Shown here: positions 1 to 64,000 of the stretch, piece after piece | How the letters are laid out: each line of letters starts with the position of its first letter | How positions within the stretch are numbered: position 1 is the first letter of the stretch | Assembly (NCBI GenBank): GCA_012646185.1 | Contig: GCA_012646185.1_4706.1 | Origin: a phage | DNA: 64,000 bases | Strand: one strand, 5' to 3' | Made by a program: the position numbers and the translations under genes | The notes under the pieces: model-generated | Databases searched by the model: none | The model's input: the letters and a program-made list of their open reading frames with translations, nothing else | Told to the model about the DNA's origin: nothing

Positions 1-27
1 GGGGAGAAGGGCTATGCGCTATTTAAC

Positions 28-303
28 TTATCTCGAGGTTAACCACGATTCAATTGTGGTGAGGTTGCTTCGCAATACGCGCCAACTAGGGTGTGGTGGG
101 ATCACAGCACCTTGGTCGATTACGGTTAGCTGAGCCTGGTACTTCTGTTTCATACGGGCTACCGTAGCGTTTACCGAAAGGAAAAGCTGGTAACGTTCGT
201 ACGCCGTCAGTACAGCATCCATTTGGATTGCTTCGGTTGCTAAAACGATTTCGCGTAAGTCCTTTGCGTCCATCGGGACAGTAATGAGTTTATAATGACT
301 CAT
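28..303 (-). CDS. hypothetical protein (91 aa)
   Basis: Intact ORF; AAGGA Shine-Dalgarno about 6 nt upstream of ATG at 303; last gene of a minus-strand operon; no recognisable motif. Confidence 0.55.
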   Translation of the reverse strand: MSHYKLITVPMDAKDLREIVLATEAIQMDAVLTAYERYQLFLSVNATVARMKQKYQAQLTVIDQGAVIPPHPSWRVLRSNLTTIESWLTSR

Positions 304-352
304 AGGGTTTCCTTATCAACCAGGGTATCGCGTTAACAATACCCATCGTCAA

Positions 353-2890
353 TTACTGCTCTTCACGTTCCAGCAGATACTCGGAAGCGGTAATACCGTT
401 TACCGTACGTACTGCTTTCAGACGAGTATCATCGCTCAGAATTACAGTAACAGATTGCAGACCTTTTACTTTGGTTTCGAAGGTCTTGAACACCTGATCC
501 AGCATACGAGCAATGCTTGGGTTGGTTGCAGCAGATGCGTGAGTGTAACCGCTCTGGTTCAGCTTCAGAATCTTGGCGTTGGTCGGTACGCGAACAACAA
601 CATGCGGACGCATCGCGAACACGCTGTGATTGAACCAGTAAGCATCGTTGCTATCTTCGTCGGTAACGATGTCTGGATTAACACGCATATCCTCGATAGC
701 CGCATCCGCCAAACGACGTTCGATTTCGTCAGCATCCAGAGAACCATCTTTCTCCAGTTCTGCACGATACTCACTCATGGCAACCAGATGACGTTCACGA
801 TTCGCTGCGGATTTTTCGTGAGCGGCTTTCAGGTAGTCATGCATGTTGTACAGTTCTGCCATGGAAAGACGAATGTTCCACTGACCTTCGCCGTCACGAT
901 TGCAGTAGAGACACTTCAGCATGTTGACCCAGGTATAGTAGCAATTGGAGAATTCATCTTCAATGAACTTCTGGTCCATTTTAAGATCGTGAATCAGCCA
1001 ACCGGACAGTTCTCCGATATCATCAACGAAGCTAGAGATGGTGGTTTCAGAGAAGTTCTTCGGTACGATACGTTTGATCAGCTTGTTAACGTCTTTGGTC
1101 ATGCTATCATTCAGGAAATGCCAGATACGCAGAGGAATGACATCTCGATACTGTTGCATGATCTGACGATAAGCTTTGATATCGTCGCTACGACCTTTAT
1201 CAATAGACAACGCATCCAGGAATTCATGGATTGCATCCAGCTCTTTGTCGGTATAGGTTCCCAGATAGGAATTGACGGTGGCCAGGAATGCTAATGCGTC
1301 GTTTTGGTTGACGTCGGTGTTGGTCTGCTGAATGATCGCTACTGAAGCTTTGGTTTCAGCATCCTCAACGCTTGACGCTGCGATCGCGTCGGTGACGGTA
1401 AACAGTTTCATTTCGCGCTGCTCACCGACAACGATTGGCTCACGCTGAACCGGCTTGTTAAGACTAACACGAACAACTTCTGCTTGCGCGATACGATCCA
1501 GTTTTGCCATTTCCTGCTCTGCCATACGACGAGCGGTTGGATCTGATTCAAGTTCGATGTATTCCACTTCTTCCTCCGTGAGGGATGTAATGTCAACAAT
1601 GGTTTCATGAAGAATTCCGTTTTCGTCGATACGTGCTCGACGAGCGAAGTGCCTGAAGTCATACAACGTCGGCCAACGACTATTAGGTGCAAAGTCTTTG
1701 GCTTTCAGACGCATCTGCATAAATTCTTCATGTTGAACAACACGACCGTAACGCTTAGCATCTTCGGTCGCATCAATTGGATTAACGGTCTTTGTTGCCG
1801 TAGCGGAACGAGCCGTACGAACCGGTTCAGGTTGAACGGGTTTCTGCTGCCCAGCCTTAACATGCCATTCTGGCTCTTCGTACTGCTCAGCAAATTGCTC
1901 AGCGGCTGCAAAGATATCGTTGATACCACCAATATCTCCTTCAGGATTTGTCGAGTAAATCCGTGGTTGTGGTGCCTCGTAACGCGGCGCTGTAGCAGCA
2001 GGTGCGTCATCAACGATAGGATCGTCATCACCAACATCATACAAACGGTTGAACGCACAATCCTTCGAATCAATGTACGATGGCGTTTGTGGTTGGACAA
2101 CCGTCGGCCGAGGTTGTGTGCCGTATCCTGGTGTTGTTGGAGCCATACCACGCATAACTGCTGGGTTAGGTTGGTATTGTGGTTGCGGGTAGGTTCCACC
2201 ATACATGGCGTACGCAGGCTGTTGCGGTTGACCATACCCGTTGCTAACCATCGCACTTGCTTGCGGACCACGATAAGTCATCCCCATCTGCATCACCTGC
2301 TGCTTCAAACCACGTGACTTCTGAGCGATTTGCGCTAGGCTTCCGCTTTTATTCAGCTGCGTGTACTTGTTCGCGGCTTCCGGGTTAATGCGTGATAATT
2401 CAATCGCGCGATAATATTCCGGGTACTGATTCGGTTCAAAGAGCCACGTTACAAGATGATACAGCGCAACTGTGCTCACAGCAGCAGAGACGATCTGGTC
2501 GTCGGACGCGTTCTGTGGCATCGGGTTGATGTAAGAGAACACGTTCCAACAACAGTCTTCAACAAGCGATTCCATCATCATATCGTTATTGGTATAACGT
2601 GCGACGAACTCGGTTTGTATTTTGTCTTGCTGAGCGAAGTCTTTCAGGACATTAAAGATGGCTTGACGGATTTTGACGATCGTCGCTTCTTGGGTGATGA
2701 AGTTATAGTTCTGCTGATATGAGGGTTGTTGGTATTGTGGTGGTTGATAGGCGTTATTCGGGTATGCGCCGTACGGCGATTGCTGATACTGTTGCTGACG
2801 AACCCGTTCAGCCGCATAATTAACCGTGCTCGTATAGGGGTTTTCGCTATAGCCCATTTGTTGATACATGTTGTTACTGCCATTATACAT
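353..2890 (-). CDS. large protein (845 aa) with Q/Y/P-rich low-complexity N-terminal regions; function unknown
   Basis: Long ORF; N-terminus and residues about 215-270 are runs of Q, Y, P, G (e.g. QQYQQSPYGAYPNNAYQPPQYQQPSYQQNY); AAGGA upstream of ATG; antisense ORFs 455..1294 and 1607..2317 are nested inside it. Confidence 0.8.
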   Translation of the reverse strand: MYNGSNNMYQQMGYSENPYTSTVNYAAERVRQQQYQQSPYGAYPNNAYQPPQYQQPSYQQNYNFITQEATIVKIRQAIFNVLKDFAQQDKIQTEFVARYTNNDMMMESLVEDCCWNVFSYINPMPQNASDDQIVSAAVSTVALYHLVTWLFEPNQYPEYYRAIELSRINPEAANKYTQLNKSGSLAQIAQKSRGLKQQVMQMGMTYRGPQASAMVSNGYGQPQQPAYAMYGGTYPQPQYQPNPAVMRGMAPTTPGYGTQPRPTVVQPQTPSYIDSKDCAFNRLYDVGDDDPIVDDAPAATAPRYEAPQPRIYSTNPEGDIGGINDIFAAAEQFAEQYEEPEWHVKAGQQKPVQPEPVRTARSATATKTVNPIDATEDAKRYGRVVQHEEFMQMRLKAKDFAPNSRWPTLYDFRHFARRARIDENGILHETIVDITSLTEEEVEYIELESDPTARRMAEQEMAKLDRIAQAEVVRVSLNKPVQREPIVVGEQREMKLFTVTDAIAASSVEDAETKASVAIIQQTNTDVNQNDALAFLATVNSYLGTYTDKELDAIHEFLDALSIDKGRSDDIKAYRQIMQQYRDVIPLRIWHFLNDSMTKDVNKLIKRIVPKNFSETTISSFVDDIGELSGWLIHDLKMDQKFIEDEFSNCYYTWVNMLKCLYCNRDGEGQWNIRLSMAELYNMHDYLKAAHEKSAANRERHLVAMSEYRAELEKDGSLDADEIERRLADAAIEDMRVNPDIVTDEDSNDAYWFNHSVFAMRPHVVVRVPTNAKILKLNQSGYTHASAATNPSIARMLDQVFKTFETKVKGLQSVTVILSDDTRLKAVRTVNGITASEYLLEREEQ

Positions 2891-2924
2891 TTCTTACGAT
2901 CCTTTTTATTTATTCGGTTATGTG

Positions 2925-4721
2925 TCAATCGATTATGTCGTGATCGTTAATTTCTACAATTTCTTCATCGAATCGACCGACGTCTTTCTTCAAGCCTGCA
3001 TTGGTTGCTGCAACGTCATTTGCAATTTGTGGGGTAATGATTAACCGACCGCGCTCATCGATAGGTGCGTACATACTGAACTTCTGACGTCCGGTTGGTT
3101 CGGAGTGTGGAAGATTCAGATAGCTTGCACAGAACGGGATGGAACCACTAACCAAACGACTCTCGTCAGCCAATGCAGCACCGCCTGCGTTTTGGCTCTG
3201 GAGAACAACATGCGTGCTCACTTTGAACAGCATGCAATCACCAGGTGACTGAATCGATGTTGCCACTTTCTCACGTTTATCACGATTGCTCTGGATATTG
3301 AGAATCGCTTCCGTTGCAACTTGATTTCGCAACGCCTTCTGTACATCGCGATTGGTCATCTCTTTACGGTTGTTCTGTCGTTTACCACGTTCTGTGGTTT
3401 TAAGATGGAACCCCAGTTTAAAGATGCTCTTACGCACATCCTCCATGACATATTCCAACACCATCAATTCCTTACCGAACATCGTCGTGGTGTCAACACG
3501 ACTCATTTCGATAGTGACATTGTCAATCAGATACGCCATAAATTCATAGAAGTCGTCGCAAGGAATATTTTCCTGTTTGAACTTCTTCTGCTGAATTTCG
3601 TCAACGTAAAGATCGAGACTGTCGATGTGGTGGTTTACATCACGCAACAAACGCGCATCCGCATTGTTGTTATTAAAGATAATCAAACCGAGTAATGTAC
3701 GCCAATGGTCTGGCGCATTCGCGAACTCTTCAACCGGATAGTCTTCCGGAAAACGATCGTAATAACGGTCGATGAGATACAAGAATGCACCGACAAGGCC
3801 AAGAACAATACGTTCCGTGCCTCCACGTCTTACAGCAATTTGAATATCAGGATGTTTGTAACGTACAGCGCTAGCGCTACGGCTTTTACCGCTTTTGCTG
3901 ATACTAAAGCCTTTAGGAATAACCCCCATGGTGCGATAGATTACCCATTGGTCACGCGGAAAATCACGTTCAGCAAGGTTCCGTCCGGTTACGGCTTCGA
4001 CACCTGCAAAACGTCGGAAACACTCACCCACCCCGTACTTCGCAAAGAGATAGTGACCCAGTGTGGTTACGCTGGTGTGGTTGATGTTGTCACCGTTCAC
4101 TTTACTTTGTTTAGTAAGATGATAGATTTGCGACCAGGGTAATGACAGGTAATGACGATAATCGATACCGGTCGGTGTATCGTTGCTCAGGAACTGATAC
4201 GGTGTACGTTTAACCGTGATTTTGTCACGCGGAAGCATGATGAACGCCATGTCTTTCGTGTAACTGATTACGGGGTCAGCGAGTACCGCACTGAGAATGA
4301 AGTTCGCACCACGTAGACGCATTTTACCACCCTGACCTACCGCGGGTAATAGGAGAGGATGTCGGATAATGCAGTAGTCCTTTCCGGGTTCACGACGGTC
4401 ACCTGATTCCATCGCGCCGTACCAGCGGAATTCTAGCATCACCATAAACACATCGGAAGGCGCAAGGTCGAAGGTCAGCTTACCGCTATCCTTCCCTTTG
4501 GTTTTCTTTCCTCCGCTTAAGTAGTGGAACTGTTCGCGGGCCATACAGCGACGCAGGCCATGATACACCAGATCCTTAGGTAAACTATCTTTGCTGTTCC
4601 GCCAAAGACGATCAACATAGGACTCAACATCTTGCATCTTATCGACGACGATGTTGCGTGCTATCTTCTCGTTCATCTTCGGTGCAAGCTCAGCGACAGC
4701 TTTGCAGAATCTAGGATCCAT
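2925..4721 (-). CDS. hypothetical protein (about 598 aa)
   Basis: Long ORF; start moved to ATG at 4719-4721 preceded by AAAGGAG at 6 nt (the ORF-track start at 4724 is a GTG one codon upstream); no catalytic motif recognised. Confidence 0.75.
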   Translation of the reverse strand: MDPRFCKAVAELAPKMNEKIARNIVVDKMQDVESYVDRLWRNSKDSLPKDLVYHGLRRCMAREQFHYLSGGKKTKGKDSGKLTFDLAPSDVFMVMLEFRWYGAMESGDRREPGKDYCIIRHPLLLPAVGQGGKMRLRGANFILSAVLADPVISYTKDMAFIMLPRDKITVKRTPYQFLSNDTPTGIDYRHYLSLPWSQIYHLTKQSKVNGDNINHTSVTTLGHYLFAKYGVGECFRRFAGVEAVTGRNLAERDFPRDQWVIYRTMGVIPKGFSISKSGKSRSASAVRYKHPDIQIAVRRGGTERIVLGLVGAFLYLIDRYYDRFPEDYPVEEFANAPDHWRTLLGLIIFNNNNADARLLRDVNHHIDSLDLYVDEIQQKKFKQENIPCDDFYEFMAYLIDNVTIEMSRVDTTTMFGKELMVLEYVMEDVRKSIFKLGFHLKTTERGKRQNNRKEMTNRDVQKALRNQVATEAILNIQSNRDKREKVATSIQSPGDCMLFKVSTHVVLQSQNAGGAALADESRLVSGSIPFCASYLNLPHSEPTGRQKFSMYAPIDERGRLIITPQIANDVAATNAGLKKDVGRFDEEIVEINDHDIID

Positions 4722-4760
4722 CACACACTCCTTTCAGAAAGTTGCTTAAGCAGATTAAAG

Positions 4761-6197
4761 TTACTTTTTCGATGACGCCTTTTCAAGAATCTTGAAAAAG
4801 GTCATACCTATACCGACAACGGCCGCGGTTATGCTCGCAGCGGCTTTCCAAACATCGACGTTACGTTGACGTCGCGCTTCTTCCGCTTCACGTTGTCTTT
4901 TTGCCTCTTCATCACGTCGACGTATCTCAGCAGCAAACTCGTCGTGCTTACGTTTGGCTTCTTCGTCTCGACGACGAAGTTCAGCGACGAATTCTTCATG
5001 TTTGCGTTTAGCCTCGTCATCACGACGTTTTAAATCAGCTTGATAATCTTCGTGTATTTGTTTACGTAGATCATCTTGACGCTTCATTTCGGCTTGGTGT
5101 TGTTCCATCCTACGTTTTTGTTCGTCTTTAAGCTGATCGAGTTCGGCTTTATGTTGTTCATCGCGCAGCTTTGCGTCGGCGCGATGCGCCTCATGCATCT
5201 GTGCGATAACTGCCTTGTGTTCATCCGCCATACGCCGCATTTCAGCCATCACCCCTTTAAGGGTTTCTTCTGATGCCTTACGTTCGTAGCTACGCTGGTC
5301 GAAATCATTTTTGTAGGCTTCTTTTTGGATGGGGTCGCGCCAATGCAATGCCGATTCACGTGTCGGAAAAACATTGTACTTCCACATCTCTTTTTCCAAA
5401 TCTTCGACCGGTACGAAGATGGAGTCATTATTCCCGAAGGTAACCAACATACCTGGCGCGCCTGCTCCATTCGTTGGTTTTATTTCGAACGCTTTCCCCA
5501 GCACGTTAACCCATAAGCTATACGGATTATGAAAGTCGGGTGGCGTCCAATGGATAGTGAGTTGCGTTCCGAGAATCCGGAAACCCTCTGTTTTTCCCGT
5601 CAAGCTCCGCGCGCACGTTGCGATGTAGGGGTGATCAATCCCTTTCGTAACGTGGTCTGCGCTTTTGTATTCTCCTTTAACTTTTACGATTGCCACGTTG
5701 ATTTGCGCGACATAAGCAGGTTGATTAAAGTTCAGCGTGTTGAGGTCAATTTGACATATTTCATCCAGCGTATCGTACCAGTCTTGCTGGTCTAATAGAC
5801 GCGGCATTTTCTCAGCGTTAACAATACGACGGATATGCGGTTTCCTTATCGCGTAACCTGTGCCGTTTTTAACACGGAGTATATCCCGACGTCTACCCGC
5901 GTAGACGAAGTTTCTGAATGCACCATTCGCATTAGATACGTCATGGCTGTCAACTATTACAGGACTACGAAATTTTGAACGTCGTACGATCCTGAATGTA
6001 TTGCCGTCCTCAACCCTACCAGGAATGTACTGGAACATATTGTCGGAGGTGATAACCAACACGGTATGGCCAGATTCATTAATACATGCCCATCCTAATT
6101 CCAGGTCATATAACGGTTCAGCATAACCGTCAATGCGATAAGCGTGCGTACCATCCCACGGTTCGAACGCGGTATCACATATTGGCATGGAGGGCAT
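4761..6197 (-). CDS. tail-anchored membrane protein with globular N-domain and long E/K/R-rich helical repeat region
   Basis: ORF with GGAGG 6 nt upstream of ATG at 6195-6197; C-terminal hydrophobic segment AAASITAAVVGIGMTFFKIL; preceding region is charged 17-aa repeats (RRDEEAKRKH[DE]EF.AE[IL]). Confidence 0.8.
   Translation of the reverse strand: MPSMPICDTAFEPWDGTHAYRIDGYAEPLYDLELGWACINESGHTVLVITSDNMFQYIPGRVEDGNTFRIVRRSKFRSPVIVDSHDVSNANGAFRNFVYAGRRRDILRVKNGTGYAIRKPHIRRIVNAEKMPRLLDQQDWYDTLDEICQIDLNTLNFNQPAYVAQINVAIVKVKGEYKSADHVTKGIDHPYIATCARSLTGKTEGFRILGTQLTIHWTPPDFHNPYSLWVNVLGKAFEIKPTNGAGAPGMLVTFGNNDSIFVPVEDLEKEMWKYNVFPTRESALHWRDPIQKEAYKNDFDQRSYERKASEETLKGVMAEMRRMADEHKAVIAQMHEAHRADAKLRDEQHKAELDQLKDEQKRRMEQHQAEMKRQDDLRKQIHEDYQADLKRRDDEAKRKHEEFVAELRRRDEEAKRKHDEFAAEIRRRDEEAKRQREAEEARRQRNVDVWKAAASITAAVVGIGMTFFKILEKASSKK
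4850..5030. repeat. imperfect about 51-bp tandem repeat inside CDS 4761..6197
   Basis: Two to three adjacent copies of a unit encoding RRDEEAKRKH-EF-AE; visible as repeated cgacgacgaagttcagcgacgaattcttcatgtttgcgtt-like blocks. Confidence 0.6.
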
Positions 6198-6346
6198 CGT
6201 CAACCTCCATCTGATTGAAAACTATCACGCATAATGCATTTCCCTTTTCTTGTTCTTATCGAGCCGACAGCCGACGGTTTCAGCATCGTTCCTAGCGCGA
6301 GAACGACCTTACGTGTTGTCTATGCCTTATTCATCGCAGGCGTCTG

Positions 6347-6405
6347 TCACCTAGGTAATGTAAGCGTCAAATTTTTTCTATTCGCAACAATAAACGGCAT
6401 AGAAA
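6347..6405 (-). promoter_or_regulatory. conserved intergenic element, copy B (promoter or 5' leader candidate)
   Basis: Shares CACCTAGGTAATGTA...GCATAGAA core with copies at 12829..12888 and 51485..51545; lies between the hairpin after the 740-aa gene and the next minus-strand gene. Confidence 0.4.
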
Positions 6406-6435
6406 CCTCCCCCAACCCTTACGGGCTGAGGGAGG
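6406..6435. terminator. GC-rich hairpin downstream of 6535..8757 (intrinsic terminator candidate)
   Basis: CCTCCC...GGGAGG outer stem with inner CCC/GGG stem and 4-nt loop; member of the recurring intergenic hairpin family. Confidence 0.55.
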
Positions 6436-6534
6436 CTGACTTATGTATCACGGTGCCGGATGAATGTCCGGTGCAATGAAACCATCCGCAACGTTGTCGT
6501 CAAGAATATCGTCCAACGAAGCAGCTACGGTAGT

Positions 6535-8757
6535 TCAGTTAGTCTGAACCGGCAGCTTGATGTTTTCAGTGTAGACCTTACGCAGGTTCACAACGTTAAT
6601 CAGACCCAGCAGCGGGCAGTTGTTAACGAAGCGGCAGCGCGGCTGAACCATGGTTTCTTTAGAAACCTGACCGTTACGGGTAACCTGAGCAACAGATACC
6701 AGTTCCGGTACATACAGGAACATACCGAAGGTCAGCGGATCCGGAGAACCCTGGATACCACGAGACAGGGTCACGAAGATCTTATCGCGCAGCATGACGT
6801 TCGGGTTATCTACAACCACGAAGTTGAAGCTTACACCAACGGTACGGAAATCGCCATCGGTCTGCAGGAACTGCGGGATGTAGTTGTCAGTTGCTACTAC
6901 GCAACGCGGTTTCTCATCAGCGTTGGAAGACAGCAGCTGCAGAGCTGGCTGATAACCAGACTCGGAGTACATGCGGTATGCCATCTCACGAATCACGTTC
7001 ATGATCGCAGCAGACACTTCAGCACGACGTTCTGCAGTGGTGGTACCCTGAACAGATTTCTCCAGGTCCAGATTGATTTCTTCGAACCACGGACGGATCA
7101 GGTAACGACCGAAACCTTCGATCTGGATGTCGCCGAACTGACGGAAGCGAGAGGTCGCAACCGCTTTCAGTGCGTCTTTGTAGCTGAACAGTTTCTCAAC
7201 CATCAGGTTGTCGAAACGTGCGTTAGCAGCTTGGATCAGAACGTCCAGGTCAGCAGCGTTTTCTTCCCAATCCAGCGGACGAGGAATGGAGAACGGAGCC
7301 AGCAGGCCGATTGCGTAACGTTCTTGCTTCATGTTGAAGTCAAGGTGCTTACCGCGCTCACGACGGTTGCTGTTGTTACGGCGGATACGCAGTTCGTAAC
7401 CAACCAGTTTGAAGCTCAGGTCTTCAGCCAGCTGTTTGAACTCTTCGCCCTTACGCGGTTGTTCGATGTTGTCACGATCGACCAGACGATACAGTTCAGC
7501 GTTAGCGCCGTTAACACGCAGACCGGCTTTCTCTACGTTGGAAGAACCGTAAACTTCGATTGCCAGCTGAGCAGCGGATTTCGAATCGATGATGTCCTGC
7601 AGCGCTTCAGCTCGTGCACCTTTAACGTCAACGGTGTTCTCATCAACGAAGATGGAGTGGGTGTCGAACGCCAGGGTCATTTTGCGGAAGTCGCCTTCCA
7701 GGGATTTCTGGAAACCGTTGGTGATCAGACCAGATACGTCGAACGGTACGTAAGAGGTTTTGCTGTGCTTGGTAGATTTGATTTCCACCAGGATTTTGGT
7801 CAGCGTGATCTGGGCGTCCAGCGCGTCGGTGTTGTCGCTGTAACCGTTAGCCAGGATGCTATCGTCTTCAGCGATACCGATCATGTCGATCAGTTTATCA
7901 ACAGCCAGGTAAGACGTTTTATAAGTTACGCCTTTAATTTCGATGTCGCGCGGAGCAACGATAGCTTTGTCAACGAAGTACTGTGCGTTAGCATCGTCAG
8001 CACGATAGATCGGATGCAGATCGGTCACGTCGTTGGACAGAACGTCGTTGTACATGAACGCATCCAGCAGCGGACGACGTACCCAATCAGCCGGAGTACC
8101 GTCAGCGTTACGACGCAGGTGGTTGAACACCAGCGGACGACGGAAAGATACGTCGTAACCGATCTGGTTCGGAGCCAGAACGATGGTGTTGTACAGTTCG
8201 TTACCCATGCGGCTCAGACGAGAAGCCTTCACGTTGAACACAACGGAGTACGGCATCATGTCACGCAGTTCTTTCTGGTCGTAGGACAGCTGAACCAGTT
8301 CTTCAGATTCGCAACCGCAGGAATCAGCAGCCATCATGACGAAGTTAGAGCTGTCAACTTCACGGCCAGACGGAGTGGTGCTGATGTTCATGGAACGTGC
8401 TTGTTTAGCATATTCCACCGGGTTACCATGAGCCAGCATGATCAGTGCTGCTGCACGAGCCTGCTGTGCGTTCATGGTGAACAGCTGTTCTTCAATACGC
8501 TGCTTCTCTTCCGGAGTGGTGGTTTCGAAGCCCAGCATGGACAGAACCGGTTCTTCGGCTTTACGGATGTCGCTGCTGAAGCTCTTAACATCCATTTCGT
8601 TAACCAGTTTGTCCATGGATTTGAAATCAACCTTAGAAGCAGATTCCATAGACAGGAAGGTGTTCTCCAGACCTTTGTCTGCTGGTTTGCTACCATTAGC
8701 GGTCAGGAACTGGCGAGTGGCCGCGACCTGTTGGCTAAGAAGGGTTTTATCATTCAT
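6535..8757 (-). CDS. major virion structural protein, tentatively major capsid protein (740 aa)
   Basis: Strongest codon bias in the window (its antisense strand is stop-free for about 2.3 kb, ORF 6460..8760); AAAGGA 8 nt upstream of ATG; followed by hairpin; size fits jumbo-phage capsid proteins but no motif confirms the fold, and a tail sheath protein is an alternative. Confidence 0.45.
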   Translation of the reverse strand: MNDKTLLSQQVAATRQFLTANGSKPADKGLENTFLSMESASKVDFKSMDKLVNEMDVKSFSSDIRKAEEPVLSMLGFETTTPEEKQRIEEQLFTMNAQQARAAALIMLAHGNPVEYAKQARSMNISTTPSGREVDSSNFVMMAADSCGCESEELVQLSYDQKELRDMMPYSVVFNVKASRLSRMGNELYNTIVLAPNQIGYDVSFRRPLVFNHLRRNADGTPADWVRRPLLDAFMYNDVLSNDVTDLHPIYRADDANAQYFVDKAIVAPRDIEIKGVTYKTSYLAVDKLIDMIGIAEDDSILANGYSDNTDALDAQITLTKILVEIKSTKHSKTSYVPFDVSGLITNGFQKSLEGDFRKMTLAFDTHSIFVDENTVDVKGARAEALQDIIDSKSAAQLAIEVYGSSNVEKAGLRVNGANAELYRLVDRDNIEQPRKGEEFKQLAEDLSFKLVGYELRIRRNNSNRRERGKHLDFNMKQERYAIGLLAPFSIPRPLDWEENAADLDVLIQAANARFDNLMVEKLFSYKDALKAVATSRFRQFGDIQIEGFGRYLIRPWFEEINLDLEKSVQGTTTAERRAEVSAAIMNVIREMAYRMYSESGYQPALQLLSSNADEKPRCVVATDNYIPQFLQTDGDFRTVGVSFNFVVVDNPNVMLRDKIFVTLSRGIQGSPDPLTFGMFLYVPELVSVAQVTRNGQVSKETMVQPRCRFVNNCPLLGLINVVNLRKVYTENIKLPVQTN

Positions 8758-8906
8758 TGAAAGTATCCTTTACAGAATTAACTTATATAAGTCGGTCGAT
8801 AGACCATAGCGTACACGCGTGCATGCGCCACTATAGTATCAGTAAACACTTACCGTTATTGAGGTCGTGATACAACACTAAAAATGCCGCATAACTTTTC
8901 CCTACG

Positions 8907-9527
8907 TCACAAACGACGCAGGCGATAATGGATGGAACGATTGGTGCAATATGAACGGAACAGCGGCAATTGCGCAACTTCCGCAAGACTCATATTAATT
9001 CGCAGGTGTTCAATAACGGCGCTGTAGTTATCAGCAATACGATCGCTCAATAACTCTTCTGCCAATAAAGGAAGACAATCGACAACAATCGCGATCACAT
9101 CCTCATTAACATAACGCACCCGAACACTCAGCGGACGTTTGTCTGGGCTGTAAGTTGGATCCGCCAAACGACGTTCAATATCACGCGGATAGCTCGTCAG
9201 TAAATGGTAATAACCATTGTCATAACGATTGATGTACTCACACAGCACATCAACATTCTTCTCTGGCGGCAAACCTGTTTCGTCATAGTGATACGCAAAC
9301 ATACCACCAAGCAGGTTGTTAAGATGAACCGCAGGGTTCGCTTGTTCGTGTTCTTTCGTGATGAAGAAAGGCACGTTCTGGGCTGCGAAATAAAAACCTA
9401 CATCATTGGGCGATAGTATGCCGAAAAGACTTTTAGGGTCTAATAACACCTGTAAGTCATCACGCGCATTTCGAATAATCGCGTGTTCTACCCAATTCGG
9501 AACGACGAGATATCGGAGTTCCTTCAT
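8907..9527 (-). CDS. hypothetical protein (206 aa)
   Basis: ORF with AAGAGGTAA upstream of ATG at 9525-9527; divergent from 9567..11177. Confidence 0.7.
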   Translation of the reverse strand: MKELRYLVVPNWVEHAIIRNARDDLQVLLDPKSLFGILSPNDVGFYFAAQNVPFFITKEHEQANPAVHLNNLLGGMFAYHYDETGLPPEKNVDVLCEYINRYDNGYYHLLTSYPRDIERRLADPTYSPDKRPLSVRVRYVNEDVIAIVVDCLPLLAEELLSDRIADNYSAVIEHLRINMSLAEVAQLPLFRSYCTNRSIHYRLRRL

Positions 9528-9566
9528 TATGATTACCTCTTTGCAAGTATCGAAAGGATTGAGTCG

Positions 9567-11177
9567 ATGGACCCAAAACAGATAGCCATTAAGATTATTA
9601 CGTTACTGTTTCGTAATGCACAATTGAACCATCCCGATCCCAGTACGATCGAACATGTTAAATCCGTCTTAGATAAAGTCGAACCCCCGAAAAACCATCT
9701 CGCTACAGACGTAGATAGAGAGGTTTTCAACAACCTGATGAATACCATTCATTGGATGTTGGAACAACCATTATCGGAACCTTTCGATAAACAACAGTTG
9801 TTACAAAGGATACGTTTGGATTGCCTTGAACAAAGCAATCTTTACGAGATTCTTGCCGACGGACTGTACGATATCGAAGACGACGCTCATATCAGTAAGG
9901 TCTGTTCGCTCTATTACAATGAATTACGTAATCTGATTACCCGGCGTCGTGTTTTCGAAACCTTTAAAAACACGTACATGGATATCAGTAACGGGCGACT
10001 TGGGGATAAAGAATTTTTCGATGCGATGGCGAATCTGAAATTATCGCTAGACAGTATCGAAATGGATACCGAAAATCCCGAAGAGATGTCGTGTATGATT
10101 GACGGCTTTATCGCTGACAGCGAAGACGATATCGAGAAAGTTGAACGTATGTTCGTCAAAGCGATGGAACGTAACAGTCCTGAAGGTGGATTTGTAACCG
10201 GCTGGCAAGGCTTTAATAAAATGTTGGGGTCGGTCGGCGTTTTACGTCGCGGTACCTTAGGACTGATTGGTGCAATGCAGCACCGGAACAAGTCAGGCGT
10301 GTTGTTAAAACTGTTCACACATCTGGCATTGTACAACAAACCCCATTTCTTTTTCCCAGAGCGAGCAAAGAAAGCATTACTGATTCATTTGTCGACAGAA
10401 AACGAAGTGGAAGAAAACACGCTTCAGATATACAAGAACATGCGAGAACAGGAAACGGGCGAATATGTCGATATTCGTAAGATTGACCCTCGCGAGGCAT
10501 CACGTTATGTGTTGAAGGTGTTCAACGATGCGGGTTTCTCTGTTTGTATGCGTCGTGTTGATGGGATGAGTTATAAACAACTCGCTAATCTCATCGACCA
10601 TTTCGAACGCATGGGTTATGAAGTCATGGCGTTGTTCATTGACTATCTGAAAATGTTCTCATCGGAAGGGTTGGATAGAAATGGACCGACCGGCGCATGG
10701 CTCCAAGAACTCTTCAACAAAGTCCGTAACCTCTGCAGCGTTAAACGTATTTTAGGTATGACGGTACACCAGCTGTCATCCGATGCGAAGATGCGTGCGC
10801 GTGATGGTAACGATGAAGAGTTTGTTGACCAGGTCGCAGGTTTAAGTTACTGGGATGGTTGTAAAGGGATCGACCGTGAGATTGACCTTGAGGTGATTGT
10901 TGATATCGTTAAGGAGCCGGGCAAACGTCAAAGTTGGCAGGTCTTTGCGTTAGGGAAAGACCGTCAACCGGATAACGGTTCAACGAAACCTGAAGACAAA
11001 CATTTCGCGATGCCATTCCAAACCATCGGGATGCTTCCTGATGATTACGGTAAGAAAGCAGTATACTGCCGCAAGGTTGGCGGACAACCTGTCTCCGAGG
11101 GAGGTAAAGGTCCGTGGAACAAGTTCGATGAAAACGCAGCACCGAGTAATGAATTACAATTTGATTTAGAATTTTAA
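9567..11177 (+). CDS. hypothetical protein (about 536 aa)
   Basis: Long plus-strand ORF; start placed at ATG 9567 (AAGGA 8 nt upstream) rather than the GTG at 9483, which would overlap the divergent gene; no clear Walker or catalytic motif. Confidence 0.7.
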   Translation: MDPKQIAIKIITLLFRNAQLNHPDPSTIEHVKSVLDKVEPPKNHLATDVDREVFNNLMNTIHWMLEQPLSEPFDKQQLLQRIRLDCLEQSNLYEILADGLYDIEDDAHISKVCSLYYNELRNLITRRRVFETFKNTYMDISNGRLGDKEFFDAMANLKLSLDSIEMDTENPEEMSCMIDGFIADSEDDIEKVERMFVKAMERNSPEGGFVTGWQGFNKMLGSVGVLRRGTLGLIGAMQHRNKSGVLLKLFTHLALYNKPHFFFPERAKKALLIHLSTENEVEENTLQIYKNMREQETGEYVDIRKIDPREASRYVLKVFNDAGFSVCMRRVDGMSYKQLANLIDHFERMGYEVMALFIDYLKMFSSEGLDRNGPTGAWLQELFNKVRNLCSVKRILGMTVHQLSSDAKMRARDGNDEEFVDQVAGLSYWDGCKGIDREIDLEVIVDIVKEPGKRQSWQVFALGKDRQPDNGSTKPEDKHFAMPFQTIGMLPDDYGKKAVYCRKVGGQPVSEGGKGPWNKFDENAAPSNELQFDLEF

Positions 11178-11203
11178 ACGCAAAAAAAAAAGATTGTGCG
11201 GTT

Positions 11204-11235
11204 CCCTCCTCCAACCCGTAAGGGAAGGAGGAGGG
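11204..11235. terminator. bidirectional hairpin terminator between convergent genes
   Basis: CCCTCCTCC-AA-CCC-GTAA-GGG-AA-GGAGGAGGG; preceded on the plus strand by an A10 run (T10 on the minus strand), the classic intrinsic terminator form for the minus-strand gene. Confidence 0.7.
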
Positions 11236-11251
11236 GTTATGACCGCTTTGA

Positions 11252-11578
11252 TTAACTTATTGTCATGAATTCATTAGGTGAAAATTTCCAGCCGTTCTCA
11301 GTGAGAAGCGTGTTGAGTTTCGCTGCAACGATAAGCCATGCATGCATGGCTGTTACATCGTATTGGCGATTCACTCGACGTTGGTTTTCGATATTGATTT
11401 GCTCCTGTTCAGTGATGTTTGGATAAAGTGCGATAGCGCTAGGTTTACCCAGCGCGCTAGTCATCACCGCCGTACATTCACTGATAATGTTGTTTAAGTG
11501 GTAGTTATACACCGTTCCACGCATGACGCGATGACGGCATTCGATAATAGCGTCGTAAATGATTTCTCGAGTAATCAT
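11252..11578 (-). CDS. hypothetical protein (108 aa)
   Basis: ORF tightly following 11585..11986; no obvious SD, so start is uncertain. Confidence 0.55.
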   Translation of the reverse strand: MITREIIYDAIIECRHRVMRGTVYNYHLNNIISECTAVMTSALGKPSAIALYPNITEQEQINIENQRRVNRQYDVTAMHAWLIVAAKLNTLLTENGWKFSPNEFMTIS

Positions 11579-11584
11579 GATAAT

Positions 11585-11986
11585 TTAAAACATACGGTCG
11601 TTTTTAGCACGGGCGTCCATTACCAGATCGTAGATGCCTGCGGTTCGTAAGCACTCTTCGTAGTAACGATGTGTGCCTTCCTCAGCCATCCACGATAACC
11701 CACGGCTATCCGCAACAATAACCAGTTTGTTATTGTTGAACGCACACACCACACGGTAGGTCGCGTTGTTATTCGGATCGCGAGTGATAAGTTCGTAAAC
11801 GCCGTTAACAGGTTTACTGAATTCACCGTTTAACGGAACGAGTTCGGTAGTACCTTCAGCAAACGTTACGTTGATCGGTGATGGGTCTTTAGCGATAACA
11901 GTATATTCCACATTGTGTTCTTTACTGGTCATAATACCGAAGTAAGAACTCACAGGGGAACGTGGTACACTAAGAATATTAAACAT
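11585..11986 (-). CDS. hypothetical protein (133 aa)
   Basis: ORF with AAGAGGA 8 nt upstream of ATG. Confidence 0.65.
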   Translation of the reverse strand: MFNILSVPRSPVSSYFGIMTSKEHNVEYTVIAKDPSPINVTFAEGTTELVPLNGEFSKPVNGVYELITRDPNNNATYRVVCAFNNNKLVIVADSRGLSWMAEEGTHRYYEECLRTAGIYDLVMDARAKNDRMF

Positions 11987-12056
11987 AGATGTTGTCCTCT
12001 TAATTGGATTTAGATTGTTGGGTGTGTTATTGGGAAATGAAAACGTTGTTTCGGTT

Positions 12057-12626
12057 TTAGACGATGAGTGACCAGGTGGTAAGCACCCCGCTTGCGAATT
12101 CGAGCTTAAGACGTTTACCGATAAGTTGTTGTTGGATCATCTTCTCGGTGATACGTCGATCATGCTGAACCGCTTTATCAAACGCTTCTTTCGCTTCAGC
12201 TTGGTAGAAGTTCGTTTCTTCGTTTTCGTCGATCTCTTCGAGAGCATCGTCGTCGATGTCAGCAAGTTTCACTCGACCGTTTTCATCAGGTTGTTCTGCA
12301 GGTTCATTGTCATACGGCGTGTCTTTTGTTGGTGCGACACGATGTTGCAACTCGACCTGCGTTAACATGATCTCCATCTCACCATCGATAGGAATGATTT
12401 CATCGGCGCTGCCGTTTTCGGTCAGCTCTCGACTTTCCAGTAATGTCGTCGTAACAGAGAACACCTCTTCAACAGGAACCTCATCATCGTCGATGGTGTT
12501 AACCGTATTGCTGGTAACTTCGGCAACAACCATCAAATCAAATGCGTGAGGGTCACCTGGCATTTTGATTCCTGGAAGTTTGTTGAGGTACCAAGGATCA
12601 AGAATCATGATTTCTGGATTAAACAT
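12057..12626 (-). CDS. acidic hypothetical protein (189 aa)
   Basis: ORF with AAAGGTAA upstream; D/E-rich composition. Confidence 0.7.
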   Translation of the reverse strand: MFNPEIMILDPWYLNKLPGIKMPGDPHAFDLMVVAEVTSNTVNTIDDDEVPVEEVFSVTTTLLESRELTENGSADEIIPIDGEMEIMLTQVELQHRVAPTKDTPYDNEPAEQPDENGRVKLADIDDDALEEIDENEETNFYQAEAKEAFDKAVQHDRRITEKMIQQQLIGKRLKLEFASGVLTTWSLIV

Positions 12627-12828
12627 CGTATTTTACCTTTCTATGTTAGGTGGATTGCGGATAGAAGAATCAATGCATAGATTGATAGTTCTTTGTTAGA
12701 AATTATTGCCGAACCGGTTATGGTTATAACGCGTGTTTTCGTATTCTGACGGGTCGCGTATTAATAAGGCCATGACTGTATCCTCGATTATTAAGAGAAA
12801 TTTACAACGATAACAGTAACCGCTGTTA

Positions 12829-12888
12829 TCACCTAGGTAATGTAGTCGCGAAATAAACTGGAGTAATGCGAAATAAGACAGCATAGAA
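12829..12888 (-). promoter_or_regulatory. conserved intergenic element, copy A (promoter or 5' leader candidate)
   Basis: Nucleotide-level match to copies B and C; immediately adjacent to hairpin 12889..12920; the ORF-track 12696..13097 crosses it but its frame is not conserved between copies. Confidence 0.45.
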
Positions 12889-12920
12889 CCCTCTCCCAAC
12901 CCATCAGGGAAGGGAGAGGG
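12889..12920. terminator. GC-rich two-tier hairpin 4 nt after stop of 12925..14292
   Basis: CCCTCTCCC-AA-CCC-ATCA-GGG-AA-GGGAGAGGG. Confidence 0.6.
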
Positions 12921-12924
12921 AATA

Positions 12925-14292
12925 TTAAACGGTTGGGCGAACGGTGTTGTCTTTTTCTGGTGCAAGCCATAACGTGACCGTACCATGGCATGTCCACTGT
13001 GGTTCACGTACAGAAGAACCTGCCATCGTAACAGCACAATCGGTACGCATGATAACCCCGTATGCTTCGCAGAGATTGTTATCCTGCATCCACACAACTT
13101 TAGCAGGCATGCCAGGATACAACAAATCCATGTTTGCGTATTCCCACACCAACTGCATTGTTCTGCCGCGTAATCCAGCAGTATTACTTAATTCACGCCA
13201 TCGGTTATCGGTTACGCGCCCCATCCCTTTCGCCACCTTCACGTTATCGCTACGTTCTTCAGTTACGTACTCGCTAACGTTTACGGTACGACTGATTATC
13301 GTATCACCCCCTTTTGATAATGTCATTCCCTGACTCATCTGACTTGCCGAAACAAAACGCCCGCCCGCATTACCTAACAACGAAGCCGCGTTATTGATGT
13401 CGCTTACCGACGCCCCTCTCGTACATGCAATTTCCACGTATTTGTCACGATTGATCCAGGTCTTGTCCATGCCCGGAAACATATCGGCAGGATAGTTGTA
13501 AAAGATAGCCGTACGGCGGCCATCAGAGAAACGGGTTTCGTCATAGAGAGGATAAATATACAGATACGGGGATTGATAATAACAACCGACATCCGCTGAA
13601 TAAATACCGACCTGGTTCTGGATTTTGTCTACGAGATCCATTGCGTTGGTACCGTGTGGAAGAATAAGCAACTTGAACAGGTTGTCGTTATTCGGTGCAA
13701 CAATATCCACACCCTGCATTTTGAACCCGGTATCGGCTTCAACCGCAGAAAGTATCTTGCTGAATTCGAGCCGTAACACATCCAGCACTTTCGACCCGGT
13801 ATAGTTTTCACCGGTTTCTGATTGCATGAAGCTTTCAAGAACAGGATCGAACAGTTGAAATTGAAGATCGACCATTTGTTCGTAGTCTTTCTTCGAAGAA
13901 TCGGTTGCGGTACGTTCGTCGTTAGCAGACATACGACTGTCTACGGTTGTTAAACAAACCGCCCGGTAGACGTAAGCTTGCGCAGCATCGTCTACGGTTT
14001 GGCGTTGTCCGCGCATCAGGCTGTACGCCTGCACGATGATGCGCATTTTAAGTTGTTGTTGGTATGGTAGAATGTATTTTCCGTAACTGCCCGGTGGGAA
14101 CTTTACAGAAATATAAAGTTCATCCCCTGCGTTACGTTCATAGTCTCGATACGTGTGGACTTGAGTCACTAAAGGAACAGACACCGTCATTGACGGCGTG
14201 ATTAATTCCGCGGTGACTTTATACGCAACAGCAACTGCTTCCTGCGCAAATGTACCGATATACCGTCCTAACGGCGTCTGTTTGTAATCCAT
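12925..14292 (-). CDS. hypothetical protein (455 aa), probably structural
   Basis: Last gene of a translationally coupled minus-strand chain (16200..17765, 14897..16213, 14295..14900, 12925..14292). Confidence 0.75.
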   Translation of the reverse strand: MDYKQTPLGRYIGTFAQEAVAVAYKVTAELITPSMTVSVPLVTQVHTYRDYERNAGDELYISVKFPPGSYGKYILPYQQQLKMRIIVQAYSLMRGQRQTVDDAAQAYVYRAVCLTTVDSRMSANDERTATDSSKKDYEQMVDLQFQLFDPVLESFMQSETGENYTGSKVLDVLRLEFSKILSAVEADTGFKMQGVDIVAPNNDNLFKLLILPHGTNAMDLVDKIQNQVGIYSADVGCYYQSPYLYIYPLYDETRFSDGRRTAIFYNYPADMFPGMDKTWINRDKYVEIACTRGASVSDINNAASLLGNAGGRFVSASQMSQGMTLSKGGDTIISRTVNVSEYVTEERSDNVKVAKGMGRVTDNRWRELSNTAGLRGRTMQLVWEYANMDLLYPGMPAKVVWMQDNNLCEAYGVIMRTDCAVTMAGSSVREPQWTCHGTVTLWLAPEKDNTVRPTV

Positions 14293-14294
14293 GT

Positions 14295-14900
14295 TTAACG
14301 ACCCCGTTGCTGTTGTTGAATGATGAATTCTTCGATCTTCGTACCACGGAATTCGCTGTGACGAACCGCTTGCAGTTGCTCTTCAACGGTTGGGCCTGCG
14401 TTGAGACCGCCACGACGTGCGCGGTTGATGCCGATTTTACGACGCTGACCGATTTCACGTAAACGTGAAGATAATCCGCTCATTTCGGTTGGGTCTTTAA
14501 TACGACCGCGTGCAACGTTCCACAGACCACCCATGAACTCTTCGAGGATACGGCTGGCTTCGAGAGACGGTACGCGTGCGTTGGGATCGTTTTCGAGATT
14601 GTATTTAACGTATTCCGTGTGTTCCAGAAGAAGCATGAACATCTTCATGGCGTTCACGTCAGGATTTGCAATACGCATAGGGACACCACGAGAATGTTTT
14701 TCAGCAGCCTGCGGTACAGTGAGCTGTGCGGGCACCTCTTCGTTCATGGCCATATCGTCGATTTCTGCAACCCCTGAAGAGTAGACACCGCTGACTTCGT
14801 TGGTGTAGTTATCCACCATGAATTTACGGGGAATCCAGAATTCGAATTTACGTTCAAATAGACGTTTGGTTGGGGTATCTTTAACGTGTTGTAGACTCAT
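14295..14900 (-). CDS. hypothetical protein (201 aa)
   Basis: ORF; ATGA start/stop overlap with upstream gene. Confidence 0.7.
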   Translation of the reverse strand: MSLQHVKDTPTKRLFERKFEFWIPRKFMVDNYTNEVSGVYSSGVAEIDDMAMNEEVPAQLTVPQAAEKHSRGVPMRIANPDVNAMKMFMLLLEHTEYVKYNLENDPNARVPSLEASRILEEFMGGLWNVARGRIKDPTEMSGLSSRLREIGQRRKIGINRARRGGLNAGPTVEEQLQAVRHSEFRGTKIEEFIIQQQQRGR

Positions 14901-16213
14901 GGTTCAATAGCTCCTGCTCGTAACAGCATAATAACGAACGGTGTGAAATAATAACGATCTAGCGGAGAAAGCAACGGTATTGCGTCAACCATCTGTTTCA
15001 GTGCCGGATGGCTGATCGCTTTCTCATCGACCATATCACGTACCATACTCTCAATAATCGTCATTGGGGCTTGATTGCGGTAGAAAGCCTCTGTGAAAAC
15101 ATAGTACGGATCGTCCGCTACCGATGGAAACAACGGAACGCCGTCATACTCCATCGATGTAAGGTTGGTCACCAACGGATTTGTCGGTGGTGTGTTTTCA
15201 GGTACAGCCAACTCTTTACCTACGTCTTCACCGAGCGACGTGGTCGCAGGCCACATACAGAACCGCGCACCACTAAAACGAATCCCACCTGCAGCCGGGT
15301 ACTGATAGAAACGCTTTGTTGACAACAGTGTGAATTTCACCGTCAACCGTGCTTCGTCTTCCCGACGTCCGTCCATGACCCATTCAAAGACAGAAATCGC
15401 GTTCGCTTCCTGGCTGTCGTCTACGTTAAGGCGTCCGAAGTTCCATGAAGGTTTTCCTTCAAGCGACGACCATAATTTCGTAAACGCGTTAACGCACCAG
15501 GGATCGTAGGTTGCAGCATCTTGACCAGGAACAAGCAATGTGTTTAATTCACGGCTGTAGAATTCATGGTAGTACGCGTGACAAAGTCCCAGTGCACGAC
15601 GGAGATAATCGTACTTACGATTGTATTTCTCCGTTGCCATTACGGGATGTTTTCCGTGCTTTAACTGGTCTTGGTCGTACAGCGTATCCTCAACGATTTT
15701 CGCTTCCAGTTCGATAAGCTGTTTTTCGTCAAGAATACGTTGGAAGGAAATATCACATTCGTAAGCCGGTGCTAAGCTGATGTTCTTCGGCGTGATTCGG
15801 GTGATCGTGTACACCGCGATACGATGATCGAGACCGGAGATTAACAGCATGTTACCTAAAAGAGGAACCGATACCGCCGGAAGTATACACGTACCCTCGG
15901 ATTGAAAACGTGCGGTCCCGTTGTCGTACGACGGCGTCAATGACGACATTAACTTGATAGGGTAATGTCTGATGCGACGGTACTGCTGCTCGGCAATATC
16001 ACGGTTAGCTTGAAAACTGCTTTGTTCATCATCACGACCGAGAATCTGTTCGTAATAATCACATTCTACGGAATAACCGGATGCGTAATTCACTAACCCG
16101 ATTTGACTATTGTATTGCTCATCCACCACTGCAGAACGATAAACATCGTCGCGAGCCTTCGCGGGTTGTTGGGGGTTGATGATGGGTTTCGCGGGCTTCT
16201 TAGCGAGCGCCAT
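14897..16213 (-). CDS. hypothetical protein (438 aa)
   Basis: ORF overlapping the stop of 16200..17765 by 14 nt. Confidence 0.75.
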   Translation of the reverse strand: MALAKKPAKPIINPQQPAKARDDVYRSAVVDEQYNSQIGLVNYASGYSVECDYYEQILGRDDEQSSFQANRDIAEQQYRRIRHYPIKLMSSLTPSYDNGTARFQSEGTCILPAVSVPLLGNMLLISGLDHRIAVYTITRITPKNISLAPAYECDISFQRILDEKQLIELEAKIVEDTLYDQDQLKHGKHPVMATEKYNRKYDYLRRALGLCHAYYHEFYSRELNTLLVPGQDAATYDPWCVNAFTKLWSSLEGKPSWNFGRLNVDDSQEANAISVFEWVMDGRREDEARLTVKFTLLSTKRFYQYPAAGGIRFSGARFCMWPATTSLGEDVGKELAVPENTPPTNPLVTNLTSMEYDGVPLFPSVADDPYYVFTEAFYRNQAPMTIIESMVRDMVDEKAISHPALKQMVDAIPLLSPLDRYYFTPFVIMLLRAGAIEP

Positions 16214-17765
16214 AGCGTTTCACTCCTACGATGGTACCGACAAGAATTCTCGGTACGAATAAACTACGATGTTTGAACCATGAAGCGGTTGTTGGGATAC
16301 GTTTGATGGCTTCGATAAGCCCGATTAGCGTATAGCATCCCCGACTGTTCTTCCTAGGCCAGTACTTTTTATCTAGACCTAATACTGCAAACAGTTCATC
16401 CACCAGATTGGGATAACAACACAACGCTTCAAGTGTTTCAACCTGTAACTGACTTAAATCTAACAGTATCGCTAGACGAACGTGGTAATCACTCCGTAAG
16501 TCTAACGGATCTTTCGCTTCAAGATCACCAACGTCGGTTAATGTCCACGCGTCTCTTGCGTAGCGGTATTTGCCCTTCCAAACCTCAAGGAAAAAAGGAG
16601 ATTGGTAGTGGCATTTTGACCATTCTGGGTACTCACGGAACCACCGAACAAGATCGGGATGGAATTCACCTTCTTCGGCTAACGAGTCCAACGTCACCAA
16701 TAGGTTAGGTTGTTCAGGATCGATGGCAAGCAGCGCGGTGAAAAGCGTGCTTGATGGAAGTTCGGTTTCCACGCTCGATGGCGGTAGCCATTCATCCAAA
16801 TCAGGATACCGATACGCTTGAATCGATGCGCCCTGTTCAGGCAAGAACGAATCACGAAGAATGTCCTGATACTGCACCACCATACCACCACGACGCGCAC
16901 GGGATTTATCACGCACCGAAAGGCTCGGTTTGTAAAGGTACTCTTCGGGGAGTATCTGTTGGTGTACTTGAACCGGATACCGTGCTACGATGTGTGTTGG
17001 CGTGTCGTACGTGTAACGGTAAGAGAAGGTTGCGTTGTACGAAGAACTGTTCTCATTCTTCTCGGGTTTCGGAGCGTCGGTGAAATCAAATTGACCAGAG
17101 ATCTCTTCTTGCATTTCCCTGATAACCAATTTAACGCTCTTACCGTCACCGGCAACTGTCGTCATGGTGGTTGCACGGTTGTCGAACCCATCCCTAAGGT
17201 ATTCGCTGAACTTATCCCCGTAACCCGCTATTGCTTCTCGGTGTGTATGAATAACTTTTAACAACATGAGAAACTGTGTTGGGATCGCATAGCTGTATTC
17301 GGCGCTAAGAAAGGCGGCAACATGCTGACTTGTGAGCAACCGTTTCATGTCGTACCACCAACGTTCGGCAGTGACCTGATCTTCGAACCGTTTGGTGATC
17401 TGCATGGTTGCAACCATCGTACTGTAAACAGGTACCAGCGATACACCAAGGTTACGGTCTTCAAATACGGGAAGACTGTTTCGTTTGTAAACAGTATCGT
17501 ACATAGAGGCCTGTTCTTCAGGGACAATGTTAAGCTCAATTTGGATAAACCCGTCAGCAGGCCCCTTTACATCCTGATCAACAACTTGCGGCGGTTGCTC
17601 GTTCGCAGCACTCATTTTAGCGTGAAGCGCTTCCCCTCGAAAAAGAATGTTCTCCCGACTATAATCCCACCCGCAAAGCTCGCTGATCTGCCGTAACACC
17701 GCGATTGCAACCGGACGTGTTACCGTCGCGTATACGTCATTGATTTTTCGATCAAGTTTAGGCAT
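16200..17765 (-). CDS. hypothetical protein (about 521 aa)
   Basis: Start moved to ATG 17763-17765 (MPKLDRK), which overlaps the upstream stop by 8 nt; ORF-track start 17792 lies inside the upstream gene. Confidence 0.7.
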   Translation of the reverse strand: MPKLDRKINDVYATVTRPVAIAVLRQISELCGWDYSRENILFRGEALHAKMSAANEQPPQVVDQDVKGPADGFIQIELNIVPEEQASMYDTVYKRNSLPVFEDRNLGVSLVPVYSTMVATMQITKRFEDQVTAERWWYDMKRLLTSQHVAAFLSAEYSYAIPTQFLMLLKVIHTHREAIAGYGDKFSEYLRDGFDNRATTMTTVAGDGKSVKLVIREMQEEISGQFDFTDAPKPEKNENSSSYNATFSYRYTYDTPTHIVARYPVQVHQQILPEEYLYKPSLSVRDKSRARRGGMVVQYQDILRDSFLPEQGASIQAYRYPDLDEWLPPSSVETELPSSTLFTALLAIDPEQPNLLVTLDSLAEEGEFHPDLVRWFREYPEWSKCHYQSPFFLEVWKGKYRYARDAWTLTDVGDLEAKDPLDLRSDYHVRLAILLDLSQLQVETLEALCCYPNLVDELFAVLGLDKKYWPRKNSRGCYTLIGLIEAIKRIPTTASWFKHRSLFVPRILVGTIVGVKRYGAR

Positions 17766-18141
17766 CGATGTCGTCCTCGCTAATTTCCTCACCTCCTTGT
17801 TGTCGATATCCGGTATAATGAATCAGACTGCTCTGTAGAAGCTCTTTAACGAGCCCTAGACGCGTTTTATCTGTTTCATTGGACGTTTCCATTAATGTTT
17901 CTATTTCGTTGTTTAAAACAGCGTATAGCGCTTCTAACGGCAATCCTTGGATGATTGGTTTGATGGTACCTTCCGGTAGTGCCGCAACAGGAATCTGCAC
18001 GACGGTTTCATGTGAGGTATGTGGGTTAATACGGCAAATATACATACCGGGTACTGAATGTCGCGGGCACGCCGCTACCAAGCATGTCTGTTGCTGCGCA
18101 CCGTTAAGTGCGAGTGAGAGAAATTTTGCTTCACGTGTCAT
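17758..18141 (-). CDS. hypothetical protein (127 aa)
   Basis: ORF directly after hairpin 18194..18213. Confidence 0.6.
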   Translation of the reverse strand: MTREAKFLSLALNGAQQQTCLVAACPRHSVPGMYICRINPHTSHETVVQIPVAALPEGTIKPIIQGLPLEALYAVLNNEIETLMETSNETDKTRLGLVKELLQSSLIHYTGYRQQGGEEISEDDIDA

Positions 18142-18193
18142 CGCAGATTCCTGTTTGAAAGATAAGATATCACATGATGGTCGACAGCATAAA

Positions 18194-18213
18194 GCCCACC
18201 CCGAAGGGCGGGC
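18194..18213. terminator. hairpin after 18230..21616
   Basis: GCCCACCC...GGGCGGGC stem with one mismatch; followed on the minus strand by TTTATGCTGT as at other hairpins. Confidence 0.5.
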
Positions 18214-18229
18214 TGTTTATGCGTACGGA

Positions 18230-21200
18230 TTACTTGTAGGCACCGCAATGGGCTTTGATGAGGAAAAGCACCGCTTGCATCGGTTTATTGAACTGTTGCC
18301 ATAACGTCAATGCCGGATGGAACAACCAATCTTCCAGACCAAGAACGATACCGTAGTTAACGACATTATTAACATCGTTCTCAACGTTGAGTTCGCTATC
18401 CAGGAATTTATCGATTGAACGCAGGGTCTGCATGGCGTTGTCAGCAATAAGCCAAGCTTCATGTGCTTCACGAGCCGCACGCAGCACTGCCTCCAGTTCG
18501 CTGATAGTAGCTACCGGTAATTCCTCACTGGTGAGGTCGTCAGAAACCGTAAACTGGCGATTGATACCGGTGTAGATCCACTGCATCAGTTTCGCTGCTT
18601 CCTCGTTCGGGTTGTTACGCGTTGTCGCATAAGTCGCGCTCACCTTCACGATATGCGTTTCACCAAGATACGCTTTGGAACCAACACCTTTACGATCGCT
18701 GTCTTTCCACGGTTGTACGGTAGCGACCATGAGCTTATCCCATTTCTGAATAGGAATACGCTTCAGACCAACAACCGATCCAGCGGATGTTTCGGACTGG
18801 TTGCTCTTCCGCACGTCGCTGAGCTCACGATCGATAGCAACGATTAATTCACGCGTCATGTTACCAAGCATTTTGATTTCACCCAACGCAGCGATGAGCT
18901 TCTTCACGTCAGTAACAGGTTCACCACCGATGGTAAGATGACGGATGAAACGTTTCAGAATAATCCGTTCTGCTGCTGGGTTACCACGACGCGCTTTAGC
19001 CAACGCTTGCTGTGTTTCGGCGAACAGCTTATCCCATGGAGCCGTAGCGGCGGTATAGTAACGATGGTTGGTTTCGATCCAGTTACCGATACGGTTGACC
19101 GCGCTCTTAACGGTATCCATGAATCCTTCCATCGCAATTTCGGTAGCTTCGACGTTACCCTGGAAGTTATCAGGACCGATTTCGCGTGCCGCTACCAGAA
19201 TACCTTCCACCGCACTCACCGCATGACGACCGATAGCCAGATTTCGCTGTGCTTCTTCAGCACGCTCAACGAATTCCACTACCGCAGGATCGTCAACGAT
19301 TTCCGCCTCGGCAACAGCACGCGTACCCGCATCACCTTCCAGCGTTTCGATAGTGACAACCGGATCGTTTTCACCGGCAACATCCTGATACTCTTCCTGT
19401 TTGAGATCGCCGTTATCAGCCGCTGCGACAGCGGTGAGTATACGGACGGTAACATCACCGAGTTCTTTTGCAGCGAATCCGTAAACGGTGCATGCTGTTT
19501 TTGCAAAGTTCATTAGAATGCGTGTACGTTTAACGATGTAACCAACGCCGTAGTCACTACCGCTATTATCGATGTCACGGATTAACTGCTCAGCCGTTTC
19601 TTGAAGGATAGATACTGACTTCAAGAGATCGTCTTCAAACAGTTTCTTCGACACCTCAACCAACATATCAGCATTGATGTTGGGTGGGGTTTTGTCGCCC
19701 TGTTGTTTCATCTCGCTTAATTCATCGCGGAACTTACTGATTCCATCCAAAGCGGCACTGGCGGTATGTCCGAACGCGGCAACTCCTGGCATTGTTGTTG
19801 CTGACAACATATCCGAATCGGCGTTTGGACTTTCGCCTTCTTTAAGATCCTTCAGCTGGTCGAAGAACTTGCGAGATGCTTCAGCGATACGTTTGCTGTC
19901 TTTCACCGCGTTTACGATTTTATCGACGGATTTAGCGTCGTTTGCAAGCAGCGTATCGAGTTTGTTCCATTCGACACCGACTTTCGTCGCATCCTTAGTA
20001 TCGCTTGGCGGAGGAAGCAGTTTTGTCACCGGAGTCGTGCGTTGTTCTTTGGTCAGCTTGTTGGCCTTCTCTTCGATTTTTTTCTTGTTAACACCAAAGA
20101 GATTTTTCAAACGCGCCACGAGGGCTTTTAAGAACTTCGCGACCGCTTCGTAAACCGATTTCAGAATCTGTTTAAAGCGACCCGGCTGCTTTTCCCCGTC
20201 TTCCAGATTGAGATCGCTGTTCAGTGCGACATCAAGCTGTTTGTACGATTCCATGATGTATTCGTCTTTGATTTCAGGACGAATCTCGAAGCTTTCCATC
20301 GGACCTTCAGCCGGACGGAATTCCATTTTCAGTTCGCCTTGCAGGGTAGGGTCGACAATAGCGATAGCTTCACCCTGACCATCAGCGTTAAAGCGTTCAG
20401 CGTAACGAGTACGGCGAACAATAACGCTCTTATCCCCATCAAGACGACGCACCACCATGGTGCCAGGAATGTACGGTTGTTCTGTTTCAATGACGGTTAC
20501 ATCTGTTTCACCCTCACCGAGAATAACAGATGCACGCTGTTCGACAACAGGAACATCTAATACACCACGGGCTTCCAGCTCTTGATGGATTTCGAACGAC
20601 TCTTGTTTCAGATCTTCATCTTCTTCGTTTTCGTCGTCTTCATCATCGTCACCTTTGGTGTTTTCATCATCCTTGGTGGTTGTGTCGTCGGTGGCACCAG
20701 CGTCAGCGTCGGTGTTAGCAGGTTCTTCGGACGCAGGTTCGGTGGTGTTGTCCTCCGTGGACGACCCGTCAGTGTTATCGACATCAACATCACCTTGCAG
20801 TTCTGTTTCCTGAGCAACTGCTTCGGCTTTCTGCTCGCCGGTATTACCATCATTAGCGTCGACAACAGGTTGTTCGTCAGCGACGGTATCTTCAACCTTT
20901 TCTACTTTCTCCACGACACGTTTAATCACGGTGACTTTGATGGGTTCTTCCGTTGTTTTGGTTTCTGACGTCACCTCGGCTGCCGCAGCCGCTGTTTCAG
21001 CAACAGGTTCTGCTTTTTCCGGTTCGACGACATTACCTTTAACACCTTCGGTGGTTTCTGCAGGTTGCGCTGCCTGTTCGATTTGCGCCGGATTGGTTGG
21101 ATCGATGGCGTTAGCCGCATCCTGAATCTTGTTCTTCAGGTTGTCGCGGTCAGCGTTAACGGTCGGGTCGTTGGTCACTTTCGGTGCCGGTGTTTCGGTC

Positions 21201-21616
21201 GGTGCGTTTGCCGGATACGGGTTCTTCGGCTCTTCGCCAGGTGCGGTCGGTACCGCGATCAGAACGAACGGTTGAACATCGTTACCGTCTTCCATGGTTA
21301 CGCCACCGTTGCTCGGTGTGAAACGAATTCGTAAACTACCATCAATAGGACGGGTCACAATAACAGCACGTACGACATCCTCACCGTTCTCATCCGTGCT
21401 ACGAATCACACGAACAGCGTCATCAACGGTAGCCCCTTCCTCGAGCGTATCTGATTCGATCGTCGCTTCGATGCTGTCTGGCCGTGCCGCTGTAGGTAAT
21501 GCGATCACTTGCTCTTCTTTATCAGTAGAAAGCGTTGCTTTGACTTCGATAGGTGTATCGCCGCTTTCCAGGTTAAGATGCGACTTACGCATCAGATCAG
21601 CTAACGATTTTTTCAT
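18230..21616 (-). CDS. large acidic virion-type protein (1128 aa)
   Basis: N-terminal about 330 aa are D/E/T-rich low complexity; contains ESFE-type motifs (LKQESFEIHQ, GPMESFEIRPEIKDEYIMESYKQL) shared with the downstream paralog array. Confidence 0.8.
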   Translation of the reverse strand: MKKSLADLMRKSHLNLESGDTPIEVKATLSTDKEEQVIALPTAARPDSIEATIESDTLEEGATVDDAVRVIRSTDENGEDVVRAVIVTRPIDGSLRIRFTPSNGGVTMEDGNDVQPFVLIAVPTAPGEEPKNPYPANAPTETPAPKVTNDPTVNADRDNLKNKIQDAANAIDPTNPAQIEQAAQPAETTEGVKGNVVEPEKAEPVAETAAAAAEVTSETKTTEEPIKVTVIKRVVEKVEKVEDTVADEQPVVDANDGNTGEQKAEAVAQETELQGDVDVDNTDGSSTEDNTTEPASEEPANTDADAGATDDTTTKDDENTKGDDDEDDENEEDEDLKQESFEIHQELEARGVLDVPVVEQRASVILGEGETDVTVIETEQPYIPGTMVVRRLDGDKSVIVRRTRYAERFNADGQGEAIAIVDPTLQGELKMEFRPAEGPMESFEIRPEIKDEYIMESYKQLDVALNSDLNLEDGEKQPGRFKQILKSVYEAVAKFLKALVARLKNLFGVNKKKIEEKANKLTKEQRTTPVTKLLPPPSDTKDATKVGVEWNKLDTLLANDAKSVDKIVNAVKDSKRIAEASRKFFDQLKDLKEGESPNADSDMLSATTMPGVAAFGHTASAALDGISKFRDELSEMKQQGDKTPPNINADMLVEVSKKLFEDDLLKSVSILQETAEQLIRDIDNSGSDYGVGYIVKRTRILMNFAKTACTVYGFAAKELGDVTVRILTAVAAADNGDLKQEEYQDVAGENDPVVTIETLEGDAGTRAVAEAEIVDDPAVVEFVERAEEAQRNLAIGRHAVSAVEGILVAAREIGPDNFQGNVEATEIAMEGFMDTVKSAVNRIGNWIETNHRYYTAATAPWDKLFAETQQALAKARRGNPAAERIILKRFIRHLTIGGEPVTDVKKLIAALGEIKMLGNMTRELIVAIDRELSDVRKSNQSETSAGSVVGLKRIPIQKWDKLMVATVQPWKDSDRKGVGSKAYLGETHIVKVSATYATTRNNPNEEAAKLMQWIYTGINRQFTVSDDLTSEELPVATISELEAVLRAAREAHEAWLIADNAMQTLRSIDKFLDSELNVENDVNNVVNYGIVLGLEDWLFHPALTLWQQFNKPMQAVLFLIKAHCGAYK

Positions 21617-21631
21617 AAAGCGTTATTCCTC

Positions 21632-22738
21632 TTAAAAGTAATATTTCAGCGCCTCGCGAGAGACATCAAGCATAGCCGCTGTTGAATTCGTAAAGAACTC
21701 GGCATAGCCCACAAGCGGCACCTTGATCCACGCGGTATACGCTGTAAGGTATCGAGAAAGGGCTACCATAGCATCATCAGAAGCAGTAGTAACTGACAAC
21801 TGACCTTGTTGACGATAAACGTCGTTAAGTTTTGCTTGTAGATTCCCTGCGATTTCGAGTAACTCGTTGGCGTACTTTTTGCGATGGTAACTAACCAGTA
21901 AATCAACACCCGTATTTACCGACTCGAGTAGCACACCAACTTGTTCTAATGTTGGCATTGTAACCACCATATCCCGTTCAACGGACGGTACATCCTGGAC
22001 TTCAAACCGTGCGGATTGAATGGCGAGGGACTGTTGAATTGAACCAGAACCTGAGGCGGTAACCTGATCGAGTCGTAGCGTACGGTTACCCAGTAACGTT
22101 ACGTTGACGAGTCTCGATTCGTTCAGCGTACTGTAGACTTTGTGCAATAACGTATACGCGTCACGGTTAATCACATCGATTAATGCGGTATCCGTCTGTT
22201 TTAAGATAATGTCGAGCGCTCTATCTAACGTATTAGCGAACTGCTTGAAATCATCACGGAACGACGAAGACAAGAGATATTCAGCGATTGCCAAATTCTG
22301 TTTGTATAACGTATTCCCAGTTGTGAAGTCGAATCCAAAACTGTTCCCATACCGTAGGTGCGGTGCCAGCGTTGACGAAGCTTCGAAGCTTTGCGCGATG
22401 GGTTTACGACCAACGGCTTTTGTGTAGTGACGGCGGATGTTGCTGAGTTCGAGCTGTAGTGCACGACTACGATCGATAAACCGGGCGATAAAAGCAGTGA
22501 TGTTCCGCAACGTTGTCCAGATCGCATCGATGATGGCTTTGATGATTTTCATCGCAAGCTGATTGTACGATTCCATCGTGAGGAGATCAGCACTTTCTGT
22601 GGTATAACCGGTTGCCGGAATACCGCCTGCTTGCTGATAAATAAGCTGGTGAATTTGTCGTTGCGTTGCTGTCTCTGGCACAGGTAATGTTTTTAACAAG
22701 CTTAACGCTTGAATCTGTCCGTCATAGGTCTGCAGCAT
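21632..22738 (-). CDS. paralog-family protein (about 368 aa), putative internal virion protein
   Basis: Start placed at ATG 22736-22738 (GAGGAA 7 nt upstream); contains MESYNQLAMKIIKAIIDAIW, which resembles the family motif. Confidence 0.7.
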   Translation of the reverse strand: MLQTYDGQIQALSLLKTLPVPETATQRQIHQLIYQQAGGIPATGYTTESADLLTMESYNQLAMKIIKAIIDAIWTTLRNITAFIARFIDRSRALQLELSNIRRHYTKAVGRKPIAQSFEASSTLAPHLRYGNSFGFDFTTGNTLYKQNLAIAEYLLSSSFRDDFKQFANTLDRALDIILKQTDTALIDVINRDAYTLLHKVYSTLNESRLVNVTLLGNRTLRLDQVTASGSGSIQQSLAIQSARFEVQDVPSVERDMVVTMPTLEQVGVLLESVNTGVDLLVSYHRKKYANELLEIAGNLQAKLNDVYRQQGQLSVTTASDDAMVALSRYLTAYTAWIKVPLVGYAEFFTNSTAAMLDVSREALKYYF

Positions 22739-24023
22739 TGCTGGTTTCCTCAAGTTCGAGATGCGCGTCAAGATAATCATTAAGACCGTCGATGACGTCG
22801 CAGACAGTTAACAGGAATCGGGCAAAAGCAACCGCTTGGAAACCGACGACGTTACGCGCGATACCCACACGTTGAACGATAGCGGATGCGGTGGTATCGT
22901 CGTTGTCCATCTGTTGTAGCAAACGCTCGTAAGGTTGAATCCATTCGTCCTGGTCGGCAAGGCTTGCTTCAAGACAACGTTTAAATTCCAACTGGCGTAG
23001 CGTAGACCATAACGTACTTAATGCGTTGATGATCGCGTTGGTTCCGTCGATAACGTCGTTTAACGGTAAGAAACGGAATCCGTCTTTTGCTGATTGGAAA
23101 GATACGGCTTCCCACACAACGCTGAATTGCGTTCCTGTTGCGTCTTCGATGTTGTGTACTTTAAGATAGGAAGCACCAACAGGTACGTCAACGACCAGAT
23201 CGTCTGTTCCGGTAGGCGTTAACGGCTTCTCGCATAACGCCTCGTTAATGACCTCGAGGATATTCTCCCAACAGGCTTCGTTTTCTGCAGCGATACCTTC
23301 TTTGTTATCCGCAGATGGTGCTTTTAGTAGCTGCATTAATAACGGATCGAGTTGACGATGCCATGCTGCGAGGATTCCTGTGTTCGTCACGATGTTTTCT
23401 GCGGTTTGTCGTAAATCAGCAATACTGCTTACGGCACCACCTTTCGGATGAAGATATCGCCAGTTGTAGGGAAAGTTCTCCCAGAATGCGTTATCTTCAT
23501 TAACATCGTATTCGGAAATAGTTTTCAACGCAGCCGCTTTCTTTAATAACGGCTTCACCTGACGAACGAATCGACGATAACAACGATTGCAGATATCGAT
23601 CGCGTAGCGGTATAACTCGTTCATGTAAAGCCATAACGCTCGGGTTGCTTCTTTTGCGGTCTTGTCAAAACTTTCCATGTTCAAGCTCATCCCGCTGGAA
23701 GTTTCCTCTTCCAGACCATCGATGATGTGGTTTGGGTCCATTCCCATTCCGGCTGCTGCGGTTGTTGCGATATGTTTGATGGTGCTGATATCGCGTTCCT
23801 CGACTGCAGCCATGTTTGGGACAATATCCAGCCTGAGTTTATTTAATGTTTGAAGGTGTTGTTCACCTTCTTTCATCATCGTGTTTGTTTCGTCGATTGA
23901 GTGAAACTGATTCTCAATATTACTGGCATCGAGAATGTTGCCAGCGATACCGAACGATTCTACAGGTTCATCATCAATCCCTTGAAACAACGATGTCATG
24001 GGTTGTTGTAACACGTTTTCCAT
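22722..24023 (-). CDS. paralog-family protein (433 aa), putative internal virion protein
   Basis: AGGAG 6 nt upstream; N-terminus SLFQGIDDEP and motif MESFDKTAKEATRALWLYM match the paralogs. Confidence 0.75.
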   Translation of the reverse strand: MENVLQQPMTSLFQGIDDEPVESFGIAGNILDASNIENQFHSIDETNTMMKEGEQHLQTLNKLRLDIVPNMAAVEERDISTIKHIATTAAAGMGMDPNHIIDGLEEETSSGMSLNMESFDKTAKEATRALWLYMNELYRYAIDICNRCYRRFVRQVKPLLKKAAALKTISEYDVNEDNAFWENFPYNWRYLHPKGGAVSSIADLRQTAENIVTNTGILAAWHRQLDPLLMQLLKAPSADNKEGIAAENEACWENILEVINEALCEKPLTPTGTDDLVVDVPVGASYLKVHNIEDATGTQFSVVWEAVSFQSAKDGFRFLPLNDVIDGTNAIINALSTLWSTLRQLEFKRCLEASLADQDEWIQPYERLLQQMDNDDTTASAIVQRVGIARNVVGFQAVAFARFLLTVCDVIDGLNDYLDAHLELEETSNAADL

Positions 24024-24130
24024 TTGGGACTCCTACGTAGGAAAATCTTGGCGGGTGATCATGTCCGCCATTTACCTTCTGAACCGTTGATTCAGAAGTC
24101 AAAAGATAACCGGATACCAACGTCATAAAA

Positions 24131-24162
24131 CCTTCCTCCAACCCAACAGGGAAGGAGGAAGG
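24131..24162. terminator. GC-rich two-tier hairpin
   Basis: CCTTCCTCC-AA-CCC-AACA-GGG-AA-GGAGGAAGG between 22722..24023 and 24173..25462. Confidence 0.6.
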
Positions 24163-24172
24163 GATATAGTGG

Positions 24173-25462
24173 TTATGCTTTTTCGGTTACAGCGTCGAAG
24201 TATTTCGCTGCAGCAAATACAGCATCTGCATATTGACGGTTAGCAACACGGAGGATCTTAGCTGCTAATACCGCGCTCAAGCGCGCCATTTCAGAAATGG
24301 CGCTTATATAAGGACGAACGGTTTCACGATCTGCTTCCGGTAGATTGTCGAGCATACCGTCCCATTTAGTTTTAATTTTCATGCCGTTGAGTTTAGCAGT
24401 ACGTTCGACAGTACTTGTTAAACTTTCTGTCTGGTGAAAATACACGGGGTCAACAACACGAAACGCGTTAAGATACGAAGTCAGTGCGGCTTTCAATTCG
24501 TCGTCGTTATTGAAAATGTTCGCGTTTTCAATACTACCGGTCGCGGTTTCTTCAACTTCGATCTGAATATTCTTCACGAGCGCGCAGGCCTTAATGGTAT
24601 CTTTCTCAGCCATAAGAGCGTCAAGACCTTTAACAACATATCGTTTCCCACCACTTTCTGGTATTTTGAGTCCTTTTAACGCAGGCTTGATGGCGTAAAT
24701 ATAATCGTCCAGAATATCGGCAAGTGTCGTCAAATCGGTTAGTTTATTAACTTTCTTGTTAATGTCGTCAGTTTGGAGTAGTAAAAAAGTGGATGCTTGT
24801 GTGGATGCCGCTAACTGCTCAATATGTTTACGAATCTCCAACGCGTTAACCGTTTTTGCGTTAGGGAACATGCTAATCATATTCCCGGTCGGTTTATTTA
24901 GTTGTTTGATGTGACGCTCGCCTTTATTTACAGCGGTTGCAACATCGGTAATTTTTTTATACGCTACCGCAAGGTTTTTGAAAAGCAGCTGAATCAGCTT
25001 ACATAACTGTTCAGCCATGTTCGCAATGATTACCCAGACTGCGTATAACGCTTGTGCTGCGCGTTCTTTAAAGCCTTCCAGTACAATAGCTTGCCCTTCC
25101 ACCAAACGATCGTCGGCTTGGAACATGTCTTCATCAGACATCCCCAGGTTAGCCGCTGACGTCGAAGCAATCTGACGGATAAGGGCGACGTCACTAGCAC
25201 GTGCTTCCGTGATCGTTGGTGCGATCATGTACGCGGTATCTTCCAGCGTTGCTGAGGTACGCACCGCGATTTCAGCCAGTTCGCTGGATTCATCGATTGT
25301 CTCGTCGGTACGTCGAATCACCAACTCAACTTCGTCCTCTTCGATTTCCGCGTTAGGATCATTTTGCTCCGTCGGAATTGCCGCAAGAAGATCTTCGGCG
25401 CTGAGCAATGCGAGTTCGAATGCGTTTTTATTGACGTTATCAAAAAGAGAGATGCGGGCCAT
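24173..25462 (-). CDS. paralog-family protein (429 aa), putative internal virion protein
   Basis: AAGGA upstream; N-terminus ISLFDNVNKN and block APTITEARASDVALIR...RLVEGQAIVLEGFK align with 25472..26788. Confidence 0.8.
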   Translation of the reverse strand: MARISLFDNVNKNAFELALLSAEDLLAAIPTEQNDPNAEIEEDEVELVIRRTDETIDESSELAEIAVRTSATLEDTAYMIAPTITEARASDVALIRQIASTSAANLGMSDEDMFQADDRLVEGQAIVLEGFKERAAQALYAVWVIIANMAEQLCKLIQLLFKNLAVAYKKITDVATAVNKGERHIKQLNKPTGNMISMFPNAKTVNALEIRKHIEQLAASTQASTFLLLQTDDINKKVNKLTDLTTLADILDDYIYAIKPALKGLKIPESGGKRYVVKGLDALMAEKDTIKACALVKNIQIEVEETATGSIENANIFNNDDELKAALTSYLNAFRVVDPVYFHQTESLTSTVERTAKLNGMKIKTKWDGMLDNLPEADRETVRPYISAISEMARLSAVLAAKILRVANRQYADAVFAAAKYFDAVTEKA

Positions 25463-25471
25463 GTTAGTTCC

Positions 25472-26788
25472 TTAACCTTTTGTATAAGCTTTAACGAGAG
25501 TGTTGATAAATGAGGTCAATGCACGAAGATATTGGTAAGCGAATTGGTTTTCAATACGGTTCTCTTTACCGCAAAGCAGAATCGCACGCTTAACGAGCTT
25601 AGGATAGATCTCAACGTACGGTTGGTAGCTCGCATCAAAATTCTGCTCGTTGAAGCGTTTCATGGTGATTTCCTGGATGCGCTCCATGGTGCGAATTTTA
25701 TTACGAGAGAAGATCTCAGAGAAAGCGCGTCCGCGTTTTGTTACCATCAACAGATCTTTCGCGAACGTCAGTTGTCGAACGCTACGCAAATCGTCAGGTG
25801 TCGGCAGGACGTACGTTTCCGGATCACTATCCCATTCAACATCTTCAACGACAATATCCAAGTCGAGGTAACGTTTAACCGCATCGATGATATTGTCTTT
25901 TGACGCATCGAATTCTTTCAAGAAGACTGCGCCGTTGATGTAACGAATGCGTTTTCCGGAAACCGTTGGGGTGATAACGTCAGTACCTTCCACGGAACCG
26001 CGATTTTCCAGCGTCGATTTGACAGCGTTCAAGAAAGTCAGATAATCAACGGGAAGTTTTTCAACCTTATCTAAATGGAAGTCGATGATGTTTAACCCCA
26101 ACCCATCAATAACTGAATAACCGTCCGATTTAAGGAACATCTGATTGAAGGTATCGATGTTGCTTTTCAGCGCGTCTACACCACCAACGTTGTTACGGTT
26201 AGGGAAAAGTGTCCGCCACTCCGCTTTAAATGCAACTTCTTTATTTTCCTCGTATTTGCCTTTAGGCATTTGTTCGAGGGCTGCAACGGCTTTCTGAAAA
26301 TTGCGCGTCTCGTCGTAAACAAGACGGGTAAGCTTCTCGAAGGCTGCTGCCAGGGTCAGGGCAATATCAACAATGATATCCCAGATCTTTTTCATGGCTT
26401 TTACAACGGTGTCCTTAAACCCTTCAACAACCAAAGCTTCTCCAACCTCAACACGATCGGTTGGCGTCAGCAATGCTTCGGAGGGTAGACCCAGAGCAAT
26501 CGATGCGGATTCTTGCACGTTACGAACCAACGCAACATCACTGTAGTTAGCCGATTCGATAGTCGGAGCAACATCAAAACTGATTTCCCGTAATGCAGCA
26601 ACAGCAGGGAAAGCACGATCAAGTGCATCTTCATGTTCGTCGATTGTCGCCAAACGTAATTCAACGCCATCGGCATCGATGACATCGGCTGTAGGCTCCA
26701 CAGCAAGCGCCTCAGCAACAATAGGATCTTTTTCAAACGCCTCAAGGCTGATATCGCCTTGGGTCGCAAATAGCGGTATGTGTACCAT
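25472..26788 (-). CDS. paralog-family protein (about 438 aa), putative internal virion protein
   Basis: Start placed at ATG 26786-26788 (GGAG 8 nt upstream; MVHIPLFATQGD aligns with paralog N-termini); block APTIESANYSDVALVR...EALVVEGFK. Confidence 0.8.
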   Translation of the reverse strand: MVHIPLFATQGDISLEAFEKDPIVAEALAVEPTADVIDADGVELRLATIDEHEDALDRAFPAVAALREISFDVAPTIESANYSDVALVRNVQESASIALGLPSEALLTPTDRVEVGEALVVEGFKDTVVKAMKKIWDIIVDIALTLAAAFEKLTRLVYDETRNFQKAVAALEQMPKGKYEENKEVAFKAEWRTLFPNRNNVGGVDALKSNIDTFNQMFLKSDGYSVIDGLGLNIIDFHLDKVEKLPVDYLTFLNAVKSTLENRGSVEGTDVITPTVSGKRIRYINGAVFLKEFDASKDNIIDAVKRYLDLDIVVEDVEWDSDPETYVLPTPDDLRSVRQLTFAKDLLMVTKRGRAFSEIFSRNKIRTMERIQEITMKRFNEQNFDASYQPYVEIYPKLVKRAILLCGKENRIENQFAYQYLRALTSFINTLVKAYTKG

Positions 26789-26836
26789 GTGTTGTCTCCA
26801 GTAATGATTCAAAAGATAAACCTGAGCGGCATAGAA

Positions 26837-26868
26837 CCCTCTCCCAACCCGTTAGGGAAGGGAGAGGG
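26837..26868. terminator. GC-rich two-tier hairpin
   Basis: CCCTCTCCC-AA-CCC-GTTA-GGG-AA-GGGAGAGGG between 25472..26788 and 26891..28213. Confidence 0.6.
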
Positions 26869-26890
26869 GATATGTCAGTTTATTAACTGA

Positions 26891-28213
26891 TTACTGCTGT
26901 GCTGCGTCAGCCGGTTTCTCAGCCGCCTGGCCGCCGTACTCTTTCAGCATTTTAGCAACGCCATCCAGGACAGCGTTACCTGCCTGAACACCGTATTTCA
27001 TCAGACCGGTCTGCGGGTTCACATAGCAGGAACGTGCGTCTTTCAGCGCAGACAGTACAGCTTGAACACGCTGTTTTTCCTGAGCGGAAACTTCGCCTTT
27101 CTTAGACAGATCGGCTTCCATATCGTCACCGAATTTAACAGCGTCTTTGAAGCCCTGGGATTTCTTACCGATGTTGCCTTTCAGCGCCAGCAGTTTGTCA
27201 GCCAGTGCTTCAACACCGCTAACCGCAGCAGCCAGCTGGTTCAGGGACAGGACGGTAGCTTCAACTTCTTTTGCTTCGCCGGAGCGTTCCCAGGTTACTT
27301 TACCATCATTGGCTTTGAAACCCCAACCTGCCGGGCCAGCAACGTCAGCAATCGCCGGAGCGTTCAGTTTATCAGCGTACTCGGTGTGAGACTTAGCAAT
27401 AACGGTACCAACGAATTTATCAGCACGATCGTCAGCAGCCTTCATTGCTTTCTCGAAGGTGTCGGCGATTTTGGTCGCGCTGGTAACCAGATCGTCGCCA
27501 CCGGTGTAGCCTGAAACACCGCTACCCAGTTTAACTTTGGTATTTTTAGCAGTGCCTTTACGCTTGGCGATCATTTCTTTCAGTTTAGCAGCACGCGCTT
27601 TCAGTTTGGTCGCGCCGTCGAAGATGCGATCCATGAACTTCACGAAGGTTTCCCAGGAAGTCTTCAGGAAGTTCTTGATGGTTGCCCACAGTTTCTGCCA
27701 CCATTTTTGTTCTTCCAGGAAGATCATGTTGGTTGCATCGTAGCGGGAAGCGGAACCACCGAAGCTTTCGAAGGACGGCATGGTTTCCGGCATTTTGAAA
27801 CCGATAGTACCACACAGACGTTTCAGATTACGCATGTGTTCCTGAGCGGTCTGTGCAGACATACCACCGTCTTTCAGGTAGCTTTCGGTTGCAACAACGG
27901 TTTCCGTCAGTTCATCCATGGCATCATCCATGGCTTCTGCGGTTTCGTCGTCTTTTGCAATTTCGATAACAACAGAATCAACCTGCTCGATATCACCACG
28001 AACTTCGATAGCCAGTTCGGTTTCAGCTGCGGTATCTTCAGCGATTTCAGCACGTTCGGTCAGTTCAGCCACAACGTTTTCATCCGCTGCTGCAGCATCA
28101 GCTGCCGGTTCTGCTTCAACGGTTGCCGCTGCATCCGGATCGATCTCAGCAGCCAGTTGAACCAGCTGTGCGTTAGATGGATTTGCGACAAGACGATCAA
28201 AAATAGAAGGCAT
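26891..28213 (-). CDS. highly expressed paralog-family protein (440 aa), putative abundant internal virion or scaffold-like protein
   Basis: Strong codon bias (antisense frames open: ORFs 27062..27514, 27707..28234); N-terminus MPSIFDRLV and SFESFGG...KLWATI match the family; Ala/Glu/Lys-rich. Confidence 0.8.
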   Translation of the reverse strand: MPSIFDRLVANPSNAQLVQLAAEIDPDAAATVEAEPAADAAAADENVVAELTERAEIAEDTAAETELAIEVRGDIEQVDSVVIEIAKDDETAEAMDDAMDELTETVVATESYLKDGGMSAQTAQEHMRNLKRLCGTIGFKMPETMPSFESFGGSASRYDATNMIFLEEQKWWQKLWATIKNFLKTSWETFVKFMDRIFDGATKLKARAAKLKEMIAKRKGTAKNTKVKLGSGVSGYTGGDDLVTSATKIADTFEKAMKAADDRADKFVGTVIAKSHTEYADKLNAPAIADVAGPAGWGFKANDGKVTWERSGEAKEVEATVLSLNQLAAAVSGVEALADKLLALKGNIGKKSQGFKDAVKFGDDMEADLSKKGEVSAQEKQRVQAVLSALKDARSCYVNPQTGLMKYGVQAGNAVLDGVAKMLKEYGGQAAEKPADAAQQ

Positions 28214-28220
28214 AATTTGT

Positions 28221-28289
28221 TTCCTTTACAATAAATTGCACATTAGCTAATGTGGCTTAAGTGAACCGTCAGCTCACTTAAAAGCCCTT
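28221..28289. promoter_or_regulatory. palindromes upstream of 26891..28213 (operator or promoter-context candidate)
   Basis: Perfect 16-bp palindrome CACATTAGCTAATGTG followed by inverted repeat TTAAGTGA...TCACTTAA in the leader of the highly expressed gene. Confidence 0.3.
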
Positions 28290-28808
28290 AAAACCCGGTG
28301 CCATAGGTTGCCCAAACACCGCATTCAAAGTACATATGATGTCCTGGATGCCATTGTCCCAATGGAGCCAAGTACGCACCATCTCTTCGTCTGACAACGT
28401 GATATAACTCATAAGTTTACCGCTGCTTTCCAGACGTTGGTGTGAACTTAACGACTGACGATCTGACCAGTTATCAATCAATTGTCCAGCAATCTGTACG
28501 TTCGTGTCTCGTCTACCCGTATGAATAAACCGTAGCGTATCACGGATAAACTCCAGACTGGTGAAGTTCAGATTTGGGTTATGGCTGTTCATTTCCACCC
28601 AATCGGTGATGGGGTACATCAAACGATAAAGGGTAGAAAGAACCTGACGTTCATATTTCCAGTCATCGAGAGGAGTACCATCGACCAGACGCTGATACAA
28701 ACTAACAACGTCGCGATCGTAGTTCTCCTGGCGTTTTACACCGTTAACCGGAAATCCGAAGAACCCGGTACCGTATAACGTTAAAGGGACGTCACGAAGT
28801 GCATTCAT
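28278..28808 (-). CDS. hypothetical protein (176 aa)
   Basis: ORF with ATGA overlap to 28805..29707. Confidence 0.65.
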   Translation of the reverse strand: MNALRDVPLTLYGTGFFGFPVNGVKRQENYDRDVVSLYQRLVDGTPLDDWKYERQVLSTLYRLMYPITDWVEMNSHNPNLNFTSLEFIRDTLRFIHTGRRDTNVQIAGQLIDNWSDRQSLSSHQRLESSGKLMSYITLSDEEMVRTWLHWDNGIQDIICTLNAVFGQPMAPGFKGF

Positions 28809-29707
28809 ACAGCTGCCTCTTCTTTTCGTTTAATATCATAACGAAGTTTCTTCAGTCGCTCTTCGTGATATTCGATCTGCTGCTGGATTTTTGGATCGTT
28901 GCCCGCATTCTGCTGTTTTTGCTTCAGTGACAAAATCCAATACTCCAGCGCTTGGGCTTCTTCTTTGGCTGCTTGCAATGACGCTTCTTCACGTTCGCTG
29001 CGCCAGATGCGATAACGGTAAATAAGCGTGTTGGTCATTTGAGTGTCGGACCATGAGCCCATACGCATCGGGTCAGTATTACCTGCGTTGTACAATCCAT
29101 TACCAACACCGTCTTCATCAGAAACCACAACATCCGGGATTTTATCCAACCCAGCAAGGATCTGTTGTTTCTGTCCACATAGCACCTCGGTGGCGATGGC
29201 GAAACCGTACATGTTGGCGGTCAGGTAAGCAATCTCGTTTTTGGTGAAGAACTCACCAAGTGCCTTATCACCACCCGGCATGCTTTCGCAGATGACCGTT
29301 GCACGAAGCAGCGTACGGGCGTAGCTAACGTAGAAGCCCAGGGATTCAACAAGACGTACCAGAGCGGCTTCTTTGAAACTTAGACCGTCAGCAGCAACAT
29401 CGATTTCCAGGTTTTTGTTAACACGTTTAACGATTTCTGGAATCAGGTCGACAGCGTTGCGTAGCGCTAAGTGAACGTTTTCTACCCAGCTTCCAGAGCG
29501 AACGCGGGTTAAACGCTGGTGCAGATCCTTGTCAGCGAGTTTCCATAAGGCGCTTTCCCCTTTTTGGAGAAGCGAAGCGGATGTCTCGTAGTAAGGAATC
29601 GCGGTGTTGTTGATTTCGTCACGGATCGATTCAAGTGCGTCAGCAACACCGGTGCGTTTAAAAAGCGGCTTCAAACCGCGAATGAATTCTTTAAAATCAA
29701 TTGCCAT
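28805..29707 (-). CDS. hypothetical protein (300 aa)
   Basis: ORF; charged helical C-terminus. Confidence 0.7.
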   Translation of the reverse strand: MAIDFKEFIRGLKPLFKRTGVADALESIRDEINNTAIPYYETSASLLQKGESALWKLADKDLHQRLTRVRSGSWVENVHLALRNAVDLIPEIVKRVNKNLEIDVAADGLSFKEAALVRLVESLGFYVSYARTLLRATVICESMPGGDKALGEFFTKNEIAYLTANMYGFAIATEVLCGQKQQILAGLDKIPDVVVSDEDGVGNGLYNAGNTDPMRMGSWSDTQMTNTLIYRYRIWRSEREEASLQAAKEEAQALEYWILSLKQKQQNAGNDPKIQQQIEYHEERLKKLRYDIKRKEEAAV

Positions 29708-29746
29708 GAGTGAGCACCTATGCTATTTCGAAACAGGTTACGTGTA

Positions 29747-30853
29747 TTAACGAATCTGTGGGACGTTTCCGGTACGGAGCGCCTGGAGGATCGTCAGAAG
29801 ATCGGAACCCGAGGTTGACGAACTGTTGGATTTTTCCAGTTGCTTGAAGCTTACGGTGGTCCCTTGATCCAAGCTGTGGAAATAGAAGGTCACCATCTCT
29901 TCAGCTTCGTCGATGATGATCAACTGCATTGCGAGGGCTTCAGCCATGACTTTCTGACGTGTGGTATAGTCAGATAAACGACGTCCGATCTTACGCTCGA
30001 TGGCTTCCTGGTTAGCCTTAGAGATGATATAGGTGGAGGCGATTGCTCCAGAAGAAGGGATCTTTGTGCTCGCTGCAGCTTTTGCGGCATTGATGCGCGC
30101 AGCGTTAACAGCCTTACGGATACCCTCTTTATCCATGCGTGAGATTCGTTTATGCTCACGAACCAGATCGCTAAGCAGGATCATATCGCTCCAGAAAGAT
30201 AGCTCACCGGCCATCATGCGATGCCAACGTGCTCGCCAGGTGTTCTGTGGACCGCCAATCGCTAAAATCGACGCAAGCACTTCCGCTGGCGAACTCGCGA
30301 TACGCATGCTGATGTTCAACGGCATTTTCATCGTTGCCTGACCATCGGTCAGCGTCACGGTTAAGAACTTGCCGGTGACCGCGTTCGCATCTTTGTTCAG
30401 CAATTCGATCGCTGCGTCGCTGGCTCCAACATCGAGGCTATTTTTTTGTTTCCCTTGCAGGTTGAATCCTTTGTCATCAAGGAAAACAAGGCTTTTGCTA
30501 TCCGCACTTTCCAGCGCTAATTTAATAGCCTTATCCGTCAGGTTAGCGTTACGATTTGGGTTAACACGACCCAGCGTTTTATCGACACTGATGTTACCCA
30601 CCTGCATGATGGTATTCAACGCCAGTAAATAGAACCCGGTATACATGTTTTCAGCGGTGCGCATGCAGTTGCCTAACGCATTGCGTGCGTCGCTATAATA
30701 CAACTCACGTTCAAAGATCAACGGCGCGATAACGCGTGAAGGTTGTGAGAGTTCAACCAACGAACCTGGCTGGATAAGTTTATTAACTTCGTAGACTTTA
30801 GCGATACCGGACGCAACAACGTTAACAGCGTCGGCAATTTCTGATGCTACCAT
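29747..30853 (-). CDS. hypothetical protein (368 aa)
   Basis: ORF with AAGGA upstream of ATG 30851-30853; divergent from 30888..32093. Confidence 0.75.
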   Translation of the reverse strand: MVASEIADAVNVVASGIAKVYEVNKLIQPGSLVELSQPSRVIAPLIFERELYYSDARNALGNCMRTAENMYTGFYLLALNTIMQVGNISVDKTLGRVNPNRNANLTDKAIKLALESADSKSLVFLDDKGFNLQGKQKNSLDVGASDAAIELLNKDANAVTGKFLTVTLTDGQATMKMPLNISMRIASSPAEVLASILAIGGPQNTWRARWHRMMAGELSFWSDMILLSDLVREHKRISRMDKEGIRKAVNAARINAAKAAASTKIPSSGAIASTYIISKANQEAIERKIGRRLSDYTTRQKVMAEALAMQLIIIDEAEEMVTFYFHSLDQGTTVSFKQLEKSNSSSTSGSDLLTILQALRTGNVPQIR

Positions 30854-30887
30854 ATTGAAATCCTTATTTACAAATAAAGGAAAGAAA

Positions 30888-32093
30888 ATGTCTAATTACT
30901 ACGACCAAGCTATTCAAACCATTCAGGAGAATAATGCGTCGTTAACACCCGAAGCTGTGGAGGCAGCGGGCAATGCGGTGTTATTCACTGATTCGGATTG
31001 GGCAATAGCGCGGAAGAATATTCGTACCAGTGTCGGTCAAGGGACATACGAGGACAGTATCGCCAGACGGTATCGGAATGTGTCACCTATTCCGGGTAAC
31101 AGTCCGATTCCGATTAACCGCGATCATGCCGGTATTACCTTCTTCACACGACCTAATTTACATCTTACCGACGCGAACTTAAAACGAGATCGACGTTTGT
31201 GGTCGTTACGTACGGATAACCCTAACAGTATTCAGGCTGTTGTCCGTGACTACTTGGACCCTGTGGGTGCCAGAAAGCGGAACCATCGAGGACGTGCCAT
31301 CGTCGATGAGCGCAATCCATTCATAAGTATACTGACGGACAACCTGACGGATATCAGCGGTTTCAATGACATGGAAATGCAGGTCTATCAGGGCAAACCG
31401 GGATTACGCCAAGAAACCGTTGTGATGGCTGACGGTTCGGTGGATATGTTCCAGCCTTATAACCTGAACGCGACATTCAAGAACATCATGGGTAACCCCA
31501 TCATGTTCCTTCATTATATTTGGTTGATTTACATCGCTGGTGTGCATAATGGCGAACTGACGCCAAGCCCTCAGGCCATCATTGATAATGAAATGGATTA
31601 CTGGACAAGATGTTATCGTATCATCCTGGATCCGACTGGGATGTATGTTCGTTATATCTTCGCACCGACCGCGATGTTTCCTGTCGGACTACCGATTGGT
31701 AATATGGCTAACTACAGCATCGATAAACCCTTCACGCAAGATAACGAACGTATCACTATCCCATACCAAGCGGTTGGTAACAACGCATTCGATGAAATTC
31801 TGAAGGATGAATTCAATCGCCTTGTCCTGATGTTCTATTACGGTGAGAACGATACCCGTACGTTCCTTGAAGATGAGGAGTTGGTACCTATCTCACCCTA
31901 CGAGCGTCGAATCATGTCGTATCGTGTCGATATGTATCCATTTATTCATCCGTTGACCTCAGAGCTTCTTTGGTTCGTACCCGCCGATGATTACAACGAA
32001 TTCTATCTGGATCTTGAGCCGTCGGCGTTACCACCGGATACGTTCAGTCGCGATCTTGTCCGTACCACCATTCCGCAAAATTACGAGGGATAA
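30888..32093 (+). CDS. hypothetical protein (about 401 aa)
   Basis: Start placed at ATG 30888 (AAAGGAAAG upstream) rather than TTG 30855. Confidence 0.7.
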   Translation: MSNYYDQAIQTIQENNASLTPEAVEAAGNAVLFTDSDWAIARKNIRTSVGQGTYEDSIARRYRNVSPIPGNSPIPINRDHAGITFFTRPNLHLTDANLKRDRRLWSLRTDNPNSIQAVVRDYLDPVGARKRNHRGRAIVDERNPFISILTDNLTDISGFNDMEMQVYQGKPGLRQETVVMADGSVDMFQPYNLNATFKNIMGNPIMFLHYIWLIYIAGVHNGELTPSPQAIIDNEMDYWTRCYRIILDPTGMYVRYIFAPTAMFPVGLPIGNMANYSIDKPFTQDNERITIPYQAVGNNAFDEILKDEFNRLVLMFYYGENDTRTFLEDEELVPISPYERRIMSYRVDMYPFIHPLTSELLWFVPADDYNEFYLDLEPSALPPDTFSRDLVRTTIPQNYEG

Positions 32094-32096
32094 TAA

Positions 32097-35090
32097 ATGA
32101 GCGTAACCAACAAAGATCTTGCTGAACAGCTCAATCGTTATATGCTTTCACCTATTGAAATGCAGGCTGTTGCAAGCGATATGATCCGTTTGGCCTCTGA
32201 TGGTGAATTAACCCTGGTTGATCCCAGCTGTCCGTTTGTTTATCTGCTGGAGGTTGCAACGGCAACGGCTGCGAACCAGAACGCGCGGGATGAGTCCCGT
32301 GTTCGCGAACTGTATCCAAAACTTGCAACCAACTGGAACCAGCTCTATCGTTGGATGTATGATGAGTCGTACGTCGGACGTTTCGCGATGCCGGGTAAAA
32401 CGGAAATCATTTATTCGTTAGGGTATCAGGAAATCCTCGATCGGGCTGTAGAGATTCCCAACACCATTGCCTCCGATGATTTAAGCCGTTCTTACAGCCG
32501 TAAGTTAGTGATACCACGTACGACGGCGTTTACGGTGGCCGGAATGGATTTCGGGTTACATTATCCCATCGAAATCCAAGTACAAGCGCATGATCAGATC
32601 CGCGTCGTTTATAACACCGATAACATCAGCCCATTGCAAACCTTGGAGAGTAACCAAGTTGAGTACGGGGTTGTTCGTGTAAAAGCGGGTAAAGTGTTGG
32701 TGATGCGTATCCCGCTGTTCCAGTTTAAAACACTGGTAAAAGATGTGCCGTTTAACAGCGTTCACGGGATGAACAGCAGCATTACCTTCGAAGATCAGTT
32801 TTACCATTGTCGTGCGTACATGTCGTCGGATAACGATACCTGGACGGAGATAGCGACAACGCACAGTCAACAGATCTACGATCCGTTAACACCAACCATC
32901 GCGTTACAAGTAGAAGGGAACAAACTTAACTGGCGTGTTCCTGAAATCTATTTGTCTCAAGGTACGATGGATAAAAGCACCATTCGACTTGAGGTGTTGA
33001 CGACGAAAGGGAAAATCAGCGTCGACCCGTCTGATTACGATGTGACCGACTGGAAAGATAATTACATCGATTTGTCGCCAAAAGCCGAACAGAAATACAG
33101 TGCGCCGCTAAGTGCATTCAACATTAAAGGGATTTATAGCGAAGGGGCGTTGTCGGGCGGACGATCTGCGTTAACGTTCGAGGAACAACGTGAACGTGTT
33201 ATGGCAGGTGTGAACAAAACCAAGGTGCCGATCACAGGAACGCAGGTCGAGCTGGTGCTTCAAGATGCGGGTTACGGGATGGTGACCACCATCGACAACG
33301 TAACTAATCGTTCGTTCCTGGCAACCCGAGATTTACCGCAATTGAGCGACAGCGTACCTCAAGCCGGTTCGTTGATGGGGTCTTTCTATACGTCAGCTGC
33401 AGCATTGGTGAAAAGTAAGTTTGTCGCCGATAACGGCGATCGTATTACGATTAAACCTGATTGCTTGTATCGTGACAGTAACGGAAGTATCGCACTGTTG
33501 TCAGACGATGAAATTGACCGTATTAATGCAGGCAACTCTGATGCGAAGTTGAACGCGGTAAACAACGCCATGTTGTTCTACAGTCCGTTTCATTACGTAT
33601 TAGATGCAACAAGCGATTTCGACATCCATGCTTATTACCTGGATGCCCCTAAGATCGGCACGCAAGCATTCCTCGACGCGAACGAGACAATCCCGTTAAC
33701 CGCTATGGTGACCGGATACCGTCTGGATCGTATCGCTGAAGGATATCGTCTAAGCCTCATTGTAGAAGGTAACGACGCGTGGAAGGCGCTCGACGATAAA
33801 AACGTGCACATCCAGCTGGGGTTCAATCCGCGGGGTGAGGGTGATTATGCGACGATGTTAGCATCGCCTACAACCGATGAACAAGGTCGTCGTTTGTTCA
33901 CCTTCGATATCACCACGAATTACGATTTTACACGAATCCTGGCTGATGATTCCACGGCGTATGAACCGTATATCGCATTGACCTCTTTCTCGATGTATGA
34001 ATCGACACCGCGGGCTTACTGGGCATCACTGCAGCAGTATTTGGAAATCTTCCATGTGGTGACGGATTACGCGCCGGAAGATGTCGACGGTATTTTACAC
34101 AGCGCTTCCGATAATTACCTGGTTAAGAAACTCACGCTTCAAAATGGGTATTGTTTCTACCGTGAACGTCTCACCGCAACCTTTGGTTATGATCTGGACG
34201 GTCTTTGGATGCGCTCACGTACGGTGGCCTCGGAGATTACGTATAAACGTTACACCGAGAACATTCCGTGGGTGTATGACGAAGATATTCCAGCGACGGA
34301 TGAGACCGGTTCGGTTATCATTGAGCAAGGCGATGATGGTACGTTGTCGGTTAAATATCTGCATCGTAAAGGTGACCCGAAATTAAACAGTGATGGAAGC
34401 CAAGCCTATCGTTATCTGAAAGGCGACATCATGAAAGATAATTACGGTAATCCGATCCCTGTCGATGAACGTGAGGTTCTGCGTAACCTGGACATGTTCT
34501 TTATCGATGCGTCGTATCTGCTCGCGAACGATACGGACGTGATTGACTATCGTAACACGATTCCTACACAGCTTATTGAGTGGATTCAGAACGATATCAG
34601 CACGTTCAGGAATTTCTGTTATGAGGAAACAGAGATTTCATTGTATCCTAAGCAATCGCTGGGGTATGTGGATGTGATTGTGGAAAACGGATTGGAAACA
34701 ACGCTTCCTGCTGCCTTATCGTTCAACGTGACGCTTTACTTACCGGCTAAGCAATACGCTGACCTGGATTTACGTCAAGTTCTTCAAGCGATGGTATCGA
34801 AAGTCATCAACGAATGCTTAACATCCCGTACGGTGGCTAAAGCAGAAATGATCGCGATGATTCGTGAGGAGGGCGGTGACGACATCCTTAACGTTGAAAT
34901 CGATGATTTTGGGCCAGGTAAGAACCTCAGTGTTTATACCGCGAAGAACGACGGCGTTCGTTGTGCGGTGAAGAAAGAGCTTTATGTTAAAGCGGATGGT
35001 ATCTTGTCCGTACGTGAAGCGATCGATGTGAGTTTTGTGAAACACGCACAAAGCAACAGTTCAGCGCTAGCGCAAGGCCTTCGTGTCTAA
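32097..35090 (+). CDS. large hypothetical protein (997 aa), possibly structural
   Basis: Long ORF with GAGGGA 8 nt upstream; converges on hairpin 35112..35143. Confidence 0.8.
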   Translation: MSVTNKDLAEQLNRYMLSPIEMQAVASDMIRLASDGELTLVDPSCPFVYLLEVATATAANQNARDESRVRELYPKLATNWNQLYRWMYDESYVGRFAMPGKTEIIYSLGYQEILDRAVEIPNTIASDDLSRSYSRKLVIPRTTAFTVAGMDFGLHYPIEIQVQAHDQIRVVYNTDNISPLQTLESNQVEYGVVRVKAGKVLVMRIPLFQFKTLVKDVPFNSVHGMNSSITFEDQFYHCRAYMSSDNDTWTEIATTHSQQIYDPLTPTIALQVEGNKLNWRVPEIYLSQGTMDKSTIRLEVLTTKGKISVDPSDYDVTDWKDNYIDLSPKAEQKYSAPLSAFNIKGIYSEGALSGGRSALTFEEQRERVMAGVNKTKVPITGTQVELVLQDAGYGMVTTIDNVTNRSFLATRDLPQLSDSVPQAGSLMGSFYTSAAALVKSKFVADNGDRITIKPDCLYRDSNGSIALLSDDEIDRINAGNSDAKLNAVNNAMLFYSPFHYVLDATSDFDIHAYYLDAPKIGTQAFLDANETIPLTAMVTGYRLDRIAEGYRLSLIVEGNDAWKALDDKNVHIQLGFNPRGEGDYATMLASPTTDEQGRRLFTFDITTNYDFTRILADDSTAYEPYIALTSFSMYESTPRAYWASLQQYLEIFHVVTDYAPEDVDGILHSASDNYLVKKLTLQNGYCFYRERLTATFGYDLDGLWMRSRTVASEITYKRYTENIPWVYDEDIPATDETGSVIIEQGDDGTLSVKYLHRKGDPKLNSDGSQAYRYLKGDIMKDNYGNPIPVDEREVLRNLDMFFIDASYLLANDTDVIDYRNTIPTQLIEWIQNDISTFRNFCYEETEISLYPKQSLGYVDVIVENGLETTLPAALSFNVTLYLPAKQYADLDLRQVLQAMVSKVINECLTSRTVAKAEMIAMIREEGGDDILNVEIDDFGPGKNLSVYTAKNDGVRCAVKKELYVKADGILSVREAIDVSFVKHAQSNSSALAQGLRV

Positions 35091-35111
35091 AACAAAATAG
35101 CATGAGCATAA

Positions 35112-35143
35112 CCCTCCTCCAACCCGTCAGGGAAGGAGGAGGG
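35112..35143. terminator. bidirectional hairpin between convergent genes
   Basis: CCCTCCTCC-AA-CCC-GTCA-GGG-AA-GGAGGAGGG. Confidence 0.65.
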
Positions 35144-35152
35144 AATATGCTG

Positions 35153-38100
35153 TTATCTTACGTTATTGCTGTTCTGCTGTTCGCTGAACCAACCGTACAC
35201 CTTGAGATCGGTACCGTATTTCAATGCGATATACGCATTCAGTGCGGCACAGAACAAAGACGCGAATGCCCATATCAGCGAAGGATCAACATCTTCCGTT
35301 ACCACCGGGAGAGTATTATCCGGTTCCCATGATGGAGAACTGTCCATGAACGTCGTGACCATTACTCGCCGTTGTTCTTCGGTGGTAAAGTCGCTATGAG
35401 GTTCCAACGCTTCTTTTGCCAGACGTCGATATTCGAACATATGCGTTGCTAAAGCCGATGAGTTACCAGATTCGCCTTCATAGTTCGGATCCACCGCATA
35501 ACAGAGTTCTGTTGAATCTAACAAAGCAACCGCCTGTGTGATGCTGTCGGCAGTGCCTGCACCATAGAGTTCGATAGACCGCGAAAGCTTCTCACAGAAC
35601 GCATCCAACGCGGCAGGATTGGACACCTGAAGGTCAAGGCCTAATGTCCACGGATAGTTACTGAATACACCCGTAAACCGCGGCATAACACCCAACAGAT
35701 GTTGTCCGATTACAGCACGGTTATAAACAGCCCGGTTATAGACTTGAAACGCAGCCTCCAAAGCTTGGTTATAATGACGACGAAGTTCGTCACGAGAGTT
35801 GCGGAACCTGTTTGCCGCAAGACTCGTGGCTGCGACGCTACAAACATCGTAATTGGTGGACGAGAGCACAGTTTCGTTAAGATCGAACGCTTCCTGTTTC
35901 AACGATCCGCTAACCGCTGCTGCTTCGCTGTTTGCTTTATCGACAACAGTACTCAAAGCGTTGATGTAACGTTTAGCTCGGACTTCCAGCCATTGTGCGA
36001 TGCCGAGAACATCCACAGCGGCTTTAGCAAGGTCACGCGCGTTCACGATTTCGTTCTTCAAGGCACCCAACCCTTTATTCTCAGGCGAAGAGGCTTGTTG
36101 ACGAATCATGCTGTTTAACATGGTAAGCAGATTATCCAACTCGTGCCCACTGACCTTGTTACGCGCATCGGTAATCGGCCCTTGCAGGAATTTACGGCAA
36201 CCATCGTTGTATCGAATCAGTTTATCCACATCGATAGATTCGTTCGTGGATTCCTTGAACTGATCCTTCAATTCTTCACGGTAGTCATGGATTTCACTTG
36301 CGAGATTATCGATAGTGATACCATCATGTCCAAGAAGAACTTTATTGAAGTTACCTTTCTCGAATGCCAGAGCAAGACCTTCACGAATCTTAGCGAGTTT
36401 ATCCTGATCAAGTTCACGACCGTTCGATAGCTCTTTCACTTCCGAGCTGATTAATGCCGAAACGTTACCCAGATTGTCGGTAACCCCTTTGAACGCTCCC
36501 GACCAGATCGTTCCTGCTTCAGCGTATTTCGCAATGGTCTGAATACCGACGGTGTGCAGCGACGCTAAACGTTTCTTCGTGCCTTCGGTAAGCAGAGCGT
36601 CTTTAGCTCGCGTAAGCTGGCTGTTATTAGCTTCCGCCTGCTGAATCGCTGCTTTCGCACTTCCATTACGCCAGCTCTTAACCAGCCAATCAACCAAACG
36701 TTTTAGGATGTTGACGGTATATTCCATCGTCCGCCGTAACGTTTCCCACGCGCTTTCTGCGGTATAGATGCCGTACCCTTCCATCTTCAACGCTTTCAAG
36801 CTTGTTTGACGTGCCAGCCATTCTACCGTTGCGGAACAAACGTTTACAAAGGCTTCCAGGTAGGTGTAATAGACGTCTGTTGCCGACGTTTCGTTGAACT
36901 TTGAATGCAGATAGAACTGATCGTAAAGTTCGTCGTCATCGCCGAAGGCATCATAGTTCCACAGTTCTGTATCACAACCTGTACCGCAGAAGACGTCAGC
37001 TGTCGTAAACTCTTTAAGCGCTTTAGCTGCATCATTCGTCAGGAATTTACCCGTTTCGACTACATCGTCGACATTAAGCTTGGGGAGTTCGTCGGTGACT
37101 GGCTCTTCCAACATCAGCATATTGAAGAATGTGCTGTACTTGTATCCGAGCCATTTTGGATAACTGCTTTCAGGGATCGTAGACAACGGCTTGATTTTCT
37201 TGGCTTCAGCCAATGTGTCTTTTGCGACCTGATATTGGTTTTCCCCAGCCTTGACGCGACGTAATGCTTTTTCTTCCAACTGCTTAAGCTTGGCATGGCG
37301 TGCTTGTGCTGGAGCTTCAACAAGTTTTTGTACTGACCGCATTGCAGAAATCGCTTCTTTTAATACGATCATCGGCATACGAACTTTGCCGTCGTCGAAA
37401 CTAAGAGCGCGAGCGACACGTTTACTTACGACAGGCTTATCATGGATATTTCGTTCCACCCATGATTTGTTTGCGTAAGTTTGAGCGATCTGCTGTTGGA
37501 TATTTTCAAGGTATTTCCAGCCGTTGGAAGCTTTGTTATCCAGAAGCGGATTCGGTCCCTTCTTATCGAAAAGTTTCAGAATCGGACCAAAGAAACCTTC
37601 CTGTACGAGTTCGATACGCGTGTATCCGTCAGCCGCTTCGATTTCTTCTTGGGTTTTGTCCCAGAGCTGTTCACTACGGACAGCAGTAGCTGTTTCAGAT
37701 ACCGACATAACAAGCTCGGCAACAACTTCAGCACAGGTCAGTACGGTACGCACGCATTGCACTAGCATACGCTGGTAAACGATACGTGCGTTTTGTAGAC
37801 GTGCGATAACCGCTAAATAACCGATATTGTCAAGACGTTCGTCGGCTTGAGCAGAGTCGACACGTTCTATCAGTTGTTTAACCAGCGCGGCTGTTTCCGG
37901 ATAATCGTTCACGACGTCACGCATAATTCGTGATGCGAAAACCGCGGTACCTAAAACGTTAAGAAGTGTTTTACCGTCCCATTCTTTTGGTGTCGCTACC
38001 GATTCGGTAGGGATGAGATTTCCCGCTTGATCGAAGTATGGCATAAGGACATTGATATCCGTAGACGGTACTGCGGTGATTGCGTTGTACTCTTCATCCG

Positions 38101-38758
38101 CACCATCGTTGCCAGACGGCTGTAATGCAAGTGCTTGTTCAAGGATTTTGCGGTCAACAGCATAAAGCGCCGACAGAGCCTGTGTTACCGCAACCAGATC
38201 AACGATCGGCGACCAGAGCTGTGCGAGCTTACCTTCGTATTTCTGTACAGCGATAGCAAGGTCTTCTTTTACGTCAGGATGATTGATTAAACCACCCAGC
38301 GCTTCATGGATTGCAGAAAAACGTTCAGAATGTGCTTGAGTTAATGCAACAAAATCGTCAACGTACGATGCATTTTCTTCAAGGCGTGCAAGTTCCTGCT
38401 CCAGAAGATCTTTTACTTGCGTGGCGGATGCGTTTCTCAGCTGTTCCCCGATAATCGCGATGGCTTTATCGACAACACGACAAGCTTCATTGAAGCCTGT
38501 CGTTGAAGGTAACTCGGTCCATAATGCCAGCGGCTTACCTTCCATTGCGTCAGGAAGGGAATATGACAACATTGCTAGTTGTTGACGTGATACCTGTTTG
38601 TCACGATGTAACGTTTCTTTCAACGCCAGAAGCTCATCAAGACCCACACTGCTAGGGATCGTGGGATGTGATACGGCGTTGATATTTTCTGTCAATGACT
38701 CAAGAACCAATAAACCATTTTCAGCGGAAGATAACCCTGCTTTAAGGTATTTGTTCAT
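35153..38758 (-). CDS. very large helical protein (1201 aa) sharing ELVQEGF motif with 38840..41632
   Basis: Long ORF; ACGGAG 7 nt upstream; internal RIELVQEGFFGPILKLF; hydrophobic C-terminal segment LIWAFASLFCAALNAYIALKY; a tape-measure role is not excluded. Confidence 0.8.
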   Translation of the reverse strand: MNKYLKAGLSSAENGLLVLESLTENINAVSHPTIPSSVGLDELLALKETLHRDKQVSRQQLAMLSYSLPDAMEGKPLALWTELPSTTGFNEACRVVDKAIAIIGEQLRNASATQVKDLLEQELARLEENASYVDDFVALTQAHSERFSAIHEALGGLINHPDVKEDLAIAVQKYEGKLAQLWSPIVDLVAVTQALSALYAVDRKILEQALALQPSGNDGADEEYNAITAVPSTDINVLMPYFDQAGNLIPTESVATPKEWDGKTLLNVLGTAVFASRIMRDVVNDYPETAALVKQLIERVDSAQADERLDNIGYLAVIARLQNARIVYQRMLVQCVRTVLTCAEVVAELVMSVSETATAVRSEQLWDKTQEEIEAADGYTRIELVQEGFFGPILKLFDKKGPNPLLDNKASNGWKYLENIQQQIAQTYANKSWVERNIHDKPVVSKRVARALSFDDGKVRMPMIVLKEAISAMRSVQKLVEAPAQARHAKLKQLEEKALRRVKAGENQYQVAKDTLAEAKKIKPLSTIPESSYPKWLGYKYSTFFNMLMLEEPVTDELPKLNVDDVVETGKFLTNDAAKALKEFTTADVFCGTGCDTELWNYDAFGDDDELYDQFYLHSKFNETSATDVYYTYLEAFVNVCSATVEWLARQTSLKALKMEGYGIYTAESAWETLRRTMEYTVNILKRLVDWLVKSWRNGSAKAAIQQAEANNSQLTRAKDALLTEGTKKRLASLHTVGIQTIAKYAEAGTIWSGAFKGVTDNLGNVSALISSEVKELSNGRELDQDKLAKIREGLALAFEKGNFNKVLLGHDGITIDNLASEIHDYREELKDQFKESTNESIDVDKLIRYNDGCRKFLQGPITDARNKVSGHELDNLLTMLNSMIRQQASSPENKGLGALKNEIVNARDLAKAAVDVLGIAQWLEVRAKRYINALSTVVDKANSEAAAVSGSLKQEAFDLNETVLSSTNYDVCSVAATSLAANRFRNSRDELRRHYNQALEAAFQVYNRAVYNRAVIGQHLLGVMPRFTGVFSNYPWTLGLDLQVSNPAALDAFCEKLSRSIELYGAGTADSITQAVALLDSTELCYAVDPNYEGESGNSSALATHMFEYRRLAKEALEPHSDFTTEEQRRVMVTTFMDSSPSWEPDNTLPVVTEDVDPSLIWAFASLFCAALNAYIALKYGTDLKVYGWFSEQQNSNNVR

Positions 38759-38773
38759 AAAACACTCCGTTGA

Positions 38774-38804
38774 CCTAGGTGGAGGCCAATAACCTCCACC
38801 TAGG
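38774..38804. terminator. perfect 12-bp stem hairpin
   Basis: CCTAGGTGGAGG-CCAATAA-CCTCCACCTAGG between 38840..41632 and 35153..38758. Confidence 0.65.
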
Positions 38805-38839
38805 GTTGAACAACGCGTACGGTTATACGGTACGCACGA

Positions 38840-41632
38840 TTACGCTAATTTACCGAAACCGGCCTTCTGTAGTTTCTCGTTGATCAGTTTTGCTTCAGCG
38901 AAAACATAATCACGATACGCAGTGACTAATCCGTCCACCCGTGAACGCAAGGCTTCTTCGAAGCTATACCACGCAGCGATTTCACGAATCTGTGCGTTGA
39001 TATAATCAACGGTTGAGCGAAGCTCGGTTGCGTTTTCTTGCGGAATGGCTTTCACCTGGCGAGCAACGTCATTTAAACGACGGAACTGTGTTTCGATTTC
39101 TTTAAACTTACTGTCAGCAAGTTTGCTGAATTCGTCACCGGAACGGGTAAATAACAGATAGCTGTTGCCGTCAAGTGCGGTCGCTAACTGCTGAAGTACG
39201 TTGGTGTCCGGATACACAGGAGTACCGCTTTGCAATACTTTCTCACCGAATTCCGCGAAGTCCTTCGGCGGTAAGTGTGCAGACGTTGTCAATTCGTTGA
39301 AACGGAAAGTCAGCGAACTATCATACAACATCCGGTACGCTTCCATACCCTGTTTCATGGTACCGGCCAGGTTAGCCAGACGCGGAGCAATCTCGCCTTC
39401 TTTAGCGCGTTTCTGGTCTTCTAACGCCCCTTCGAGTTCTTTACACTGGTCGTTCAGATACACGATACGATCGGGACGCAGACGACGCATCTCACGAAGA
39501 ATGGTATCCAGCTTACCTTCCTGGAAATAACCTAACGTTAAAGACGTACACGCTTGCTGAAGACGATCGAAGACCGGTAAGGTTACCATCTCCTTACGGA
39601 TACCATCAACAATCGCAGAAACAGCCGAAAGTTTCTGTTCTGTAGTCAATGGAACATCAGAGGCCGACTTGCTGGGCGCACCAACAACGTTACGCATTGC
39701 GTCGGTATCCTCGGTTTTATCAACCTCTTTACGAACATGCTCATCAGGAACATAAACGTTAGCATTACGTTTCGCCTGCTTGATAGCATCGCTGGCCGCT
39801 TTTTCGGTGGCCGCTACGCTATCGGCACGTTTCTTCAAGAGTTCAATAATCCAGAGCACCAGACGACGAATCGCAGTGTAGGCTGTCGTGATGATGACGC
39901 CGATAACAGCCATCTTCATGATACCGAACGATTCCATGGTCGGCTCTAACGCTTGGTCTGGCATATACCGTTCACGCAGTTCCAGATAGATCTGCTCATC
40001 TGGTTTGCTGACCTCACCACGATGCGAAGTACGATAGATGGCTTCGTCAATCTCAACAAGATCTTTGCGGGCCTGGCGATCGGATTCTGTTAAGTAAGCA
40101 CAACCGGATACATCATCTTCGAAGCTTAAGAATTTGAAAAAGTCACTGACGTCGATCTTGATCTTCTTCGCTTCATTGTCAACGTTAATGAAATCCGTTT
40201 TACGAGACTGCTGTTGAATCTTAATATCCTTTATCGGTTTAAGCGCTTTGTCTTTTAATGCCTGCATGATCTGTTTCCAGCTGGCATCGCGTTCAAGAAC
40301 AAGGAAATAGTTCTTGAGTTCGAATGCGCGATAGCGGACAACAAGTTGTTCTACCTGGACATGAGCGAGTTGTACGTCCATCAGCCAACGCGACAGCGCA
40401 GAAACCAAACGGCTATACGCAAGCAGCGTCTGGTACGTCAGCTTCATGTGTTTCTCGTAGAGCTCAATGTCTCCGCCCTGGATGTCGGCTGTCGGGTTCA
40501 TTTCCTTCGTTGCTTTGAAGACTTGTTCGGCTTCATTCAGCATTTGCTCAAACTTGACTTCATTGAACGCGTTGAATGGTTCGGCCAGTTCGTTCATCCG
40601 ATCGTGTAGTTCGCGAACCCAAGCTTCTTTGTGATTACGAATGACCGCATCAGCGTGGAGTTCGGTTTGATGTTTCTGTACCCATTCTTCAATGATATCC
40701 GCAGCTGCAACAACACCTGTGTTGTCAGAAATCAATGGGATGACGTTAGAGAGCGTACCCGCACATGCTGGCGTTTTCCAATGATCATTAAGTGTGTTGC
40801 GGAACGTAATGATGTCCGTCATTGACGTAGTGATATCGAGGAACGTGTTACCGTTACGACTCATGCTTGTGATGTTTGTGGCAAACGTCTTTTGTTGTTC
40901 TACAACGAATGGAATCAACGCCATCAACCAATCAGCAATACACTGTGCTTTTTCTTTCAGGTTTTTGTCGGCGATTTCTTTGAGATTAATTGCGCCGCCG
41001 TACCCCGCAAGTTCGTTATACACATCGTTCAAGGTCATCTGCGCATCAAGCATTTCTTTGAAACGCGGATAATCTTCCCCTAACGCATCGATGATATCCT
41101 GGATAACGTCGTCGGTTGTAGCGATAAATTTCTTCGTGTCGACTTTAGATTTCCAGATTATTTTCACCGCTTCTTTCATAACGGTGAACATGATCTGCCA
41201 AATACGCTTAATAAGTTCCCAGACTTTCTTCGCACCATCGACAAACAGTTTAGAGATCTTGGCAACGAATCCTTCCTGCACTAACTCAACGCCGTTACGT
41301 GATGGGATTTCCGTGAAGAAAGCATCCGGCAGTTGTTTCGGGAATGCGTCACCAAGACGCATACGCAGTTCCGGTACATCAGCACGAGAAATACCGCGTG
41401 TTACTAATTGTTCGTGAAGACGAACGTTTTCTTCACCAGCAGCCACGAATTCATTAACGTCGAAGGAGACCATTGCTTCCTGATCTTCGGTGGTAACAAC
41501 GCTTGAACCGTCGCTGGTTTGGATGTCTTCGTCAGGGAACGCCATGAGCATACCGTGACGCATTTCAACCACTCCGTAATCGGTTGCTAAACCGAATTCG
41601 TTGTGGTCGGGAGTAATAACTGGGATACTCAT
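38840..41632 (-). CDS. large helical protein (930 aa), paralog-family member
   Basis: ATGA overlap with upstream gene; NGVELVQEGFVAKISKLF...KKVWELIKRIW near residue 115 matches the family motif. Confidence 0.8.
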   Translation of the reverse strand: MSIPVITPDHNEFGLATDYGVVEMRHGMLMAFPDEDIQTSDGSSVVTTEDQEAMVSFDVNEFVAAGEENVRLHEQLVTRGISRADVPELRMRLGDAFPKQLPDAFFTEIPSRNGVELVQEGFVAKISKLFVDGAKKVWELIKRIWQIMFTVMKEAVKIIWKSKVDTKKFIATTDDVIQDIIDALGEDYPRFKEMLDAQMTLNDVYNELAGYGGAINLKEIADKNLKEKAQCIADWLMALIPFVVEQQKTFATNITSMSRNGNTFLDITTSMTDIITFRNTLNDHWKTPACAGTLSNVIPLISDNTGVVAAADIIEEWVQKHQTELHADAVIRNHKEAWVRELHDRMNELAEPFNAFNEVKFEQMLNEAEQVFKATKEMNPTADIQGGDIELYEKHMKLTYQTLLAYSRLVSALSRWLMDVQLAHVQVEQLVVRYRAFELKNYFLVLERDASWKQIMQALKDKALKPIKDIKIQQQSRKTDFINVDNEAKKIKIDVSDFFKFLSFEDDVSGCAYLTESDRQARKDLVEIDEAIYRTSHRGEVSKPDEQIYLELRERYMPDQALEPTMESFGIMKMAVIGVIITTAYTAIRRLVLWIIELLKKRADSVAATEKAASDAIKQAKRNANVYVPDEHVRKEVDKTEDTDAMRNVVGAPSKSASDVPLTTEQKLSAVSAIVDGIRKEMVTLPVFDRLQQACTSLTLGYFQEGKLDTILREMRRLRPDRIVYLNDQCKELEGALEDQKRAKEGEIAPRLANLAGTMKQGMEAYRMLYDSSLTFRFNELTTSAHLPPKDFAEFGEKVLQSGTPVYPDTNVLQQLATALDGNSYLLFTRSGDEFSKLADSKFKEIETQFRRLNDVARQVKAIPQENATELRSTVDYINAQIREIAAWYSFEEALRSRVDGLVTAYRDYVFAEAKLINEKLQKAGFGKLA

Positions 41633-42069
41633 GCATTCTCTCCTTGCAGTGCGTTAGCGAAAGCCGTTGCAAGTTGTGCAACCAGTTTCGGATCAACGCC
41701 TTCGATAACGTCAGGCAGCCCTGCGGTTTCTTGGTCACGAACAGCGGAGGCTAATAACAGCATGGTTTCAGGTGCGGTTGGCTCATGCACCATGCGGTAA
41801 CGCAGGCACCAGAAGTAGCGAGCAACGTCTAACGCATCAGCCAGCCCAATAACCAGCACCTTGTTCAGCTTATCCAACCCTTCACGGATTTTAGGGAGAT
41901 GTTCACGAACGAAAATGCTATCTGCGGTCAGATCTTCTTTTTCAGCGAATACGGGCATGCTGTAACCAGCGATATAACCTGCGGCAATACTTAGCGCACG
42001 GGTCTGTTGTTCGGCTGGGAAATCACGTACCAGGTCTTTCAGCTGAACGGCGAAATCAGAAATATTCAT
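41629..42069 (-). CDS. hypothetical protein (146 aa)
   Basis: ORF with AAGGA 8 nt upstream. Confidence 0.7.
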   Translation of the reverse strand: MNISDFAVQLKDLVRDFPAEQQTRALSIAAGYIAGYSMPVFAEKEDLTADSIFVREHLPKIREGLDKLNKVLVIGLADALDVARYFWCLRYRMVHEPTAPETMLLLASAVRDQETAGLPDVIEGVDPKLVAQLATAFANALQGENA

Positions 42070-42102
42070 GTTAAATTCCTTTATAGTAGAAGGTGAATTA
42101 GG

Positions 42103-43413
42103 TTACGCGACGACAGAGTCGAGTTTCGCTGACACTTTGAACAGATCGTTGTTCATTGTGGAAGAAAGGACTTGTTGAATTTCTTCCTGTTTAACGGCTT
42201 TACGAACCCCAGGACGAAGGATAAGCGTAACCATCTGTGAAAAGGTACGATTATTGTTCATCGCACTCAGCGTTTCATCGATTGTTTTGATGGTATCCAG
42301 CGTCATGGAACGAACATCGCTTGGGATATCACGATCTTTCAAGCGTATAATTAAATCTTGTTTGATTTTACGGAATCGTTCCATGTCGTTATCGTAAATG
42401 CTGTATGTTGGATCTAACCAAACAGAAAGCGCGGTTACGGCCACAACAACCAACACACCGATAGCGCCAACAGAAGCTAAACCTATCGCCATCATAGAGG
42501 CTATAGTAGCATCCATGATGAAGGAGAGCCAGAACATCGTTTTGGACTTCATGGAGTTGGTGCCATAAAGCCGATACATTTTAGCAAGCCCGCTAACGAG
42601 ATACTCCCCACTACCGTGACGCGTAGCGAACTGATCAGCCATGAATTCGGAAGCAACGTCAGTGTATCGACCAGCATTGTTTACATTTCGTAACTGCATT
42701 GCTCTGTTAGACACGTAAACCGTGTACCAGACACTACCATCGTCTGAATCACTGATTTTGTCTACGTCAACGTTGGTATCCAACGTTTTGTTTAACGCTT
42801 TCGCCAGTTCGATACGTTTTACCTTATCGGTTGTTCCCAACAGTTCACGCTGTACGGTCATGATCGAGGCTTCGACACGAACCGTTTCTGATAATGTTTC
42901 AAGGAAAGTAAATGCGTGCCCGATTTCATGCAGCATTATGGCTGCTTTTTCTTCCGGAAGAAAGGGTTCTGTCGCTGTTAGCAGTTCATACGTGATGGCA
43001 GAACGAATCTTCAACTCCTCAAAGATACCGTAAACACGACCTTTTTCTAAATCGACGTAACCGACAGGTGCATCTTTAATCTTCTTAAGGAGTGCGACAC
43101 CATCAGCACCACGCATCCATAACCGATGATAGTCCGCCAGGATCGTGTTGTTTGTCGAAATATCCGGTGGGTACACGTAGGCGTTCATCTGGCCCATTTT
43201 CATGTCGACCGAGAATTCGATGTTCAACCCCGTATAGCGTTTAACCATCTCGGTTAAACGACCGTCCTTGAAAACGTTTAAAACCTCTTTTTTATCCAGT
43301 CCCTGTTTGCTTCTGAAGAACTCGGTCATTTCCTTGAACAAGGAACCATCTTGAAACTTGATGGCTTCCATCGTTAATTCGTCATGACCATACACGCGTT
43401 GTAGTAATGACAT
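42103..43413 (-). CDS. putative membrane-associated zinc metallopeptidase (HExxH)
   Basis: Motif AAIMLHEIGHAFTFLETLSE (HExxH plus downstream Glu) followed by a hydrophobic segment about 40 residues long (MFWLSFIMDATIASMMAIGLASVGAIGVLVVVAVTALSVWL). Confidence 0.55.
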   Translation of the reverse strand: MSLLQRVYGHDELTMEAIKFQDGSLFKEMTEFFRSKQGLDKKEVLNVFKDGRLTEMVKRYTGLNIEFSVDMKMGQMNAYVYPPDISTNNTILADYHRLWMRGADGVALLKKIKDAPVGYVDLEKGRVYGIFEELKIRSAITYELLTATEPFLPEEKAAIMLHEIGHAFTFLETLSETVRVEASIMTVQRELLGTTDKVKRIELAKALNKTLDTNVDVDKISDSDDGSVWYTVYVSNRAMQLRNVNNAGRYTDVASEFMADQFATRHGSGEYLVSGLAKMYRLYGTNSMKSKTMFWLSFIMDATIASMMAIGLASVGAIGVLVVVAVTALSVWLDPTYSIYDNDMERFRKIKQDLIIRLKDRDIPSDVRSMTLDTIKTIDETLSAMNNNRTFSQMVTLILRPGVRKAVKQEEIQQVLSSTMNNDLFKVSAKLDSVVA

Positions 43414-43634
43414 TGTACACTCTCTAAATTTACGTAAATTTAAGGGCTAATGGATCGGCTGGCCGCACCAATCACAATGTGTCCGCTGCTATGCAACGGC
43501 ATTCATAGAAATACCTTTTGACGGTAACATCACCCATCACACCCCAAGCAATAAGAGTGGTCGGTTAAAAACAACAGAACGTGGGGATGATATAGAAAAT
43601 CACCTTTTAACACTTATTACGAGTTTATCAAGCC
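43414..43634. promoter_or_regulatory. divergent intergenic region (strand switch, candidate promoters)
   Basis: 220-bp ORF-free spacer between the divergent starts of 42103..43413 and 43635..45134. Confidence 0.4.
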
Positions 43635-45134
43635 ATGAGCGAACAAGAACGAAAACCTAAGAAGAAACTGCTCGGTATTCAATGTCGACACATCAGCTAT
43701 AACGAAGCGAACGACGGCAGCAAGAACGACCTCATGATCGCAAAAGAGATCATGTTCTTTGATGACAATACGCAAGCGACGAACCTTCGCTTCTTTGAGA
43801 ATTACAAACGTCCGTTTTGGGTGACGGTAGAGAGTAAACGTAAGAACAAATATAAAAAGGAAAGCGAGAAGCTCTCGCATGTGCGTCGCTATGATGTCCG
43901 CCAAAGTGAACTGGTTGAAAAGATCAGTTCGGTGCTTTATAAAAGACGTGCTGACGATAACACCCGTTTACAGCAGCTTGCACGGAGTCCATACCTCTAC
44001 GGCACGGACGTTAGCGCCAGCTGTTATTTAAAAACCCAGTACAACACAAAATGGCCGGAATACGTCGATAAATTACCCGCTTCCATTGCCTGTTTCGATA
44101 TCGAAACCGACGTTGTCCATGGACATGGTAAGATCGTTTGTATGTCTATTACAATGGGATACAATGCGATACTTTGCTATACCAAGGACTTCGTTGGTCA
44201 TATTCCGAATGCGATTGAGAAAACCCATGAGAAGATTCGATATTACCTGGCCGAACGTCTGAATACCAAAGAAGATCCTCATGCGTTCGAAAAATATCAG
44301 TACGATGTGCGAATCGTAGAAAGTCCGGCACAAGCAGTCATCCAATGCATGCAGAAGGTTCACGAATGGCAGCCGGATTATCTCCTTGGCTGGAATATCG
44401 CGTTCGATATTCCGCGCATGCTCCAGGCACTGAACGAGGAAGGGTATCGTCCCGAGGATGTTTTCTCCGATCCTCGTGTACCCCCTAAGTATCGTATTGC
44501 TCGCTGGGTACCACCGAAGACCGACAAGGTATCTGCTTCAGGCCGTAAAACCAACCTTACCCTCGAGCAGACCTGGCCGATGTTTTATACGATGGCTACG
44601 TATCAGGTTATGGATGCGATGTGTGGTTATAAGTTCGTTCGTTTAGGAAGACCGGATGAGGGACGCTATTCACTCGATGCGGTGTTAGAGCGTAATAAAT
44701 GCCATACGAAATTAAAAGCGATTCCTGGTACAGAAGGGTTCACGGAGCTCGCCTGGCACGAAGAGATGCAAACGAACCATCAAATCGACTACGGCGTATA
44801 TAACCTTTGGGATAACCAAGGTATTGAGGCGTTGGACCAGAAAACAAAAGACTATTCGATGACCATCCCGATTCGTTTAGCGGCGTCGGATTTGAAAGAT
44901 TTCAGTTCCAACCCTAAACGTATCTGCGATAAACTTTTCTTCGTGTATCTTAACCGTGGGGAAGTCATGGGATGCACCGCCGACGACATGACCCAGGAAG
45001 AAGATAAGTGGGTTATCTCACGAACCGGACATATCGTCACATTACCATGCGATCTCATGGCGGACAACGGCATTCATCTCTTCTGGGATATGCCTAATTT
45101 AAGGAGCTATATTCGATTATTTGTTGCGGATTAA
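43635..45134 (+). CDS. DEDDy 3'-5' exonuclease domain protein, family B DNA polymerase N-terminal-like
   Basis: Exo I ACFDIETD, Exo II LLGWNIAFDIPRML, Exo III GRYSLDAV in canonical order and spacing; no polymerase palm motifs seen downstream. Confidence 0.65.
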   Translation: MSEQERKPKKKLLGIQCRHISYNEANDGSKNDLMIAKEIMFFDDNTQATNLRFFENYKRPFWVTVESKRKNKYKKESEKLSHVRRYDVRQSELVEKISSVLYKRRADDNTRLQQLARSPYLYGTDVSASCYLKTQYNTKWPEYVDKLPASIACFDIETDVVHGHGKIVCMSITMGYNAILCYTKDFVGHIPNAIEKTHEKIRYYLAERLNTKEDPHAFEKYQYDVRIVESPAQAVIQCMQKVHEWQPDYLLGWNIAFDIPRMLQALNEEGYRPEDVFSDPRVPPKYRIARWVPPKTDKVSASGRKTNLTLEQTWPMFYTMATYQVMDAMCGYKFVRLGRPDEGRYSLDAVLERNKCHTKLKAIPGTEGFTELAWHEEMQTNHQIDYGVYNLWDNQGIEALDQKTKDYSMTIPIRLAASDLKDFSSNPKRICDKLFFVYLNRGEVMGCTADDMTQEEDKWVISRTGHIVTLPCDLMADNGIHLFWDMPNLRSYIRLFVAD

Positions 45135-45165
45135 CCTTCGTTCTGTAAAAACTTACCGATATATA

Positions 45166-45211
45166 GAAATTACTGTGAGATACCAAAGGTACTCGTAAGT
45201 TTAGTAATTTC
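45166..45211 (+). other. hairpin (9-bp stem GAAATTACT/AGTAATTTC, 28-nt loop) between exonuclease gene and HNH gene
   Basis: Read directly from sequence; could be a terminator or part of an intron 5' structure. Confidence 0.4.
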
Positions 45212-45227
45212 TGAGCGGTAGGTAAAT

Positions 45228-46364
45228 ATGTTGGAACATCTTGAACATTTAGACAATGAATACTTAAATTTCACCAATCGTCGTTATCGTATCTTCGAAG
45301 ACGGTACACTTTACGATTACAAAGAGAATTGTAAAGTACCTGTTATAATAGAAGATAACAACTCTTACGTTATTATCGATTGGTATCGTGGGGTTGGTAA
45401 ATACGAATTGGGGATGATCATGCTTACAGCATTTGATCGCATCCACATTCCTAACTATCTTTACGATGAAATTGAATCGTTGTTTATTGATAACGACCCG
45501 ACGAACTTTTCGTATAGTAACCACATCTATCGTTTCCGTAATGGACCGCTGGCTGTGGAAGGGTATCCGGGATATTACTACATCCCGTTTGCCACGTACT
45601 ATGCGCTAAATGAACAAGGTGAATGTTTAAGTCTTTTGTCTGGGGAAGGTATAACGTGGACAATGACGCAGCAAAACGGTACGCGGCGTCCCGGCTATCG
45701 ATACAGAAAGGTAACACCTGATAGCGGTTTTACGGCTCAGCTGTATCGTCATCGAGCGATGATGTTGACGTTTCGTCGTTACGACGCAAGCGTTGTGGAA
45801 ATGACCGTTAATCACAAGAACGGTATTAAAGGCGATGATTGGCTGGATAACCTGGAATGGGCAACCTACAAGGAAAACAACAATCATGCGCGTATAAACG
45901 GTTTATGTGACGGCAAAGCGAAACCTATCAAGATCTTTGATTATAATCGTCATACCGAACGTCATTTCAAGAGCATCGCTGAGGCGGAACGTGCGTATCC
46001 ACACGTAGCAAAAGGACGTTTCAAATGGTGGGTTGAAAATCCACCGAAACGTATACCTGAATGTAACCTCTACATCAAACATGCGTTCGATAATACTCCG
46101 TGGCCTGAATGGAAACTGGGTGATGAACGACGTATTGAAGATGTAGCGGGTATTCCGATTATCGCCCTTAACATGGTTACAGGCGAGAAACGAGTGTATT
46201 CATCGGTTACAGCTGCGGGTAAGGATACGAAAACAAGTTGGATAACAGTACGACGTCACTGTGATAAGCGTGTCGTTCCTGTTAAACAAGCATGGTGTTT
46301 CCGTTATGCTGACGACGTCAAAAACATGCCTGAGTTAACTTCCCTACCAACAATCGAACAGTAA
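45228..46364 (+). CDS. HNH homing endonuclease
   Basis: HNH signature TVNHKNGIKGDDWLDNLEWATYKENNNHA; C-terminal repeated DNA-binding-like modules (SIAEAERAYPHVAKGRFKWW, SVTAAGKDTKTSWITVRR); gene visibly more AT-rich than its surroundings. Confidence 0.85.
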   Translation: MLEHLEHLDNEYLNFTNRRYRIFEDGTLYDYKENCKVPVIIEDNNSYVIIDWYRGVGKYELGMIMLTAFDRIHIPNYLYDEIESLFIDNDPTNFSYSNHIYRFRNGPLAVEGYPGYYYIPFATYYALNEQGECLSLLSGEGITWTMTQQNGTRRPGYRYRKVTPDSGFTAQLYRHRAMMLTFRRYDASVVEMTVNHKNGIKGDDWLDNLEWATYKENNNHARINGLCDGKAKPIKIFDYNRHTERHFKSIAEAERAYPHVAKGRFKWWVENPPKRIPECNLYIKHAFDNTPWPEWKLGDERRIEDVAGIPIIALNMVTGEKRVYSSVTAAGKDTKTSWITVRRHCDKRVVPVKQAWCFRYADDVKNMPELTSLPTIEQ

Positions 46365-46875
46365 CGATAACAGGTCCCCCTACTTGTAATGAGTGGGTGA
46401 ACTCTCTTTAATTGCTGGAAACCTTTAATGCCCCTCCACACCACAACGCAATCCGAAAGGGTAAACGTGATGGTTGTCGAAAGACAGAAAAAAGTTGGAG
46501 GGGATTACCTAAGCTGAAATAAAAGCCGTTACTTTCTGGATATGGAAAGAGTCTAACGGTGCTAAGGGTCCTGCTAGAAATAAGGTAACCGTAGCAGCGA
46601 AGACCCTACGGACTGTCGTGACCGACTCGATGAGTTGGCGTGGTTAACACGGACAGGCTACGGGTAACGTTCAACGACCATCCGGTTGCGCGGAGTAGGA
46701 GAATTAGGATGTTCTCCGAAAAGGGAGAAGTCGGTCGAGGTGTTGTAGAAACACCGTTGCTTTGCTTCGCAAACATAAGACAGGCTAAGATATGGTCTAT
46801 ATTAAATGTAATACTATGATGTATAGAATTTAATGGCTCGATATTAGCAGTTCATATCCAAATGGGCAGATCCTG
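46365..46875 (+). ncRNA. structured non-coding region with group I intron catalytic-core-like elements
   Basis: About 510 nt without a credible ORF; R-like GTTCAACGACCA (46669..46680) and S-like AAGATATGGTC (46788..46798) with complementary GACCAT/ATGGTC halves (P7-like); several local hairpins and a long-range CCCCTCCA/TGGAGGGG complement. Confidence 0.35.
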
Positions 46876-47091
46876 TTGAATCTATCCAGAGCATGTGTTT
46901 TTCGTGAGCTCTCACGCATTGAGGGCGTCTCTGACTACCAATTCAGGAAGCTAGGTATCAACTTTATTACCGGAGGTAAAACGAACGCTGTAGACTTCTG
47001 TAGAATCGTTTATAAAGCACCATCGATGTTTGAGCTCTTAGAACATTTCGATGCGACGCGTCCAAAAGAGGAAGCGCGGACCATCGAATGA
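46876..47091 (+). CDS. doubtful small ORF (71 aa, TTG start); possible 3' exon or spurious
   Basis: Frame open from 46834; no SD; no recognisable motif. Confidence 0.2.
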   Translation: MNLSRACVFRELSRIEGVSDYQFRKLGINFITGGKTNAVDFCRIVYKAPSMFELLEHFDATRPKEEARTIE

Positions 47092-47141
47092 TTCAAGTAG
47101 GTTGATCCTCGTTTAACAAAAAAGAAAACACATGCGAAGCT

Positions 47142-47169
47142 CCTCCCCCTGGCGGAAGCCGGAGGGAGG
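47142..47169. terminator. hairpin with GGAA tetraloop
   Basis: CCTCCCCCTGGC-GGAA-GCCGGAGGGAGG, 11 of 12 pairs; downstream of 47178..47663. Confidence 0.6.
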
Positions 47170-47177
47170 GGTGAGGT

Positions 47178-47663
47178 TTATGCGCGTTCGTTACCAACCG
47201 TTACTTTGTAGTCAGCGTCGGTTAAGAATATAGACAGGAATCCATGTTCTTTGCAAATCTGACTAAGGATGTCAGCAATGATTTCGTTGATCATCGGCTT
47301 GTTTGCAAGGGCATAGATGTACCCGGGTGTAAAAGAAAGTGCGTGATTGATCATAGGCTCATGAGAAGCCAAGATAAGGATCACGTGATGCTTCCCATCG
47401 TCGGTAACGACCGCTTGCGTAGACACGAAGAAATCAGTGAAGCAGCAGCGATCACAGGCTTTAGGTATATACAAGTCACCCAGAGCTTCGTTACGTGCTT
47501 TTACGTGTGTTTCAGGGGTGATGCTGCTAAGTTGATCTTCAGCGAGATCCAAGACATCCTCAATCGTTTTAAGAATAGCGTTGCGGAAATCCTCACGGTA
47601 GAATGGGATGATATCACGATCGTTCATGTAATCGCCGGATTCGATAGTAAAGTTGATGTTCAT
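47178..47663 (-). CDS. small hypothetical protein (161 aa), accessory island
   Basis: ORF with AGGAG 6 nt upstream. Confidence 0.7.
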   Translation of the reverse strand: MNINFTIESGDYMNDRDIIPFYREDFRNAILKTIEDVLDLAEDQLSSITPETHVKARNEALGDLYIPKACDRCCFTDFFVSTQAVVTDDGKHHVILILASHEPMINHALSFTPGYIYALANKPMINEIIADILSQICKEHGFLSIFLTDADYKVTVGNERA

Positions 47664-47773
47664 TGAATGCTCCTAGTGGTTATGTCGATTGATTGATGTA
47701 TTGATTTATGTTTGATGGGGTATACTTGAAACTACAAATAAGGCTCTTGGCGTTGCTGTTATGGTTCAGTTCT

Positions 47774-48226
47774 TTATCCCTTGTTGGATTCGTCAATATA
47801 CTTGGTGTCGTAAGACAAATGCTGAATTAATTTTCTAGGTCTGATGAATATACGACATGTGATAAACACATCAGGATTGTATTGTTCCACGCAACGTCCG
47901 AAGGCTCGTTTTGCGGCGTGACGCATCAACACTAATTCCCGATCGTTCATCTCATCATCAAATTCGATGTGTATCGTGATTTTATCGGGAAATAAATAGA
48001 TAGAGTAATCGCCACCAATACCGCCGTCGTCAAAACGATAATCGTTGTGGTAATGGTGAAGTTTACCTTCGTGTATCGTCTGGTACCACCCGACGTTACT
48101 ATCAAGGCCCATACCCAGGCGTCCGAATGCCTGATTAATAATATCTTCGACGACGGATGCGGGTGTGGGGCCATTGAACAATCTATCCAGACGTTTTTTC
48201 ATCGATTTGTCGTTTTTCATGTTCAT
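47774..48226 (-). CDS. small hypothetical protein (150 aa), accessory island
   Basis: ORF between hairpin 48255..48290 and the 47664..47773 spacer. Confidence 0.65.
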   Translation of the reverse strand: MNMKNDKSMKKRLDRLFNGPTPASVVEDIINQAFGRLGMGLDSNVGWYQTIHEGKLHHYHNDYRFDDGGIGGDYSIYLFPDKITIHIEFDDEMNDRELVLMRHAAKRAFGRCVEQYNPDVFITCRIFIRPRKLIQHLSYDTKYIDESNKG

Positions 48227-48254
48227 TGTTTCTTTTCCTGTGTAGTCGGTATAC

Positions 48255-48290
48255 AGCCCTTCCCCGGCCTTGGTGGCTAGGGAAGGGGCT
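48255..48290. terminator. GC-rich hairpin
   Basis: AGCCCTTCCCC...GGGAAGGGGCT. Confidence 0.5.
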
Positions 48291-48301
48291 ATGCTACGTT
48301 G

Positions 48302-48700
48302 TTATGCTTCGCAATCAGCTGAAGGCGTCGCGCCTTTCTTACCGGCGATACGCCAAATCCGACACGCTGGGTAATGGTTAACCTCTAGAGAGCAAGGAAT
48401 GTTATATTTCTCTTCCAGCGCATAAAGACATTTCGTTAGCTGCTCCAGCGCGTTCTCGTCGTGTCGTAACGCGTGGTGGCCTAATCGATGTTGGTCGTTC
48501 TTTATATACGCCTCGAAGAGAACATGTTGGCGATGTACGCTGACGTTTACAGCCTCGAGTATAGCTTGGTCGAGCATACGACTAAAGCACATCAACGAGT
48601 CAGATACGTTTTCTCGCTTAACCAGATCGATCATGGCGGGAATATACGAATGGTCGATGTTATCGATGACCGCTTTAGCGACGGAATCAGCAACGTTCAT
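48302..48700 (-). CDS. small hypothetical protein (132 aa), tandem paralog of 48736..49131
   Basis: Shared blocks VKAV.DNIDH...MID..K.E, EKYNIP.SLEVN..PA with its neighbour. Confidence 0.7.
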   Translation of the reverse strand: MNVADSVAKAVIDNIDHSYIPAMIDLVKRENVSDSLMCFSRMLDQAILEAVNVSVHRQHVLFEAYIKNDQHRLGHHALRHDENALEQLTKCLYALEEKYNIPCSLEVNHYPACRIWRIAGKKGATPSADCEA

Positions 48701-48735
48701 CTTTTAATCCCTAGTTTGTTATTGATCACGTATAT

Positions 48736-49131
48736 TTACTCTTTGACGTCAGTTGTCGTTTCGACATGCTTCTCACTACTGACGTACCAGAGCAGGTACG
48801 CTGGGAAAAGATTGACCTCTAAGCTAAATGGGATATTGTATTTCTCTTCCATTTTACAGAGATGTTCTTTAAGTAAATTTCTCGCGTCTCTGTCACCACG
48901 AACAGAGTGCCAGTCTAGTTCTTTGTTCTCCTTTACCAGGACCTCTACGATGATACGTTGCTCGTGAACCTCGGTTTTCACAGTGAAAAGTAAATCGCTG
49001 CTATCAAAACGGGTAAAACGAATGTATGAACCAGGTGTTTTTTCTTGTTTAATAATATCGATCATGGTAGAAATGCGCGGATGATCGATGTTGTCGTTAA
49101 CAGCTTTAACGATGGATTCTACAATGCTCAT
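48736..49131 (-). CDS. small hypothetical protein (131 aa), tandem paralog of 48302..48700
   Basis: See paralog; ATGA overlap with the upstream micro-ORF. Confidence 0.7.
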   Translation of the reverse strand: MSIVESIVKAVNDNIDHPRISTMIDIIKQEKTPGSYIRFTRFDSSDLLFTVKTEVHEQRIIVEVLVKENKELDWHSVRGDRDARNLLKEHLCKMEEKYNIPFSLEVNLFPAYLLWYVSSEKHVETTTDVKE

Positions 49132-49226
49132 TTTTTATCCTTAATGTTATCGATATTGACGAGTTCATCAATACGGCACTGTTGGTTGAATTCGATTAAT
49201 CGTTGAACTTTATCTTTGATAGACAT
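49128..49226 (-). CDS. candidate micro-ORF (32 aa, MSIKDKVQRLIEFNQQCRIDELVNIDNIKDKK)
   Basis: Not in the ORF track (below 60 aa); starts 2 nt after the stop of 49229..49687 and ends in an ATGA overlap with 48736..49131. Confidence 0.3.
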   Translation of the reverse strand: MSIKDKVQRLIEFNQQCRIDELVNIDNIKDKK

Positions 49227-49228
49227 GA

Positions 49229-49687
49229 TTACCCATTAGCTCCTTCTTCGTCTGGAGAGTACTCCATTGTGTAGAATTCATAACCATCGGAAAACTTGAG
49301 TGTTAATGTAATAGGGAAATCGCACGGCGTAGCTGATTTCGTAAATGCGTTATTAGCAACATCTGCCAACCGACGTATAGCATCAGTCCCGCTGACGCTG
49401 AATGGTAGTTGTATGTTGATAAGGATACGATGCTTGTAAACATAGAAAACAACGGTACTGTCAAGATAGACGCTATGGAACGGTATTGTTGGGATGCGTT
49501 CCACGATGGTAAAATACGTCCCGTCATTATCGCTATGTCCCACCGACCAAATATCGGATTTGCGTAGATTTTGTTTGAGAGATTCGATGCTTCGAGTGAC
49601 GGTATCAGCAACAGGCGTGACGTAAGCGTCTTTATGCGAGTCGAAAAGTTCGTTGACGTTAGATTCGAATGAAAACGTTGTTGCCAT
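49229..49687 (-). CDS. small hypothetical protein (152 aa), paralog of 49753..50253
   Basis: C-terminal similarity ITLTLKFSDGYEFYTMEYSPDEE versus VILTINGHDGSGLFEFHYDPDNE. Confidence 0.7.
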   Translation of the reverse strand: MATTFSFESNVNELFDSHKDAYVTPVADTVTRSIESLKQNLRKSDIWSVGHSDNDGTYFTIVERIPTIPFHSVYLDSTVVFYVYKHRILINIQLPFSVSGTDAIRRLADVANNAFTKSATPCDFPITLTLKFSDGYEFYTMEYSPDEEGANG

Positions 49688-49752
49688 TTTCTACCTCAAT
49701 GGTTTAACCGATACGTGCCCCACCTAACAAGGGACACGTTATCGTTGATTAA

Positions 49753-50253
49753 TTACTCTTCTGTGTTTTCATTGTCGGGATCGTAGTGGAATTCGAACAG
49801 CCCTGAACCGTCGTGCCCGTTGATTGTTAGTATAACGGGCATATCGAATCCTCGGACACGCGAATGAAAACACTGTGCTAATTTGAGTTTGGCGTATGCC
49901 GCTATTTCATTGACAGCAATACACGATTCACCTGTTATACTCAGTATAACGTCGATACTAACAATGTTGTCGTGCAACGCAAAACGCCAGCGATCGATAC
50001 GATTATTATCTTTATCGGTTGTCTCGTTTACGAGATAGACTTTATCGTCAACCGACAAAGCGGGACTCCAGCAACGATCGTTTATTAAATTCGCCTGGAG
50101 TTTTAGTATCGTCTGATCGATAATATCCCAACACGTAACCAGCGTGGTGTCAGGCACTGAGTAGAGAAGGGCGTGCACTTTATCCTTTATTTTAAGTGCT
50201 TCCGCAGGACGTCCGCAAATACCATGCATTTCAACTTTCTTATTCATATTCAC
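49753..50253 (-). CDS. small hypothetical protein (166 aa), paralog of 49229..49687
   Basis: See paralog. Confidence 0.7.
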   Translation of the reverse strand: MNMNKKVEMHGICGRPAEALKIKDKVHALLYSVPDTTLVTCWDIIDQTILKLQANLINDRCWSPALSVDDKVYLVNETTDKDNNRIDRWRFALHDNIVSIDVILSITGESCIAVNEIAAYAKLKLAQCFHSRVRGFDMPVILTINGHDGSGLFEFHYDPDNENTEE

Positions 50254-50290
50254 TTCTTTCTTAATCTAAATGTTAGTTGGGGTGGAATGC

Positions 50291-50923
50291 TTACATGCTT
50301 TCTAACATATCGATGATCATGGAACCCATACCGAAACTCGGTCTTTCACCGATGTACTCAGCAAGCTGGCGATGGACGTCTTTTGGATTTCCTTCTTCAC
50401 CATCGGCATCGATGTAGACCGAAAAAGAAAATGAATCGGAATCCACGCTGATAACCAGACGACGTTCATTGCGTTCCTTGAGCGTGTCGACGATAGCTGC
50501 TTTCAGTACTGCGATCGCGTTCATCGCGTGCAAGATATCTCCATCGGGTTTCGGCAGATCGATCTTTTCTTTCAGGTCGATATTGATGTTGGTTACAATT
50601 GGGTTGAGGTCGACCTTGACGTAATCGTTAGGGTACATGCGAATAATCGCACGATCGATATCTGAACCGTAAAAGTCAACACGTGGCTTTAACACTTCTT
50701 TGTTTGGATCCATGTTTTCATCCATACCCGCCTGCAAGAAACGTTCTACGTTATCCAGTTCACGATAAACTGACGCTTCGATTTCTTTCAGATAGTTGGC
50801 TGCGGTTTCATGTTCTTTACGCAGCTCGTCTTTAAGGAGCTGTACGGTGACTTCACTGGAACGAATGCTGTTCGCGAATTGGGTAATTGACATATCGAAT
50901 TCCTTAAATTCTCTTGAGTTCAA
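50291..50923 (-). CDS. hypothetical protein (210 aa)
   Basis: ORF; no motif. Confidence 0.7.
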   Translation of the reverse strand: MNSREFKEFDMSITQFANSIRSSEVTVQLLKDELRKEHETAANYLKEIEASVYRELDNVERFLQAGMDENMDPNKEVLKPRVDFYGSDIDRAIIRMYPNDYVKVDLNPIVTNINIDLKEKIDLPKPDGDILHAMNAIAVLKAAIVDTLKERNERRLVISVDSDSFSFSVYIDADGEEGNPKDVHRQLAEYIGERPSFGMGSMIIDMLESM

Positions 50924-50991
50924 TTAATGATGAAAAGCTGTAAAAAAAGGTGGGGCGAACCCCACCAAAACGTCAGACACACGCAGGAAAA

Positions 50992-51417
50992 TTAATTCAG
51001 TGACGCATATAACGCATAACGACTGTAGATCTCAACCGCCGGTCCGTTATGCGTTAACAGACCATCCCGGTTGTAATACTGGAAAAATGAATAACGTTTG
51101 TCGAAGTGATAAACAAAAGCAATGTCTTTGCTGCCAAGACCTGTGATGCGTGGTCTGTTTTTATCTAACAGCGCTTTGACTTTTAACAGTGTTGCCGCAC
51201 GTGCTTTAACGTTAGGGATTAATCCATCACAATCGATATAAACTGTGTAACCTGTTTCAGATGTTGCGACGGTCGTATTGCGATTGACGCGGAAGATTTT
51301 TGTTTCGTATGTACTATCTTCAAGAATTGGGTTTTGTTTTTCGTATTTTCGTTTACGCAGAAATTCTACAACGGTGATATAGTTAGCGGTAATATGCCCG
51401 GTTATAGCTTGTAACAT
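50992..51417 (-). CDS. hypothetical protein (141 aa)
   Basis: ORF preceded by conserved element copy C. Confidence 0.7.
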   Translation of the reverse strand: MLQAITGHITANYITVVEFLRKRKYEKQNPILEDSTYETKIFRVNRNTTVATSETGYTVYIDCDGLIPNVKARAATLLKVKALLDKNRPRITGLGSKDIAFVYHFDKRYSFFQYYNRDGLLTHNGPAVEIYSRYALYASLN

Positions 51418-51484
51418 CTTGACATCCTTTTATATTGGATTGGTTGCAATTGTCTTAAATAGATGATAAGATATTTTGCTCTTA

Positions 51485-51545
51485 TCACTAAGGTAATGTA
51501 GTCGTGAAATAAACTGCGTTAACACGAAATAAAAACAGCATAGAA
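51485..51545 (-). promoter_or_regulatory. conserved intergenic element, copy C (promoter or 5' leader candidate)
   Basis: TCACTAAGGTAATGTAGTCGTGAAATAAACTG...ACAGCATAGAA; a 1-nt indel relative to copy A breaks any shared reading frame. Confidence 0.45.
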
Positions 51546-51585
51546 CCCTCCTCCCACATCCTTCAAGAGGACGGTGGGAAGAGGG
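51546..51585. terminator. long GC-rich hairpin
   Basis: CCCTCCTCCCAC...GTGGGAAGAGGG, 11 of 12 pairs, plus an inner stem. Confidence 0.55.
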
Positions 51586-51590
51586 AGAGA

Positions 51591-51992
51591 TTAAATGTCG
51601 TGGACGGCAATGCCGTTTAACCAGCAATACAGCTTAACGCGACAGGAATACCGCTTCGTTGCGGCAACCATTTCATCGCGTAAACGCTGGTAGATTTCAT
51701 CCTGGTGTTCACGATCAATGGGGTAATCAGCCCAACATTCGATCATGACGTCACCATTCGTCAGAATCGTCGTACGCATCCTGTCCTGGATACGGCGGTC
51801 TTTCCCGGCATTAGGGAAATACATTCCTTCAGTACGAATAAGGTCGCCGCAGGGCATGACTAACCATTCGTTCGTTTTGCCGGTATTCTTATAATCCATT
51901 ACGGCTTGCATTGCGGTGTCAACGCTAAAAGAAACATAATTCCAAACGGATGTCCAACGATAGATTGCGGGTTGTTCGAGTGTTTCGTTCAT
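51591..51992 (-). CDS. hypothetical protein (133 aa)
   Basis: ORF. Confidence 0.7.
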   Translation of the reverse strand: MNETLEQPAIYRWTSVWNYVSFSVDTAMQAVMDYKNTGKTNEWLVMPCGDLIRTEGMYFPNAGKDRRIQDRMRTTILTNGDVMIECWADYPIDREHQDEIYQRLRDEMVAATKRYSCRVKLYCWLNGIAVHDI

Positions 51993-52046
51993 GGAGTGCT
52001 TGTCCTATTTTTATTTTCTGCACAGGATAAATTCAACGGCATAAAG

Positions 52047-52076
52047 CCCTTCCCTGCCCTTATATGGGGCGGGAAG
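52047..52076. terminator. hairpin
   Basis: CCTTCCC...GGGAAG with inner GCCC/GGGC. Confidence 0.45.
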
Positions 52077-52206
52077 AGTTTATGACCGCAATGAGAATCT
52101 CTCACGACAAGCTCACGACGATTATCGCATCACCCCGCGAGTGAGGGAGATCAGGATCACCTCCTACGTCGTAACGACAGTAATCCCGTTAACGTCGCTT
52201 TAGACG

Positions 52207-52833
52207 TTATGCAAAGCGACGCATGTAACCTGCCAGATAGTTACGCGTATCGAAGTAAGCAATTTCAGGAATTGCGATATTAAGGTCGATAGCACGGATT
52301 TCAACTTGGCGACGGCTTTCATCATAGATCGCATCCATCAGACGCAGTACTGTCAGGAAAGCCATGCGGGTATGGTAGTCCAGCGGCATGTTATCGATAC
52401 CGCGATACAGATAACGGTTTGCGTTAAATGCCCCTTCGCTGTTATCTTTCCAGATCTTCAGAATATCAGCAAAGGCGGCGCGGAAAACTTCAGGATTATC
52501 CACATCCAGTAACGCACGGAAAGCAGACATTAAAGACCGCTGATGACGGATCAACGACTGCGGCGTTTGCGGCATGGTCGGACCCATTTCTTCCGCATAT
52601 TTCTGGAACGGAGCAACCAGGGTTGCGGCACGAGAAGCCACGATAGAAACAGCAGGCGATTCTTTCACCGCCGGTTTCGCAGGCTTTTCTTCAACAACGG
52701 TTTCCTTCTTCTCAACAGCGACCGTTTCCGGCTGTGCTACAACATCACCAACCGGAGCATCTGCAACGGTGGTTTCTACCGCAGTAATCTCCTCGTCCAT
52801 TTTTGCAGAACGTTGGTCTTTATTCTTGCTCAT
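52207..52833 (-). CDS. hypothetical protein (208 aa) with Ala/Val/Glu/Pro-rich N-terminus
   Basis: AAGGA 8 nt upstream. Confidence 0.7.
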   Translation of the reverse strand: MSKNKDQRSAKMDEEITAVETTVADAPVGDVVAQPETVAVEKKETVVEEKPAKPAVKESPAVSIVASRAATLVAPFQKYAEEMGPTMPQTPQSLIRHQRSLMSAFRALLDVDNPEVFRAAFADILKIWKDNSEGAFNANRYLYRGIDNMPLDYHTRMAFLTVLRLMDAIYDESRRQVEIRAIDLNIAIPEIAYFDTRNYLAGYMRRFA

Positions 52834-52858
52834 GTTTATTTCCTTTCATTTAACAAGG

Positions 52859-54160
52859 TTAACTAATGTAAAGTTCAGGATCGTAAGGCGCTAACGATAC
52901 ACTGGCGTTATGCATTGCTTTCATCATAGTGTTCATGAAAACGTTGTTTACGCCGGTGATCTCCGCCCCGATCGCGTCTGGGGTTGGAGCCATCGCGTTA
53001 CCGCAACAGGTAGCACAGTATTCCAATGGGCCTGCTTTACAACGTTGAGGATCACGTAACTTGATGGTTTGTCCTTCCAAGGAAGCAAGTAATTCAGCAT
53101 CAATAAGTTTAAGCGCCGCACCGTCGATCATGTAACGGCCGACAAGCAGCTTATCTTTGATGTGGTCGCGGTTTACCGTGAACAGAATATGTTCTTGGGT
53201 ACCGCAGTCGTCCATCGTGATTTTAAGGTTCTGTGTTGCACGCTGTGATTCTTTCGCCGTCTGTCCCGCTAAAGCGGTCAGTGCGCCACGTGAGAACGAA
53301 CCGGCACGTGCACTGTTGTTGTACTCCGCCCAATGGTCGACACGCATCCCTTCAGCCAGGCTGTGTGTGATAACGTTACGTTTACCAGGGTCAACGAAGT
53401 CGGCTTCAACCCCCATCATGATGTGCGTTTTCTTTCGAGTATTACCGAAACTCTTGCCAGGGTTAATATAGAACCCTTCCGATTCATCACCCTTAAAGGA
53501 TTCCTTATCCATTTTGGTTAGCGTGGCTTCGAGTTTAATCAGTTCTTCAGGCGTGAACTTACCTTCCTCTTGTAAGCGTGCTAACTCTTTATCGCGATAG
53601 GCAATAATATCATCATCGACCGTTAACGCTTTATCACTCATTGATGGAACAATTAAACGGTTGATGGCGGTTAATGCGCTGATATTGTTGGTGAATTTCT
53701 TCACTTCGCTTGCGTACAACGGACCAATTGGACGTTCGTTAGGATCAGGTATTCCCTCTTCAGGATCGTCAGCGACGCGTGGCGCAATCAGTGACTCCAG
53801 TGTACCGCTGGTCAACCGTCCTGCCTGATATTCAATCTGAATACCGAAAGCATCATAAAGGACGTACATATTGAACAACGCTTCACCGAAGGTTGTGGTG
53901 GTCGTATTCTTAACCGACGGTAGATCACCAGGTGCGAGCTCCAATGGCTCCCAGAAACTCAACAAGGGTTTTGTTGGCTCGGTTTCCCATTGATGTTCCT
54001 CACCGTCGATGGTAACCGTAACGACGTTACCTTGACGATGTAATTTGGGCTGATACTTCTCAGCACCACCTTCCGTAAAAGCAAACGCGTCGTTAATCCA
54101 TTCAAGGTAACGGTAGTGCCCTTCACGCATCGCGTAAAGGAAATATTCACGAGGTGTCAT
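52859..54160 (-). CDS. hypothetical protein (433 aa) with C-terminal Cys cluster
   Basis: AAAGGAG 7 nt upstream; C-terminal CKAGPLEYCATCCG; no RNAP or DNA polymerase motif found. Confidence 0.75.
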   Translation of the reverse strand: MTPREYFLYAMREGHYRYLEWINDAFAFTEGGAEKYQPKLHRQGNVVTVTIDGEEHQWETEPTKPLLSFWEPLELAPGDLPSVKNTTTTTFGEALFNMYVLYDAFGIQIEYQAGRLTSGTLESLIAPRVADDPEEGIPDPNERPIGPLYASEVKKFTNNISALTAINRLIVPSMSDKALTVDDDIIAYRDKELARLQEEGKFTPEELIKLEATLTKMDKESFKGDESEGFYINPGKSFGNTRKKTHIMMGVEADFVDPGKRNVITHSLAEGMRVDHWAEYNNSARAGSFSRGALTALAGQTAKESQRATQNLKITMDDCGTQEHILFTVNRDHIKDKLLVGRYMIDGAALKLIDAELLASLEGQTIKLRDPQRCKAGPLEYCATCCGNAMAPTPDAIGAEITGVNNVFMNTMMKAMHNASVSLAPYDPELYIS

Positions 54161-54173
54161 GTAACAACTCCTT

Positions 54174-55046
54174 TTAAACCCGGGTCAGGTCACCGTGATA
54201 TGAAACGAACTCTGATAACGCTCGGGTTGCTTCTTTGGATTCTTCAACCATCGGGAAGTTTGCGGTAATAAGTTCTCGTAAGACAGGGACGAGTTCATTA
54301 TCTTCGAGATCGGAAGCTAAGGCGAATGCAATCAGTTCTTGGGTGTATGCATACGGTTGCTGACGTAATGCAGTAAGCTGATCCCGACACTGCGACATTA
54401 GCAGGTCCAGTGGAACCGCTATCGTACCCCCTTCATCAATATACTGGCTGAACACCGGTGGGAACGCATCGCTGATGACACGAATACGTCGACGAATATG
54501 ATCCGGAATCTGGACGTTTTCTTCGTCGGTGATATTTTCGCTGTCTTTCTCCAGCTTCTTGGTCAGTACCTGTTGGATGCGTGGGAGCAAGCTTGAATGC
54601 ACGAAACCGATTAATGGGGTTACGTTAACAGCATCAACGCCGTAAATATGATGCACGCATTCCGCCAGCGCTTCAGCTGTGGTGTAGTCTTCATCTTCAA
54701 CGATAGCGAGTAGAAAAGCGGTATCGTCATGTGTTTCCAGGTCTAATAACGTAGACGCCAGTGCATGAAGATATTTCAGGCTATCCAGAGTTAGCTGTCC
54801 TTCGTTAATTCGGATCCCGAAGGCAAGCAATTGTTGTTTATAAAGTTCGATACATCCGTTTGTTAAAATGATATCTAATTCGTTTAAATCGTATTGTTCC
54901 CCAGCACCTGATAACATCGTACTGCAGAACGTTTCCAGTTGTTCACATTTAAAATCTTGGTATAAACGATGCATGCAGTGCTGTAACAGCGTACGCCTTG
55001 TTTCAGGGATCTTACCTTCTAACAAAGCCAAGACGGAATCAATCAT
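54174..55046 (-). CDS. hypothetical protein (about 290 aa)
   Basis: Start placed at ATG 55044-55046 (GGAG 5 nt upstream) rather than GTG 55052. Confidence 0.7.
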   Translation of the reverse strand: MIDSVLALLEGKIPETRRTLLQHCMHRLYQDFKCEQLETFCSTMLSGAGEQYDLNELDIILTNGCIELYKQQLLAFGIRINEGQLTLDSLKYLHALASTLLDLETHDDTAFLLAIVEDEDYTTAEALAECVHHIYGVDAVNVTPLIGFVHSSLLPRIQQVLTKKLEKDSENITDEENVQIPDHIRRRIRVISDAFPPVFSQYIDEGGTIAVPLDLLMSQCRDQLTALRQQPYAYTQELIAFALASDLEDNELVPVLRELITANFPMVEESKEATRALSEFVSYHGDLTRV

Positions 55047-55142
55047 ATCCACTCCGATGCGGTAAATGTCTACTAGCTCTCATAATCTATTGAAGAAACT
55101 ACCAGCTTACGCCAACTTAGATTAATCAGGAGTAACCATCCC

Positions 55143-55616
55143 ATGCCAGTTTCATCCAAACCAAGAAAAAAATCCGTAGGAAACCCTAAAGCTCAGGAAA
55201 CAACAGCAATTCGTTGGGACGAGTTACGTGAACCTATCGAAAACTGCGAATTGTTATTAGGTACCCTGGGTGCAGCTATTTACCAAGCGACGCAACCCTG
55301 TCGTTTACGATTAACCCAAAACAAACGTGATGAGTTCGTTGCGTTATCAACAAGCACGAATAAAGATCTGACCGAACTTCAAACCGAGTTGACGACGATC
55401 AAGAACTCCATTACGCCGATGTACGGTAAAGAAGTTGATGAACAAAGTATTCTGTTACAGTACAACTACGGGATGTCGTTAATGAACATCCTGGAACGCG
55501 CATCCGATATTCTGCGTCCTGACGTTGCACGCCTAAGCCAACTGCGTGTCGAAGGGATGGAGAACCAGATCCGATTCGCTAACAGTGTTAAATCTCAAGG
55601 AGCCACCGAAGCATGA
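55143..55616 (+). CDS. hypothetical protein (157 aa)
   Basis: ORF after the divergent spacer; ATGA overlap with the next gene. Confidence 0.65.
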   Translation: MPVSSKPRKKSVGNPKAQETTAIRWDELREPIENCELLLGTLGAAIYQATQPCRLRLTQNKRDEFVALSTSTNKDLTELQTELTTIKNSITPMYGKEVDEQSILLQYNYGMSLMNILERASDILRPDVARLSQLRVEGMENQIRFANSVKSQGATEA

Positions 55617-57277
55617 GCGAACAAGAAAAAGAAGTCGTGACGAATCAGGAAGCCACCGAACGTTCAGAGTCGTCCGTTGAAACTACGATTCCGGCAAGTT
55701 CCGAGCCGGTTGGTTCCGCACAGCAGGAAAGTAAAGACGAAGTAGTGGCTCCAGAAGCAACCCGTGAAGAAGAACCATCACATCCACCGCTGGTCGATTT
55801 CTCGAAGGCAACGATACGTTTCCAATGCGAAGACATTCGTCCTAAGAGCCCGAAGAAAACAAAACGCCAGCCGTTGGTGTTACCGTTATATTCTCCGCGT
55901 GTACAGACAACGTATTACCGGGAATACATCAACGAAGCGATGGATACCGTACAAGCCATTGTCGCTCAACGCGGTAAACCGACAGACGAACAGTTTGATA
56001 AATTCAGTAAAGCGGTGGTGCAATCGGTTGCTGATGGACAATACCATCCGCGCGGCCCAGCTCACGATCGCGCGTTGGAACGTAAGGGCAGTCAGTGGAC
56101 TAACGTACCCGTAGACTCATCGGGTGTTGGTCGCGTTATTCCTGGCATCCCGCAACCGAACCATATTCCTGATGATGTCGAAGCGCCGCTGACAGGAACC
56201 GATGCGATCTATTTTGCTATCCGTAATACGAAATCAGGTGCGCCTGCGGTAATGCCGTTATGGCATAGCGGTATTAAGCTGCAGTTCAATCCGCCGTCAA
56301 ATGAACGTGTTGCAATTATGCACGAACGTATTGCCCGCGATAAAATCCTGGGTGGACGTGATAGCACCGGTTTCCTGTTTTCGGCAACCTCGATTATCAC
56401 CATGAAGCACGCAATCGAATTAGCGTTAGAATGCTGTTACATGGCCAACGTACCGAACCTGGATATCCAGCGTTTGAAAGACATTATCCCGGTTACCGAT
56501 GTTCCAGCGTTATTACTGAACGTGTTGGTAACCATGTACCCGTACGGATATCCTTACGTACAGACCTGCTATCAGAATCCAGAAACCTGCGACTATCGTG
56601 TTGAAGATACCGTAAGCTTTGCGAAACTCTATCAAGTTGACAACAGCGCGATAACCAAACGTATGCGACAGATCATGACCGAAGGTCCGGTCATGACCGA
56701 TGAACTTTTGCGTGAGTATGCAAACGAACTGGGTGAAACAAACTCCCGTACGCTGGATCTGTCCGACAACGGTTCTGTTATCATTGAACTTGAAGTACCG
56801 AAGATTTCACGACAAATTGCCATGGGCGAACGCTGGTTAAGCGATACGCTGGAAGATCTGCGTGATATTCTATCGCGTCCGTCAATGACCGAAGAAGAGC
56901 GCGATCGTGTTATTCGTGAACGTCAGTTCTATAGCTGGATGCGTCAGTATGATGCATGGATCAAATCGATGCATGTGTCAGTAAACGGCACCATGCGTCG
57001 TGTAAGCGATGCGGATACAGCAACGGTATTAGCGCAGCTGTCTCGTGATAGCGATCTTCGTGAACGCTATATCGATGGGTTGATGCAATTCATCGGTGAT
57101 TCGACGATTGCGCTCGCAGCGATGCCTGCCTGGAAATGTCCGAAATGTAATGCCGATATTGCTGACAATCTACGTGACCAGAAATACTACGATCTGATTG
57201 CTTTGGATGTACCCCAGCTTTTTTTTACCCTAAACTCCGTCCAATCTCTTCAGGAGGGGATGGACGCGGTATTCTAA
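55613..57277 (+). CDS. hypothetical protein (554 aa) with C-terminal CPKC zinc-ribbon-like motif
   Basis: Long ORF; T8 run at 57219..57226 near the 3' end; the -1 frame is open from there to 57699. Confidence 0.75.
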   Translation: MSEQEKEVVTNQEATERSESSVETTIPASSEPVGSAQQESKDEVVAPEATREEEPSHPPLVDFSKATIRFQCEDIRPKSPKKTKRQPLVLPLYSPRVQTTYYREYINEAMDTVQAIVAQRGKPTDEQFDKFSKAVVQSVADGQYHPRGPAHDRALERKGSQWTNVPVDSSGVGRVIPGIPQPNHIPDDVEAPLTGTDAIYFAIRNTKSGAPAVMPLWHSGIKLQFNPPSNERVAIMHERIARDKILGGRDSTGFLFSATSIITMKHAIELALECCYMANVPNLDIQRLKDIIPVTDVPALLLNVLVTMYPYGYPYVQTCYQNPETCDYRVEDTVSFAKLYQVDNSAITKRMRQIMTEGPVMTDELLREYANELGETNSRTLDLSDNGSVIIELEVPKISRQIAMGERWLSDTLEDLRDILSRPSMTEEERDRVIRERQFYSWMRQYDAWIKSMHVSVNGTMRRVSDADTATVLAQLSRDSDLRERYIDGLMQFIGDSTIALAAMPAWKCPKCNADIADNLRDQKYYDLIALDVPQLFFTLNSVQSLQEGMDAVF

Positions 57278-57369
57278 TCGATCCGCGATACGGGTTACAT
57301 GACGGACAACTTGTTCGTAATGATGAAAAAATCTGGGAATTGCTGTTAGCGCGTAAAGGCGACGGCGGC

Positions 57370-57699
57370 ATGAAACTGAACATCGAAATGGGTATTGCGT
57401 ACGATACCATGTTTGGCTTGTACGATCGTGTTAACGACTGGACGCCGTTGAAATGGGTGGCTCAGCATCCCGCTGAAGATCCCTGGGACAGATTAGGAAT
57501 TAAACCCTTAATCGAGGATTATGTCCGATTCGGTATTAAAGAGTTCATGACGCTGGATGCGTTTTTAAAAGCACCGTATCCTTACGCGCAAACGGTACTC
57601 AAAATCGCACAAGACGAACTGCGGAAACGTAGTGCGGTACTGGACGACGATGAGGACAAGTTACGACGAGAAGAAGAACGTTTACGAAACGGAAAATAA
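57370..57699 (+). CDS. hypothetical protein (109 aa) or frameshift extension of 55613..57277
   Basis: First ATG at 57370; the frame is open upstream to 57178 and overlaps the upstream gene. Confidence 0.5.
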   Translation: MKLNIEMGIAYDTMFGLYDRVNDWTPLKWVAQHPAEDPWDRLGIKPLIEDYVRFGIKEFMTLDAFLKAPYPYAQTVLKIAQDELRKRSAVLDDDEDKLRREEERLRNGK

Positions 57700-57700
57700 A

Positions 57701-58210
57701 ATGGCGAGATTTACCAGTTTGATTGGGTTGGATATTTGGGAAACACCGGCTGACGTTCGGGTTATTCCTGTCAACACCGTCGGTGTGATGGGACGTGGTC
57801 TTGCCAAACAGGCAGCTGATCGTGTGCCCGGTCTTCTTGAAGCGTACCGTAAGCAATGTCAAGATGGGTTTAAGGTGGGCGAAGTCGTATCGTATCAGCA
57901 AGGCGAGAACGATCAGCTCACTTACGTGTTGTTTCCATCAAAATCGGATTGGCGTGAAAGAACACGACGCGAGTATATCGTTAACGGTTTACTGGCGTTA
58001 AAAGCATGGTTACTGGAGCTTCAGTTCGAAAGAGACGGCTTCTCATACCACCGTCCGGCTGAACCGCTGATCGTTGCAATTCCTCCGGTCGGTTCTGGTT
58101 GCGGTAATATCGGTTACGGACAATCCGAAACAATCCAGCCTCAATGGGTACGCACACAAATCAAACAGTATCTTGCCACCGTACCAAACGTTCATTTCTA
58201 CTTGTTCTAA
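57701..58210 (+). CDS. macrodomain (ADP-ribose-processing) protein
   Basis: Motifs VIPVNTVGVMGRGLAKQAA and IVAIPPVGSGCGNIGYG fit the macro fold signature; start at ATG 57701 directly after the upstream stop. Confidence 0.55.
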   Translation: MARFTSLIGLDIWETPADVRVIPVNTVGVMGRGLAKQAADRVPGLLEAYRKQCQDGFKVGEVVSYQQGENDQLTYVLFPSKSDWRERTRREYIVNGLLALKAWLLELQFERDGFSYHRPAEPLIVAIPPVGSGCGNIGYGQSETIQPQWVRTQIKQYLATVPNVHFYLF

Positions 58211-58226
58211 TGCAAAGGTAACATAA

Positions 58227-58258
58227 CCCTCCTCCAACCCGTAAGGGAAGGAGGAGGG
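58227..58258. terminator. bidirectional hairpin between convergent gene blocks
   Basis: CCCTCCTCC-AA-CCC-GTAA-GGG-AA-GGAGGAGGG, identical to the 11204 copy. Confidence 0.65.
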
Positions 58259-58275
58259 CTTATGCTGTTATGCTA

Positions 58276-58650
58276 TTAATGTTCGTTCCAGATGGCATCT
58301 TCCGGTGGAACAATAGGATCTTTCTTCGGCATTGATGGCACTTCATGGCGATGCTTACGAAACTGCCTATCGATAACCTCACGAAGCCGGTACGCGTCAA
58401 CCCATGTTGATTTATTGAACAGCTCCAATGTCACAGTTAATCGTGTTCTTGACATTGAATAGCTTTTCTTCGCAATCAAATTGGGATAATTCAGTTGAGC
58501 GAACCACGCACGTATTTGTGCTTCGGTAAAAGCGATGCTGTAATAACTAAGTTTACCGTCATTAAAATCGTGCGCGTGGGTGTAGCGTCCAGCGTAACGC
58601 CAGACAAGATGCACATTCAGATCGATCCATGGTGGGGTGGTATCAGCCAT
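58276..58650 (-). CDS. hypothetical protein (124 aa)
   Basis: GAGGG 7 nt upstream. Confidence 0.65.
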   Translation of the reverse strand: MADTTPPWIDLNVHLVWRYAGRYTHAHDFNDGKLSYYSIAFTEAQIRAWFAQLNYPNLIAKKSYSMSRTRLTVTLELFNKSTWVDAYRLREVIDRQFRKHRHEVPSMPKKDPIVPPEDAIWNEH

Positions 58651-58659
58651 GTGTTACCC

Positions 58660-59229
58660 TCAACGATTCTTCATCACTTTACCCAGGCTTTCGATATTAT
58701 CCCAAAAGCGATTTTTACTTGGCGCATCGCCGACGATAACCGACATCAAATCACGACGTTCACGACTGATGATGCCTTGTGATTTCCAGATCACCATCGT
58801 CCAGCAAGCTGCCAAAACGAACAGATGGTTAATGCTCGGTTTGGTTTGCGCGACGAACGCAAGCCATGCCCAGATACCGGTGTATACTAGCGTCACTAAA
58901 AAGAGCGAGATTGTTGCAACGACAACAACGAAGTTTTGGACAGCGGGTTGATTAGCCTTATCATGAATAGCGGTAAGATCAGGAAGATTACCTTCAACTG
59001 AACTCGTTTCATCGATTTCCAATTCTTCGATTTCTTTTCGTGTGTCAGGAGCTAATCCAGCATCATCGAGATAGTTTTTTAACCGCTGTATGCTTAATCG
59101 TTGACCGACAGGAATGTTGATGTTGTCGTAACTATTAAGCGCATCAACCAGGGAGCGCCCGTCAACGAGAACCAAGCTCGCAGTACCCATTGTCTGCGGT
59201 TTTATTTTGTAAAGGTCTTTTACTTTCAT
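58660..59229 (-). CDS. predicted membrane protein (189 aa)
   Basis: Two hydrophobic segments (VVVVATISLFLVTLVYTGIWAWLAFV, LFVLAACWTMVIW); lies in the tail-fibre region. Confidence 0.65.
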   Translation of the reverse strand: MKVKDLYKIKPQTMGTASLVLVDGRSLVDALNSYDNINIPVGQRLSIQRLKNYLDDAGLAPDTRKEIEELEIDETSSVEGNLPDLTAIHDKANQPAVQNFVVVVATISLFLVTLVYTGIWAWLAFVAQTKPSINHLFVLAACWTMVIWKSQGIISRERRDLMSVIVGDAPSKNRFWDNIESLGKVMKNR

Positions 59230-59250
59230 CTAGACACCACCTCCAACGTG

Positions 59251-61863
59251 TTAAGCGTCCGGCGTAAAATCAAAAGGAATGTCCGTACGAATGATATCGT
59301 AACGTTTTCCGAGGAAATAAAACTCTTCGGGAACCTGGCCTGGAATGATGCTATCACCGATGAACTGCGGATACGCCCAGATGTACTGAGTGAGTCCTTC
59401 GAACATATCCAGGTTATTTGCGTGGTTACCCATGATACGTTTCCAGAGTTCGCGTTTATACGGTGTTTTAACATCGAATCCATAAAGCGGTGCAAGATCT
59501 TCACCAGGAACAAATCCCAGGTAATAATGGATCTGACTAACCGGGAAACCAAGCGTATCTCGCGGAATGGTGATCGCTTGCTCAGCCTTGGTGACATGCG
59601 TCTCAATAATCCAGTCGTAGCACTCCGAATAGAACCGATCGAATTTCTCTGGATTATACCACGCTTTGGGAAGATTGAGTTTCTCCGTGAACGCATTCGA
59701 CATGATCGTCGGTAAGAACGGAAGAATACCGGTTTTGATCTGCGTGTATTTCGATTTTACCCGGTTAACCAAATTCCAGCAACTGTATCCTAACTGTTCG
59801 TTACAAAACTCAACGTAGAGATCGTAATCACCGCCAGATAATGGGTTGTTAATATCACCGATGTCTGCGGCGTATTTGTTGGGATATCGGTTATTGAAAG
59901 CCAGTTTGGTTTGGTAATCGTAGATACACGGTTTGTTGTTCGCTGTATTGATCCACCACCAGGGTTCACCTACTTGCACACAAATGTCCTGGACATGAGG
60001 GTAGATGATATCAGCAAACGCGGTTAACACATCCCCTAACCATGCCATCGCCTGTTGGTTACATGGAGACAACAACCAAGACGGTGGCGTATATCCGGTT
60101 GCTGCGATGTTTCCTTCCCAATCCTGCTGCGCCCACTCGAACGGACATGCTGTACTCATCAATTCGTAACTTAAACTGATGGTGACAGAGAAATGGTGTT
60201 TTGCGGCGTATGCAGCGAAAGCTTCATGCCACGCGATACAGGGTGGATTTAATACATCTGTGGTGTTCACCAGTAACTTACCCGCACTTGGCGTCCAGAC
60301 AGTATCGTAGAAATGCGACATTCCAACATAATGCACTAATTCATCTTGATACCCCGCATAAACCAGGTTCTCAAATACGCGCTCCGGCGTGATGTTGTAA
60401 TGGTCATCATAAGCGGTTATCGCACGAAGTTCGTGTGGCGTACAATGATGGCGATTAACCGTCATTTCCTGATACACCCCATCGATAGGAAGAATCTCGA
60501 TGGTTAAACCGAGGTCGATCGGTGTTTCCAGATAGGTCGTTTCAGTCGCATCTTCCTTATAATGTCGAGAACTCATGCTGAACATCAACGACGTTACCGA
60601 TTCGAGTTCGATAGGCTCGTCAGCATAGAACCCCGCCATTGCGTCATTGAAATCGATCGTTACGATTGCGCTTGTACCGTCTTCAGAGACGTCGGTCGCA
60701 TATCGGGTTAATGAGATATACTGACGGCTATCGTCTTTGTGTACGATGGTTAAAACCGGCGGGTTTTCGGTATCTGCAAAGTTACGCTGATCGCCAGTAA
60801 ACGTGATCTTCGCTTTAAAGATCAAACCGAATAACGACGTCATGGGATCATACGCAATACAACCGTGATCCAGCGTATCCGTTGTCCGCCATTCTATCCC
60901 GACCAACCCGTTAGCGGTATGGCATCGCATATACGCATTAAGTACCATGTCCTCACTGACAACCGCGAAGTTCTCTGTTGACTGACCGTTGATAATCCAA
61001 TACATCGGTTGCCAGAGGTTACGCGTACCTTTTGCGTAGCGGTAGGTTGGTGCGCCTTTGGGGTTGCCATTATTAAGATGGAATACGGCAGTACCTTGAT
61101 AATGGTCGTTCGTATTAATCGGGACACTGTAAGCATCACCGAGATCCGTACGTTCCACCTTCGCGACTGTTGCGTTTTCAAATAACCCACGCAGCGCGGG
61201 TAAACCGATATCTTCAGGTGCGTTTTCTCGACGAATCGCATCCGCGATGCGGTGGGCTAAGGCGGGGTAAATGGTCTCACCCTGTTGTAGGTTTGCAATA
61301 CCTACAAAGCGATCGGGAGCGATGTCAGCAATCAATAACTCAACATCACCCTTCGTTCTATCGTCATTAAGATATTTCAGTCCGGTAAGGTCAAGATGCT
61401 GAATAAGCGACAACAGGTTGTATTTACGGTTTTCAACAGTTAGTACAAGATCGCCTGCCCAAACCAAACTTCCCTCATCCGCTGTTACTTTAACGGATTG
61501 TCGGCCTGTGGTAGACGTTGTTGTCGTTTTATTTAATTGTCCTTGTAGGAAGTCGGTTGCGAGGTCAAAGGCGATACCGTAACGGTCAGCGACCGCTTGC
61601 ACGATTTCACGTAACTGGGTATCTTCTTCAATGATAATCTTGACAGGTATTCCCAAGAACGCTTTAGCGAGGTCTCGTTTAACCAACGAGACGAATACGG
61701 ATTTGTAGTATCGACTTCCATCTTTCCCTTTAAAAAGAATGGAAGTTGTTTCGGGTGCCGATAGAACACGTGCAAATACGACATCGTCGGAAGTAAGAGA
61801 AAGTCCGTTTTTCTCGTTGACCAATCTTAGTATTTCATTTTGCGCGGTTTCATGTAACTTCAT
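59251..61863 (-). CDS. large tail-module protein (870 aa); function unknown
   Basis: Long ORF with GAGG upstream; Trp-rich C-terminal half (GEPWWWINT); a tail role is inferred only from its position upstream of the fibre/Tfa genes. Confidence 0.75.
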   Translation of the reverse strand: MKLHETAQNEILRLVNEKNGLSLTSDDVVFARVLSAPETTSILFKGKDGSRYYKSVFVSLVKRDLAKAFLGIPVKIIIEEDTQLREIVQAVADRYGIAFDLATDFLQGQLNKTTTTSTTGRQSVKVTADEGSLVWAGDLVLTVENRKYNLLSLIQHLDLTGLKYLNDDRTKGDVELLIADIAPDRFVGIANLQQGETIYPALAHRIADAIRRENAPEDIGLPALRGLFENATVAKVERTDLGDAYSVPINTNDHYQGTAVFHLNNGNPKGAPTYRYAKGTRNLWQPMYWIINGQSTENFAVVSEDMVLNAYMRCHTANGLVGIEWRTTDTLDHGCIAYDPMTSLFGLIFKAKITFTGDQRNFADTENPPVLTIVHKDDSRQYISLTRYATDVSEDGTSAIVTIDFNDAMAGFYADEPIELESVTSLMFSMSSRHYKEDATETTYLETPIDLGLTIEILPIDGVYQEMTVNRHHCTPHELRAITAYDDHYNITPERVFENLVYAGYQDELVHYVGMSHFYDTVWTPSAGKLLVNTTDVLNPPCIAWHEAFAAYAAKHHFSVTISLSYELMSTACPFEWAQQDWEGNIAATGYTPPSWLLSPCNQQAMAWLGDVLTAFADIIYPHVQDICVQVGEPWWWINTANNKPCIYDYQTKLAFNNRYPNKYAADIGDINNPLSGGDYDLYVEFCNEQLGYSCWNLVNRVKSKYTQIKTGILPFLPTIMSNAFTEKLNLPKAWYNPEKFDRFYSECYDWIIETHVTKAEQAITIPRDTLGFPVSQIHYYLGFVPGEDLAPLYGFDVKTPYKRELWKRIMGNHANNLDMFEGLTQYIWAYPQFIGDSIIPGQVPEEFYFLGKRYDIIRTDIPFDFTPDA

Positions 61864-61885
61864 TAAAAACCTCAGCCCTTTAGAA

Positions 61886-62527
61886 TTAAATGTACTGCTT
61901 ACCGCCCACGAAGGAAGTTAACCAGTTCCTGCTGACGAGTTGTGATACCCAGCCTGGAACGGCTCTACCATTCTGGCTCATGATGTTACCACACCAACCA
62001 GGGAATCCGGGACGGATGTAATAGAAAGTTAAATTGTAGAGATGACAGTTCCATACCGCAACGTTATGTTTACCAGAAACCGCTTTAAAGACAAACGCGA
62101 CAGGTAACGGAGACGATAACAATTCAGTCACAGGGACGGCTGACCAGTTCGCATTCGCGTTCCATGGCTGCCAGGTGTGACTACGCGAGTCACCGTTAAC
62201 GTTACCGTTGCTACCGCGTCCGCCCGCGTTCCACCATAGCGACGGACTCATGTTCTTAAGTGAGGTAAATTGCTGTGGTGGAATATTCGGAATGATAACA
62301 GGGTTGGTACCTTGTCCGTGTTTCTTTTCTTTTGCGTTCACATAGCCGTTTATCGATTCGAGGTATTTGGTACCAGGATAATTGTTCTGGACTCGTGTCG
62401 CAATATCACGAACGTCGAACGTCCAGCAGATCATGGTGTTGTAGTAAGCGTCGGTGTTATCATGCCATGAGTTACCATCTTGTAAACGTGCGCCGCTATT
62501 CGGTGTTTTATCTGTACTTATAGCCAT
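61886..62527 (-). CDS. hypothetical protein (213 aa)
   Basis: ORF with AGGA upstream; Asn/Gly/Trp-rich. Confidence 0.65.
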   Translation of the reverse strand: MAISTDKTPNSGARLQDGNSWHDNTDAYYNTMICWTFDVRDIATRVQNNYPGTKYLESINGYVNAKEKKHGQGTNPVIIPNIPPQQFTSLKNMSPSLWWNAGGRGSNGNVNGDSRSHTWQPWNANANWSAVPVTELLSSPLPVAFVFKAVSGKHNVAVWNCHLYNLTFYYIRPGFPGWCGNIMSQNGRAVPGWVSQLVSRNWLTSFVGGKQYI

Positions 62528-62666
62528 GGTCTTGTCCTATACGTTGGTGGTTGAGGTGGCGGATATCGGATGCGTGCTGGACGTGAACCCTATAGTTCGC
62601 GCTATCGCCATTTTCTACCTCGTTTCTATTCTCAAAAAGGAAATTTCATACGATGACGCCATAGCA

Positions 62667-62696
62667 GCTCCTCCTTCCCTGACGGGTTGGAGGAGC
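62667..62696. terminator. hairpin of the conserved family in inverted orientation
   Basis: GCTCCTCC-TT-CCC-TGAC-GGG-TT-GGAGGAGC. Confidence 0.6.
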
Positions 62697-62704
62697 ATAC
62701 TTAA

Positions 62705-63211
62705 TTACTTACTGATAACCTCAACAGAGTTGGGATCAGCGATCAATGCACGGTCGGTAGAACAATTGAAGAAGACCATCCCAACACCATCGCCGTTCGA
62801 GTTCAGGGTTGAACTTGCGTAAGACAGGGTTGGTTTATTCATGCGGTAGAAGCGTTCGCTGGTAGTGGTATTGAACCCCAGATCAACGTAGTCTTTCACC
62901 GTGGTATACAACTGGGTGGACTCGAAAACGGTTACCGGAGAGTCAACGGTAAATTGACTACCTTCGTCCACAACCAGAACTTTATCGTTCCAGATTTCAG
63001 TGGTTGAGAACTTCGGTTTCCAATGTTCGAATTCCTGGGTTGCGCCCCAGCAAGAATAAACAGCGAGATTGCTGTTCTTCTCGACTGGTTTCAAACCCAC
63101 CAGTTGCGTCAGGTCTTTATCCAGGTTCGGTAAACCTTCCAGCGTAGCACACCCACCCAGAGAAAGCACCATCAGCATACCAAGAACGATCGCGCAAAGT
63201 TTCTTTGTCAT
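62705..63211 (-). CDS. predicted lipoprotein (168 aa)
   Basis: N-terminal signal peptide with lipobox MTKKLCAIVLGMLMVLSLGGC; sits beside the tail-fibre genes. Confidence 0.7.
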   Translation of the reverse strand: MTKKLCAIVLGMLMVLSLGGCATLEGLPNLDKDLTQLVGLKPVEKNSNLAVYSCWGATQEFEHWKPKFSTTEIWNDKVLVVDEGSQFTVDSPVTVFESTQLYTTVKDYVDLGFNTTTSERFYRMNKPTLSYASSTLNSNGDGVGMVFFNCSTDRALIADPNSVEVISK

Positions 63212-63252
63212 CGGATTTCCTCATGTGTTAACGGGAGTGATTTCCATAGTAA

Positions 63253-63669
63253 TTACACAGTTGTAGGAAATTCCGGCCAATCGATATTTGGTACAGCATC
63301 GGTATCGACAGCAGTCACCGCATCAATGTAATCCAAAACAGCATTAAGTCGGGTCGTTTCTTCCGGAGTCAGTTTTCGCCCAGCCCGTAATTTTAACTGA
63401 ATAAGATCGATGGAAGCCAGCGCAGAATCAATCAAAGATTGTTTTATCTGTTCTGCCTCGGCGACGAGATCTTCGTGTTGCCGCTCGGGTTCCGGAGGTG
63501 CGGTAAACTCACCATTTGAGTATGACCAACCTATTCCAGGTGACACAGCCTCCTTATCGTCGATATGAACCAACTGCTGATTGTCGAATATATCGAGCTC
63601 TGCTTCACCGTCGTAAACAATCGTGTTTACTACCACTCCATTTTCAATAACAGCGTATAATGTACTCAT
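63253..63669 (-). CDS. tfa: tail fibre assembly protein (Tfa-type chaperone)
   Basis: C-terminal pattern AEAEQIKQSLIDSALASIDLIQLKLRAGRKLTPEETTRLNAVLDYIDAVTAVDTDAVPNIDWPEFP matches the Tfa family; start placed at ATG 63667-63669 (GAGGAG 8 nt upstream), overlapping the fibre stop as TAATG. Confidence 0.75.
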   Translation of the reverse strand: MSTLYAVIENGVVVNTIVYDGEAELDIFDNQQLVHIDDKEAVSPGIGWSYSNGEFTAPPEPERQHEDLVAEAEQIKQSLIDSALASIDLIQLKLRAGRKLTPEETTRLNAVLDYIDAVTAVDTDAVPNIDWPEFPTTV

Positions 63670-64000
63670 TACATAAACTCCTCGATGATGCAAATCCCAT
63701 TAGCACCACGCCCACCAGGCTTAGCGGTTCCTGAGTAAGAGTTATCGTAAGCACCACCACCACCCGAACCAGGCGCGAGGCCGTTATGGGCGGTGCCAAC
63801 ACCAGCGCGACCGCCACCGCCCCAATATGATGCACCCCCACATCCACCGGCGGCAAGAGTACCGGCTTGTCCATCGCTACCGTCTCCACCCGGAATGCGT
63901 ATATCCCCGGTAGTAGGTGCGCCCCCATAGCCACCGCCAGTGTTTGTGACAGTTGTTTTTCCTGCGCCTTGCCCGCCGGGAGCAGTTAGCAGGGATGCAA
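63669..64000 (-). CDS. tail fibre protein, 3' end only (5' end beyond window)
   Basis: Frame not in the ORF track; translates to Gly-rich ...GGGYGGAPTTGDIRIPGGDGSDGQAGTLAAGGCGGASYWGGGGRAGVG...GICIIEEFM; stop at 63669..63671. Confidence 0.65.
   Translation of the reverse strand, partial: ASLLTAPGGQGAGKTTVTNTGGGYGGAPTTGDIRIPGGDGSDGQAGTLAAGGCGGASYWGGGGRAGVGTAHNGLAPGSGGGGAYDNSYSGTAKPGGRGANGICIIEEFM

Follow-up and report, generated by a model that had tools for sequence, protein, structure and literature searches.

The 845-aa protein encoded at positions 353..2890 of the phage DNA analysed here is, by synteny and profile–profile homology, the Goslar-lineage ortholog of JADA (phiKZ gp124/Pa36 gp316), and we consider it likely that its two low-complexity segments are disordered tethers, which may make weak, multivalent contacts at the early-infection (EPI) vesicle. 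At the DNA level, the window (the whole stretch of DNA analysed, 64,000 nucleotides) shares 97.7% identity with phage Goslar and, judged by its sequence, is that of a Goslar-like chimallivirus. The protein itself was 98.5% identical in amino acids to gp038 of Escherichia phage Goslar (YP_009820723.1) in a tblastn comparison, and we refer to it as gp038. An initial annotation, made from the letters of the DNA, had described a large phage protein, which its length bears out; the JADA identity was missed. The gene and its upstream neighbour are arranged as follows:

353..2890, minus strand: gp038 ortholog, complete CDS of 845 aa plus stop (ORF call; tblastn against Goslar gp038)
2891..2924, minus strand: intergenic spacer of 34 nt, from the stop codon of the nvRNAP subunit gene to the start codon of the gp038 ortholog
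2925..4724, minus strand: nvRNAP beta-like subunit gene (Goslar gp039, phiKZ gp123-like; phrog_2943 'polymerase', E 7e-120)

The spacer contains an AAGGA ribosome-binding site at 2900-2904. Scans for sigma-70 promoters and terminators detected no promoter-like or terminator-like site on its minus strand; the sites that these scans did return were rarer than in shuffled sequence, and none was relevant. The gp038 gene sits between the genes for the major capsid protein (MCP) and the portal. The order MCP, gp122-like, nvRNAP beta, JADA-family gene was conserved in 21 lineages and was also found in a metagenomic relative (P0005/L024). The JADA family is specific to Chimalliviridae, and its genes always directly follow the nvRNAP beta-like subunit gene, which by tblastn has matches in 218 phage records. 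Adjacency to this subunit gene is what defines a JADA locus.

The assignment to JADA was obtained by comparing profiles. Using hhalign, the Goslar group matched the other orthologs with a probability of 99.0% (E 6.9e-18, 356 columns), residues 402-841 of the group aligning with residues 369-720 of the others. The profile of these other orthologs, from which the Goslar group had been left out, matched PDB entry 9rp3_A ('Gp316/JADA') with an E value of 1e-224. A PDB search with the Goslar-group profile alone gave no match. The group did not reach phrog_15010 directly, and the target had no PHROG match, sub-threshold Pfam matches alone (Cas9_C_2, DUF4186) and Goslar as its sole tblastn match in the phage collection. 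A word-indexed protein search with the target returned four close relatives, and one with an alignment of 12 lineages returned two FBKp24-like proteins and nothing else. Exhaustive phmmer against 1.84 billion representatives yielded two clusters in all, with P0005 as the sole addition; the contig of one of the two carries a PhiKZ-type capsid gene. A search for related loci gave three Goslar-clade contigs for the gp038 protein and zero for P0005. Since the Goslar profile has no PDB match and phmmer supplied a single further cluster, the link to JADA rests on profile–profile comparison and synteny. The same grouping appears in the literature, where gp038 is placed with RAY gp004, 201phi2-1 gp204 and PhiPA3 AEH03563 (Prichard 2023, supplement 3).

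JADA orthologs and gp038 share the locus and the strand (downstream of the nvRNAP beta-like subunit, between capsid and portal genes), a similar size (most orthologs have 690-920 aa, two have 516 and 656 aa) and a common plan of an N-terminal domain, a long disordered linker and a large C-terminal domain. Sequence identity to the phiKZ-type protein is a mere ~15-17%, however. Unlike phiKZ-type JADA, gp038 starts with an extra Q/Y/N/P tail of 62 residues, contains an additional acidic stretch and has ~90 aa inserted in its C-terminal domain, and its linker is Tyr-rich, whereas that of phiKZ-type JADA is Gly/Met-rich.

What is known of the family comes from its relatives. Pa36 gp316/JADA is an early, abundant and essential protein of nucleus-forming jumbo phages; it consists of an N-terminal domain (1-170), a disordered region (171-269) and a rigid, dimeric C-terminal domain of novel fold (PDB 9RP3), the last of which is sufficient to trigger Avs5, a Sir2-STAND NADase (Muralidharan et al. 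2026, Mol Cell, PMC12931631). According to the work on the orthologs, phage transcription and propagation are not normal unless JADA is present. Avs5 proteins from three P. aeruginosa clades were activated by Pa36 JADA (PMC12931631). When PHIKZ124 was knocked down, phage transcripts were strongly affected at 30 min, and one of the two oligomers used produced a weak plaque phenotype (Gerovac et al. 2025, PMC12571901). Early abundant expression, essentiality and localisation to EPI vesicles are known for the Pa36, phiKZ and Churi orthologs only. In papers about nvRNAP import, CRISPRi-ART, transposon mutagenesis and SEC-MS, no information on the protein was found.

Composition, structure prediction and profile alignment divided gp038 into the following parts:

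2705..2890, minus strand: LCR1, Q/Y/N/P-rich N-terminal tail, residues 1-62 (by composition; pLDDT 31-42)
2291..2704, minus strand: N-terminal all-alpha domain, residues 63-200 (predicted helices, pLDDT 56-74)
2075..2290, minus strand: LCR2, Q/P/G/Y/M-rich first part of the linker, residues 201-272 (by composition; pLDDT 26-30, without secondary structure)
1781..2074, minus strand: acidic Ala/Pro-rich second part of the linker, residues 273-370 (net charge -9)
2006-2047, minus strand: motif RLYDVGDDDPIVDD in the acidic linker part, residues 282-295
1886-1924, minus strand: predicted short helix INDIFAAAEQFAE in the acidic linker part, residues 323-335
356..1780, minus strand: C-terminal domain, residues 371-845 (~475 aa; hhalign homology to the JADA C-terminal domain)
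626-898, minus strand: lineage-specific insertion of ~90 aa in the C-terminal domain, predicted helical, residues 665-755

The initial annotation had recognised two stretches dominated by Gln, Tyr, Pro and Gly, and both are real (residues 1-62 and 201-272). It made no mention of the helical domain that lies between them. A globular domain of about 500 aa was said to follow; the C-terminal domain has ~475 aa, and the acidic, probably disordered stretch 273-370 (~100 aa) comes before it. Residues 63-200 are hydrophobic and predicted to be all-helical. Its place in the protein, as modelled, is that of the JADA N-terminal domain, but the sequence comparison was not significant: hhalign against the N-terminal domains of other lineages gave a probability of 0.5% and an E value of 0.12, the best alignment being collinear. 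A Foldseek search of BFVD with the helical domain model gave weak top matches to uncharacterised phage proteins of 663-846 aa, including an Erwinia phage RisingSun protein (E 6.6e-4 and 4e-3, TM about 0.2).

Both segments were extreme in composition. Residues 1-60 contain 22% Q, 18% Y, 12% N and 10% P, and residues 205-275 contain 18% P, 14% Q, 11% Y and 11% G; the charged fraction is 0.06 in LCR1 and 0.04 in LCR2. The richest 30-aa window, residues 31-60, is 77% Q+Y+P+G, the highest value among the 99 ORFs of at least 100 aa in the window, the runner-up reaching 50%. When the protein's own sequence was shuffled, none of 2000 shuffles attained 77% (maximum 63%). Such composition had been called unusual for phage proteins, which holds within the window and fails within the family, where a low-complexity linker was present in all 21 lineages examined. 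The 12 aromatic residues of LCR1 are spaced 5.5 residues apart on average; LCR1 and LCR2 together have 20 aromatics, every one of them a Tyr, with zero Phe. Tandem repeats are absent from the coding DNA, so the short degenerate repeats of the initial annotation exist at the protein level only.

The two segments are probably disordered, as their composition had led the initial annotation to expect. AlphaFold on residues 1-380 gave pLDDT values of 26-42 for LCR1 and LCR2 and of 56-74 for the neighbouring helical domain in the same run; there was no confident ordered domain in either segment, and residues 201-370 were almost without secondary structure (pLDDT 26-41). This run used a very shallow alignment (5-6 sequences; mean pLDDT 44, with moderate confidence for the helical domain), and the full-length run had 5 sequences and a mean pLDDT of 35. 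Because the alignments were this small, the low pLDDT of LCR1 and LCR2 is weak evidence for disorder. LCR2 is, moreover, the "disordered linker" of JADA: it lies at the same position as the segment that could not be seen in the ortholog's cryo-EM map.

We propose that LCR1 and LCR2 would serve as intrinsically disordered tethers. With the C-terminal domain forming dimers, each dimeric particle would carry two long, sticky arms tipped with helical domains. Evenly spaced Tyr residues in an uncharged polar background could give these arms numerous weak points of contact, be it to RNA, to ribosomes, to vesicle or shell proteins, or to one another. Rather than building a free-standing prion or condensate, such contacts may help to gather the machinery of early gene expression at the vesicle.

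Could LCR1 and LCR2 instead be passive spacers, of which length and flexibility alone matter and whose composition reflects relaxed constraint and replication slippage? Between lineages, the sequence of the linker is not conserved, and its composition, position and length (about 35-180 aa) vary, as expected of a spacer. Indels point in the same direction. LCR1 differs by 13 residues net (14 gap columns), a QQPPYQPQQ-type insertion included, in three relatives (L013, P0003 and P0004), and the P/Q/K segment of the acidic linker part is without a 7-aa unit, PEPAQVK, that Goslar has. The N-terminal 380 residues are also the most divergent part of the locus. They are a mosaic, recombining module, and the Avs5-sensed C-terminal domain is nearly invariant while the N-terminal half diverges.

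Other observations are at odds with passive spacers. In the Goslar clade, LCR2 has fewer protein changes than the folded N-terminal domain at equal or higher silent divergence; against L013, amino-acid-changing and silent codon changes were 0.153 and 0.333 in LCR2 and 0.239 and 0.275 in the folded domain, and the ratio for LCR2 was the lowest in the N-terminal module. By this codon comparison LCR2 is under purifying selection. All eight Tyr residues of LCR2 were invariant across seven Goslar-clade sequences. Aromatic positions as a class were not significantly better conserved (18/20 versus 82/114; Fisher p = 0.10). The linkers of the 21 lineages fall into two sticky compositions, polar Q/N/G/S/P/Y/M in most and R/G/D-rich (RGG-like) in PCH45, FBKp24, Yaphecito and RSF1, and not into generic Gly/Ser/Ala/Glu spacers; nor does the DNA have a repeat structure suggestive of recent slippage. 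We regard mere spacers as rather unlikely; if they were such, gp038 would simply have an ordinary disordered linker in a family already named. Retention of the linker in 21 of 21 lineages, purifying selection on LCR2 and the mosaic N-terminal 380 residues were not found in the JADA paper.

LCR1 and LCR2 are compositionally prion-like. If they were true prion-like domains, the segments alone would drive concentration-dependent phase separation or aggregation, and the protein would scaffold a condensate. The composition of LCR1 has a cosine of 0.90 to yeast Sup35 N and of 0.80 to the FUS low-complexity domain; like Sup35 N and FUS 1-163, LCR1 is rich in Q/N/G/S/P/Y and nearly uncharged, with a Tyr every few residues. 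There is no homology between them, and the segments of gp038, 62 and 72 aa, are shorter, which speaks against autonomous assembly. Dimerisation of the C-terminal domain would supply valency, and the linkers of relatives, prion-like or RGG-like, represent the two classic flavours of RNA-granule proteins. The Pa36 ortholog does form foci during infection; however, mScarlet3-JADA was diffuse in uninfected cells and formed foci only upon infection, at EPI vesicles, and full-length Pa36 JADA was purified as a soluble dimer, as determined by gel filtration and mass photometry (PMC12931631). Since aromatics make up 5% of the linker in Pa36 versus 10% in Goslar, the Pseudomonas data may not transfer, either way. 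On balance, a condensate scaffolded by the segments alone seems unlikely to us.

A role in the virion, as an internal head, scaffold or injected protein whose low-complexity parts serve capsid assembly or ejection, is suggested by the position of the gene between those for the major capsid protein and the portal. CsCl-purified Goslar virions indeed yielded gp038 (26 peptides, 28% coverage, an estimated 17-39 copies). The same preparation, however, also contained about 170 copies of PhuZ and about 126 of chimallin; these are not virion components, so abundant infected-cell proteins co-purify. In addition, gp038 is missing from the 28-protein atomic model, in 201phi2-1 the neighbours of gp204 are flagged as virion proteins but gp204 is not, and the orthologs are early proteins whose site of action is the EPI vesicle. 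We consider a virion function very improbable.

The acidic tip of bacterial SSB has the sequence DFDDDIPF, and binding to the tip requires a free C-terminal Phe. That gp038 is a host take-over factor mimicking the G/Q/P-rich linker and acidic tip of SSB to bind replication or division proteins is hardly credible. In its favour, LCR2 and the E. coli SSB linker compare in composition with a cosine of 0.78, DVGDDDPIV follows LCR2 and resembles the tip, and phiKZ gp124 is reported to have been found with DnaX/FtsZ baits (Van den Bossche 2014, as cited in another paper). However, DVGDDDPIV is internal, unlike the SSB tip, other lineages have kept Y-D/E-V/A alone and not the acidic run, and the EPI-vesicle localisation of the ortholog points elsewhere.

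The reading of LCR1 and LCR2 as sticky tethers can be taken one step further, although we put forward this extension with considerable reserve. The JADA linker might be no passive tether but a conserved low-complexity domain of the RNA-granule type, prion-like (Q/N/G/Y) in most lineages and RGG-like in the others. Present in two copies on the dimeric C-terminal domain, it could form a multivalent layer at the early-infection vesicle, and perhaps later at the nucleus, that captures phage mRNA, ribosomes or newly made nvRNAP. The N-terminal module (tail, helical domain and linker) might be swapped between phages as a unit so as to match the host or a partner. Two known systems offer parallels. 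FG-nucleoporins likewise have aromatics in uncharged, polar, disordered sequence and a structured anchor at a compartment boundary, but this is an analogy only: they have FG dipeptide repeats, whereas the aromatic residue of gp038 is Tyr, and FG dipeptides (FxFG or GLFG) numbered zero in LCR1 and zero in LCR2. ChmC is another chimallivirus protein with a folded domain and a disordered region that acts at the boundary between a phage compartment and the cytoplasm; its gene and fold are unrelated to JADA, it acts at the nucleus, and its RNA binding has been shown experimentally.

Such a layer, if it exists, would give bacterial viruses a counterpart to the RNP or pore-proximal assemblies of eukaryotes. 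Early transcripts, made inside the lipid vesicle, have to get to ribosomes. JADA is indispensable to nucleus-forming jumbo phages, and a widespread bacterial immune sensor recognises it. A universal sticky linker and a separately evolving N-terminal half would offer a mutable handle on the half of JADA that is not sensed. Goslar and E. coli make up the genetically most tractable system in which to test the role of the segments.

Two proteins of similar description are distinct from gp038. The 'gp38' of the EPI-vesicle preprint is phiKZ gp38 and is unrelated to the target. The shell-associated PhiPA3 protein of the ChmA/ChmB pull-downs was ruled out by the GenBank numbering of PhiPA3: it is gene 138, the ortholog of phiKZ gp122 and thus of the neighbour gp040, and the target corresponds to gene 140.

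Over its first 8 kb the window matches the nucleus-forming jumbo phage Escherichia phage vB_EcoM_Goslar at 97.7% identity. The protein under study (845 aa) is 98.5% identical to Goslar gp038 (YP_009820723.1), annotated as a hypothetical protein. It is shorter than its 852-aa Goslar counterpart because it lacks, between residues 353 and 354 (near position 1830), the 7-residue unit PEPAQVK, which the other members of the clade, Goslar included, all carry. The genes of the locus, in order and all on the minus strand, and the domain plan of the protein are:

gp041 ortholog (-), major head protein
4761-6203 (-), gp040 ortholog, 480 aa
gp039 ortholog (-), 'polymerase', nvRNAP beta-like subunit (phrog_2943 match)
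353-2890 (-), gp038 ortholog, the protein under study
gp037 ortholog (-); the portal gene gp036 lies just past the window's left end
residues 1-62, Q/Y/P-rich segment (LCR1)
residues 63-200, all-helical hydrophobic domain
residues 201-272, second Q/Y/P-rich segment (LCR2)
residues 273-370, acidic Ala/Pro-rich stretch of ~100 residues, net charge -9
C-terminal domain, ~475 aa

The gp039-gp038 spacer is 34 nt long and carries an AAGGA ribosome-binding site, with no promoter-like or terminator-like site on this strand. A mechanical ORF list also contained a 279-aa ORF at 455-1294 (+), antisense to gp038, and a 766-aa ORF at 6460-8760 (+), antisense to the major capsid gene; both most likely encode nothing and simply mirror the opposite-strand genes.

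By sequence alone the protein resembles an orphan, since database searches yielded next to nothing. Pfam, PHROGs and tblastn (50,697 phage records) gave nothing past Goslar. A word-indexed protein search returned four close relatives (79-98% identity), and exhaustive phmmer against 1.84 billion representatives added a single metagenomic cluster, P0005 (774 aa, 35% identity), whose gene adjoins a PhiKZ-type capsid gene on a 71-kb contig with the same gene order. The neighbouring nvRNAP subunit matched 218 phage records by tblastn, and directly after it we found a 516-919-aa protein of unknown function in 20 of the 20 other lineages opened (among them 201phi2-1, phiKZ-like Bobae, PhiPA3, Eowyn, Deimos-Minion, RP12, FLC9, PCH45, pTD1, FBKp24, Yaphecito, Aeromonas PS1, Miami, sm033, Noxifer, MIZ-Pa99, EarlPhillipIV, RSF1 and Yong MS32). 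Database annotation describes 201phi2-1 gp204 as similar to phiKZ gp124, and Prichard et al. 2023, in their table of orthologs, group Goslar gp038 with RAY gp004, 201phi2-1 gp204 and PhiPA3 AEH03563. Weak collinear matches in pairwise BLAST linked the orthologs in a network, and multiple alignment revealed C-terminal motifs common to lineages. Using hhalign, the Goslar group aligned with ten other lineages at 99.0% probability (E 6.9e-18, 356 columns), Goslar residues 402-841 falling onto phiKZ-type 369-720. The phiKZ-type proteins correspond to phrog_15010 (function not annotated) and none has a Pfam domain. The profile of the other lineages had one PDB match, 9rp3 chain A 'Gp316/JADA' (721 aa, E 1e-224); the Goslar-group profile on its own had none. 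The window protein belongs, as a divergent homologue, to the JADA family (phiKZ gp124/Pa36 gp316), which was published in 2026, and is not novel in kind. We consider it likely that it is the Goslar-lineage JADA ortholog and that its low-complexity segments are disordered.

The initial annotation had claimed Q/Y/P/G-rich segments, and these are present and statistically extreme. Residues 1-60 contain 22% Q, 18% Y, 12% N and 10% P, and residues 205-275 contain 18% P, 14% Q, 11% Y and 11% G; charged residues are nearly absent from both. Q+Y+P+G reached 77% in the richest 30 residues (31-60), the highest of 99 window ORFs of at least 100 aa (runner-up 50%), and a value this high never arose in 2000 shuffles of the same protein. 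Tandem Repeats Finder reported no tandem repeats in the DNA; the repetition is therefore degenerate and confined to the protein level. LCR1 has 12 tyrosines spaced 3-10 residues apart (mean 5.5), and its composition cosine was 0.90 to Sup35 N and 0.80 to the FUS low-complexity domain. The initial description calls for two corrections: the helical domain lies between the stretches, and the C-terminal domain, put at ~500 aa directly after the second stretch, measures ~475 aa because the acidic ~100 residues intervene. Two other window proteins have low-entropy segments: a 440-aa protein at 26891-28213 (-) with an Ala/Glu/Asp-rich N-terminus (residues ~20-80), and a 1128-aa protein at 18230-21616 (-) with an Asp/Glu/Thr/Asn-rich stretch (residues ~280-340). 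These segments are acidic, whereas those of the JADA ortholog are uncharged.

AlphaFold was run on residues 1-380 with an alignment of 6 sequences. The pLDDT was 56-74 for the helical domain, 31-42 for LCR1 and 26-41 for residues 202-380, where a single short helix (323-335) was predicted. A confident ordered prediction, which would have spoken against the proposed disorder, was not obtained for the segments; the low pLDDT supports disorder only weakly, the alignment being very shallow. LCR2 is the 'disordered linker' of the JADA family, and with the acidic stretch (201-370) it occupies the same position as that linker; LCR1 is an additional N-terminal tail. Some lineages have tails of other flavour, e.g. 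a Q/M/P tail in Deimos-Minion. The linker holds two candidate interaction motifs: a short motif past LCR2 (RLYDVGDDDP in Goslar, SLYDVP in 201phi2-1, AAYDVP in phiKZ-type) and the short helix (DIFAAAEQFAE; DLYNLAERFA in P0005).

A low-complexity linker was present in 21 of 21 lineages, with a lineage-specific flavour that falls into two classes:

polar, aromatic-studded: Goslar Q/P/G/Y; phiKZ G/Q/P/M; 201phi2-1 Q/N/S/G; Eowyn Q 27-28% and Y ~10% over 136-180 aa; FLC9 G 31% with GGGW-type repeats
Arg/Gly/Asp-rich with many RG/GR dipeptides: PCH45, FBKp24, Yaphecito, RSF1

Against the Goslar-clade contig L013 (IMGVR_UViG_3300011560_000001), changes per codon that alter the amino acid numbered 0.153 in LCR2 and 0.239 in the folded N-terminal domain, and silent ones 0.333 and 0.275. 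Judged by these rates, LCR2 is under tighter constraint within the clade than the folded domain. All 8 LCR2 tyrosines are invariant in the clade; excess conservation of aromatic positions overall was not significant (p = 0.10). Flanking DNA and the C-terminal domain were 91-99% identical to L013, and identity dropped sharply to 68-87% at 1751-2890, confined to the first 380 codons. Silent divergence was 0.18-0.33 per codon in this region and 0.05-0.09 per codon in the C-terminal domain, a difference that argues for recombination and not merely for faster protein evolution. The pattern indicates that the N-terminal 380 residues are a putative mosaic module swapped by recombination. In the JADA paper (Muralidharan et al., Mol Cell 2026, PMC12931631) no mention was found of linker classes, LCR1 likeness, LCR2 constraint, the N-terminal module or the candidate motifs; it discusses neither linker composition and condensates nor the Goslar ortholog, Goslar being named only for a staining method.

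That paper describes JADA as early, abundant, essential and specific to Chimalliviridae. Its C-terminal domain is a rigid homodimer of novel fold that alone activates the Avs5 Sir2 NADase, and the N-terminal part had no cryo-EM density. Before infection the tagged protein was diffuse; after it, foci appeared at early-infection (EPI) vesicles. When PHIKZ124 was knocked down with antisense oligomers, one of the two used gave a weak plaque phenotype, and phage transcripts were strongly affected at 30 min; the other knock-downs that strongly affected transcripts were those of ChmA, nvRNAP subunits, PicA, KZ122 and KZ151 (Gerovac et al. 2025, PMC12571901). A June 2026 review still terms JADA a protein of unknown function. 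Domain plan, C-terminal homology and locus conservation were computed here; the ortholog literature supplies that JADA is expressed early and in abundance, is required for transcription and propagation to run normally, dimerises, forms foci at the vesicle and is sensed by Avs5. Together they suggest two long, uncharged, tyrosine-studded arms per dimer, each tipped by a helical domain, whose many weak contacts would help bring components of early gene expression together at the vesicle. We hold this multivalent role to be possible, and propose it tentatively. That the segments are passive spacers is doubtful, given the constraint on LCR2 and the sticky compositions retained family-wide. The evidence is compatible both with a linker and tail that function through their low-complexity character and with mere spacers. 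An autonomous prion or condensate former, the initial reading, is unlikely: the Pa36 ortholog localises diffusely and is a soluble dimer. We regard a virion component as quite improbable. Mass spectrometry of CsCl-purified Goslar virions gave an estimated 17-39 copies of gp038 (~25), but PhuZ (an estimated 170) and chimallin (an estimated 126) were more abundant in the same sample (bioRxiv 10.64898/2026.04.21.720040, Table S4), so low-copy 'virion-associated' calls including gp038 may be co-purifying infected-cell proteins; mass spectrometry did not place 201phi2-1 gp204 among the virion proteins. An SSB-mimicking host take-over factor is very improbable indeed.

Orthologs of the neighbouring gp040 are phiKZ gp122 and PhiPA3 gene 138. 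Its C-terminal coiled-coil region repeats an 18-aa unit, RRRDEEAKRKH(E/D)EF(V/A)AE(L/I), three times, and the protein ends in a hydrophobic tail (VWKAAASITAAVVGIGMTFFKIL). In 10 of 11 other lineages, too, the most hydrophobic 19-residue stretch fell close to or at the C-terminal end, suggesting a tail anchor or an amphipathic helix. The PhiPA3 gene 138 protein featured in ChmA and ChmB pull-downs and in ChmA proximity labelling (Enustun 2023), and KZ122 knock-down also disturbed phage transcription (Gerovac et al. 2025, PMC12571901). In the PhiPA3 record (HQ630627, 25936-28042), the JADA ortholog gene 140 is annotated with only 261 aa, and gene 141 (484 aa) overlaps it on the opposite strand; a frameshift or an annotation error in a full-length JADA gene probably accounts for the short entry.

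Follow-up and report, generated by a model that had tools for sequence, protein, structure and literature searches.

An early core-gene product of nucleus-forming jumbo phages with a head, a repeat-built charged helix and a candidate C-terminal membrane anchor

Introduction

Nucleus-forming phages use two compartments in succession, first a lipid early infection (EPI) vesicle and then a protein nucleus, and both the attachment of the two and the hand-over of the genome are stated to be unexplained. In Escherichia phage Goslar, >95% of the ChmA shells adjoin an EPI vesicle and shell and vesicle rotate together; how they bind to each other is given as unknown in the literature. The word 'transmembrane' is absent from the chimallivirus papers that we searched for it, and the passages of the chimallivirus literature available to us name no phage-encoded membrane-anchored factor.

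Tethers that connect compartments are familiar from other systems. The eukaryotic golgins giantin and golgin-84 and the KASH/LINC proteins have one membrane segment at the C-terminus, where the luminal tail is very short, and a long helical rod that carries a distal binding domain by which another compartment is captured. Long charged helices are also known as ER/K single alpha-helix (SAH) domains from myosin VI and X and from caldesmon. Among phage proteins, the i-spanin Rz of lambda is a bitopic inner-membrane protein with a long charged helical ectodomain.

In the present contribution we analyse a protein that resembles these systems in outline and is encoded in a stretch of phage DNA of 64,000 nucleotides (NCBI GenBank assembly GCA_012646185.1, contig GCA_012646185.1_4706.1), hereafter referred to as the window. 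The protein belongs to core gene cg35 of the Chimalliviridae, a core family of the nucleus-forming jumbo phages. The supplementary table of the core genome lists cg35 as gp040 of Goslar, gp122 of phiKZ and gp001 of RAY with the entry 'hypothetical'. Neither function nor architecture of the family was found described in a literature search, and a search for Goslar gp40, its accession and a chimallivirus transmembrane protein returned nothing. A preliminary description of the gene had recognised neither its core-gene status nor the existing experimental data.

Results

The gene is a single open reading frame on the minus strand (4761..6197; all features given below are located on this strand) and encodes 478 amino acids plus stop. 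The ATG at 6197 is preceded at 6 nt by a Shine-Dalgarno sequence, GGAGG (6204..6208), that can be read directly. A TTG which the ORF finder lists for 6203 falls into the Shine-Dalgarno spacer, and the RefSeq coding sequence of Goslar starts with the ATG that corresponds to 6197. The product is 99.4% identical to Goslar gp040 (YP_009820725.1; tblastn) with only three amino acid differences. It is the ortholog of gp040, and the phage is a Goslar-like jumbo phage. The upstream gene (6535..8757) codes for the phiKZ-type major capsid protein (Pfam PhiKZ_MCP, 4.5e-216) and corresponds to Goslar gp041, a late-class gene with a log2FC of about -4 upon knockdown of ChmA. An intrinsic-terminator-like hairpin (6386..6438) lies immediately downstream of the capsid gene and consists of a 15-bp GC-rich stem and a U-rich tract; its RNA fold has a z value of -4.1, and none of 200 shuffled sequences folds as well. 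The hairpin stands between the late capsid gene and the early gp040 ortholog, and in Goslar the RNA-seq class switches between gp041 and gp040. On the other side, the gene for a beta-type subunit of the non-virion RNA polymerase (nvRNAP) begins 39 nt past the stop codon (2925..4721; phrog_2943 'polymerase', 7e-120). It corresponds to Goslar gp039, which is annotated as nvRNAP in the virion mass spectrometry table of Goslar. As gp039 has the same RNA-seq class as gp040 and a search for a terminator between both genes found none, the two genes are likely co-transcribed. A scan for sigma-70 promoters was uninformative for this phage.

The assignment to cg35 is based on PHROG bridges, a Foldseek search, synteny and the published table. 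The window protein itself matches phrog_7727 weakly (2.4e-5), P0017 matches the same family at 1.5e-7 and P0015 matches phrog 7286 at 5e-5. The gp122 protein of Xoo-sp14 bridges PHROGs 7727, 7286 and 15024, the last of which is the family of phiKZ gp122. Foldseek against BFVD returned 28 uncharacterised chimallivirus proteins with E values of 1e-4 to 1e-11 (best 9e-12). Compared directly by hhalign, the Goslar-type alignment matched neither phiKZ gp122 nor Xoo-sp14 gp122 significantly (E 0.05-0.07), an exhaustive profile search recovered three Goslar-type sequence clusters only and no other lineage, and a search for related loci with a narrow alignment found only three Goslar-like contigs. Within cg35, to which phiKZ gp122, 201phi2-1 gp202, the product of PhiPA3 gene 138, RAY gp001 and Goslar gp040 belong, the Goslar-type proteins exceed all other members in length and divergence. 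In every phage examined, the cg35 gene is flanked on the same strand by the gene for the phiKZ-type major capsid protein upstream and by that for the nvRNAP beta-type subunit downstream. This comparison comprised the window, Goslar and Goslar-type relatives, phiKZ, Xoo-sp14, 201phi2-1, RAY, RSL2, PhiEaH1, PCH45, Eowyn, LucasX, Proteus phage 10, Noxifer and PhiPA3.

Published experiments on several members provide information on expression, location and importance of the protein. On ChmA knockdown in Goslar, gp037-gp040 keep their expression (RNA-seq log2FC about +0.9), whereas expression of gp041-043 and gp035-036 drops by 4-6 log2 units; gp040 is an early gene. It is also a non-virion protein: gp040 is missing from the complete LC-MS/MS list of the Goslar virion, in which gp037, gp038, gp039 and gp041 are present. 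In the phiKZ antisense screen, both oligomers against PHIKZ122 scored '+', i.e. the ortholog is needed for efficient propagation, and silencing strongly affected the phage's transcription at 30 min, in a group with ChmA, nvRNAP and PicA. Note that the phiKZ nvRNAP gene gp123 starts 10 nt downstream of gp122 and that oligomers targeting gp124, which flanks gp123 on its far side, acted similarly to those against gp122; the effect of the gp122 oligomers could thus be polar on gp123. The product of PhiPA3 gene 138 was recovered in pulldowns with ChmA-GFP and ChmB-GFP at 45 min and by proximity labelling with ChmA, where it ranked outside the top 25 hits.

The N-terminal domain (residues 1-288; 5334..6197) is predicted to be beta-rich. 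It is non-hydrophobic, has a polar N-terminus and comprises about 288-307 aa, somewhat less than the approximately 330 aa that had been assigned to it previously. Two AF2 runs with alignments of 10 and 13 sequences modelled this head with low confidence (pLDDT 30-80), and because of this we do not propose a binding surface. The family alignment revealed the family-wide motifs [FIV]N.SG, IP, HP, PG/DG and F.T..EA in the head. The N-terminal domain has no match in Pfam or the PDB. A Pfam scan of the entire protein identified no family and gave a sub-threshold FUSC match on the charged helix alone, 24 family members yielded spurious single matches only, and a profile search against PDB sequences produced nothing below E = 0.77. 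When the weak head model was compared with the PDB by Foldseek, no match was credible (best E = 0.04, probability 0.13).

The head is followed by a long charged alpha-helix (residues 289-449; 4851..5333). In the AF2 model the helix is uninterrupted from residue 289 to 475, with pLDDT values of 75-89 over residues 320-430. The earlier observation of an E/K/R-rich segment behind the N-terminal domain is borne out by a charged fraction of 0.57-0.71 over residues 361-440; the segment is longer than the 120 residues given for it, with about 140-160 aa ahead of the anchor. The stalk proper, between head and pre-anchor motif, accounts for about 140 residues or roughly 21 nm. Its distal part (residues 379-445) has a charged fraction of 0.62-0.71 and a score of 0.5-0.7 for pairs of opposite charge at i->i+4. 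Hydrophobic residues make up 10-19% across most of the stalk and 19-33% in its proximal third (residues 311-345). Along all 139 residues, the 24 hydrophobic residues of the stalk are aligned on a single straight face with about 3.62 residues per turn (R = 0.61), an arrangement that was reached by none of 2000 shuffles. A heptad periodicity of 3.5 residues per turn was not detected in the stalk (R = 0.25, p = 0.22), and the heptads with a dense a/d core of a canonical left-handed coiled coil are not present. The stalk shows the charge pattern of an SAH, but given the hydrophobic seam it is not a pure single alpha-helix.

The stalk is built from repeats. Five units of 18 aa (54 nt) are recognisable in residues 347-436 (4890..5159), the best three of which cover residues 383-436 (4890..5051) according to the unit identity matrix. 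This replaces the preliminary description of 17-aa units, visible as a 51-bp DNA tandem repeat at about 4850..5030. BLOSUM autocorrelation of the protein peaks at lags 18, 36 and 54, self-identity of the DNA is 0.50 at lag 54 vs 0.37 at lag 51, and a DNA repeat search returned a family (D2) with a spacing of 54. The autocorrelation of 1.79 at lag 18 lies beyond all of 5000 shuffles (maximum 0.79). The repeat is predicted to be helical, as had been supposed: the helix is continuous in the AF2 model. One unit of 18 residues equals five helical turns. Pairwise, the units are 54-67% identical in DNA and 39-72% in protein. At such a low identity of the DNA units Tandem Repeats Finder is blind to the repeat and reported nothing in this region; both findings argue for an old, diverged protein repeat and not for a crisp tandem repeat of the DNA.

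The last repeat unit and a pre-anchor motif (residues 419-451, FAAEIRRRDEEAKRQREAEEARRQRNVDVWK; 4845..4943) form the best-conserved stretch of the protein. It is 94-100% identical in close relatives and 70% identical even in relatives that share only 30% across the head, and a related motif, R[KR][DE]xx[DE]xWK, is present in other lineages. The high conservation of these 33 membrane-proximal residues speaks for a specific function at the membrane surface.

The sole hydrophobic segment of the protein, the C-terminal helix of residues 452-468 (A452-F468, AAASITAAVVGIGMTFF; 4794..4844), is a candidate tail anchor. It consists of 17 uncharged residues between K451 and K469 and is followed by the short basic tail KILEKASSKK (residues 469-478; 4764..4793); basic tails also follow the anchor in most lineages. 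All top Kyte-Doolittle windows are at residues 447-456 and later. As expected for a tail-anchored protein, there is just one hydrophobic segment, located no more than about 30 residues from the C-terminus, and neither a signal peptide nor a further transmembrane segment. The preliminary description of a single C-terminal transmembrane helix holds insofar as there is one such segment with a Kyte-Doolittle 19-residue maximum (KD19) of 1.76 (classical threshold 1.6). However, the best 19-mer has an uncorrected Hessa sum of +2.8 kcal/mol (Eisenberg <H> 0.63), and by its sequence the helix appears only marginally transmembrane-like. Under the positive-inside rule, the lysines on both flanks are at odds with an N-in/C-out tail anchor. 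The layout of two lysines separated by 17 residues is identical in P0015 and P0017, and in eight of the 12 lineages surveyed 13-17 consecutive uncharged residues (KD19 1.7-2.0) with Lys/Arg flanks are preceded by Trp-Lys. The C-terminal helix of the phiKZ, 201phi2-1, PhiPA3 and Proteus phage 10 orthologs is acidic and amphipathic; for the first three of these, among them the sources of the functional data, Hessa sums of about 9-10 are not transmembrane-like. The Goslar-type anchor is clearly more transmembrane-like than that of the Pseudomonas phage members.

Relatives of 460, 478, 489 and 507 aa differ by insertions and deletions, in agreement with the previous suggestion that the repeat number could vary between isolates. 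Among close relatives these amount to exactly one 18-aa unit (-18, +18) or to 11 aa. Divergence also has a local hotspot in the helix region. For the natural variants of 460, 478 and 507 aa, predicted stalk lengths are 18.3, 21.0 and 25.3 nm. All length steps keep the helical phase, as 18 residues correspond to five turns and 11 residues to about three turns. Goslar-type stalks are expanded by the 18-aa repeats to 122-169 residues vs about 45-117 elsewhere. The idea that the head is held at a fixed distance from the membrane had to be abandoned, with a helix segment of 64 aa to 169 aa within the Goslar-type phages and a linker of about 45 aa in phiKZ. From a spacer bridging a defined gap, one would not expect stalk lengths that differ three- to fourfold across the family. 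The general architecture is retained: head, charged helix and a hydrophobic stretch between two lysines are the same in the three Goslar-type clusters (search of 1.84 billion representatives), and the layout is also common to the orthologs of Xoo-sp14, RSL2, PhiEaH1, PCH45, Eowyn, LucasX and Noxifer. Most lineages keep the architecture as described earlier; the C-terminal helix is amphipathic in phiKZ, 201phi2-1 and PhiPA3.

Discussion

The gene product is an early, non-virion protein that is laid out as a head, a helical stalk of about 140 residues, a conserved membrane-proximal segment, a hydrophobic helix flanked by lysines and a basic tail. We tentatively propose that it is a membrane-anchored stalk protein by which the EPI vesicle and the nascent nuclear shell are connected, a reading that we consider quite possible, if short of probable. 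Since the ribosome releases it last, the C-terminal anchor would be inserted into a lipid membrane after translation, as in tail-anchored proteins. The bacterial host lacks a GET/TRC pathway. The stalk would then hold out the head, about 290-300 aa and presumably cytoplasmic, which would bind the nascent chimallin shell, and the protein may contribute to the attachment of EPI vesicle and phage nucleus that precedes the hand-off of the genome. Membrane insertion, topology, target membrane and tether function are what we infer in this model.

A further-reaching version assigns to cg35 the role of the missing factor that tethers or docks the lipid EPI vesicle to the chimallin nucleus and licenses direct transfer of the genome. 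In that case host ribosomes would produce cg35 from the earliest transcripts to exit the vesicle, the tail would be inserted into the vesicle membrane, and the ChmA/ChmB shell would be nucleated or captured at a stand-off set by the stalk, of 18, 21 or 25 nm depending on the natural Goslar-like variant. We regard this version as speculative and rather unlikely.

The proposed stalk protein shares with golgins and KASH/LINC proteins the order of distal domain, helical rod, single C-terminal hydrophobic segment and very short tail. There is no sequence relationship between them, and in contrast to the heptad coiled coil of golgin-type tethers the phage stalk is a highly charged single helix with an 18-residue periodicity. 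In this respect residues 379-445 are similar to ER/K SAH domains: they are as highly charged (62-71%), contain dense i->i+4 acid-base pairs and are modelled by AF2 as an isolated straight helix. The few hydrophobic residues of the phage stalk form a seam, however, and are not scattered. The predicted bitopic layout with a charged helical ectodomain also recalls i-spanins. Rz has an N-terminal transmembrane segment and a periplasmic coiled coil, is a late protein and is encoded in a lysis cassette, paired with the gene for an o-spanin lipoprotein; the anchor of the present protein is C-terminal, its gene is early and the neighbours are the capsid and nvRNAP genes. None of the spanin features is present.

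A different function is suggested by the downstream neighbour. The protein could be a factor dedicated to the assembly, delivery or regulation of nvRNAP, in which the membrane or amphipathic helix is incidental or serves to hold back nvRNAP subunits until the nucleus exists. The cg35 gene directly precedes the nvRNAP beta-type gene in every lineage examined, at a distance of only 4-39 nt vs 200-390 nt after the capsid gene, gp040 matches gp039 in expression class and level, and the transcription phenotype of the phiKZ ortholog at 30 min groups it with nvRNAP subunits. This phenotype, however, may be mere polarity on gp123. Purified phiKZ nvRNAP consists of the five subunits gp55, gp68, gp71/73, gp74 and gp123 and is not known to contain gp122, which counts against such a factor. 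Moreover, nvRNAP acts inside the nucleus, where a RAY gp002 fusion is found, and therefore a membrane-anchored partner could not go along. We assume that a dedicated nvRNAP factor is unlikely.

Alternatively, the C-terminal helix may be a protein-protein element that bundles the stalks or docks into the chimallin lattice or another assembly, so that the protein would be a soluble, shell-associated fibre. Such a role would be in line with the marginal hydrophobicity of the anchor and its acidic, amphipathic counterparts in phiKZ, 201phi2-1, PhiPA3 and Proteus phage 10, with a straight hydrophobic seam (3.6 residues per turn) through which stalks could self-associate, and with the co-purification of the PhiPA3 ortholog with ChmA and ChmB. 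A hydrophobic density of 10-19% is too low for a stable bundle, though, and the uncharged, Lys/Arg-flanked 13-17 residues that follow Trp-Lys in eight of 12 lineages, with their KD19 of 1.7-2.0, have the typical look of an interfacial or transmembrane segment. A soluble fibre thus appears doubtful to us.

A membrane platform for procapsid assembly was our first hypothesis from the position of the gene next to the major capsid gene in all lineages, with vertex-complex and portal genes nearby. According to reviews, chimallivirus capsids start to assemble on the inner membrane, where partial capsids were seen by cryo-ET. The hypothesis was downgraded because RNA-seq shows that the gene is early and ChmA-independent, in contrast to the late genes for capsid, vertex complex and portal, and it is very improbable also in view of the terminator hairpin that separates the gene from the capsid gene, of a gp040 that is undetected in virions and of a phiKZ knock-down that acts on transcription at 30 min, before assembly.

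Irrespective of its function, the stalk represents a clear natural case of a charged helical repeat of 18 residues, i.e. of five turns. With the membrane-anchored stalk protein proposed here, a core gene of the nucleus-forming phages now has a concrete architecture, and its product is an early non-virion protein that associates with the shell in one phage and is required for efficient propagation of another. If the tether reading is true, cg35 would be the first known phage protein that couples a lipid organelle to a protein organelle.

Architecture of the gp040 protein

The window region shares 98.7% nucleotide identity with vB_EcoM_Goslar, an Escherichia jumbo phage that forms a nucleus. The ORF at 4761..6197 (minus strand; ATG at 6197, GGAGG six bases upstream) is the counterpart of Goslar gp040 (annotation: 'hypothetical protein'), from which its product differs by three amino acids at equal length. 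Upstream lies the gene for a phiKZ-type major capsid protein (6535..8757, minus strand; Pfam PF25620, 4.5e-216). Directly after the capsid stop codon, a hairpin with a 15-bp GC-rich stem and a following U-rich tract (~6386..6438, minus strand; fold z = -4.1) was missed by a simple terminator scan. An antisense ORF of 766 codons (6460..8760, plus strand) lies codon-aligned and exactly opposite the capsid gene. TTA, CTA and TCA, the sole sense codons that produce antisense stops, are absolutely avoided in the capsid gene (0 among 67 Leu and 52 Ser codons) and make up 10 of 43 and 12 of 83 Leu/Ser codons in the genes next to it; the avoidance is probably an extreme codon bias of a very highly expressed late gene.

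The N-terminal part of the protein (the head) is polar and beta-rich and is followed by a strongly charged segment in which the proportion of D+E+K+R per 40-residue block rises from ~0.2 to 0.57-0.68. Autocorrelation of the protein gives sharp peaks only at lags 18, 36 and 54; at lag 18 the score is 1.79, above the best-lag score of each of 5000 shuffles (maximum 0.79). The repeat noted in the preliminary description is thus real, but its figures needed correction: one unit measures 18 aa / 54 nt and not 17 aa / 51 bp, and the recognisable array extends over 4890..5159 instead of about 4850..5030. Units start in register at residues 347, 365, 383, 401 and 419, and less distinct ones at 329 and 437; the final three have the sequences EDYQADLKRRDDEAKRKH, EEFVAELRRRDEEAKRKH and DEFAAEIRRRDEEAKRQR. 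Eighteen residues make exactly five alpha-helix turns. Tandem Repeats Finder gave no report in the repeat region because the 54-nt units share no more than 54-67% identity.

In the AlphaFold2 model, residues 289-475 form a single unbroken helix, with pLDDT 75-89 for 320-430. Residues 379-445 of this stalk, being 62-71% charged and 5-14% hydrophobic with dense i->i+4 acid-base pairs, resemble an ER/K single alpha-helix. The 24 hydrophobic residues in 311-449 share one helix face with a best fit of 3.62 residues per turn (R = 0.61, Rayleigh p ~1.5e-4; reached by 0 of 2000 shuffles), and no heptad signal at 3.5 residues per turn was found among them. Such a straight and sparse seam does not match a canonical coiled coil; it could let stalks associate weakly in parallel, or touch a surface.

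The sole hydrophobic segment, A452-F468, is a run of 17 uncharged residues enclosed by K451 and K469 and leads into the tail KILEKASSKK. Its Kyte-Doolittle 19-residue maximum of 1.76, its Eisenberg <H> of 0.63 and the uncorrected Hessa sum of +2.8 kcal/mol for the best 19-mer make it a plausible but marginal candidate for a transmembrane or interfacial anchor, whose topology is uncertain because both flanks are basic.

Length variation among Goslar-type relatives

Searching by word index and by exhaustive profile comparison (1.84 billion cluster representatives) returned only three Goslar-type sequence clusters: the Goslar-like one (460-507 aa), one formed by proteins P0015/P0016 (413 aa, ~30% identity in the head) and one of protein P0017 (406 aa). 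Each cluster retains head, charged helix, K-17-K hydrophobic helix and basic tail, and the genes lie in the same genomic slot. Within the Goslar-like group, exact loss of unit 347-364 gives a protein of 460 aa, an extra unit copied from its neighbour adds 18 aa, and another length variant is an 11-residue insertion. Measured between the head's end (residue 307) and the pre-anchor motif, Goslar-like stalks comprise 122, 140, 151 or 169 residues (~18-25 nm if helical), those of P0015/P0016 and P0017 only 64-75. Variation this wide contradicts the earlier proposal of a spacer holding a domain at a fixed distance.

Goslar-like contigs are 91-99% identical in nucleotide sequence across the capsid and nvRNAP (non-virion RNA polymerase) genes, and the helix-coding part (~4858..5307) is a local divergence hotspot with 73-83% identity to contigs L020 and L021 and indels of 33 and 54 nt. 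For the P0003 contig, protein identity is 98% in the head and only 66% in the stalk, a difference that suggests recombination, or faster change, limited to the stalk. The best-conserved stretch is 419-451, the last unit plus the pre-anchor motif, with 94-100% identity in close relatives and 70% in relatives whose head is just 30% identical. Goslar-like sequences also occur in NCBI assemblies labelled Salmonella enterica and E. coli O157 (proteins P0004, P0007, P0012-P0014; contig L021), whose phage contigs include whole phage genomes of 244,464 and 244,573 bp; this suggests a carrier state or contamination, and a host range beyond E. coli.

A conserved slot in Chimalliviridae

The order capsid gene, cg35 gene, nvRNAP gene is conserved in Chimalliviridae. 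The slot is occupied by phiKZ gp122, 201phi2-1 gp202, PhiPA3 gene 138 (identified via the gene-number column and accession YP_009217217.1), Xoo-sp14 gp122, RAY gp1 and genes of RSL2, PhiEaH1, PCH45, Eowyn, LucasX, Proteus phage 10 and Noxifer. Its occupant always precedes the nvRNAP gene by 4-39 nt and follows the capsid gene by ~200-390 nt. Homology of these genes with the Goslar-type proteins is supported by PHROG profile bridges, by common motifs in a 24-sequence alignment, by a Foldseek search in which the AF2 head model retrieved 28 uncharacterised chimallivirus proteins (E down to 9e-12), and by the published core-genome table, whose row cg35 lists Goslar gp040, phiKZ gp122 and RAY gp001 as 'hypothetical'. 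The head has no Pfam family, solved structure or credible fold match among Pfam, PDB sequences and PDB structures.

A charged helical linker (45-196 residues) is present in most lineages, together with a C-terminal helix in which Lys residues flank 13-17 uncharged ones; the motif R[KR][DE]xx[DE]xWK often stands in front of this helix. The terminal helix of phiKZ, 201phi2-1, PhiPA3 and Proteus phage 10 is amphipathic with acidic residues (Hessa sums ~9-10). In the RSL2, PhiEaH1 and PCH45 orthologs (loci L012, L013, L014), a duplicated 11-residue motif, S[LI]xRKD....E, lies within the last ~40 residues directly before the anchor; this membrane-proximal hendecad repeat may parallel the conserved Goslar-type pre-anchor segment. 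Pseudomonas-phage lineages carry an extra ORF of 150-177 aa between the capsid and cg35 genes: phiKZ gp121 (L005, 7952-8404), 201phi2-1 gp201 (L007, 8405-8923), PhiPA3 gene 137 (L019, 6288-6821) and Noxifer gp123 (L018, 940-1386). It overlaps the cg35 start by ~30-45 nt in the first three, the same three of four with a non-TM-like cg35 terminal helix (Noxifer's is TM-like), and is absent in Goslar-type phages, Xoo-sp14, RSL2, PhiEaH1 and Eowyn.

Possible role at the vesicle-nucleus junction

Knockdown of the nuclear-shell protein ChmA (chimallin) arrests Goslar at the stage of the EPI vesicle, the early lipid compartment (Armbruster et al.). Under these conditions gp037-gp040 remain at or above the control level (log2FC ~+0.7 to +1.2), while expression of the capsid gene gp041 and of gp042, gp043 and gp035/036 drops by 4-6 log2 units (Armbruster et al., Supplementary Table 2). 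Therefore gp040 belongs to the early genes, is expressed from the vesicle and shares its regulation with gp039, labelled nvRNAP in a separate published Goslar table, and not with the capsid gene. The strong hairpin and U-tract fit this early class and coincide with the late-to-early switch of expression class in published Goslar RNA-seq. The complete LC-MS/MS list of Goslar virions contains gp037, gp038, gp039 and gp041; gp040 is absent. Goslar gp038 (L001, 4333-6891), the phiKZ gp124 homolog that follows gp039 (within window interval 2925..4760) in the same early block, is present in virions at ~25 copies despite its early class.

In the published phiKZ antisense screen PHIKZ122 scored '+' with both of two oligomers, which speaks for importance in propagation, and its silencing had 'strong effects on phage transcription' at 30 min, as did that of ChmA, nvRNAP subunits, PicA, KZ124 and KZ151. 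This phenotype and the tight linkage to the nvRNAP gene would suit a factor dedicated to nvRNAP, a role we regard as unlikely; the silencing effect may be polar on gp123, which starts 10 nt downstream. Pulldowns with ChmA-GFP and with ChmB-GFP (ChmB being another shell protein) and ChmA proximity labelling each yielded the PhiPA3 gene-138 protein, which the source describes as conserved, with its role unknown. A soluble shell-associated fibre, with the terminal helix as a protein-binding element, is likewise improbable in our judgement. A procapsid platform is disfavoured by the early expression and appears very unlikely.

More than 95% of Goslar ChmA shells adjoin an EPI vesicle, which remains attached and rotates together with the nucleus; the authors declare both the mode of attachment between the compartments and the manner of genome transfer to be unknown. 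The architecture, repeat, copy-number variation, synteny and family membership are shown here; early expression, absence from virions, importance for propagation and the shell association of an ortholog come from the literature. Combining them, we tentatively propose, as the likeliest mechanism, that the gp040 protein would become membrane-anchored after translation, that its stalk would present the head, that the head would engage the nascent chimallin shell, and that the protein would thus act at the vesicle-nucleus junction. Taken as a whole, this proposal has somewhat less than an even chance of being correct, and that cg35 encodes the specific vesicle-nucleus tether is doubtful.

The family is listed among the core genes already; no function was assigned to cg35 in the literature searched, and the passages there that mention it do not describe the architecture of its protein. 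The finding is real and of more interest than an isolated repeat protein would be.

Follow-up and report, generated by a model that had tools for sequence, protein, structure and literature searches.

A 60-nt non-coding element, present in three minus-strand copies in 64 kb of phage DNA (the whole stretch analyzed, hereafter the window), very probably serves at each copy as a boundary module between transcription units, in which a phiKZ-type terminator is followed by an early promoter for the virion RNA polymerase. Judged from its sequence, each copy is composite, with the tail of a phiKZ-type intrinsic terminator first and a phiKZ-family early promoter second. The window shares 96–98% identity with Goslar, its phage being a close relative of this nucleus-forming E. 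coli jumbo phage (Chimalliviridae). In the proposed mechanism, a GC-rich hairpin with the tail TTATGCYGT would stop the upstream late operon made by the non-virion RNA polymerase. The early promoter would consist of a T/A-rich upstream stretch and the core TAYATTACYT centered near -10, with the start at a G seven nucleotides past TAYATTAC. From it, the injected virion polymerase would transcribe small islands of early genes lying within the late structural region; one of these genes encodes a subunit of the second polymerase, the non-virion enzyme.

The earlier note had placed the element on the minus strand at 6347..6405, 12829..12888 and 51485..51545, and all three copies are present there. 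When the 64 kb were searched with the 19-mer ACTACATTACCTAGGTGAT at up to three mismatches, matches were found at just these copies (chance expectation 0.00 in 100 dinucleotide shuffles). An nhmmer profile of the copies gave self-scores of 64–78 bits (E 1e-19 to 1e-23), the next-best match (E = 0.03) covering the 5' half only. Alignment confirmed the 1-nt indel described between copies 2 and 3, and ORFs do cross these two copies. Conservation is at the nucleotide level, as had been proposed: the ATG-initiated frames are unlike among the copies, and in copies 1 and 3 they run for only 17 codons. A strong hairpin precedes each copy (Table 1; energies are for 50-nt stretches ending at the tail), and a minus-strand gene follows all three. 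The repeats are thus real, but they comprise two adjacent elements rather than a single one; accordingly, the promoter proposed for the full 60 nt holds for the 3' block, whereas the first ~11 nt belong to the terminator. The 5' part, TTCTATGCYG, also stands alone in the window, with no 3' part beside it, at 26826-26838, 18184-18196 and ~52040. The 3' part, a T-rich stretch plus TACATTACCT-nnn-TGA, lies ~40 nt 3' of TTCTATGCYGT.

Table 1. Predicted features of the three modules and of the operons that follow them.
Copy	Feature	Position	Strand	Sequence or content	Basis
1	Terminator hairpin	6405..6436	minus	GCCTCCCTCAGCCC-GTAA-GGGTTGGGGGAGGT	RNA fold and separate hairpin search; -30.5 kcal/mol, 50-nt stretch 6450..6401 containing hairpin
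1	Terminator tail	6394..6403	minus	TCTATGCCGT	phiKZ-type TTATKYYGT tail
1	Early promoter	6347..6384	minus	AAAAAATTTGACGCT + TACATTACCTAGGTGA	Profile 37.4 bits, E 7e-11
1	Early operon	28..6197	minus	Homologues of Goslar gp040, gp039, gp038, gp037	
2	Terminator hairpin	12889..12920	minus	CCCTCTCCCTTCCC-TGAT-GGGTTGGGAGAGGG	Fold and hairpin search; -26.6 kcal/mol, 50-nt stretch containing hairpin
2	Terminator tail	12878..12888	minus	TTCTATGCTGT	
2	Early promoter	12829..12866	minus	CAGTTTATTTCGCGAC + TACATTACCTAGGTGA	Profile 37.5 bits, E 7e-11
2	Predicted 5' stem-loop	12809..12830	minus	GAUAACAG-CGGUUA-CUGUUAUC	Folding
2	Early operon	11252..12626	minus	Homologues of Goslar gp046, gp045, gp044	
3	Terminator hairpin	51546..51585	minus		-29.1 kcal/mol, 50-nt stretch containing hairpin
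3	Terminator tail	51535..51545	minus	TTCTATGCTGT	
3	Early promoter	51485..51522	minus	CAGTTTATTTCACGAC + TACATTACCTTAGTGA	Profile 38.8 bits, E 2.5e-11
3	Predicted 5' stem-loop	51465..51486	minus	GAUAAGA-GCAAAAUA-UCUUAUC	Folding
3	Early operon	47178..51417	minus	Eight small ORFs (Goslar gp075-gp070 and two extra)	

The terminator half is recognized by its hairpin, its tail and its placement. The hairpin of copy 1 lies ~100 nt 3' of the stop of the major capsid gene (ORF 6535..8757), and those of copies 2 and 3 begin 5 nt past the stop of a structural gene (ORF 12925..14292) and 6 nt past the upstream stop (ORF 51591..51992), respectively. G-U pairs in the copy 1 hairpin are possible in the minus-strand transcript only; the copy 2 hairpin belongs to a repeated hairpin family. 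Each hairpin is GC-rich with a C-rich 5' arm and a G-rich 3' arm, follows a stop codon, and carries a TTATKYYGT tail right after the stem (tails T(T)CTATGCCGT and TTCTATGCTGT). Of the 67 strong hairpins in Goslar, 40 have TATG in the tail, compared with a background of 3.2% (~19-fold enrichment). The motif BCCYCCCCHWWDGGGRRGGBYTTATKYYGT has been published for 61 phiKZ terminators (Putzeys 2024, PMC10914365), and the terminator assignment made earlier is right because the hairpin and TTATGYYGT tail match it. An E. coli-style terminator scan of the three regions did not call the hairpins, since the tail is too poor in T; termination in the window's phage therefore rests on the analogy with phiKZ, by which transcripts would end at these hairpins. 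The abrupt change in expression between late and early genes in Goslar would fit such termination. Arm composition, a TTATGYYGT tail abutting the stem and placement right after stop codons, with many copies bidirectional, are all shared with the phiKZ/201phi2-1 (motif A) terminator. Differences are that Goslar stems are longer, that many of them are nearly identical copies of a single 32-nt repeat in which a 2x2 U.U (or A.A) internal mismatch is conserved, and that the three copies in the window have TTCTATG instead of TTTATG.

A matching terminator-promoter module is found at the orthologous site of phiKZ, where the capsid gene gp120 is followed by a hairpin + TTTATGTTGT + 33 nt + TATATTAC and then by gp121-123. 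The phiKZ terminator after the capsid gene, T057, has been mapped experimentally at 120629, with 3' ends inside the tail.

For the promoter half, a profile of the 3' block defines a sequence family with exactly 14 members in the Goslar genome (237 kb) and exactly three in the window. None of the 14 Goslar sites is on the plus strand; their scores are 25–40 bits, the next match reaching 7.5 bits. Early promoters of phiKZ-like phages have been described in several studies (Ceyssens 2014; Wicke 2021, PMC8244752; Lewis 2020, PMC7058600; Putzeys 2024, PMC10914365), and the proposal of a phage-specific promoter is supported by the agreement of the 3' block with them in core, T-rich upstream element and start G. 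All three window copies have the AT-rich core TACATTAC, a 7/8 match to TATATTAC whose one-base change is a variant known in EL; the canonical TATATTAC occurs in 8 of the 14 Goslar family members and in none of the window copies. At phiKZ intergenic sites, the core is the same as that of the Goslar family. An A/T-rich, TTTCA-type upstream element (~-20 to -30, WWWWWTTTCARR) is present in every copy, as AAAAAATTTGACGCT in copy 1 and GTTTATTTCRCGAC in copies 2 and 3; the Goslar family has TTTTCACGRC or AAAAAATTTCAGGGT. Core and upstream element resemble those of phiKZ early promoters, the chmA promoter being tgaaaaaaatttgagattTATATTAC in phiKZ and tgaaaaaaatttcagggtTATATTAC in Goslar. Both also match the published consensuses for 201phi2-1 (TTTRARR_BTATATTACDWHDGTG), EL (...CCTACATTATY), OBP and N1M2 (Lewis 2020, PMC7058600). 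Mapped early starts of phiKZ fall on a G ~7 nt past TATATTAC; from this arrangement, TATATTAC-N6-G, transcription is predicted to start at the G at 6348, 12830 and 51486, a G being found at the expected distance from the core in 3/3 copies. The predicted start of copy 3 is 69 nt ahead of the ATG at 51417. Among Goslar-like genomes, the copy 2 promoter varies at the non-consensus positions 11-13. Recognition would accordingly be by the virion RNA polymerase. The sites differ from the known phiKZ-like early promoters in their host, E. coli (genus Goslarvirus), and in an extended, strongly conserved downstream part, ACCTAGGTGA. As an exact 16-mer, ACCTAGGTGA recurs at ~45 promoter-like sites of other 220–245 kb viral contigs and in Xanthomonas phage Xoo-sp14. 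In the literature searched, a published early-promoter consensus for Goslar was not found.

Expression data place the promoters at the edges of early gene blocks. Published Goslar RNA-seq compares control infection with a ChmA knock-down that arrests infection at the early-vesicle stage (10.1101/2023.09.20.558163, Sup. Table 2); its table is per gene, apparently unstranded, and describes Goslar, not the window's own phage. All 14 Goslar sites border, on the 5' side, an early-program block still expressed in the knock-down (edge genes gp004, gp021, gp040, gp047, gp075, gp105, gp159, gp165, gp175, gp182, gp246 (chmA), gp225, gp214 and gp200), which further supports a phage-specific promoter. The adjoining late genes (gp005, gp022, gp041, gp048, gp076, gp160, gp213, gp224 and gp199) fall by log2 -3 to -7; for genes directly upstream, the major capsid gene among them, the drop is 8- to 100-fold. 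The sites thus match the Goslar early blocks one to one and head genes whose early expression needs neither phage nucleus nor non-virion polymerase. The window contains exactly three early blocks and three copies. In the Goslar counterpart of the first block, gp037-040 change by log2FC ~+0.7 to +1.2 and gp041 (capsid) by -4; the corresponding values are ~+1 for gp044-047 and -3.2 for gp048 at copy 2, and ~+1.0 to +1.3 for gp070-075 and -4.5 to -6 for gp076 at copy 3.

Placement at the head of early operons, some of which hold the nuclear-shell gene or non-virion polymerase subunit genes, is likewise shared with phiKZ-like early promoters. In the copy 1 operon, ORF 2925..4724 matches PDB sequence 7ogp_E (PHIKZ123; E 6e-41) and PHROG 2943 'polymerase' (E 7e-120), and these matches make it a homologue of phiKZ gp123, which is a beta-like subunit of the non-virion RNA polymerase. 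Its position after copy 1 fits an early promoter there, since subunits of this polymerase should be among the early products. Proteins of the copy 2 operon gave zero Pfam or PHROG matches; this operon ends at a bidirectional hairpin (11203..11236). The copy 3 operon ends at a hairpin at 47139..47172 and has an extra 0.9 kb at 48310-49243.

The resemblance between copies, especially 2 and 3, might also reflect a mobile or recombining regulatory cassette, an account of origin, not of function, that is compatible with the boundary module but rather unlikely. Across the spacer, copies 2 and 3 share ~85% identity, well past the family consensus, and in one Goslar-like genome the core of copy 2 occurs together with TTAGTGA, the variant of copy 3. 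Gene content nearby also varies, with three extra ORFs after copy 2 in L014, 0.65 kb before copy 2 in L016 and two extra ORFs in block 3 of the window. However, the comparison spans only a handful of genomes, the insertions lack a flanking duplicated cassette, and copy 1 is ancient rather than mobile, because its position is conserved with phiKZ. Promoter-early stem-loop (PeSL) cassettes of T4, a subject of Arbiol et al. in 2010, reportedly mediate modular gene shuffling. They too are repeated units of stem-loop and early promoter beside variable early genes; in the present modules, by contrast, the terminator precedes the promoter, a phage polymerase instead of host sigma-70 would read it, and cassette-mediated exchange is not evident beyond the nearby indels.

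A further reading, which would add to the best explanation and is itself unlikely, is that late and early promoters stand in tandem, the TATG of the tail (present in 3/3 window tails) being a start for the non-virion polymerase. The module would then halt upstream transcription and restart it late, and the islands would be continuously expressed as in AR9, whose polymerase subunit genes have tandem early and late promoters (Lavysh 2017, PMC5312081). The phiKZ late promoter is indeed TATG (T-3 A T G+1). In Goslar, TATG lies directly 3' of most strong hairpins, TATGC-type motifs without hairpins occur in divergent late intergenic regions (197099, 197155), and the short spacer upstream of the late gene gp052 holds the tail TATG only. 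Against this, phiKZ 3' ends map within the tail at T057, where no start is listed, and late starts near phiKZ terminators (P049, P054) use a separate TATG farther downstream. The best-studied phiKZ late promoter, P119L, has no hairpin, and TATG tails are also found beside convergent gene pairs, for which a promoter would yield antisense RNA only. AR9 similarly sets two polymerase-specific signals in tandem before genes that include non-virion polymerase subunits; here the preferred reading of the upstream signal is a terminator tail, the phiKZ data disfavoring initiation at its TATG.

Within the boundary module, transcripts from copies 2 and 3 are predicted to begin with a stem-loop (Table 1). 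Folding of the Goslar copies gave z = -2.9 for copy 2 (near-identical in Goslar) and z = -3.6 for copy 3. Relative to copy 3, copy 2 shows a compensatory C-G to G-C change, and in L014 its arm is re-registered with pairing kept. Stem-loops from the predicted +1 that vary in sequence but keep their pairing are found at copies 2 and 3, at half of the Goslar promoters and at most of 43 related promoters. It is a quite improbable suggestion that this hairpin is a tag by which transcripts of the virion polymerase are singled out for export from the early infection vesicle or for a phage RNA-binding protein (e.g., ChmC). The ordinary alternative is that it guards the mRNA against attack by host RNases at the 5' end, as happens in T7 and ompA.

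The remaining readings fare worse. That the 60 nt are a conserved 5' leader, as the earlier note had offered as an alternative, or a small regulatory RNA (riboswitch-like or sRNA) is very improbable. The intergenic location and nucleotide-level conservation would suit it, and small RNAs have been reported in phiKZ-like phages. However, a leader is unsupported because almost every conserved base is upstream of the start that phiKZ mapping predicts. The conserved block also lacks internal pairing, the sole structure being the 5' stem-loop downstream of the reported element, and Rfam 15 covariance models gave zero matches at gathering score in the whole window. An ordinary host sigma-70 promoter deserves even less credence. 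TATATT and TACATT resemble -10 hexamers and copy 1 has TTGACG, but its spacing to any -10-like hexamer is wrong, and a consensus scan (-35/-10, 16-18 nt spacing) found zero minus-strand sites in the three regions. Moreover, conservation covers ACCT-nnn-TGA, which sigma-70 does not read, and host RNA polymerase is not needed in infections of the phiKZ type. A conserved small protein can be practically dismissed: an ATG does follow a G-rich, Shine-Dalgarno-like hairpin arm in 3/3 copies and ORFs cross two of them, but the indel makes the frames differ, the 17-codon peptides of copies 1 and 3 are unrelated, and the ATG sits inside the terminator tail, upstream of the predicted early start. The 62-aa gp047 annotated in Goslar from the copy 2 tail ATG is probably a mis-annotation.

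The modules are a further example of signals well known in phiKZ-like giant phages and reveal no new mechanism. For Goslar-type phages, which serve as the E. coli model of phage-nucleus biology, they do provide a map that can be put to use. An early-promoter consensus is obtained (a T-rich stretch, then TAYATTACYT-nnn-TGA), and the 14 early transcription units that it predicts, three of them in the window, agree with the published early transcriptome. The modules also account for the insulation of early-gene islands, one with a non-virion polymerase subunit gene, from the late structural operons around them, and the sites are targets for the design of reporters and knock-downs and for phage engineering. 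The promoter specificity of the virion polymerase thus appears to be shared by phiKZ of Pseudomonas and by jumbo phages of enterobacteria and of Xanthomonas.

All three copies of a roughly 60-nt element described in an earlier note were found on the minus strand at the positions it gave. A 19-mer, ACTACATTACCTAGGTGAT, allowing up to three mismatches, occurs at only three places in the window, namely the copies (0.00 expected in shuffles), and a profile built from the copies gives them 64-78 bits, approached elsewhere in the window only by partial 5'-end matches. The hairpin that had been placed upstream of each copy is strong and starts 5, 6 or ~100 nt past the upstream gene's stop codon; the 50-nt stretches with hairpins have folding energies of -26.6 to -30.5 kcal/mol. 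Each copy consists of a 5' part, the terminator tail TTCTATGCYGT, and a 3' part comprising a T-rich stretch and TAYATTACYT-nnn-TGA.

Escherichia phage vB_EcoM_Goslar (237,307 bp), one of the nucleus-forming jumbo phages (Chimalliviridae), is 97.9% identical to window 5000-14000, and Goslar 36,871-99,218 aligns with the whole window at 89-97% identity with few indels. Window 36788-38460 and 45150-46363 gave no megablast match to Goslar; one of these segments lies inside the gp064 region and the other in place of the NUMOD1/HNH endonuclease gene gp069 region, a replacement that suggests homing-endonuclease turnover. Among Goslar-like genomes, gene content also differs directly beside early modules (see table).

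A profile of the 3' block finds 14 sites in Goslar, all minus-strand and intergenic, at 25-40 bits (next match, 7.5 bits), and exactly three in the window. Markov k-mer over-representation gave no genome-wide signal for this family, which was recovered by fuzzy matching followed by an nhmmer profile. The Goslar sites stand in front of the nuclear-shell gene chmA (gp246), gp165, which encodes a subunit of the non-virion polymerase, and groups of small genes without assigned function. Judged by its sequence, the 3' part is an early promoter, with core TACATTAC and conserved extension ACCTAGGTGA. Early promoters read directly from the phiKZ genome have the same core and upstream element, which a consensus table for phiKZ, 201phi2-1, EL, OBP and N1M2 also contains (PMC7058600), and the phiKZ and Goslar versions of the chmA promoter can almost be superimposed. 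Mapped phiKZ early starts fall on a G ~7 nt past the core TATATTAC (10.1101/2023.10.13.562163, supplement); starts are therefore predicted at window 6348, 12830 and 51486. This kind of early promoter is already well known: according to reviews, an AT-rich conserved motif 5' of early operons can be found in every two-polymerase jumbo phage (PMC7598289). For Goslar, no published early-promoter consensus was found in the literature searched, and the word 'promoter' is absent from the Goslar RNA-seq paper (10.1101/2023.09.20.558163).

In that paper, Armbruster et al. provided per-gene Goslar RNA-seq counts for control and ChmA knock-down; the knock-down arrests infection at the early vesicle, where the virion-polymerase programme alone runs (10.1101/2023.09.20.558163). 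Goslar genes form two classes (Sup. Table 2), with log2 fold changes of ~0 to +1.3 versus -3 to -7, and each of the 14 sites marks the 5' edge of a block in the ~0 to +1.3 class. The part of Goslar that corresponds to the window has three such blocks, gp040-037, gp047-044 and gp075-070, which start at copies 1, 2 and 3 respectively. Directly upstream of these, values drop sharply, to ~log2 -4 for gp041 (major capsid), -3.2 for gp048 and -4.5 to -6 for gp076; because the table gives one value for each gene, apparently without strand information, these boundaries are fixed to the intergenic region and not to the nucleotide. The promoter reading of the earlier note is thus borne out by the motif family, the phiKZ match and the Goslar expression blocks. 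Separately, Armbruster et al. derived from RNA-seq a 'TSS' for gp247, a polymerase subunit gene, at most 91 nt upstream of its start. The sole signal in that spacer (at Goslar 170953-170976, outside the window) is a terminator hairpin that follows chmA and has a TTATAC tail; the early-promoter motif is absent, and this 'TSS' may reflect RNA processing or incomplete termination instead of a promoter.

Positions of the composite elements and associated features
Feature	Position	Strand	Details
Copy 1	window 6347..6405	minus	early block gp040-037
Copy 2	window 12829..12888	minus	early block gp047-044
Copy 3	window 51485..51545	minus	early block gp075-070
Predicted 5' stem-loops	window 12809-12830, 51465-51486	minus	
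32-nt hairpin copies	58225-58260, 35112-35143, 26837-26868, 24131-24162, 12889-12920, 11203-11236, 62667-62696	both	
Extra DNA in early block 3 versus Goslar	window 48310-49243		~0.9 kb, two additional small ORFs
Insertion in L014 (contig IMGVR_UViG_3300045988_173921)	10423-12666		directly 3' of copy 2 promoter; three additional ORFs of 263, 286 and 148 aa
Extra DNA in L016 (IMGVR_UViG_3300011560_000001)	1622-2274		0.65 kb additional, before copy 2 terminator

The 5' part, TTCTATGCYGT, also directly follows hairpins without the 3' part (for example at window 26837-26868, ~18190 and 52047-52078). Among 67 strong Goslar hairpins located with a stem finder, 40 carry TATG within the first tail bases, compared with 3.2% of random positions, the commonest tail form being TTATGCYGT. 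The first ~11 nt of each copy are identified as a terminator tail by their match to the conserved phiKZ terminator motif, 5'-BCCYCCCCHWWDGGGRRGGBYTTATKYYGT-3', published for 61 terminators (PMC10914365) and echoed in 201phi2-1. A near-identical 32-nt hairpin, CCCTC(C/T)TCCTTCCC-NNNN-GGGTTGG(A/G)G(A/G)AGGG, was also observed, with at least seven copies in the window and ~15 in the Goslar genome. It keeps an internal 2x2 mismatch, U.U (or A.A), and is a candidate bidirectional terminator, flanked on both sides by (T/A)TATG, whose sequence identity is far above the need of terminator function alone.

Cassette duplication or gene conversion may account for part of the 60-nt similarity, given that the likeness between copies 2 and 3 goes beyond what the consensus demands and that in one Goslar-like genome the core of copy 2 occurs with the variant of copy 3. 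It is improbable that the tail TATG additionally marks the start of late transcripts. The idea is attractive, the late promoter of phiKZ being TATG with G as +1, but phiKZ 3' ends map within the tail, no start is listed for the T057 tail, and where late starts lie near terminators they have their own TATG further downstream (P049, P054). The phiKZ late promoter P119L, which lacks a hairpin, also counts against it. Because of P119L, and because Goslar divergent late intergenic regions lack hairpins too, the idea that the hairpin belongs to the late promoter was rejected. Also dismissed were a host sigma-70 promoter (minus-strand match in none of the three regions), a known RNA family (no match anywhere in the window) and a small protein, since ATG-initiated frames differ among the copies and in two of them, 1 and 3, end after 17 codons, so that their conservation is not protein-coding.

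Early transcripts are predicted from folding to begin with a stem-loop at +1. Across the 14 Goslar early promoters, folding z averages -1.5 (downstream control, +0.09); across 43 distinct promoters of the chmA-type variant TATATTACCTAGGTGA in other jumbo-phage contigs, the average is -1.7 versus -0.06 (Mann-Whitney p = 8e-6), with pairing within the first 4 nt in 39. Stem sequences vary while pairing is retained: copy 2 and copy 3, for example, differ by an exchange of C-G for G-C. Stabilisation would be the ordinary guess as to the role of the stem-loop. The leaders also contain short frames. After copy 1, the 151-nt leader holds a 10-codon uORF (ATGCGTGATAGTTTTCAATCAGATGGAGGTTGA; window 6200-6232, minus strand). 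The ATG of the gp040 homologue follows the end of this uORF by 2 nt, and the GGAGG that serves the homologue as ribosome-binding site overlaps the uORF, making translational coupling possible. The gp046 homologue has a leader of 204 nt, in which a 24-codon ORF (window 12772-12698) has GAGGA as its ribosome-binding site. The annotated Goslar gp047 (49584-49772; window 12698-12888; 62 aa) is probably not a real gene, because it begins at an ATG inside the tail of the terminator, before the point where the early transcript is predicted to start.

The second gene 3' of copy 1 (window 2925-4724) is a homologue of phiKZ gp123, the non-virion polymerase beta-like subunit (PDB 7ogp chain E, E 6e-41; PHROG 'polymerase', E 7e-120), as expected downstream of an early promoter. 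It was the one confident match when ten downstream proteins were searched against Pfam and PHROG; beyond it there were one weak unnamed PHROG match and two sub-cutoff Pfam matches, nothing usable. Gene order is the same in phiKZ, with capsid gene gp120 followed by gp121-123, and the gp120/gp121 spacer holds the same module: GGCCCTCCC-TTCG-GGGAGGGCT, TTATGTTGT, 33 nt, then the early core TATATTAC. Terminator T057 was mapped experimentally there at 120629, within the tail, and a TTATGYYG tail also lies a short way upstream of P017 and P028, two phiKZ early promoters validated by experiment. The terminator-promoter composite is thus old and recurrent.

Similar arrangements occur in other phages. 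The exact 16-mer TACATTACCTAGGTGA stands ~40 nt past a hairpin with a CTTTATGCCGT tail in a metagenomic relative (L017, 10984-11060) and in Xanthomonas phage Xoo-sp14 (30620-30730), which makes up the same composite; the first 50 kb of Xoo-sp14 yielded one such site only. As tblastn of this locus against Goslar genes found no homology, the 16-mer is a common signal and not a common gene. The variant TATATTACCTAGGTGA after ATTAAAAAAGATTTCAGATA, an exact 16-mer, was found at 45 distinct sites (loci L027-L072, in viral contigs of 220-245 kb), nearly all in jumbo-sized contigs, several per contig and often just past a hairpin whose tail is a T-run. A broad group of jumbo phages therefore appears to share the extended early-promoter consensus.

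Follow-up and report, generated by a model that had tools for sequence, protein, structure and literature searches.

The 740-residue protein of a Goslar-like jumbo phage is almost certainly its major capsid protein, encoded by a gene that ends at a putative phiKZ-type terminator

The 740-residue protein encoded on the minus strand near the start of a 64,000-nt stretch of phage DNA (the window; NCBI GenBank assembly GCA_012646185.1, contig GCA_012646185.1_4706.1) forms, with near certainty, the head shell of a nucleus-forming jumbo phage similar to Goslar, as its major capsid protein. The initial annotation of this DNA had treated the identity of the protein as an open question, but public structures and the literature have already settled it: the identity, structure and role of this major capsid protein (MCP) have been described, and what is new here is only a closely related genome. 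Four independent lines of evidence, from Pfam, PHROG, tblastn and PDB searches, agree on the assignment, and nothing that we found contradicts it. The gene is as follows:

6535..8757, minus strand: MCP gene, ortholog of Goslar gp41; 740 codons plus stop, ATG start, from the open reading frame listing

The Pfam family PF25620 (Bacteriophage PhiKZ major capsid protein gp120, PhiKZ_MCP) matches residues 98-731 with E=4.5e-216 and a score of 719.3 bits against a cut-off of 27, covering positions 2-635 of the 635 in the profile, and the Pfam search of the protein returned no other significant family. PHROG 3231, ‘major head protein’, matches residues 26-737 (E=1.1e-162). A tblastn search against 50,697 phage records gave 226 matches, the best of which was HOV27_gp041, the ‘major head protein’ of Escherichia phage vB_EcoM_Goslar, with 99.1% identity over 100% of the query. 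A further 224 more distant matches, all below 60% identity, come from jumbo phages of Pseudomonas, Erwinia, Salmonella, Ralstonia and others, and many of these carry a major capsid or major head protein annotation. In the PDB, the protein matches at E=0 the entries 11bt, 11fg, 11mk and 11ml (full length) and 36za (residues 158-740), all named ‘Major capsid protein’; identity to 11bt is 99.1% over 740 of 740 residues. The major head protein of PhiKp24 (8bfl, E=8e-62) and phiKZ gp120 (8y6v, E=3e-55) follow, so that the significant PDB sequence matches (E≤3.4e-55) are to capsid proteins only. The suggestion in the initial annotation of a jumbo-phage capsid protein with an N-terminal propeptide thus holds for a full-length PF25620 member that is 99.1% identical to Goslar gp41.

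Cryo-EM of the Goslar virion has shown that gp41 is the MCP and adopts the canonical HK97 fold, with an N-arm, P, A and I domains and a C-terminal arm, that the T=27 capsid contains 27 MCP copies per asymmetric unit and 1,615 per capsid, and that the N-terminal 157 residues of gp41 are unseen in the virion, in which the protein was also detected by mass spectrometry (2026 preprint, 10.64898/2026.04.21.720040). Through the 99.1% identity to these solved Goslar chains, an HK97 fold with an insertion domain and a place in the capsid hexons and pentons can be predicted for the window protein. The fold assignment rests on the solved structure of this 99%-identical ortholog because a single-sequence AlphaFold2 model, built with no alignment, was uninformative (mean pLDDT 30.2, pTM 0.19).

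Goslar gp41 (YP_009820726.1) has the same length as the window protein, 740 aa, and differs from it by seven substitutions (31 nucleotide differences at the level of the gene). Two of these, T73S and L74M, fall in the propeptide, and the other five, K376V, K382R, A392S, Q428R and S437G, lie between residues 376 and 437 in a surface-exposed region of the I domain of the mature part. All four of the residues that form inter-hexon hydrogen bonds in Goslar, Y403, S405, R414 and E421 (10.64898/2026.04.21.720040), are conserved in the window MCP.

phiKZ gp120 (PDB 8Y6V), the founder of PF25620, is homologous over residues 56-731 of the window MCP (E=3e-55). Both it and the Goslar-type MCP have T=27 geometry and an HK97 fold that includes an I domain, and the propeptide of about 160 residues that phiKZ gp120 loses has a predicted counterpart in the window MCP that ends at the aligned position, although sequence identity is only about 26%. 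The major head protein of Klebsiella phage PhiKp24 (PDB 8BFL/8BFP) is homologous over residues 188-737 (E=8e-62); its deposited chain lacks the N-terminal arm and propeptide, and its sequence is distant from that of the window MCP. With HK97 gp5, the prototype of the fold, the Goslar-type MCP has in common the core fold, made up of the N-arm and the P and A domains, and the predicted removal of an N-terminal segment by a prohead protease, but no sequence similarity is detectable, and the Goslar-type protein is about twice as long, carries the I domain in place of the HK97 E-loop and builds a T=27 rather than a T=7 shell. Covalent cross-linking as in HK97 has no evidence in its favour for the Goslar-type MCP.

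The protein can be divided into two parts by comparison with the Goslar structures:

8287..8757, minus strand: predicted N-terminal propeptide, codons 1-157; PDB 36za starts at residue 158, and this part is absent from the mature Goslar capsid
6538..8286, minus strand: mature MCP with predicted HK97 fold, codons 158-740; same length as the modelled Goslar chain and 99% identical to it

In phiKZ, the head protease cuts gp120 between Glu163 and Asn164 (PMC11297242). The HMMER alignment places phiKZ N164 on S158 of the window MCP, which is also the first modelled residue in Goslar, so that the position of the propeptide boundary is conserved. Glu precedes the cut made by the related phiKZ and SPN3US proteases, the latter of which prefers Ser at P1’. 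At the aligned position, phiKZ has GLE|N with Glu at P1, whereas the window MCP has VQL|S with Leu157 at P1; Glu residues occur 4 and 7 positions upstream. Candidate sites with Glu at P1 would be G148-C149-E150|S151 and S151-E152-E153|L154. Cleavage at E150 or E153 would leave 4-7 disordered residues before S158. Searched alone against the PDB, the propeptide gave no match except Goslar itself.

The rest of the window supports the same placement. It runs collinear with Goslar from position 36871 to about 99218, a stretch that corresponds to the gp37-gp90 interval, and nucleotide identity to Goslar is 96.8% over positions 1-25000, 93.7% with 84% coverage over 25001-50000, and 96.5% over 50001-64000. 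IMG/VR holds two further genomes of the Goslar lineage. In the MCP region, the window is identical neither to Goslar nor to either of the IMG/VR relatives (about 96.8-98.6% identity). The window thus adds to the lineage a fourth genome that is distinct from the other three, and belongs with Goslar, its close relative, in the genus Goslarvirus of the Chimalliviridae. The MCP gene has the same neighbours in both phages, namely the homologs of gp40 and gp42, the second of which lies upstream:

8907..9527, minus strand: Goslar gp42 homolog, upstream neighbour of the MCP gene; 98.6% nucleotide identity to Goslar gp42

Goslar gp42 is an inner-capsid protein of the vertex-binding complex and has been equated with phiKZ gp119 (10.64898/2026.04.21.720040). 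Its position upstream of the MCP gene therefore means that the phiKZ gp119-gp120 gene order has been kept.

We examined codon usage in a set of 54 window genes, obtained by mapping Goslar genes onto the window and adding the output of a small codon-model gene finder. The MCP gene has the lowest effective number of codons of the set (Nc 30.1, with a range of 39-61 in 52 other window genes) and, by scaled chi-square, lies farthest from pooled usage (0.546). E. coli-preferred codons make up a fraction (Fop) of 0.87 in it, where the window median is 0.56, with preferred codons taken from the lists of Ikemura and of Sharp and Li. Leucine is encoded by CTG in 96% of cases and phenylalanine by TTC in 100%, while TTA, CTA and TCA are not used at all. 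These values bear out the earlier claim that the codon bias of this gene is the strongest in the window. The further claim that its product is the dominant late product stands only in part. The MCP would be one of two dominant products, and not the sole one, because a second gene is virtually tied with it in codon bias (Nc 30.2, Fop 0.84) and its Goslar ortholog is estimated at about 2,150 copies per virion, compared with 1,615 for the MCP:

26891..28213: internal head protein gene, Goslar gp58 homolog, matched by PF12699

The estimate of about 2,150 copies of gp58 per Goslar virion would account for a codon bias in its homolog equal to that of the MCP gene.

A 766-aa open reading frame on the plus strand (6460..8760), antisense to the MCP gene and in the same codon register, was considered as a gene and rejected as an artefact. 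The antisense frame is free of stop codons because the MCP gene uses no TTA, CTA or TCA.

Two other readings of the gene were weighed. A contractile tail sheath protein, which the initial annotation had offered as the alternative, would fit the length of 740 aa and the high-expression signal, since sheath proteins are also high-copy late products. This reading is nevertheless vanishingly improbable. The profile HMM comparison that the initial annotation had proposed for deciding between capsid and sheath returned the capsid families PF25620 and PHROG 3231, and no sheath family was found for the protein in Pfam (E≤1) or PHROGs (E≤0.01). A chain modelled in capsid hexons and pentons shares 99% sequence identity with the protein, whose gene lies between the gp40 and gp42 homologs, with no tail tube gene adjacent. 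The Goslar sheath is a separate gene product, gp218, and both it and the tube protein gp217 (10.64898/2026.04.21.720040) are encoded outside the gp37-gp90 interval that the window covers; none of the other large window proteins matches a sheath family over its length.

The protein might instead be another abundant part of the head (a scaffold, a decoration protein, or an internal head or ejection protein), a reading in keeping with the very abundant internal proteins that chimalliviruses package. The gp58 homolog in the window illustrates the point: its codon bias equals that of the MCP gene, and its Goslar ortholog is estimated at more copies per virion than the MCP. The internal-head-protein family PF12699, however, matches the gene at 26891..28213 and not the MCP open reading frame, which excludes an internal head protein as the reading of that frame. 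The MCP open reading frame instead matches the MCP family end to end as well as a solved shell subunit, so that the broader class of other head components, too, is very unlikely, if marginally less so than a sheath. Identification of the protein as the MCP is thus the reading that we retain.

The MCP gene is preceded by a short intergenic region:

8758..8906, minus strand: upstream spacer of 149 nt with putative late promoter(s), 5’UTR and ribosome-binding site; conserved

This spacer is 100% identical to that of Goslar, as is the terminator hairpin described below. Among the four Goslar-lineage genomes, only 1 of its 149 columns is variable, compared with 9.7% variation at third codon positions in the MCP gene (binomial P ~4e-6), and the spacer between the terminator hairpin and the next gene has 9.1% variable columns in the same four genomes. 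The upstream spacer is thus under constraint. It contains an AAAGGA Shine-Dalgarno-like box at 8771-8766, 8 nt 5’ of the ATG. A sigma-70 promoter scan of 8758..8906 found no sigma-70-like site, as would be expected because phiKZ-like phages transcribe their genomes with their own RNA polymerases (PMC4666361; PMC12809450). Three promoters in a row serve the MCP gene in phiKZ and 201phi2-1 (PMC11512511), and TATG, with its G as position +1, is all that defines a phiKZ late promoter (PMC4666361; PMC12809450); the non-virion RNA polymerase of phiKZ recognises this tetranucleotide via its beta-like subunit on the non-template strand. Two TATG boxes occur in the spacer, at 8893-8890 and 8808-8805, but the tetranucleotide is too short and too frequent (319 occurrences in the window on both strands, or about 0.25% of 128,000 positions) to count as evidence alone. 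A start at the 8808-8805 box would give a 48-nt leader. The 9-mer TGTAAAGGA lies just upstream of the MCP start, and its only other copy in the window precedes the gp58 homolog. Across the upstream regions of the window, no k-mer of at least 9 nt was common to at least three regions, and TTATGCG, with 16 matches in the window versus 10.4 expected, yielded no extended promoter consensus. The probable promoter region proposed earlier for this gene is therefore plausible in that the spacer is constrained, but neither a sigma-70 site nor a shared motif accompanies it.

Downstream of the gene lies a strong hairpin:

6394..6437, minus strand: putative intrinsic terminator of phiKZ type; 15-bp hairpin at 6404-6437, then TC and TATGCCGT (6394-6401)

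RNA folding places the start of the hairpin 98 nt 3’ of the MCP stop codon and shows it to be followed by UUUCUAUGCCGU. The hairpin RNA reads AGCCUCCCUCAGCCC-GUAA-GGGUUGGGGGAGGUU, then UC-UAUGCCGU; its fold energy is -29.7 kcal/mol, and folding of the 155-nt 3’ region gives z = -3.6. A simple consensus terminator scan missed the hairpin at 6404..6437, since its tail departs from a plain run of T, and a search of the whole window against Rfam at gathering thresholds gave no match. None of the 44 columns of the hairpin and box varies among four Goslar-lineage genomes, of which the IMG/VR relatives are too close (97-99% identical) for covariation to support the hairpin.

The same hairpin-box design recurs at no fewer than 10 intergenic sites in the window, the MCP element included, and the fold energies range from -18 to -30 kcal/mol. 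It consists of a stem that is pyrimidine-rich and then purine-rich, an inner CCC/GGG clamp, a T-rich spacer and TATG-YY-G(T). Hairpin folding linked TATG boxes to stems at these positions:

6401, 12885, 18191, 24127, 26833, 51542, 52043 and 62663, minus strand: hairpin-linked TATG
35146 and 58261, plus strand: hairpin-linked TATG

In phiKZ, 61 terminators have been mapped experimentally and share the motif 5’-BCCYCCCCHWWDGGGRRGGBYTTATKYYGT-3’ (PMC10914365), which is also carried by 201phi2-1 (PMC11512511). The window elements resemble it in having a C/T-rich and then G/A-rich hairpin, T-rich sequence and TATG-YY-GT; they differ from it in their longer stems, of 14-15 bp with the inner GGG/CCC clamp, and in a stem-to-TATG spacing that varies by 1-3 nt. 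On this likeness, the element 3’ of the MCP gene is a putative Goslar-lineage form of the known phiKZ-type terminator. That a terminator brackets the gene, as had been noted from the sequence, is supported by the 15-bp hairpin, an architecture that matches the phiKZ motif and the invariance of all 44 nt.

TATG follows most strong intergenic hairpins in the window within a few bases. The TATG after the terminator hairpins is the same tetranucleotide as that of the phiKZ late promoter. TATGNYGT alone is not enriched in the window (20 observed versus 17.7 expected), so that the TATG signal consists only in its co-occurrence with hairpins, and no other shared motif stands out. At three convergent gene pairs, TATG follows the hairpin on five of the six strands, where no downstream gene is present, which favours a role in termination over one in initiation. 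We regard as speculative, and on balance unlikely, the idea that the hairpin-TATG elements act through polymerase-recognition termination (a consensus-induced pause) or as coupled terminator/re-initiation modules through which the capsid gene reaches a very high, insulated output.

Judged from its homologs Goslar gp41 and phiKZ gp120, the MCP would be made late in infection, in very large amounts, as a 740-residue precursor. Transcription would presumably start in the conserved spacer, at a promoter and by a non-virion RNA polymerase of the phage that we infer from phiKZ-like relatives, and would end at the phiKZ-type hairpin terminator 98 nt past the stop codon. High output would be supported by the extreme adaptation to E. 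coli-preferred codons and by the Shine-Dalgarno-like box. The precursor would assemble as hexamers and pentamers into a T=27 icosahedral prohead of 1,615 copies, from which the prohead protease of the phage would remove the propeptide of about 157 residues. The mature 583 residues, with the HK97 fold and the extra insertion (I) domain, would then form a head shell of about 147 nm.

With the 740-residue protein assigned as the MCP, the classification of this phage is fixed: it belongs to the Goslar lineage of nucleus-forming jumbo phages, with a capsid of HK97 fold and T=27 geometry. The assignment also makes the neighbouring genes readable by synteny with Goslar and phiKZ, among them those for proteins of the vertex-binding complex, internal head proteins and RNA polymerase subunits.

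A hairpin element recurs between genes in the window, in which a C/T-rich and then G/A-rich hairpin of 9-15 bp is followed by a T-rich spacer and the sequence TATG-YY-GT. Its copies, and hairpins related to it, lie at the following positions:

6401, 12885, 18191, 24127, 26833, 51542, 52043 and 62663, minus strand, TATG boxes of the hairpin element
35146 and 58261, plus strand, TATG boxes of the hairpin element
11203-11236, 47139-47172 and 48253-48292, related hairpins

The element is similar to the conserved terminator motif of phiKZ (PMC10914365), and its TATG box is the same tetranucleotide as the phiKZ late promoter (PMC4666361). Convergent gene pairs occur at three places (11.2, 35.1 and 58.2 kb); there a TATG box follows the hairpin on five of the six strands, with no gene downstream of it. 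Several copies also carry a CATA 5' of the stem that is able to pair with TATG.

Two gene predictions call for comment:

12696..12884, minus strand, counterpart of Goslar gp047, a 62-aa hypothetical gene
6460..8760, plus strand, 766-aa ORF antisense to the major capsid protein gene and longer than it

The annotated ATG start of Goslar gp047 is the ATG within the terminator-associated TATGCTG box at 12885, and this gene call is therefore doubtful. The antisense ORF shares the codon register of the capsid gene and is free of stops only because the capsid gene lacks TTA, CTA and TCA codons; a gene caller that selects the longest ORF would choose the wrong strand here.

Observations were also made on another head protein gene and on the downstream neighbour of the capsid gene:

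26891..28213, minus strand, homolog of Goslar gp58 (phiKZ internal head protein, Pfam PF12699)
4761..6197, minus strand, homolog of Goslar gp40, 478 aa

With Nc 30.2 and Fop 0.84, the gp58 homolog is on par with the capsid gene in codon bias, and both genes have the 9-mer TGTAAAGGA in their translation-initiation regions. Goslar virions are estimated to contain ~2,150 copies of gp58 (preprint 10.64898/2026.04.21.720040). The gp40 homolog had no match in Pfam or PHROG. Its sequence closes with three highly charged repeats that are nearly identical to one another (RRDEEAKRKHEEF-like) and then a hydrophobic C-terminal segment resembling a membrane anchor. The spacer separating it from the capsid gene is 337 nt long, and local sequence variability is highest in its portion beyond the terminator, where 9.1% of columns vary.

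Further features, some of them differing from Goslar, lie in the following regions:

47178..50247, minus strand, run of small genes of 131-164 aa each
43635..46364, plus strand, DNA polymerase fragment (499 aa), then a NUMOD1/HNH homing-endonuclease-like gene
35153..38758, minus strand, gp64 homolog, 1,201 aa
38840..41632, gp65 homolog, a vertex-binding-complex protein, adjoining the gp64 homolog

The small-gene run, which has two members more than the matching Goslar interval (gp70-gp73), sits inside a 25-kb query (25001-50000) with megablast coverage of just 84%; its genes may be small paralogs that form a variable cassette. The homing-endonuclease-like gene that follows the polymerase fragment, an arrangement matching Goslar gp68-gp69, suggests that the polymerase gene has been interrupted by a mobile element. 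Goslar gp64 is 930 aa long, shorter than the homolog in the window; the two proteins are 98% identical over the C-terminal 544 residues and just 48% identical over the N-terminal 392, and residues 393-657 (~265) of the homolog have no counterpart in Goslar. The gp65 homolog has likewise diverged (only 84% identity). The gp64 region is a mosaic segment, probably recombinant, in a genome that is otherwise 94-97% identical to that of Goslar.
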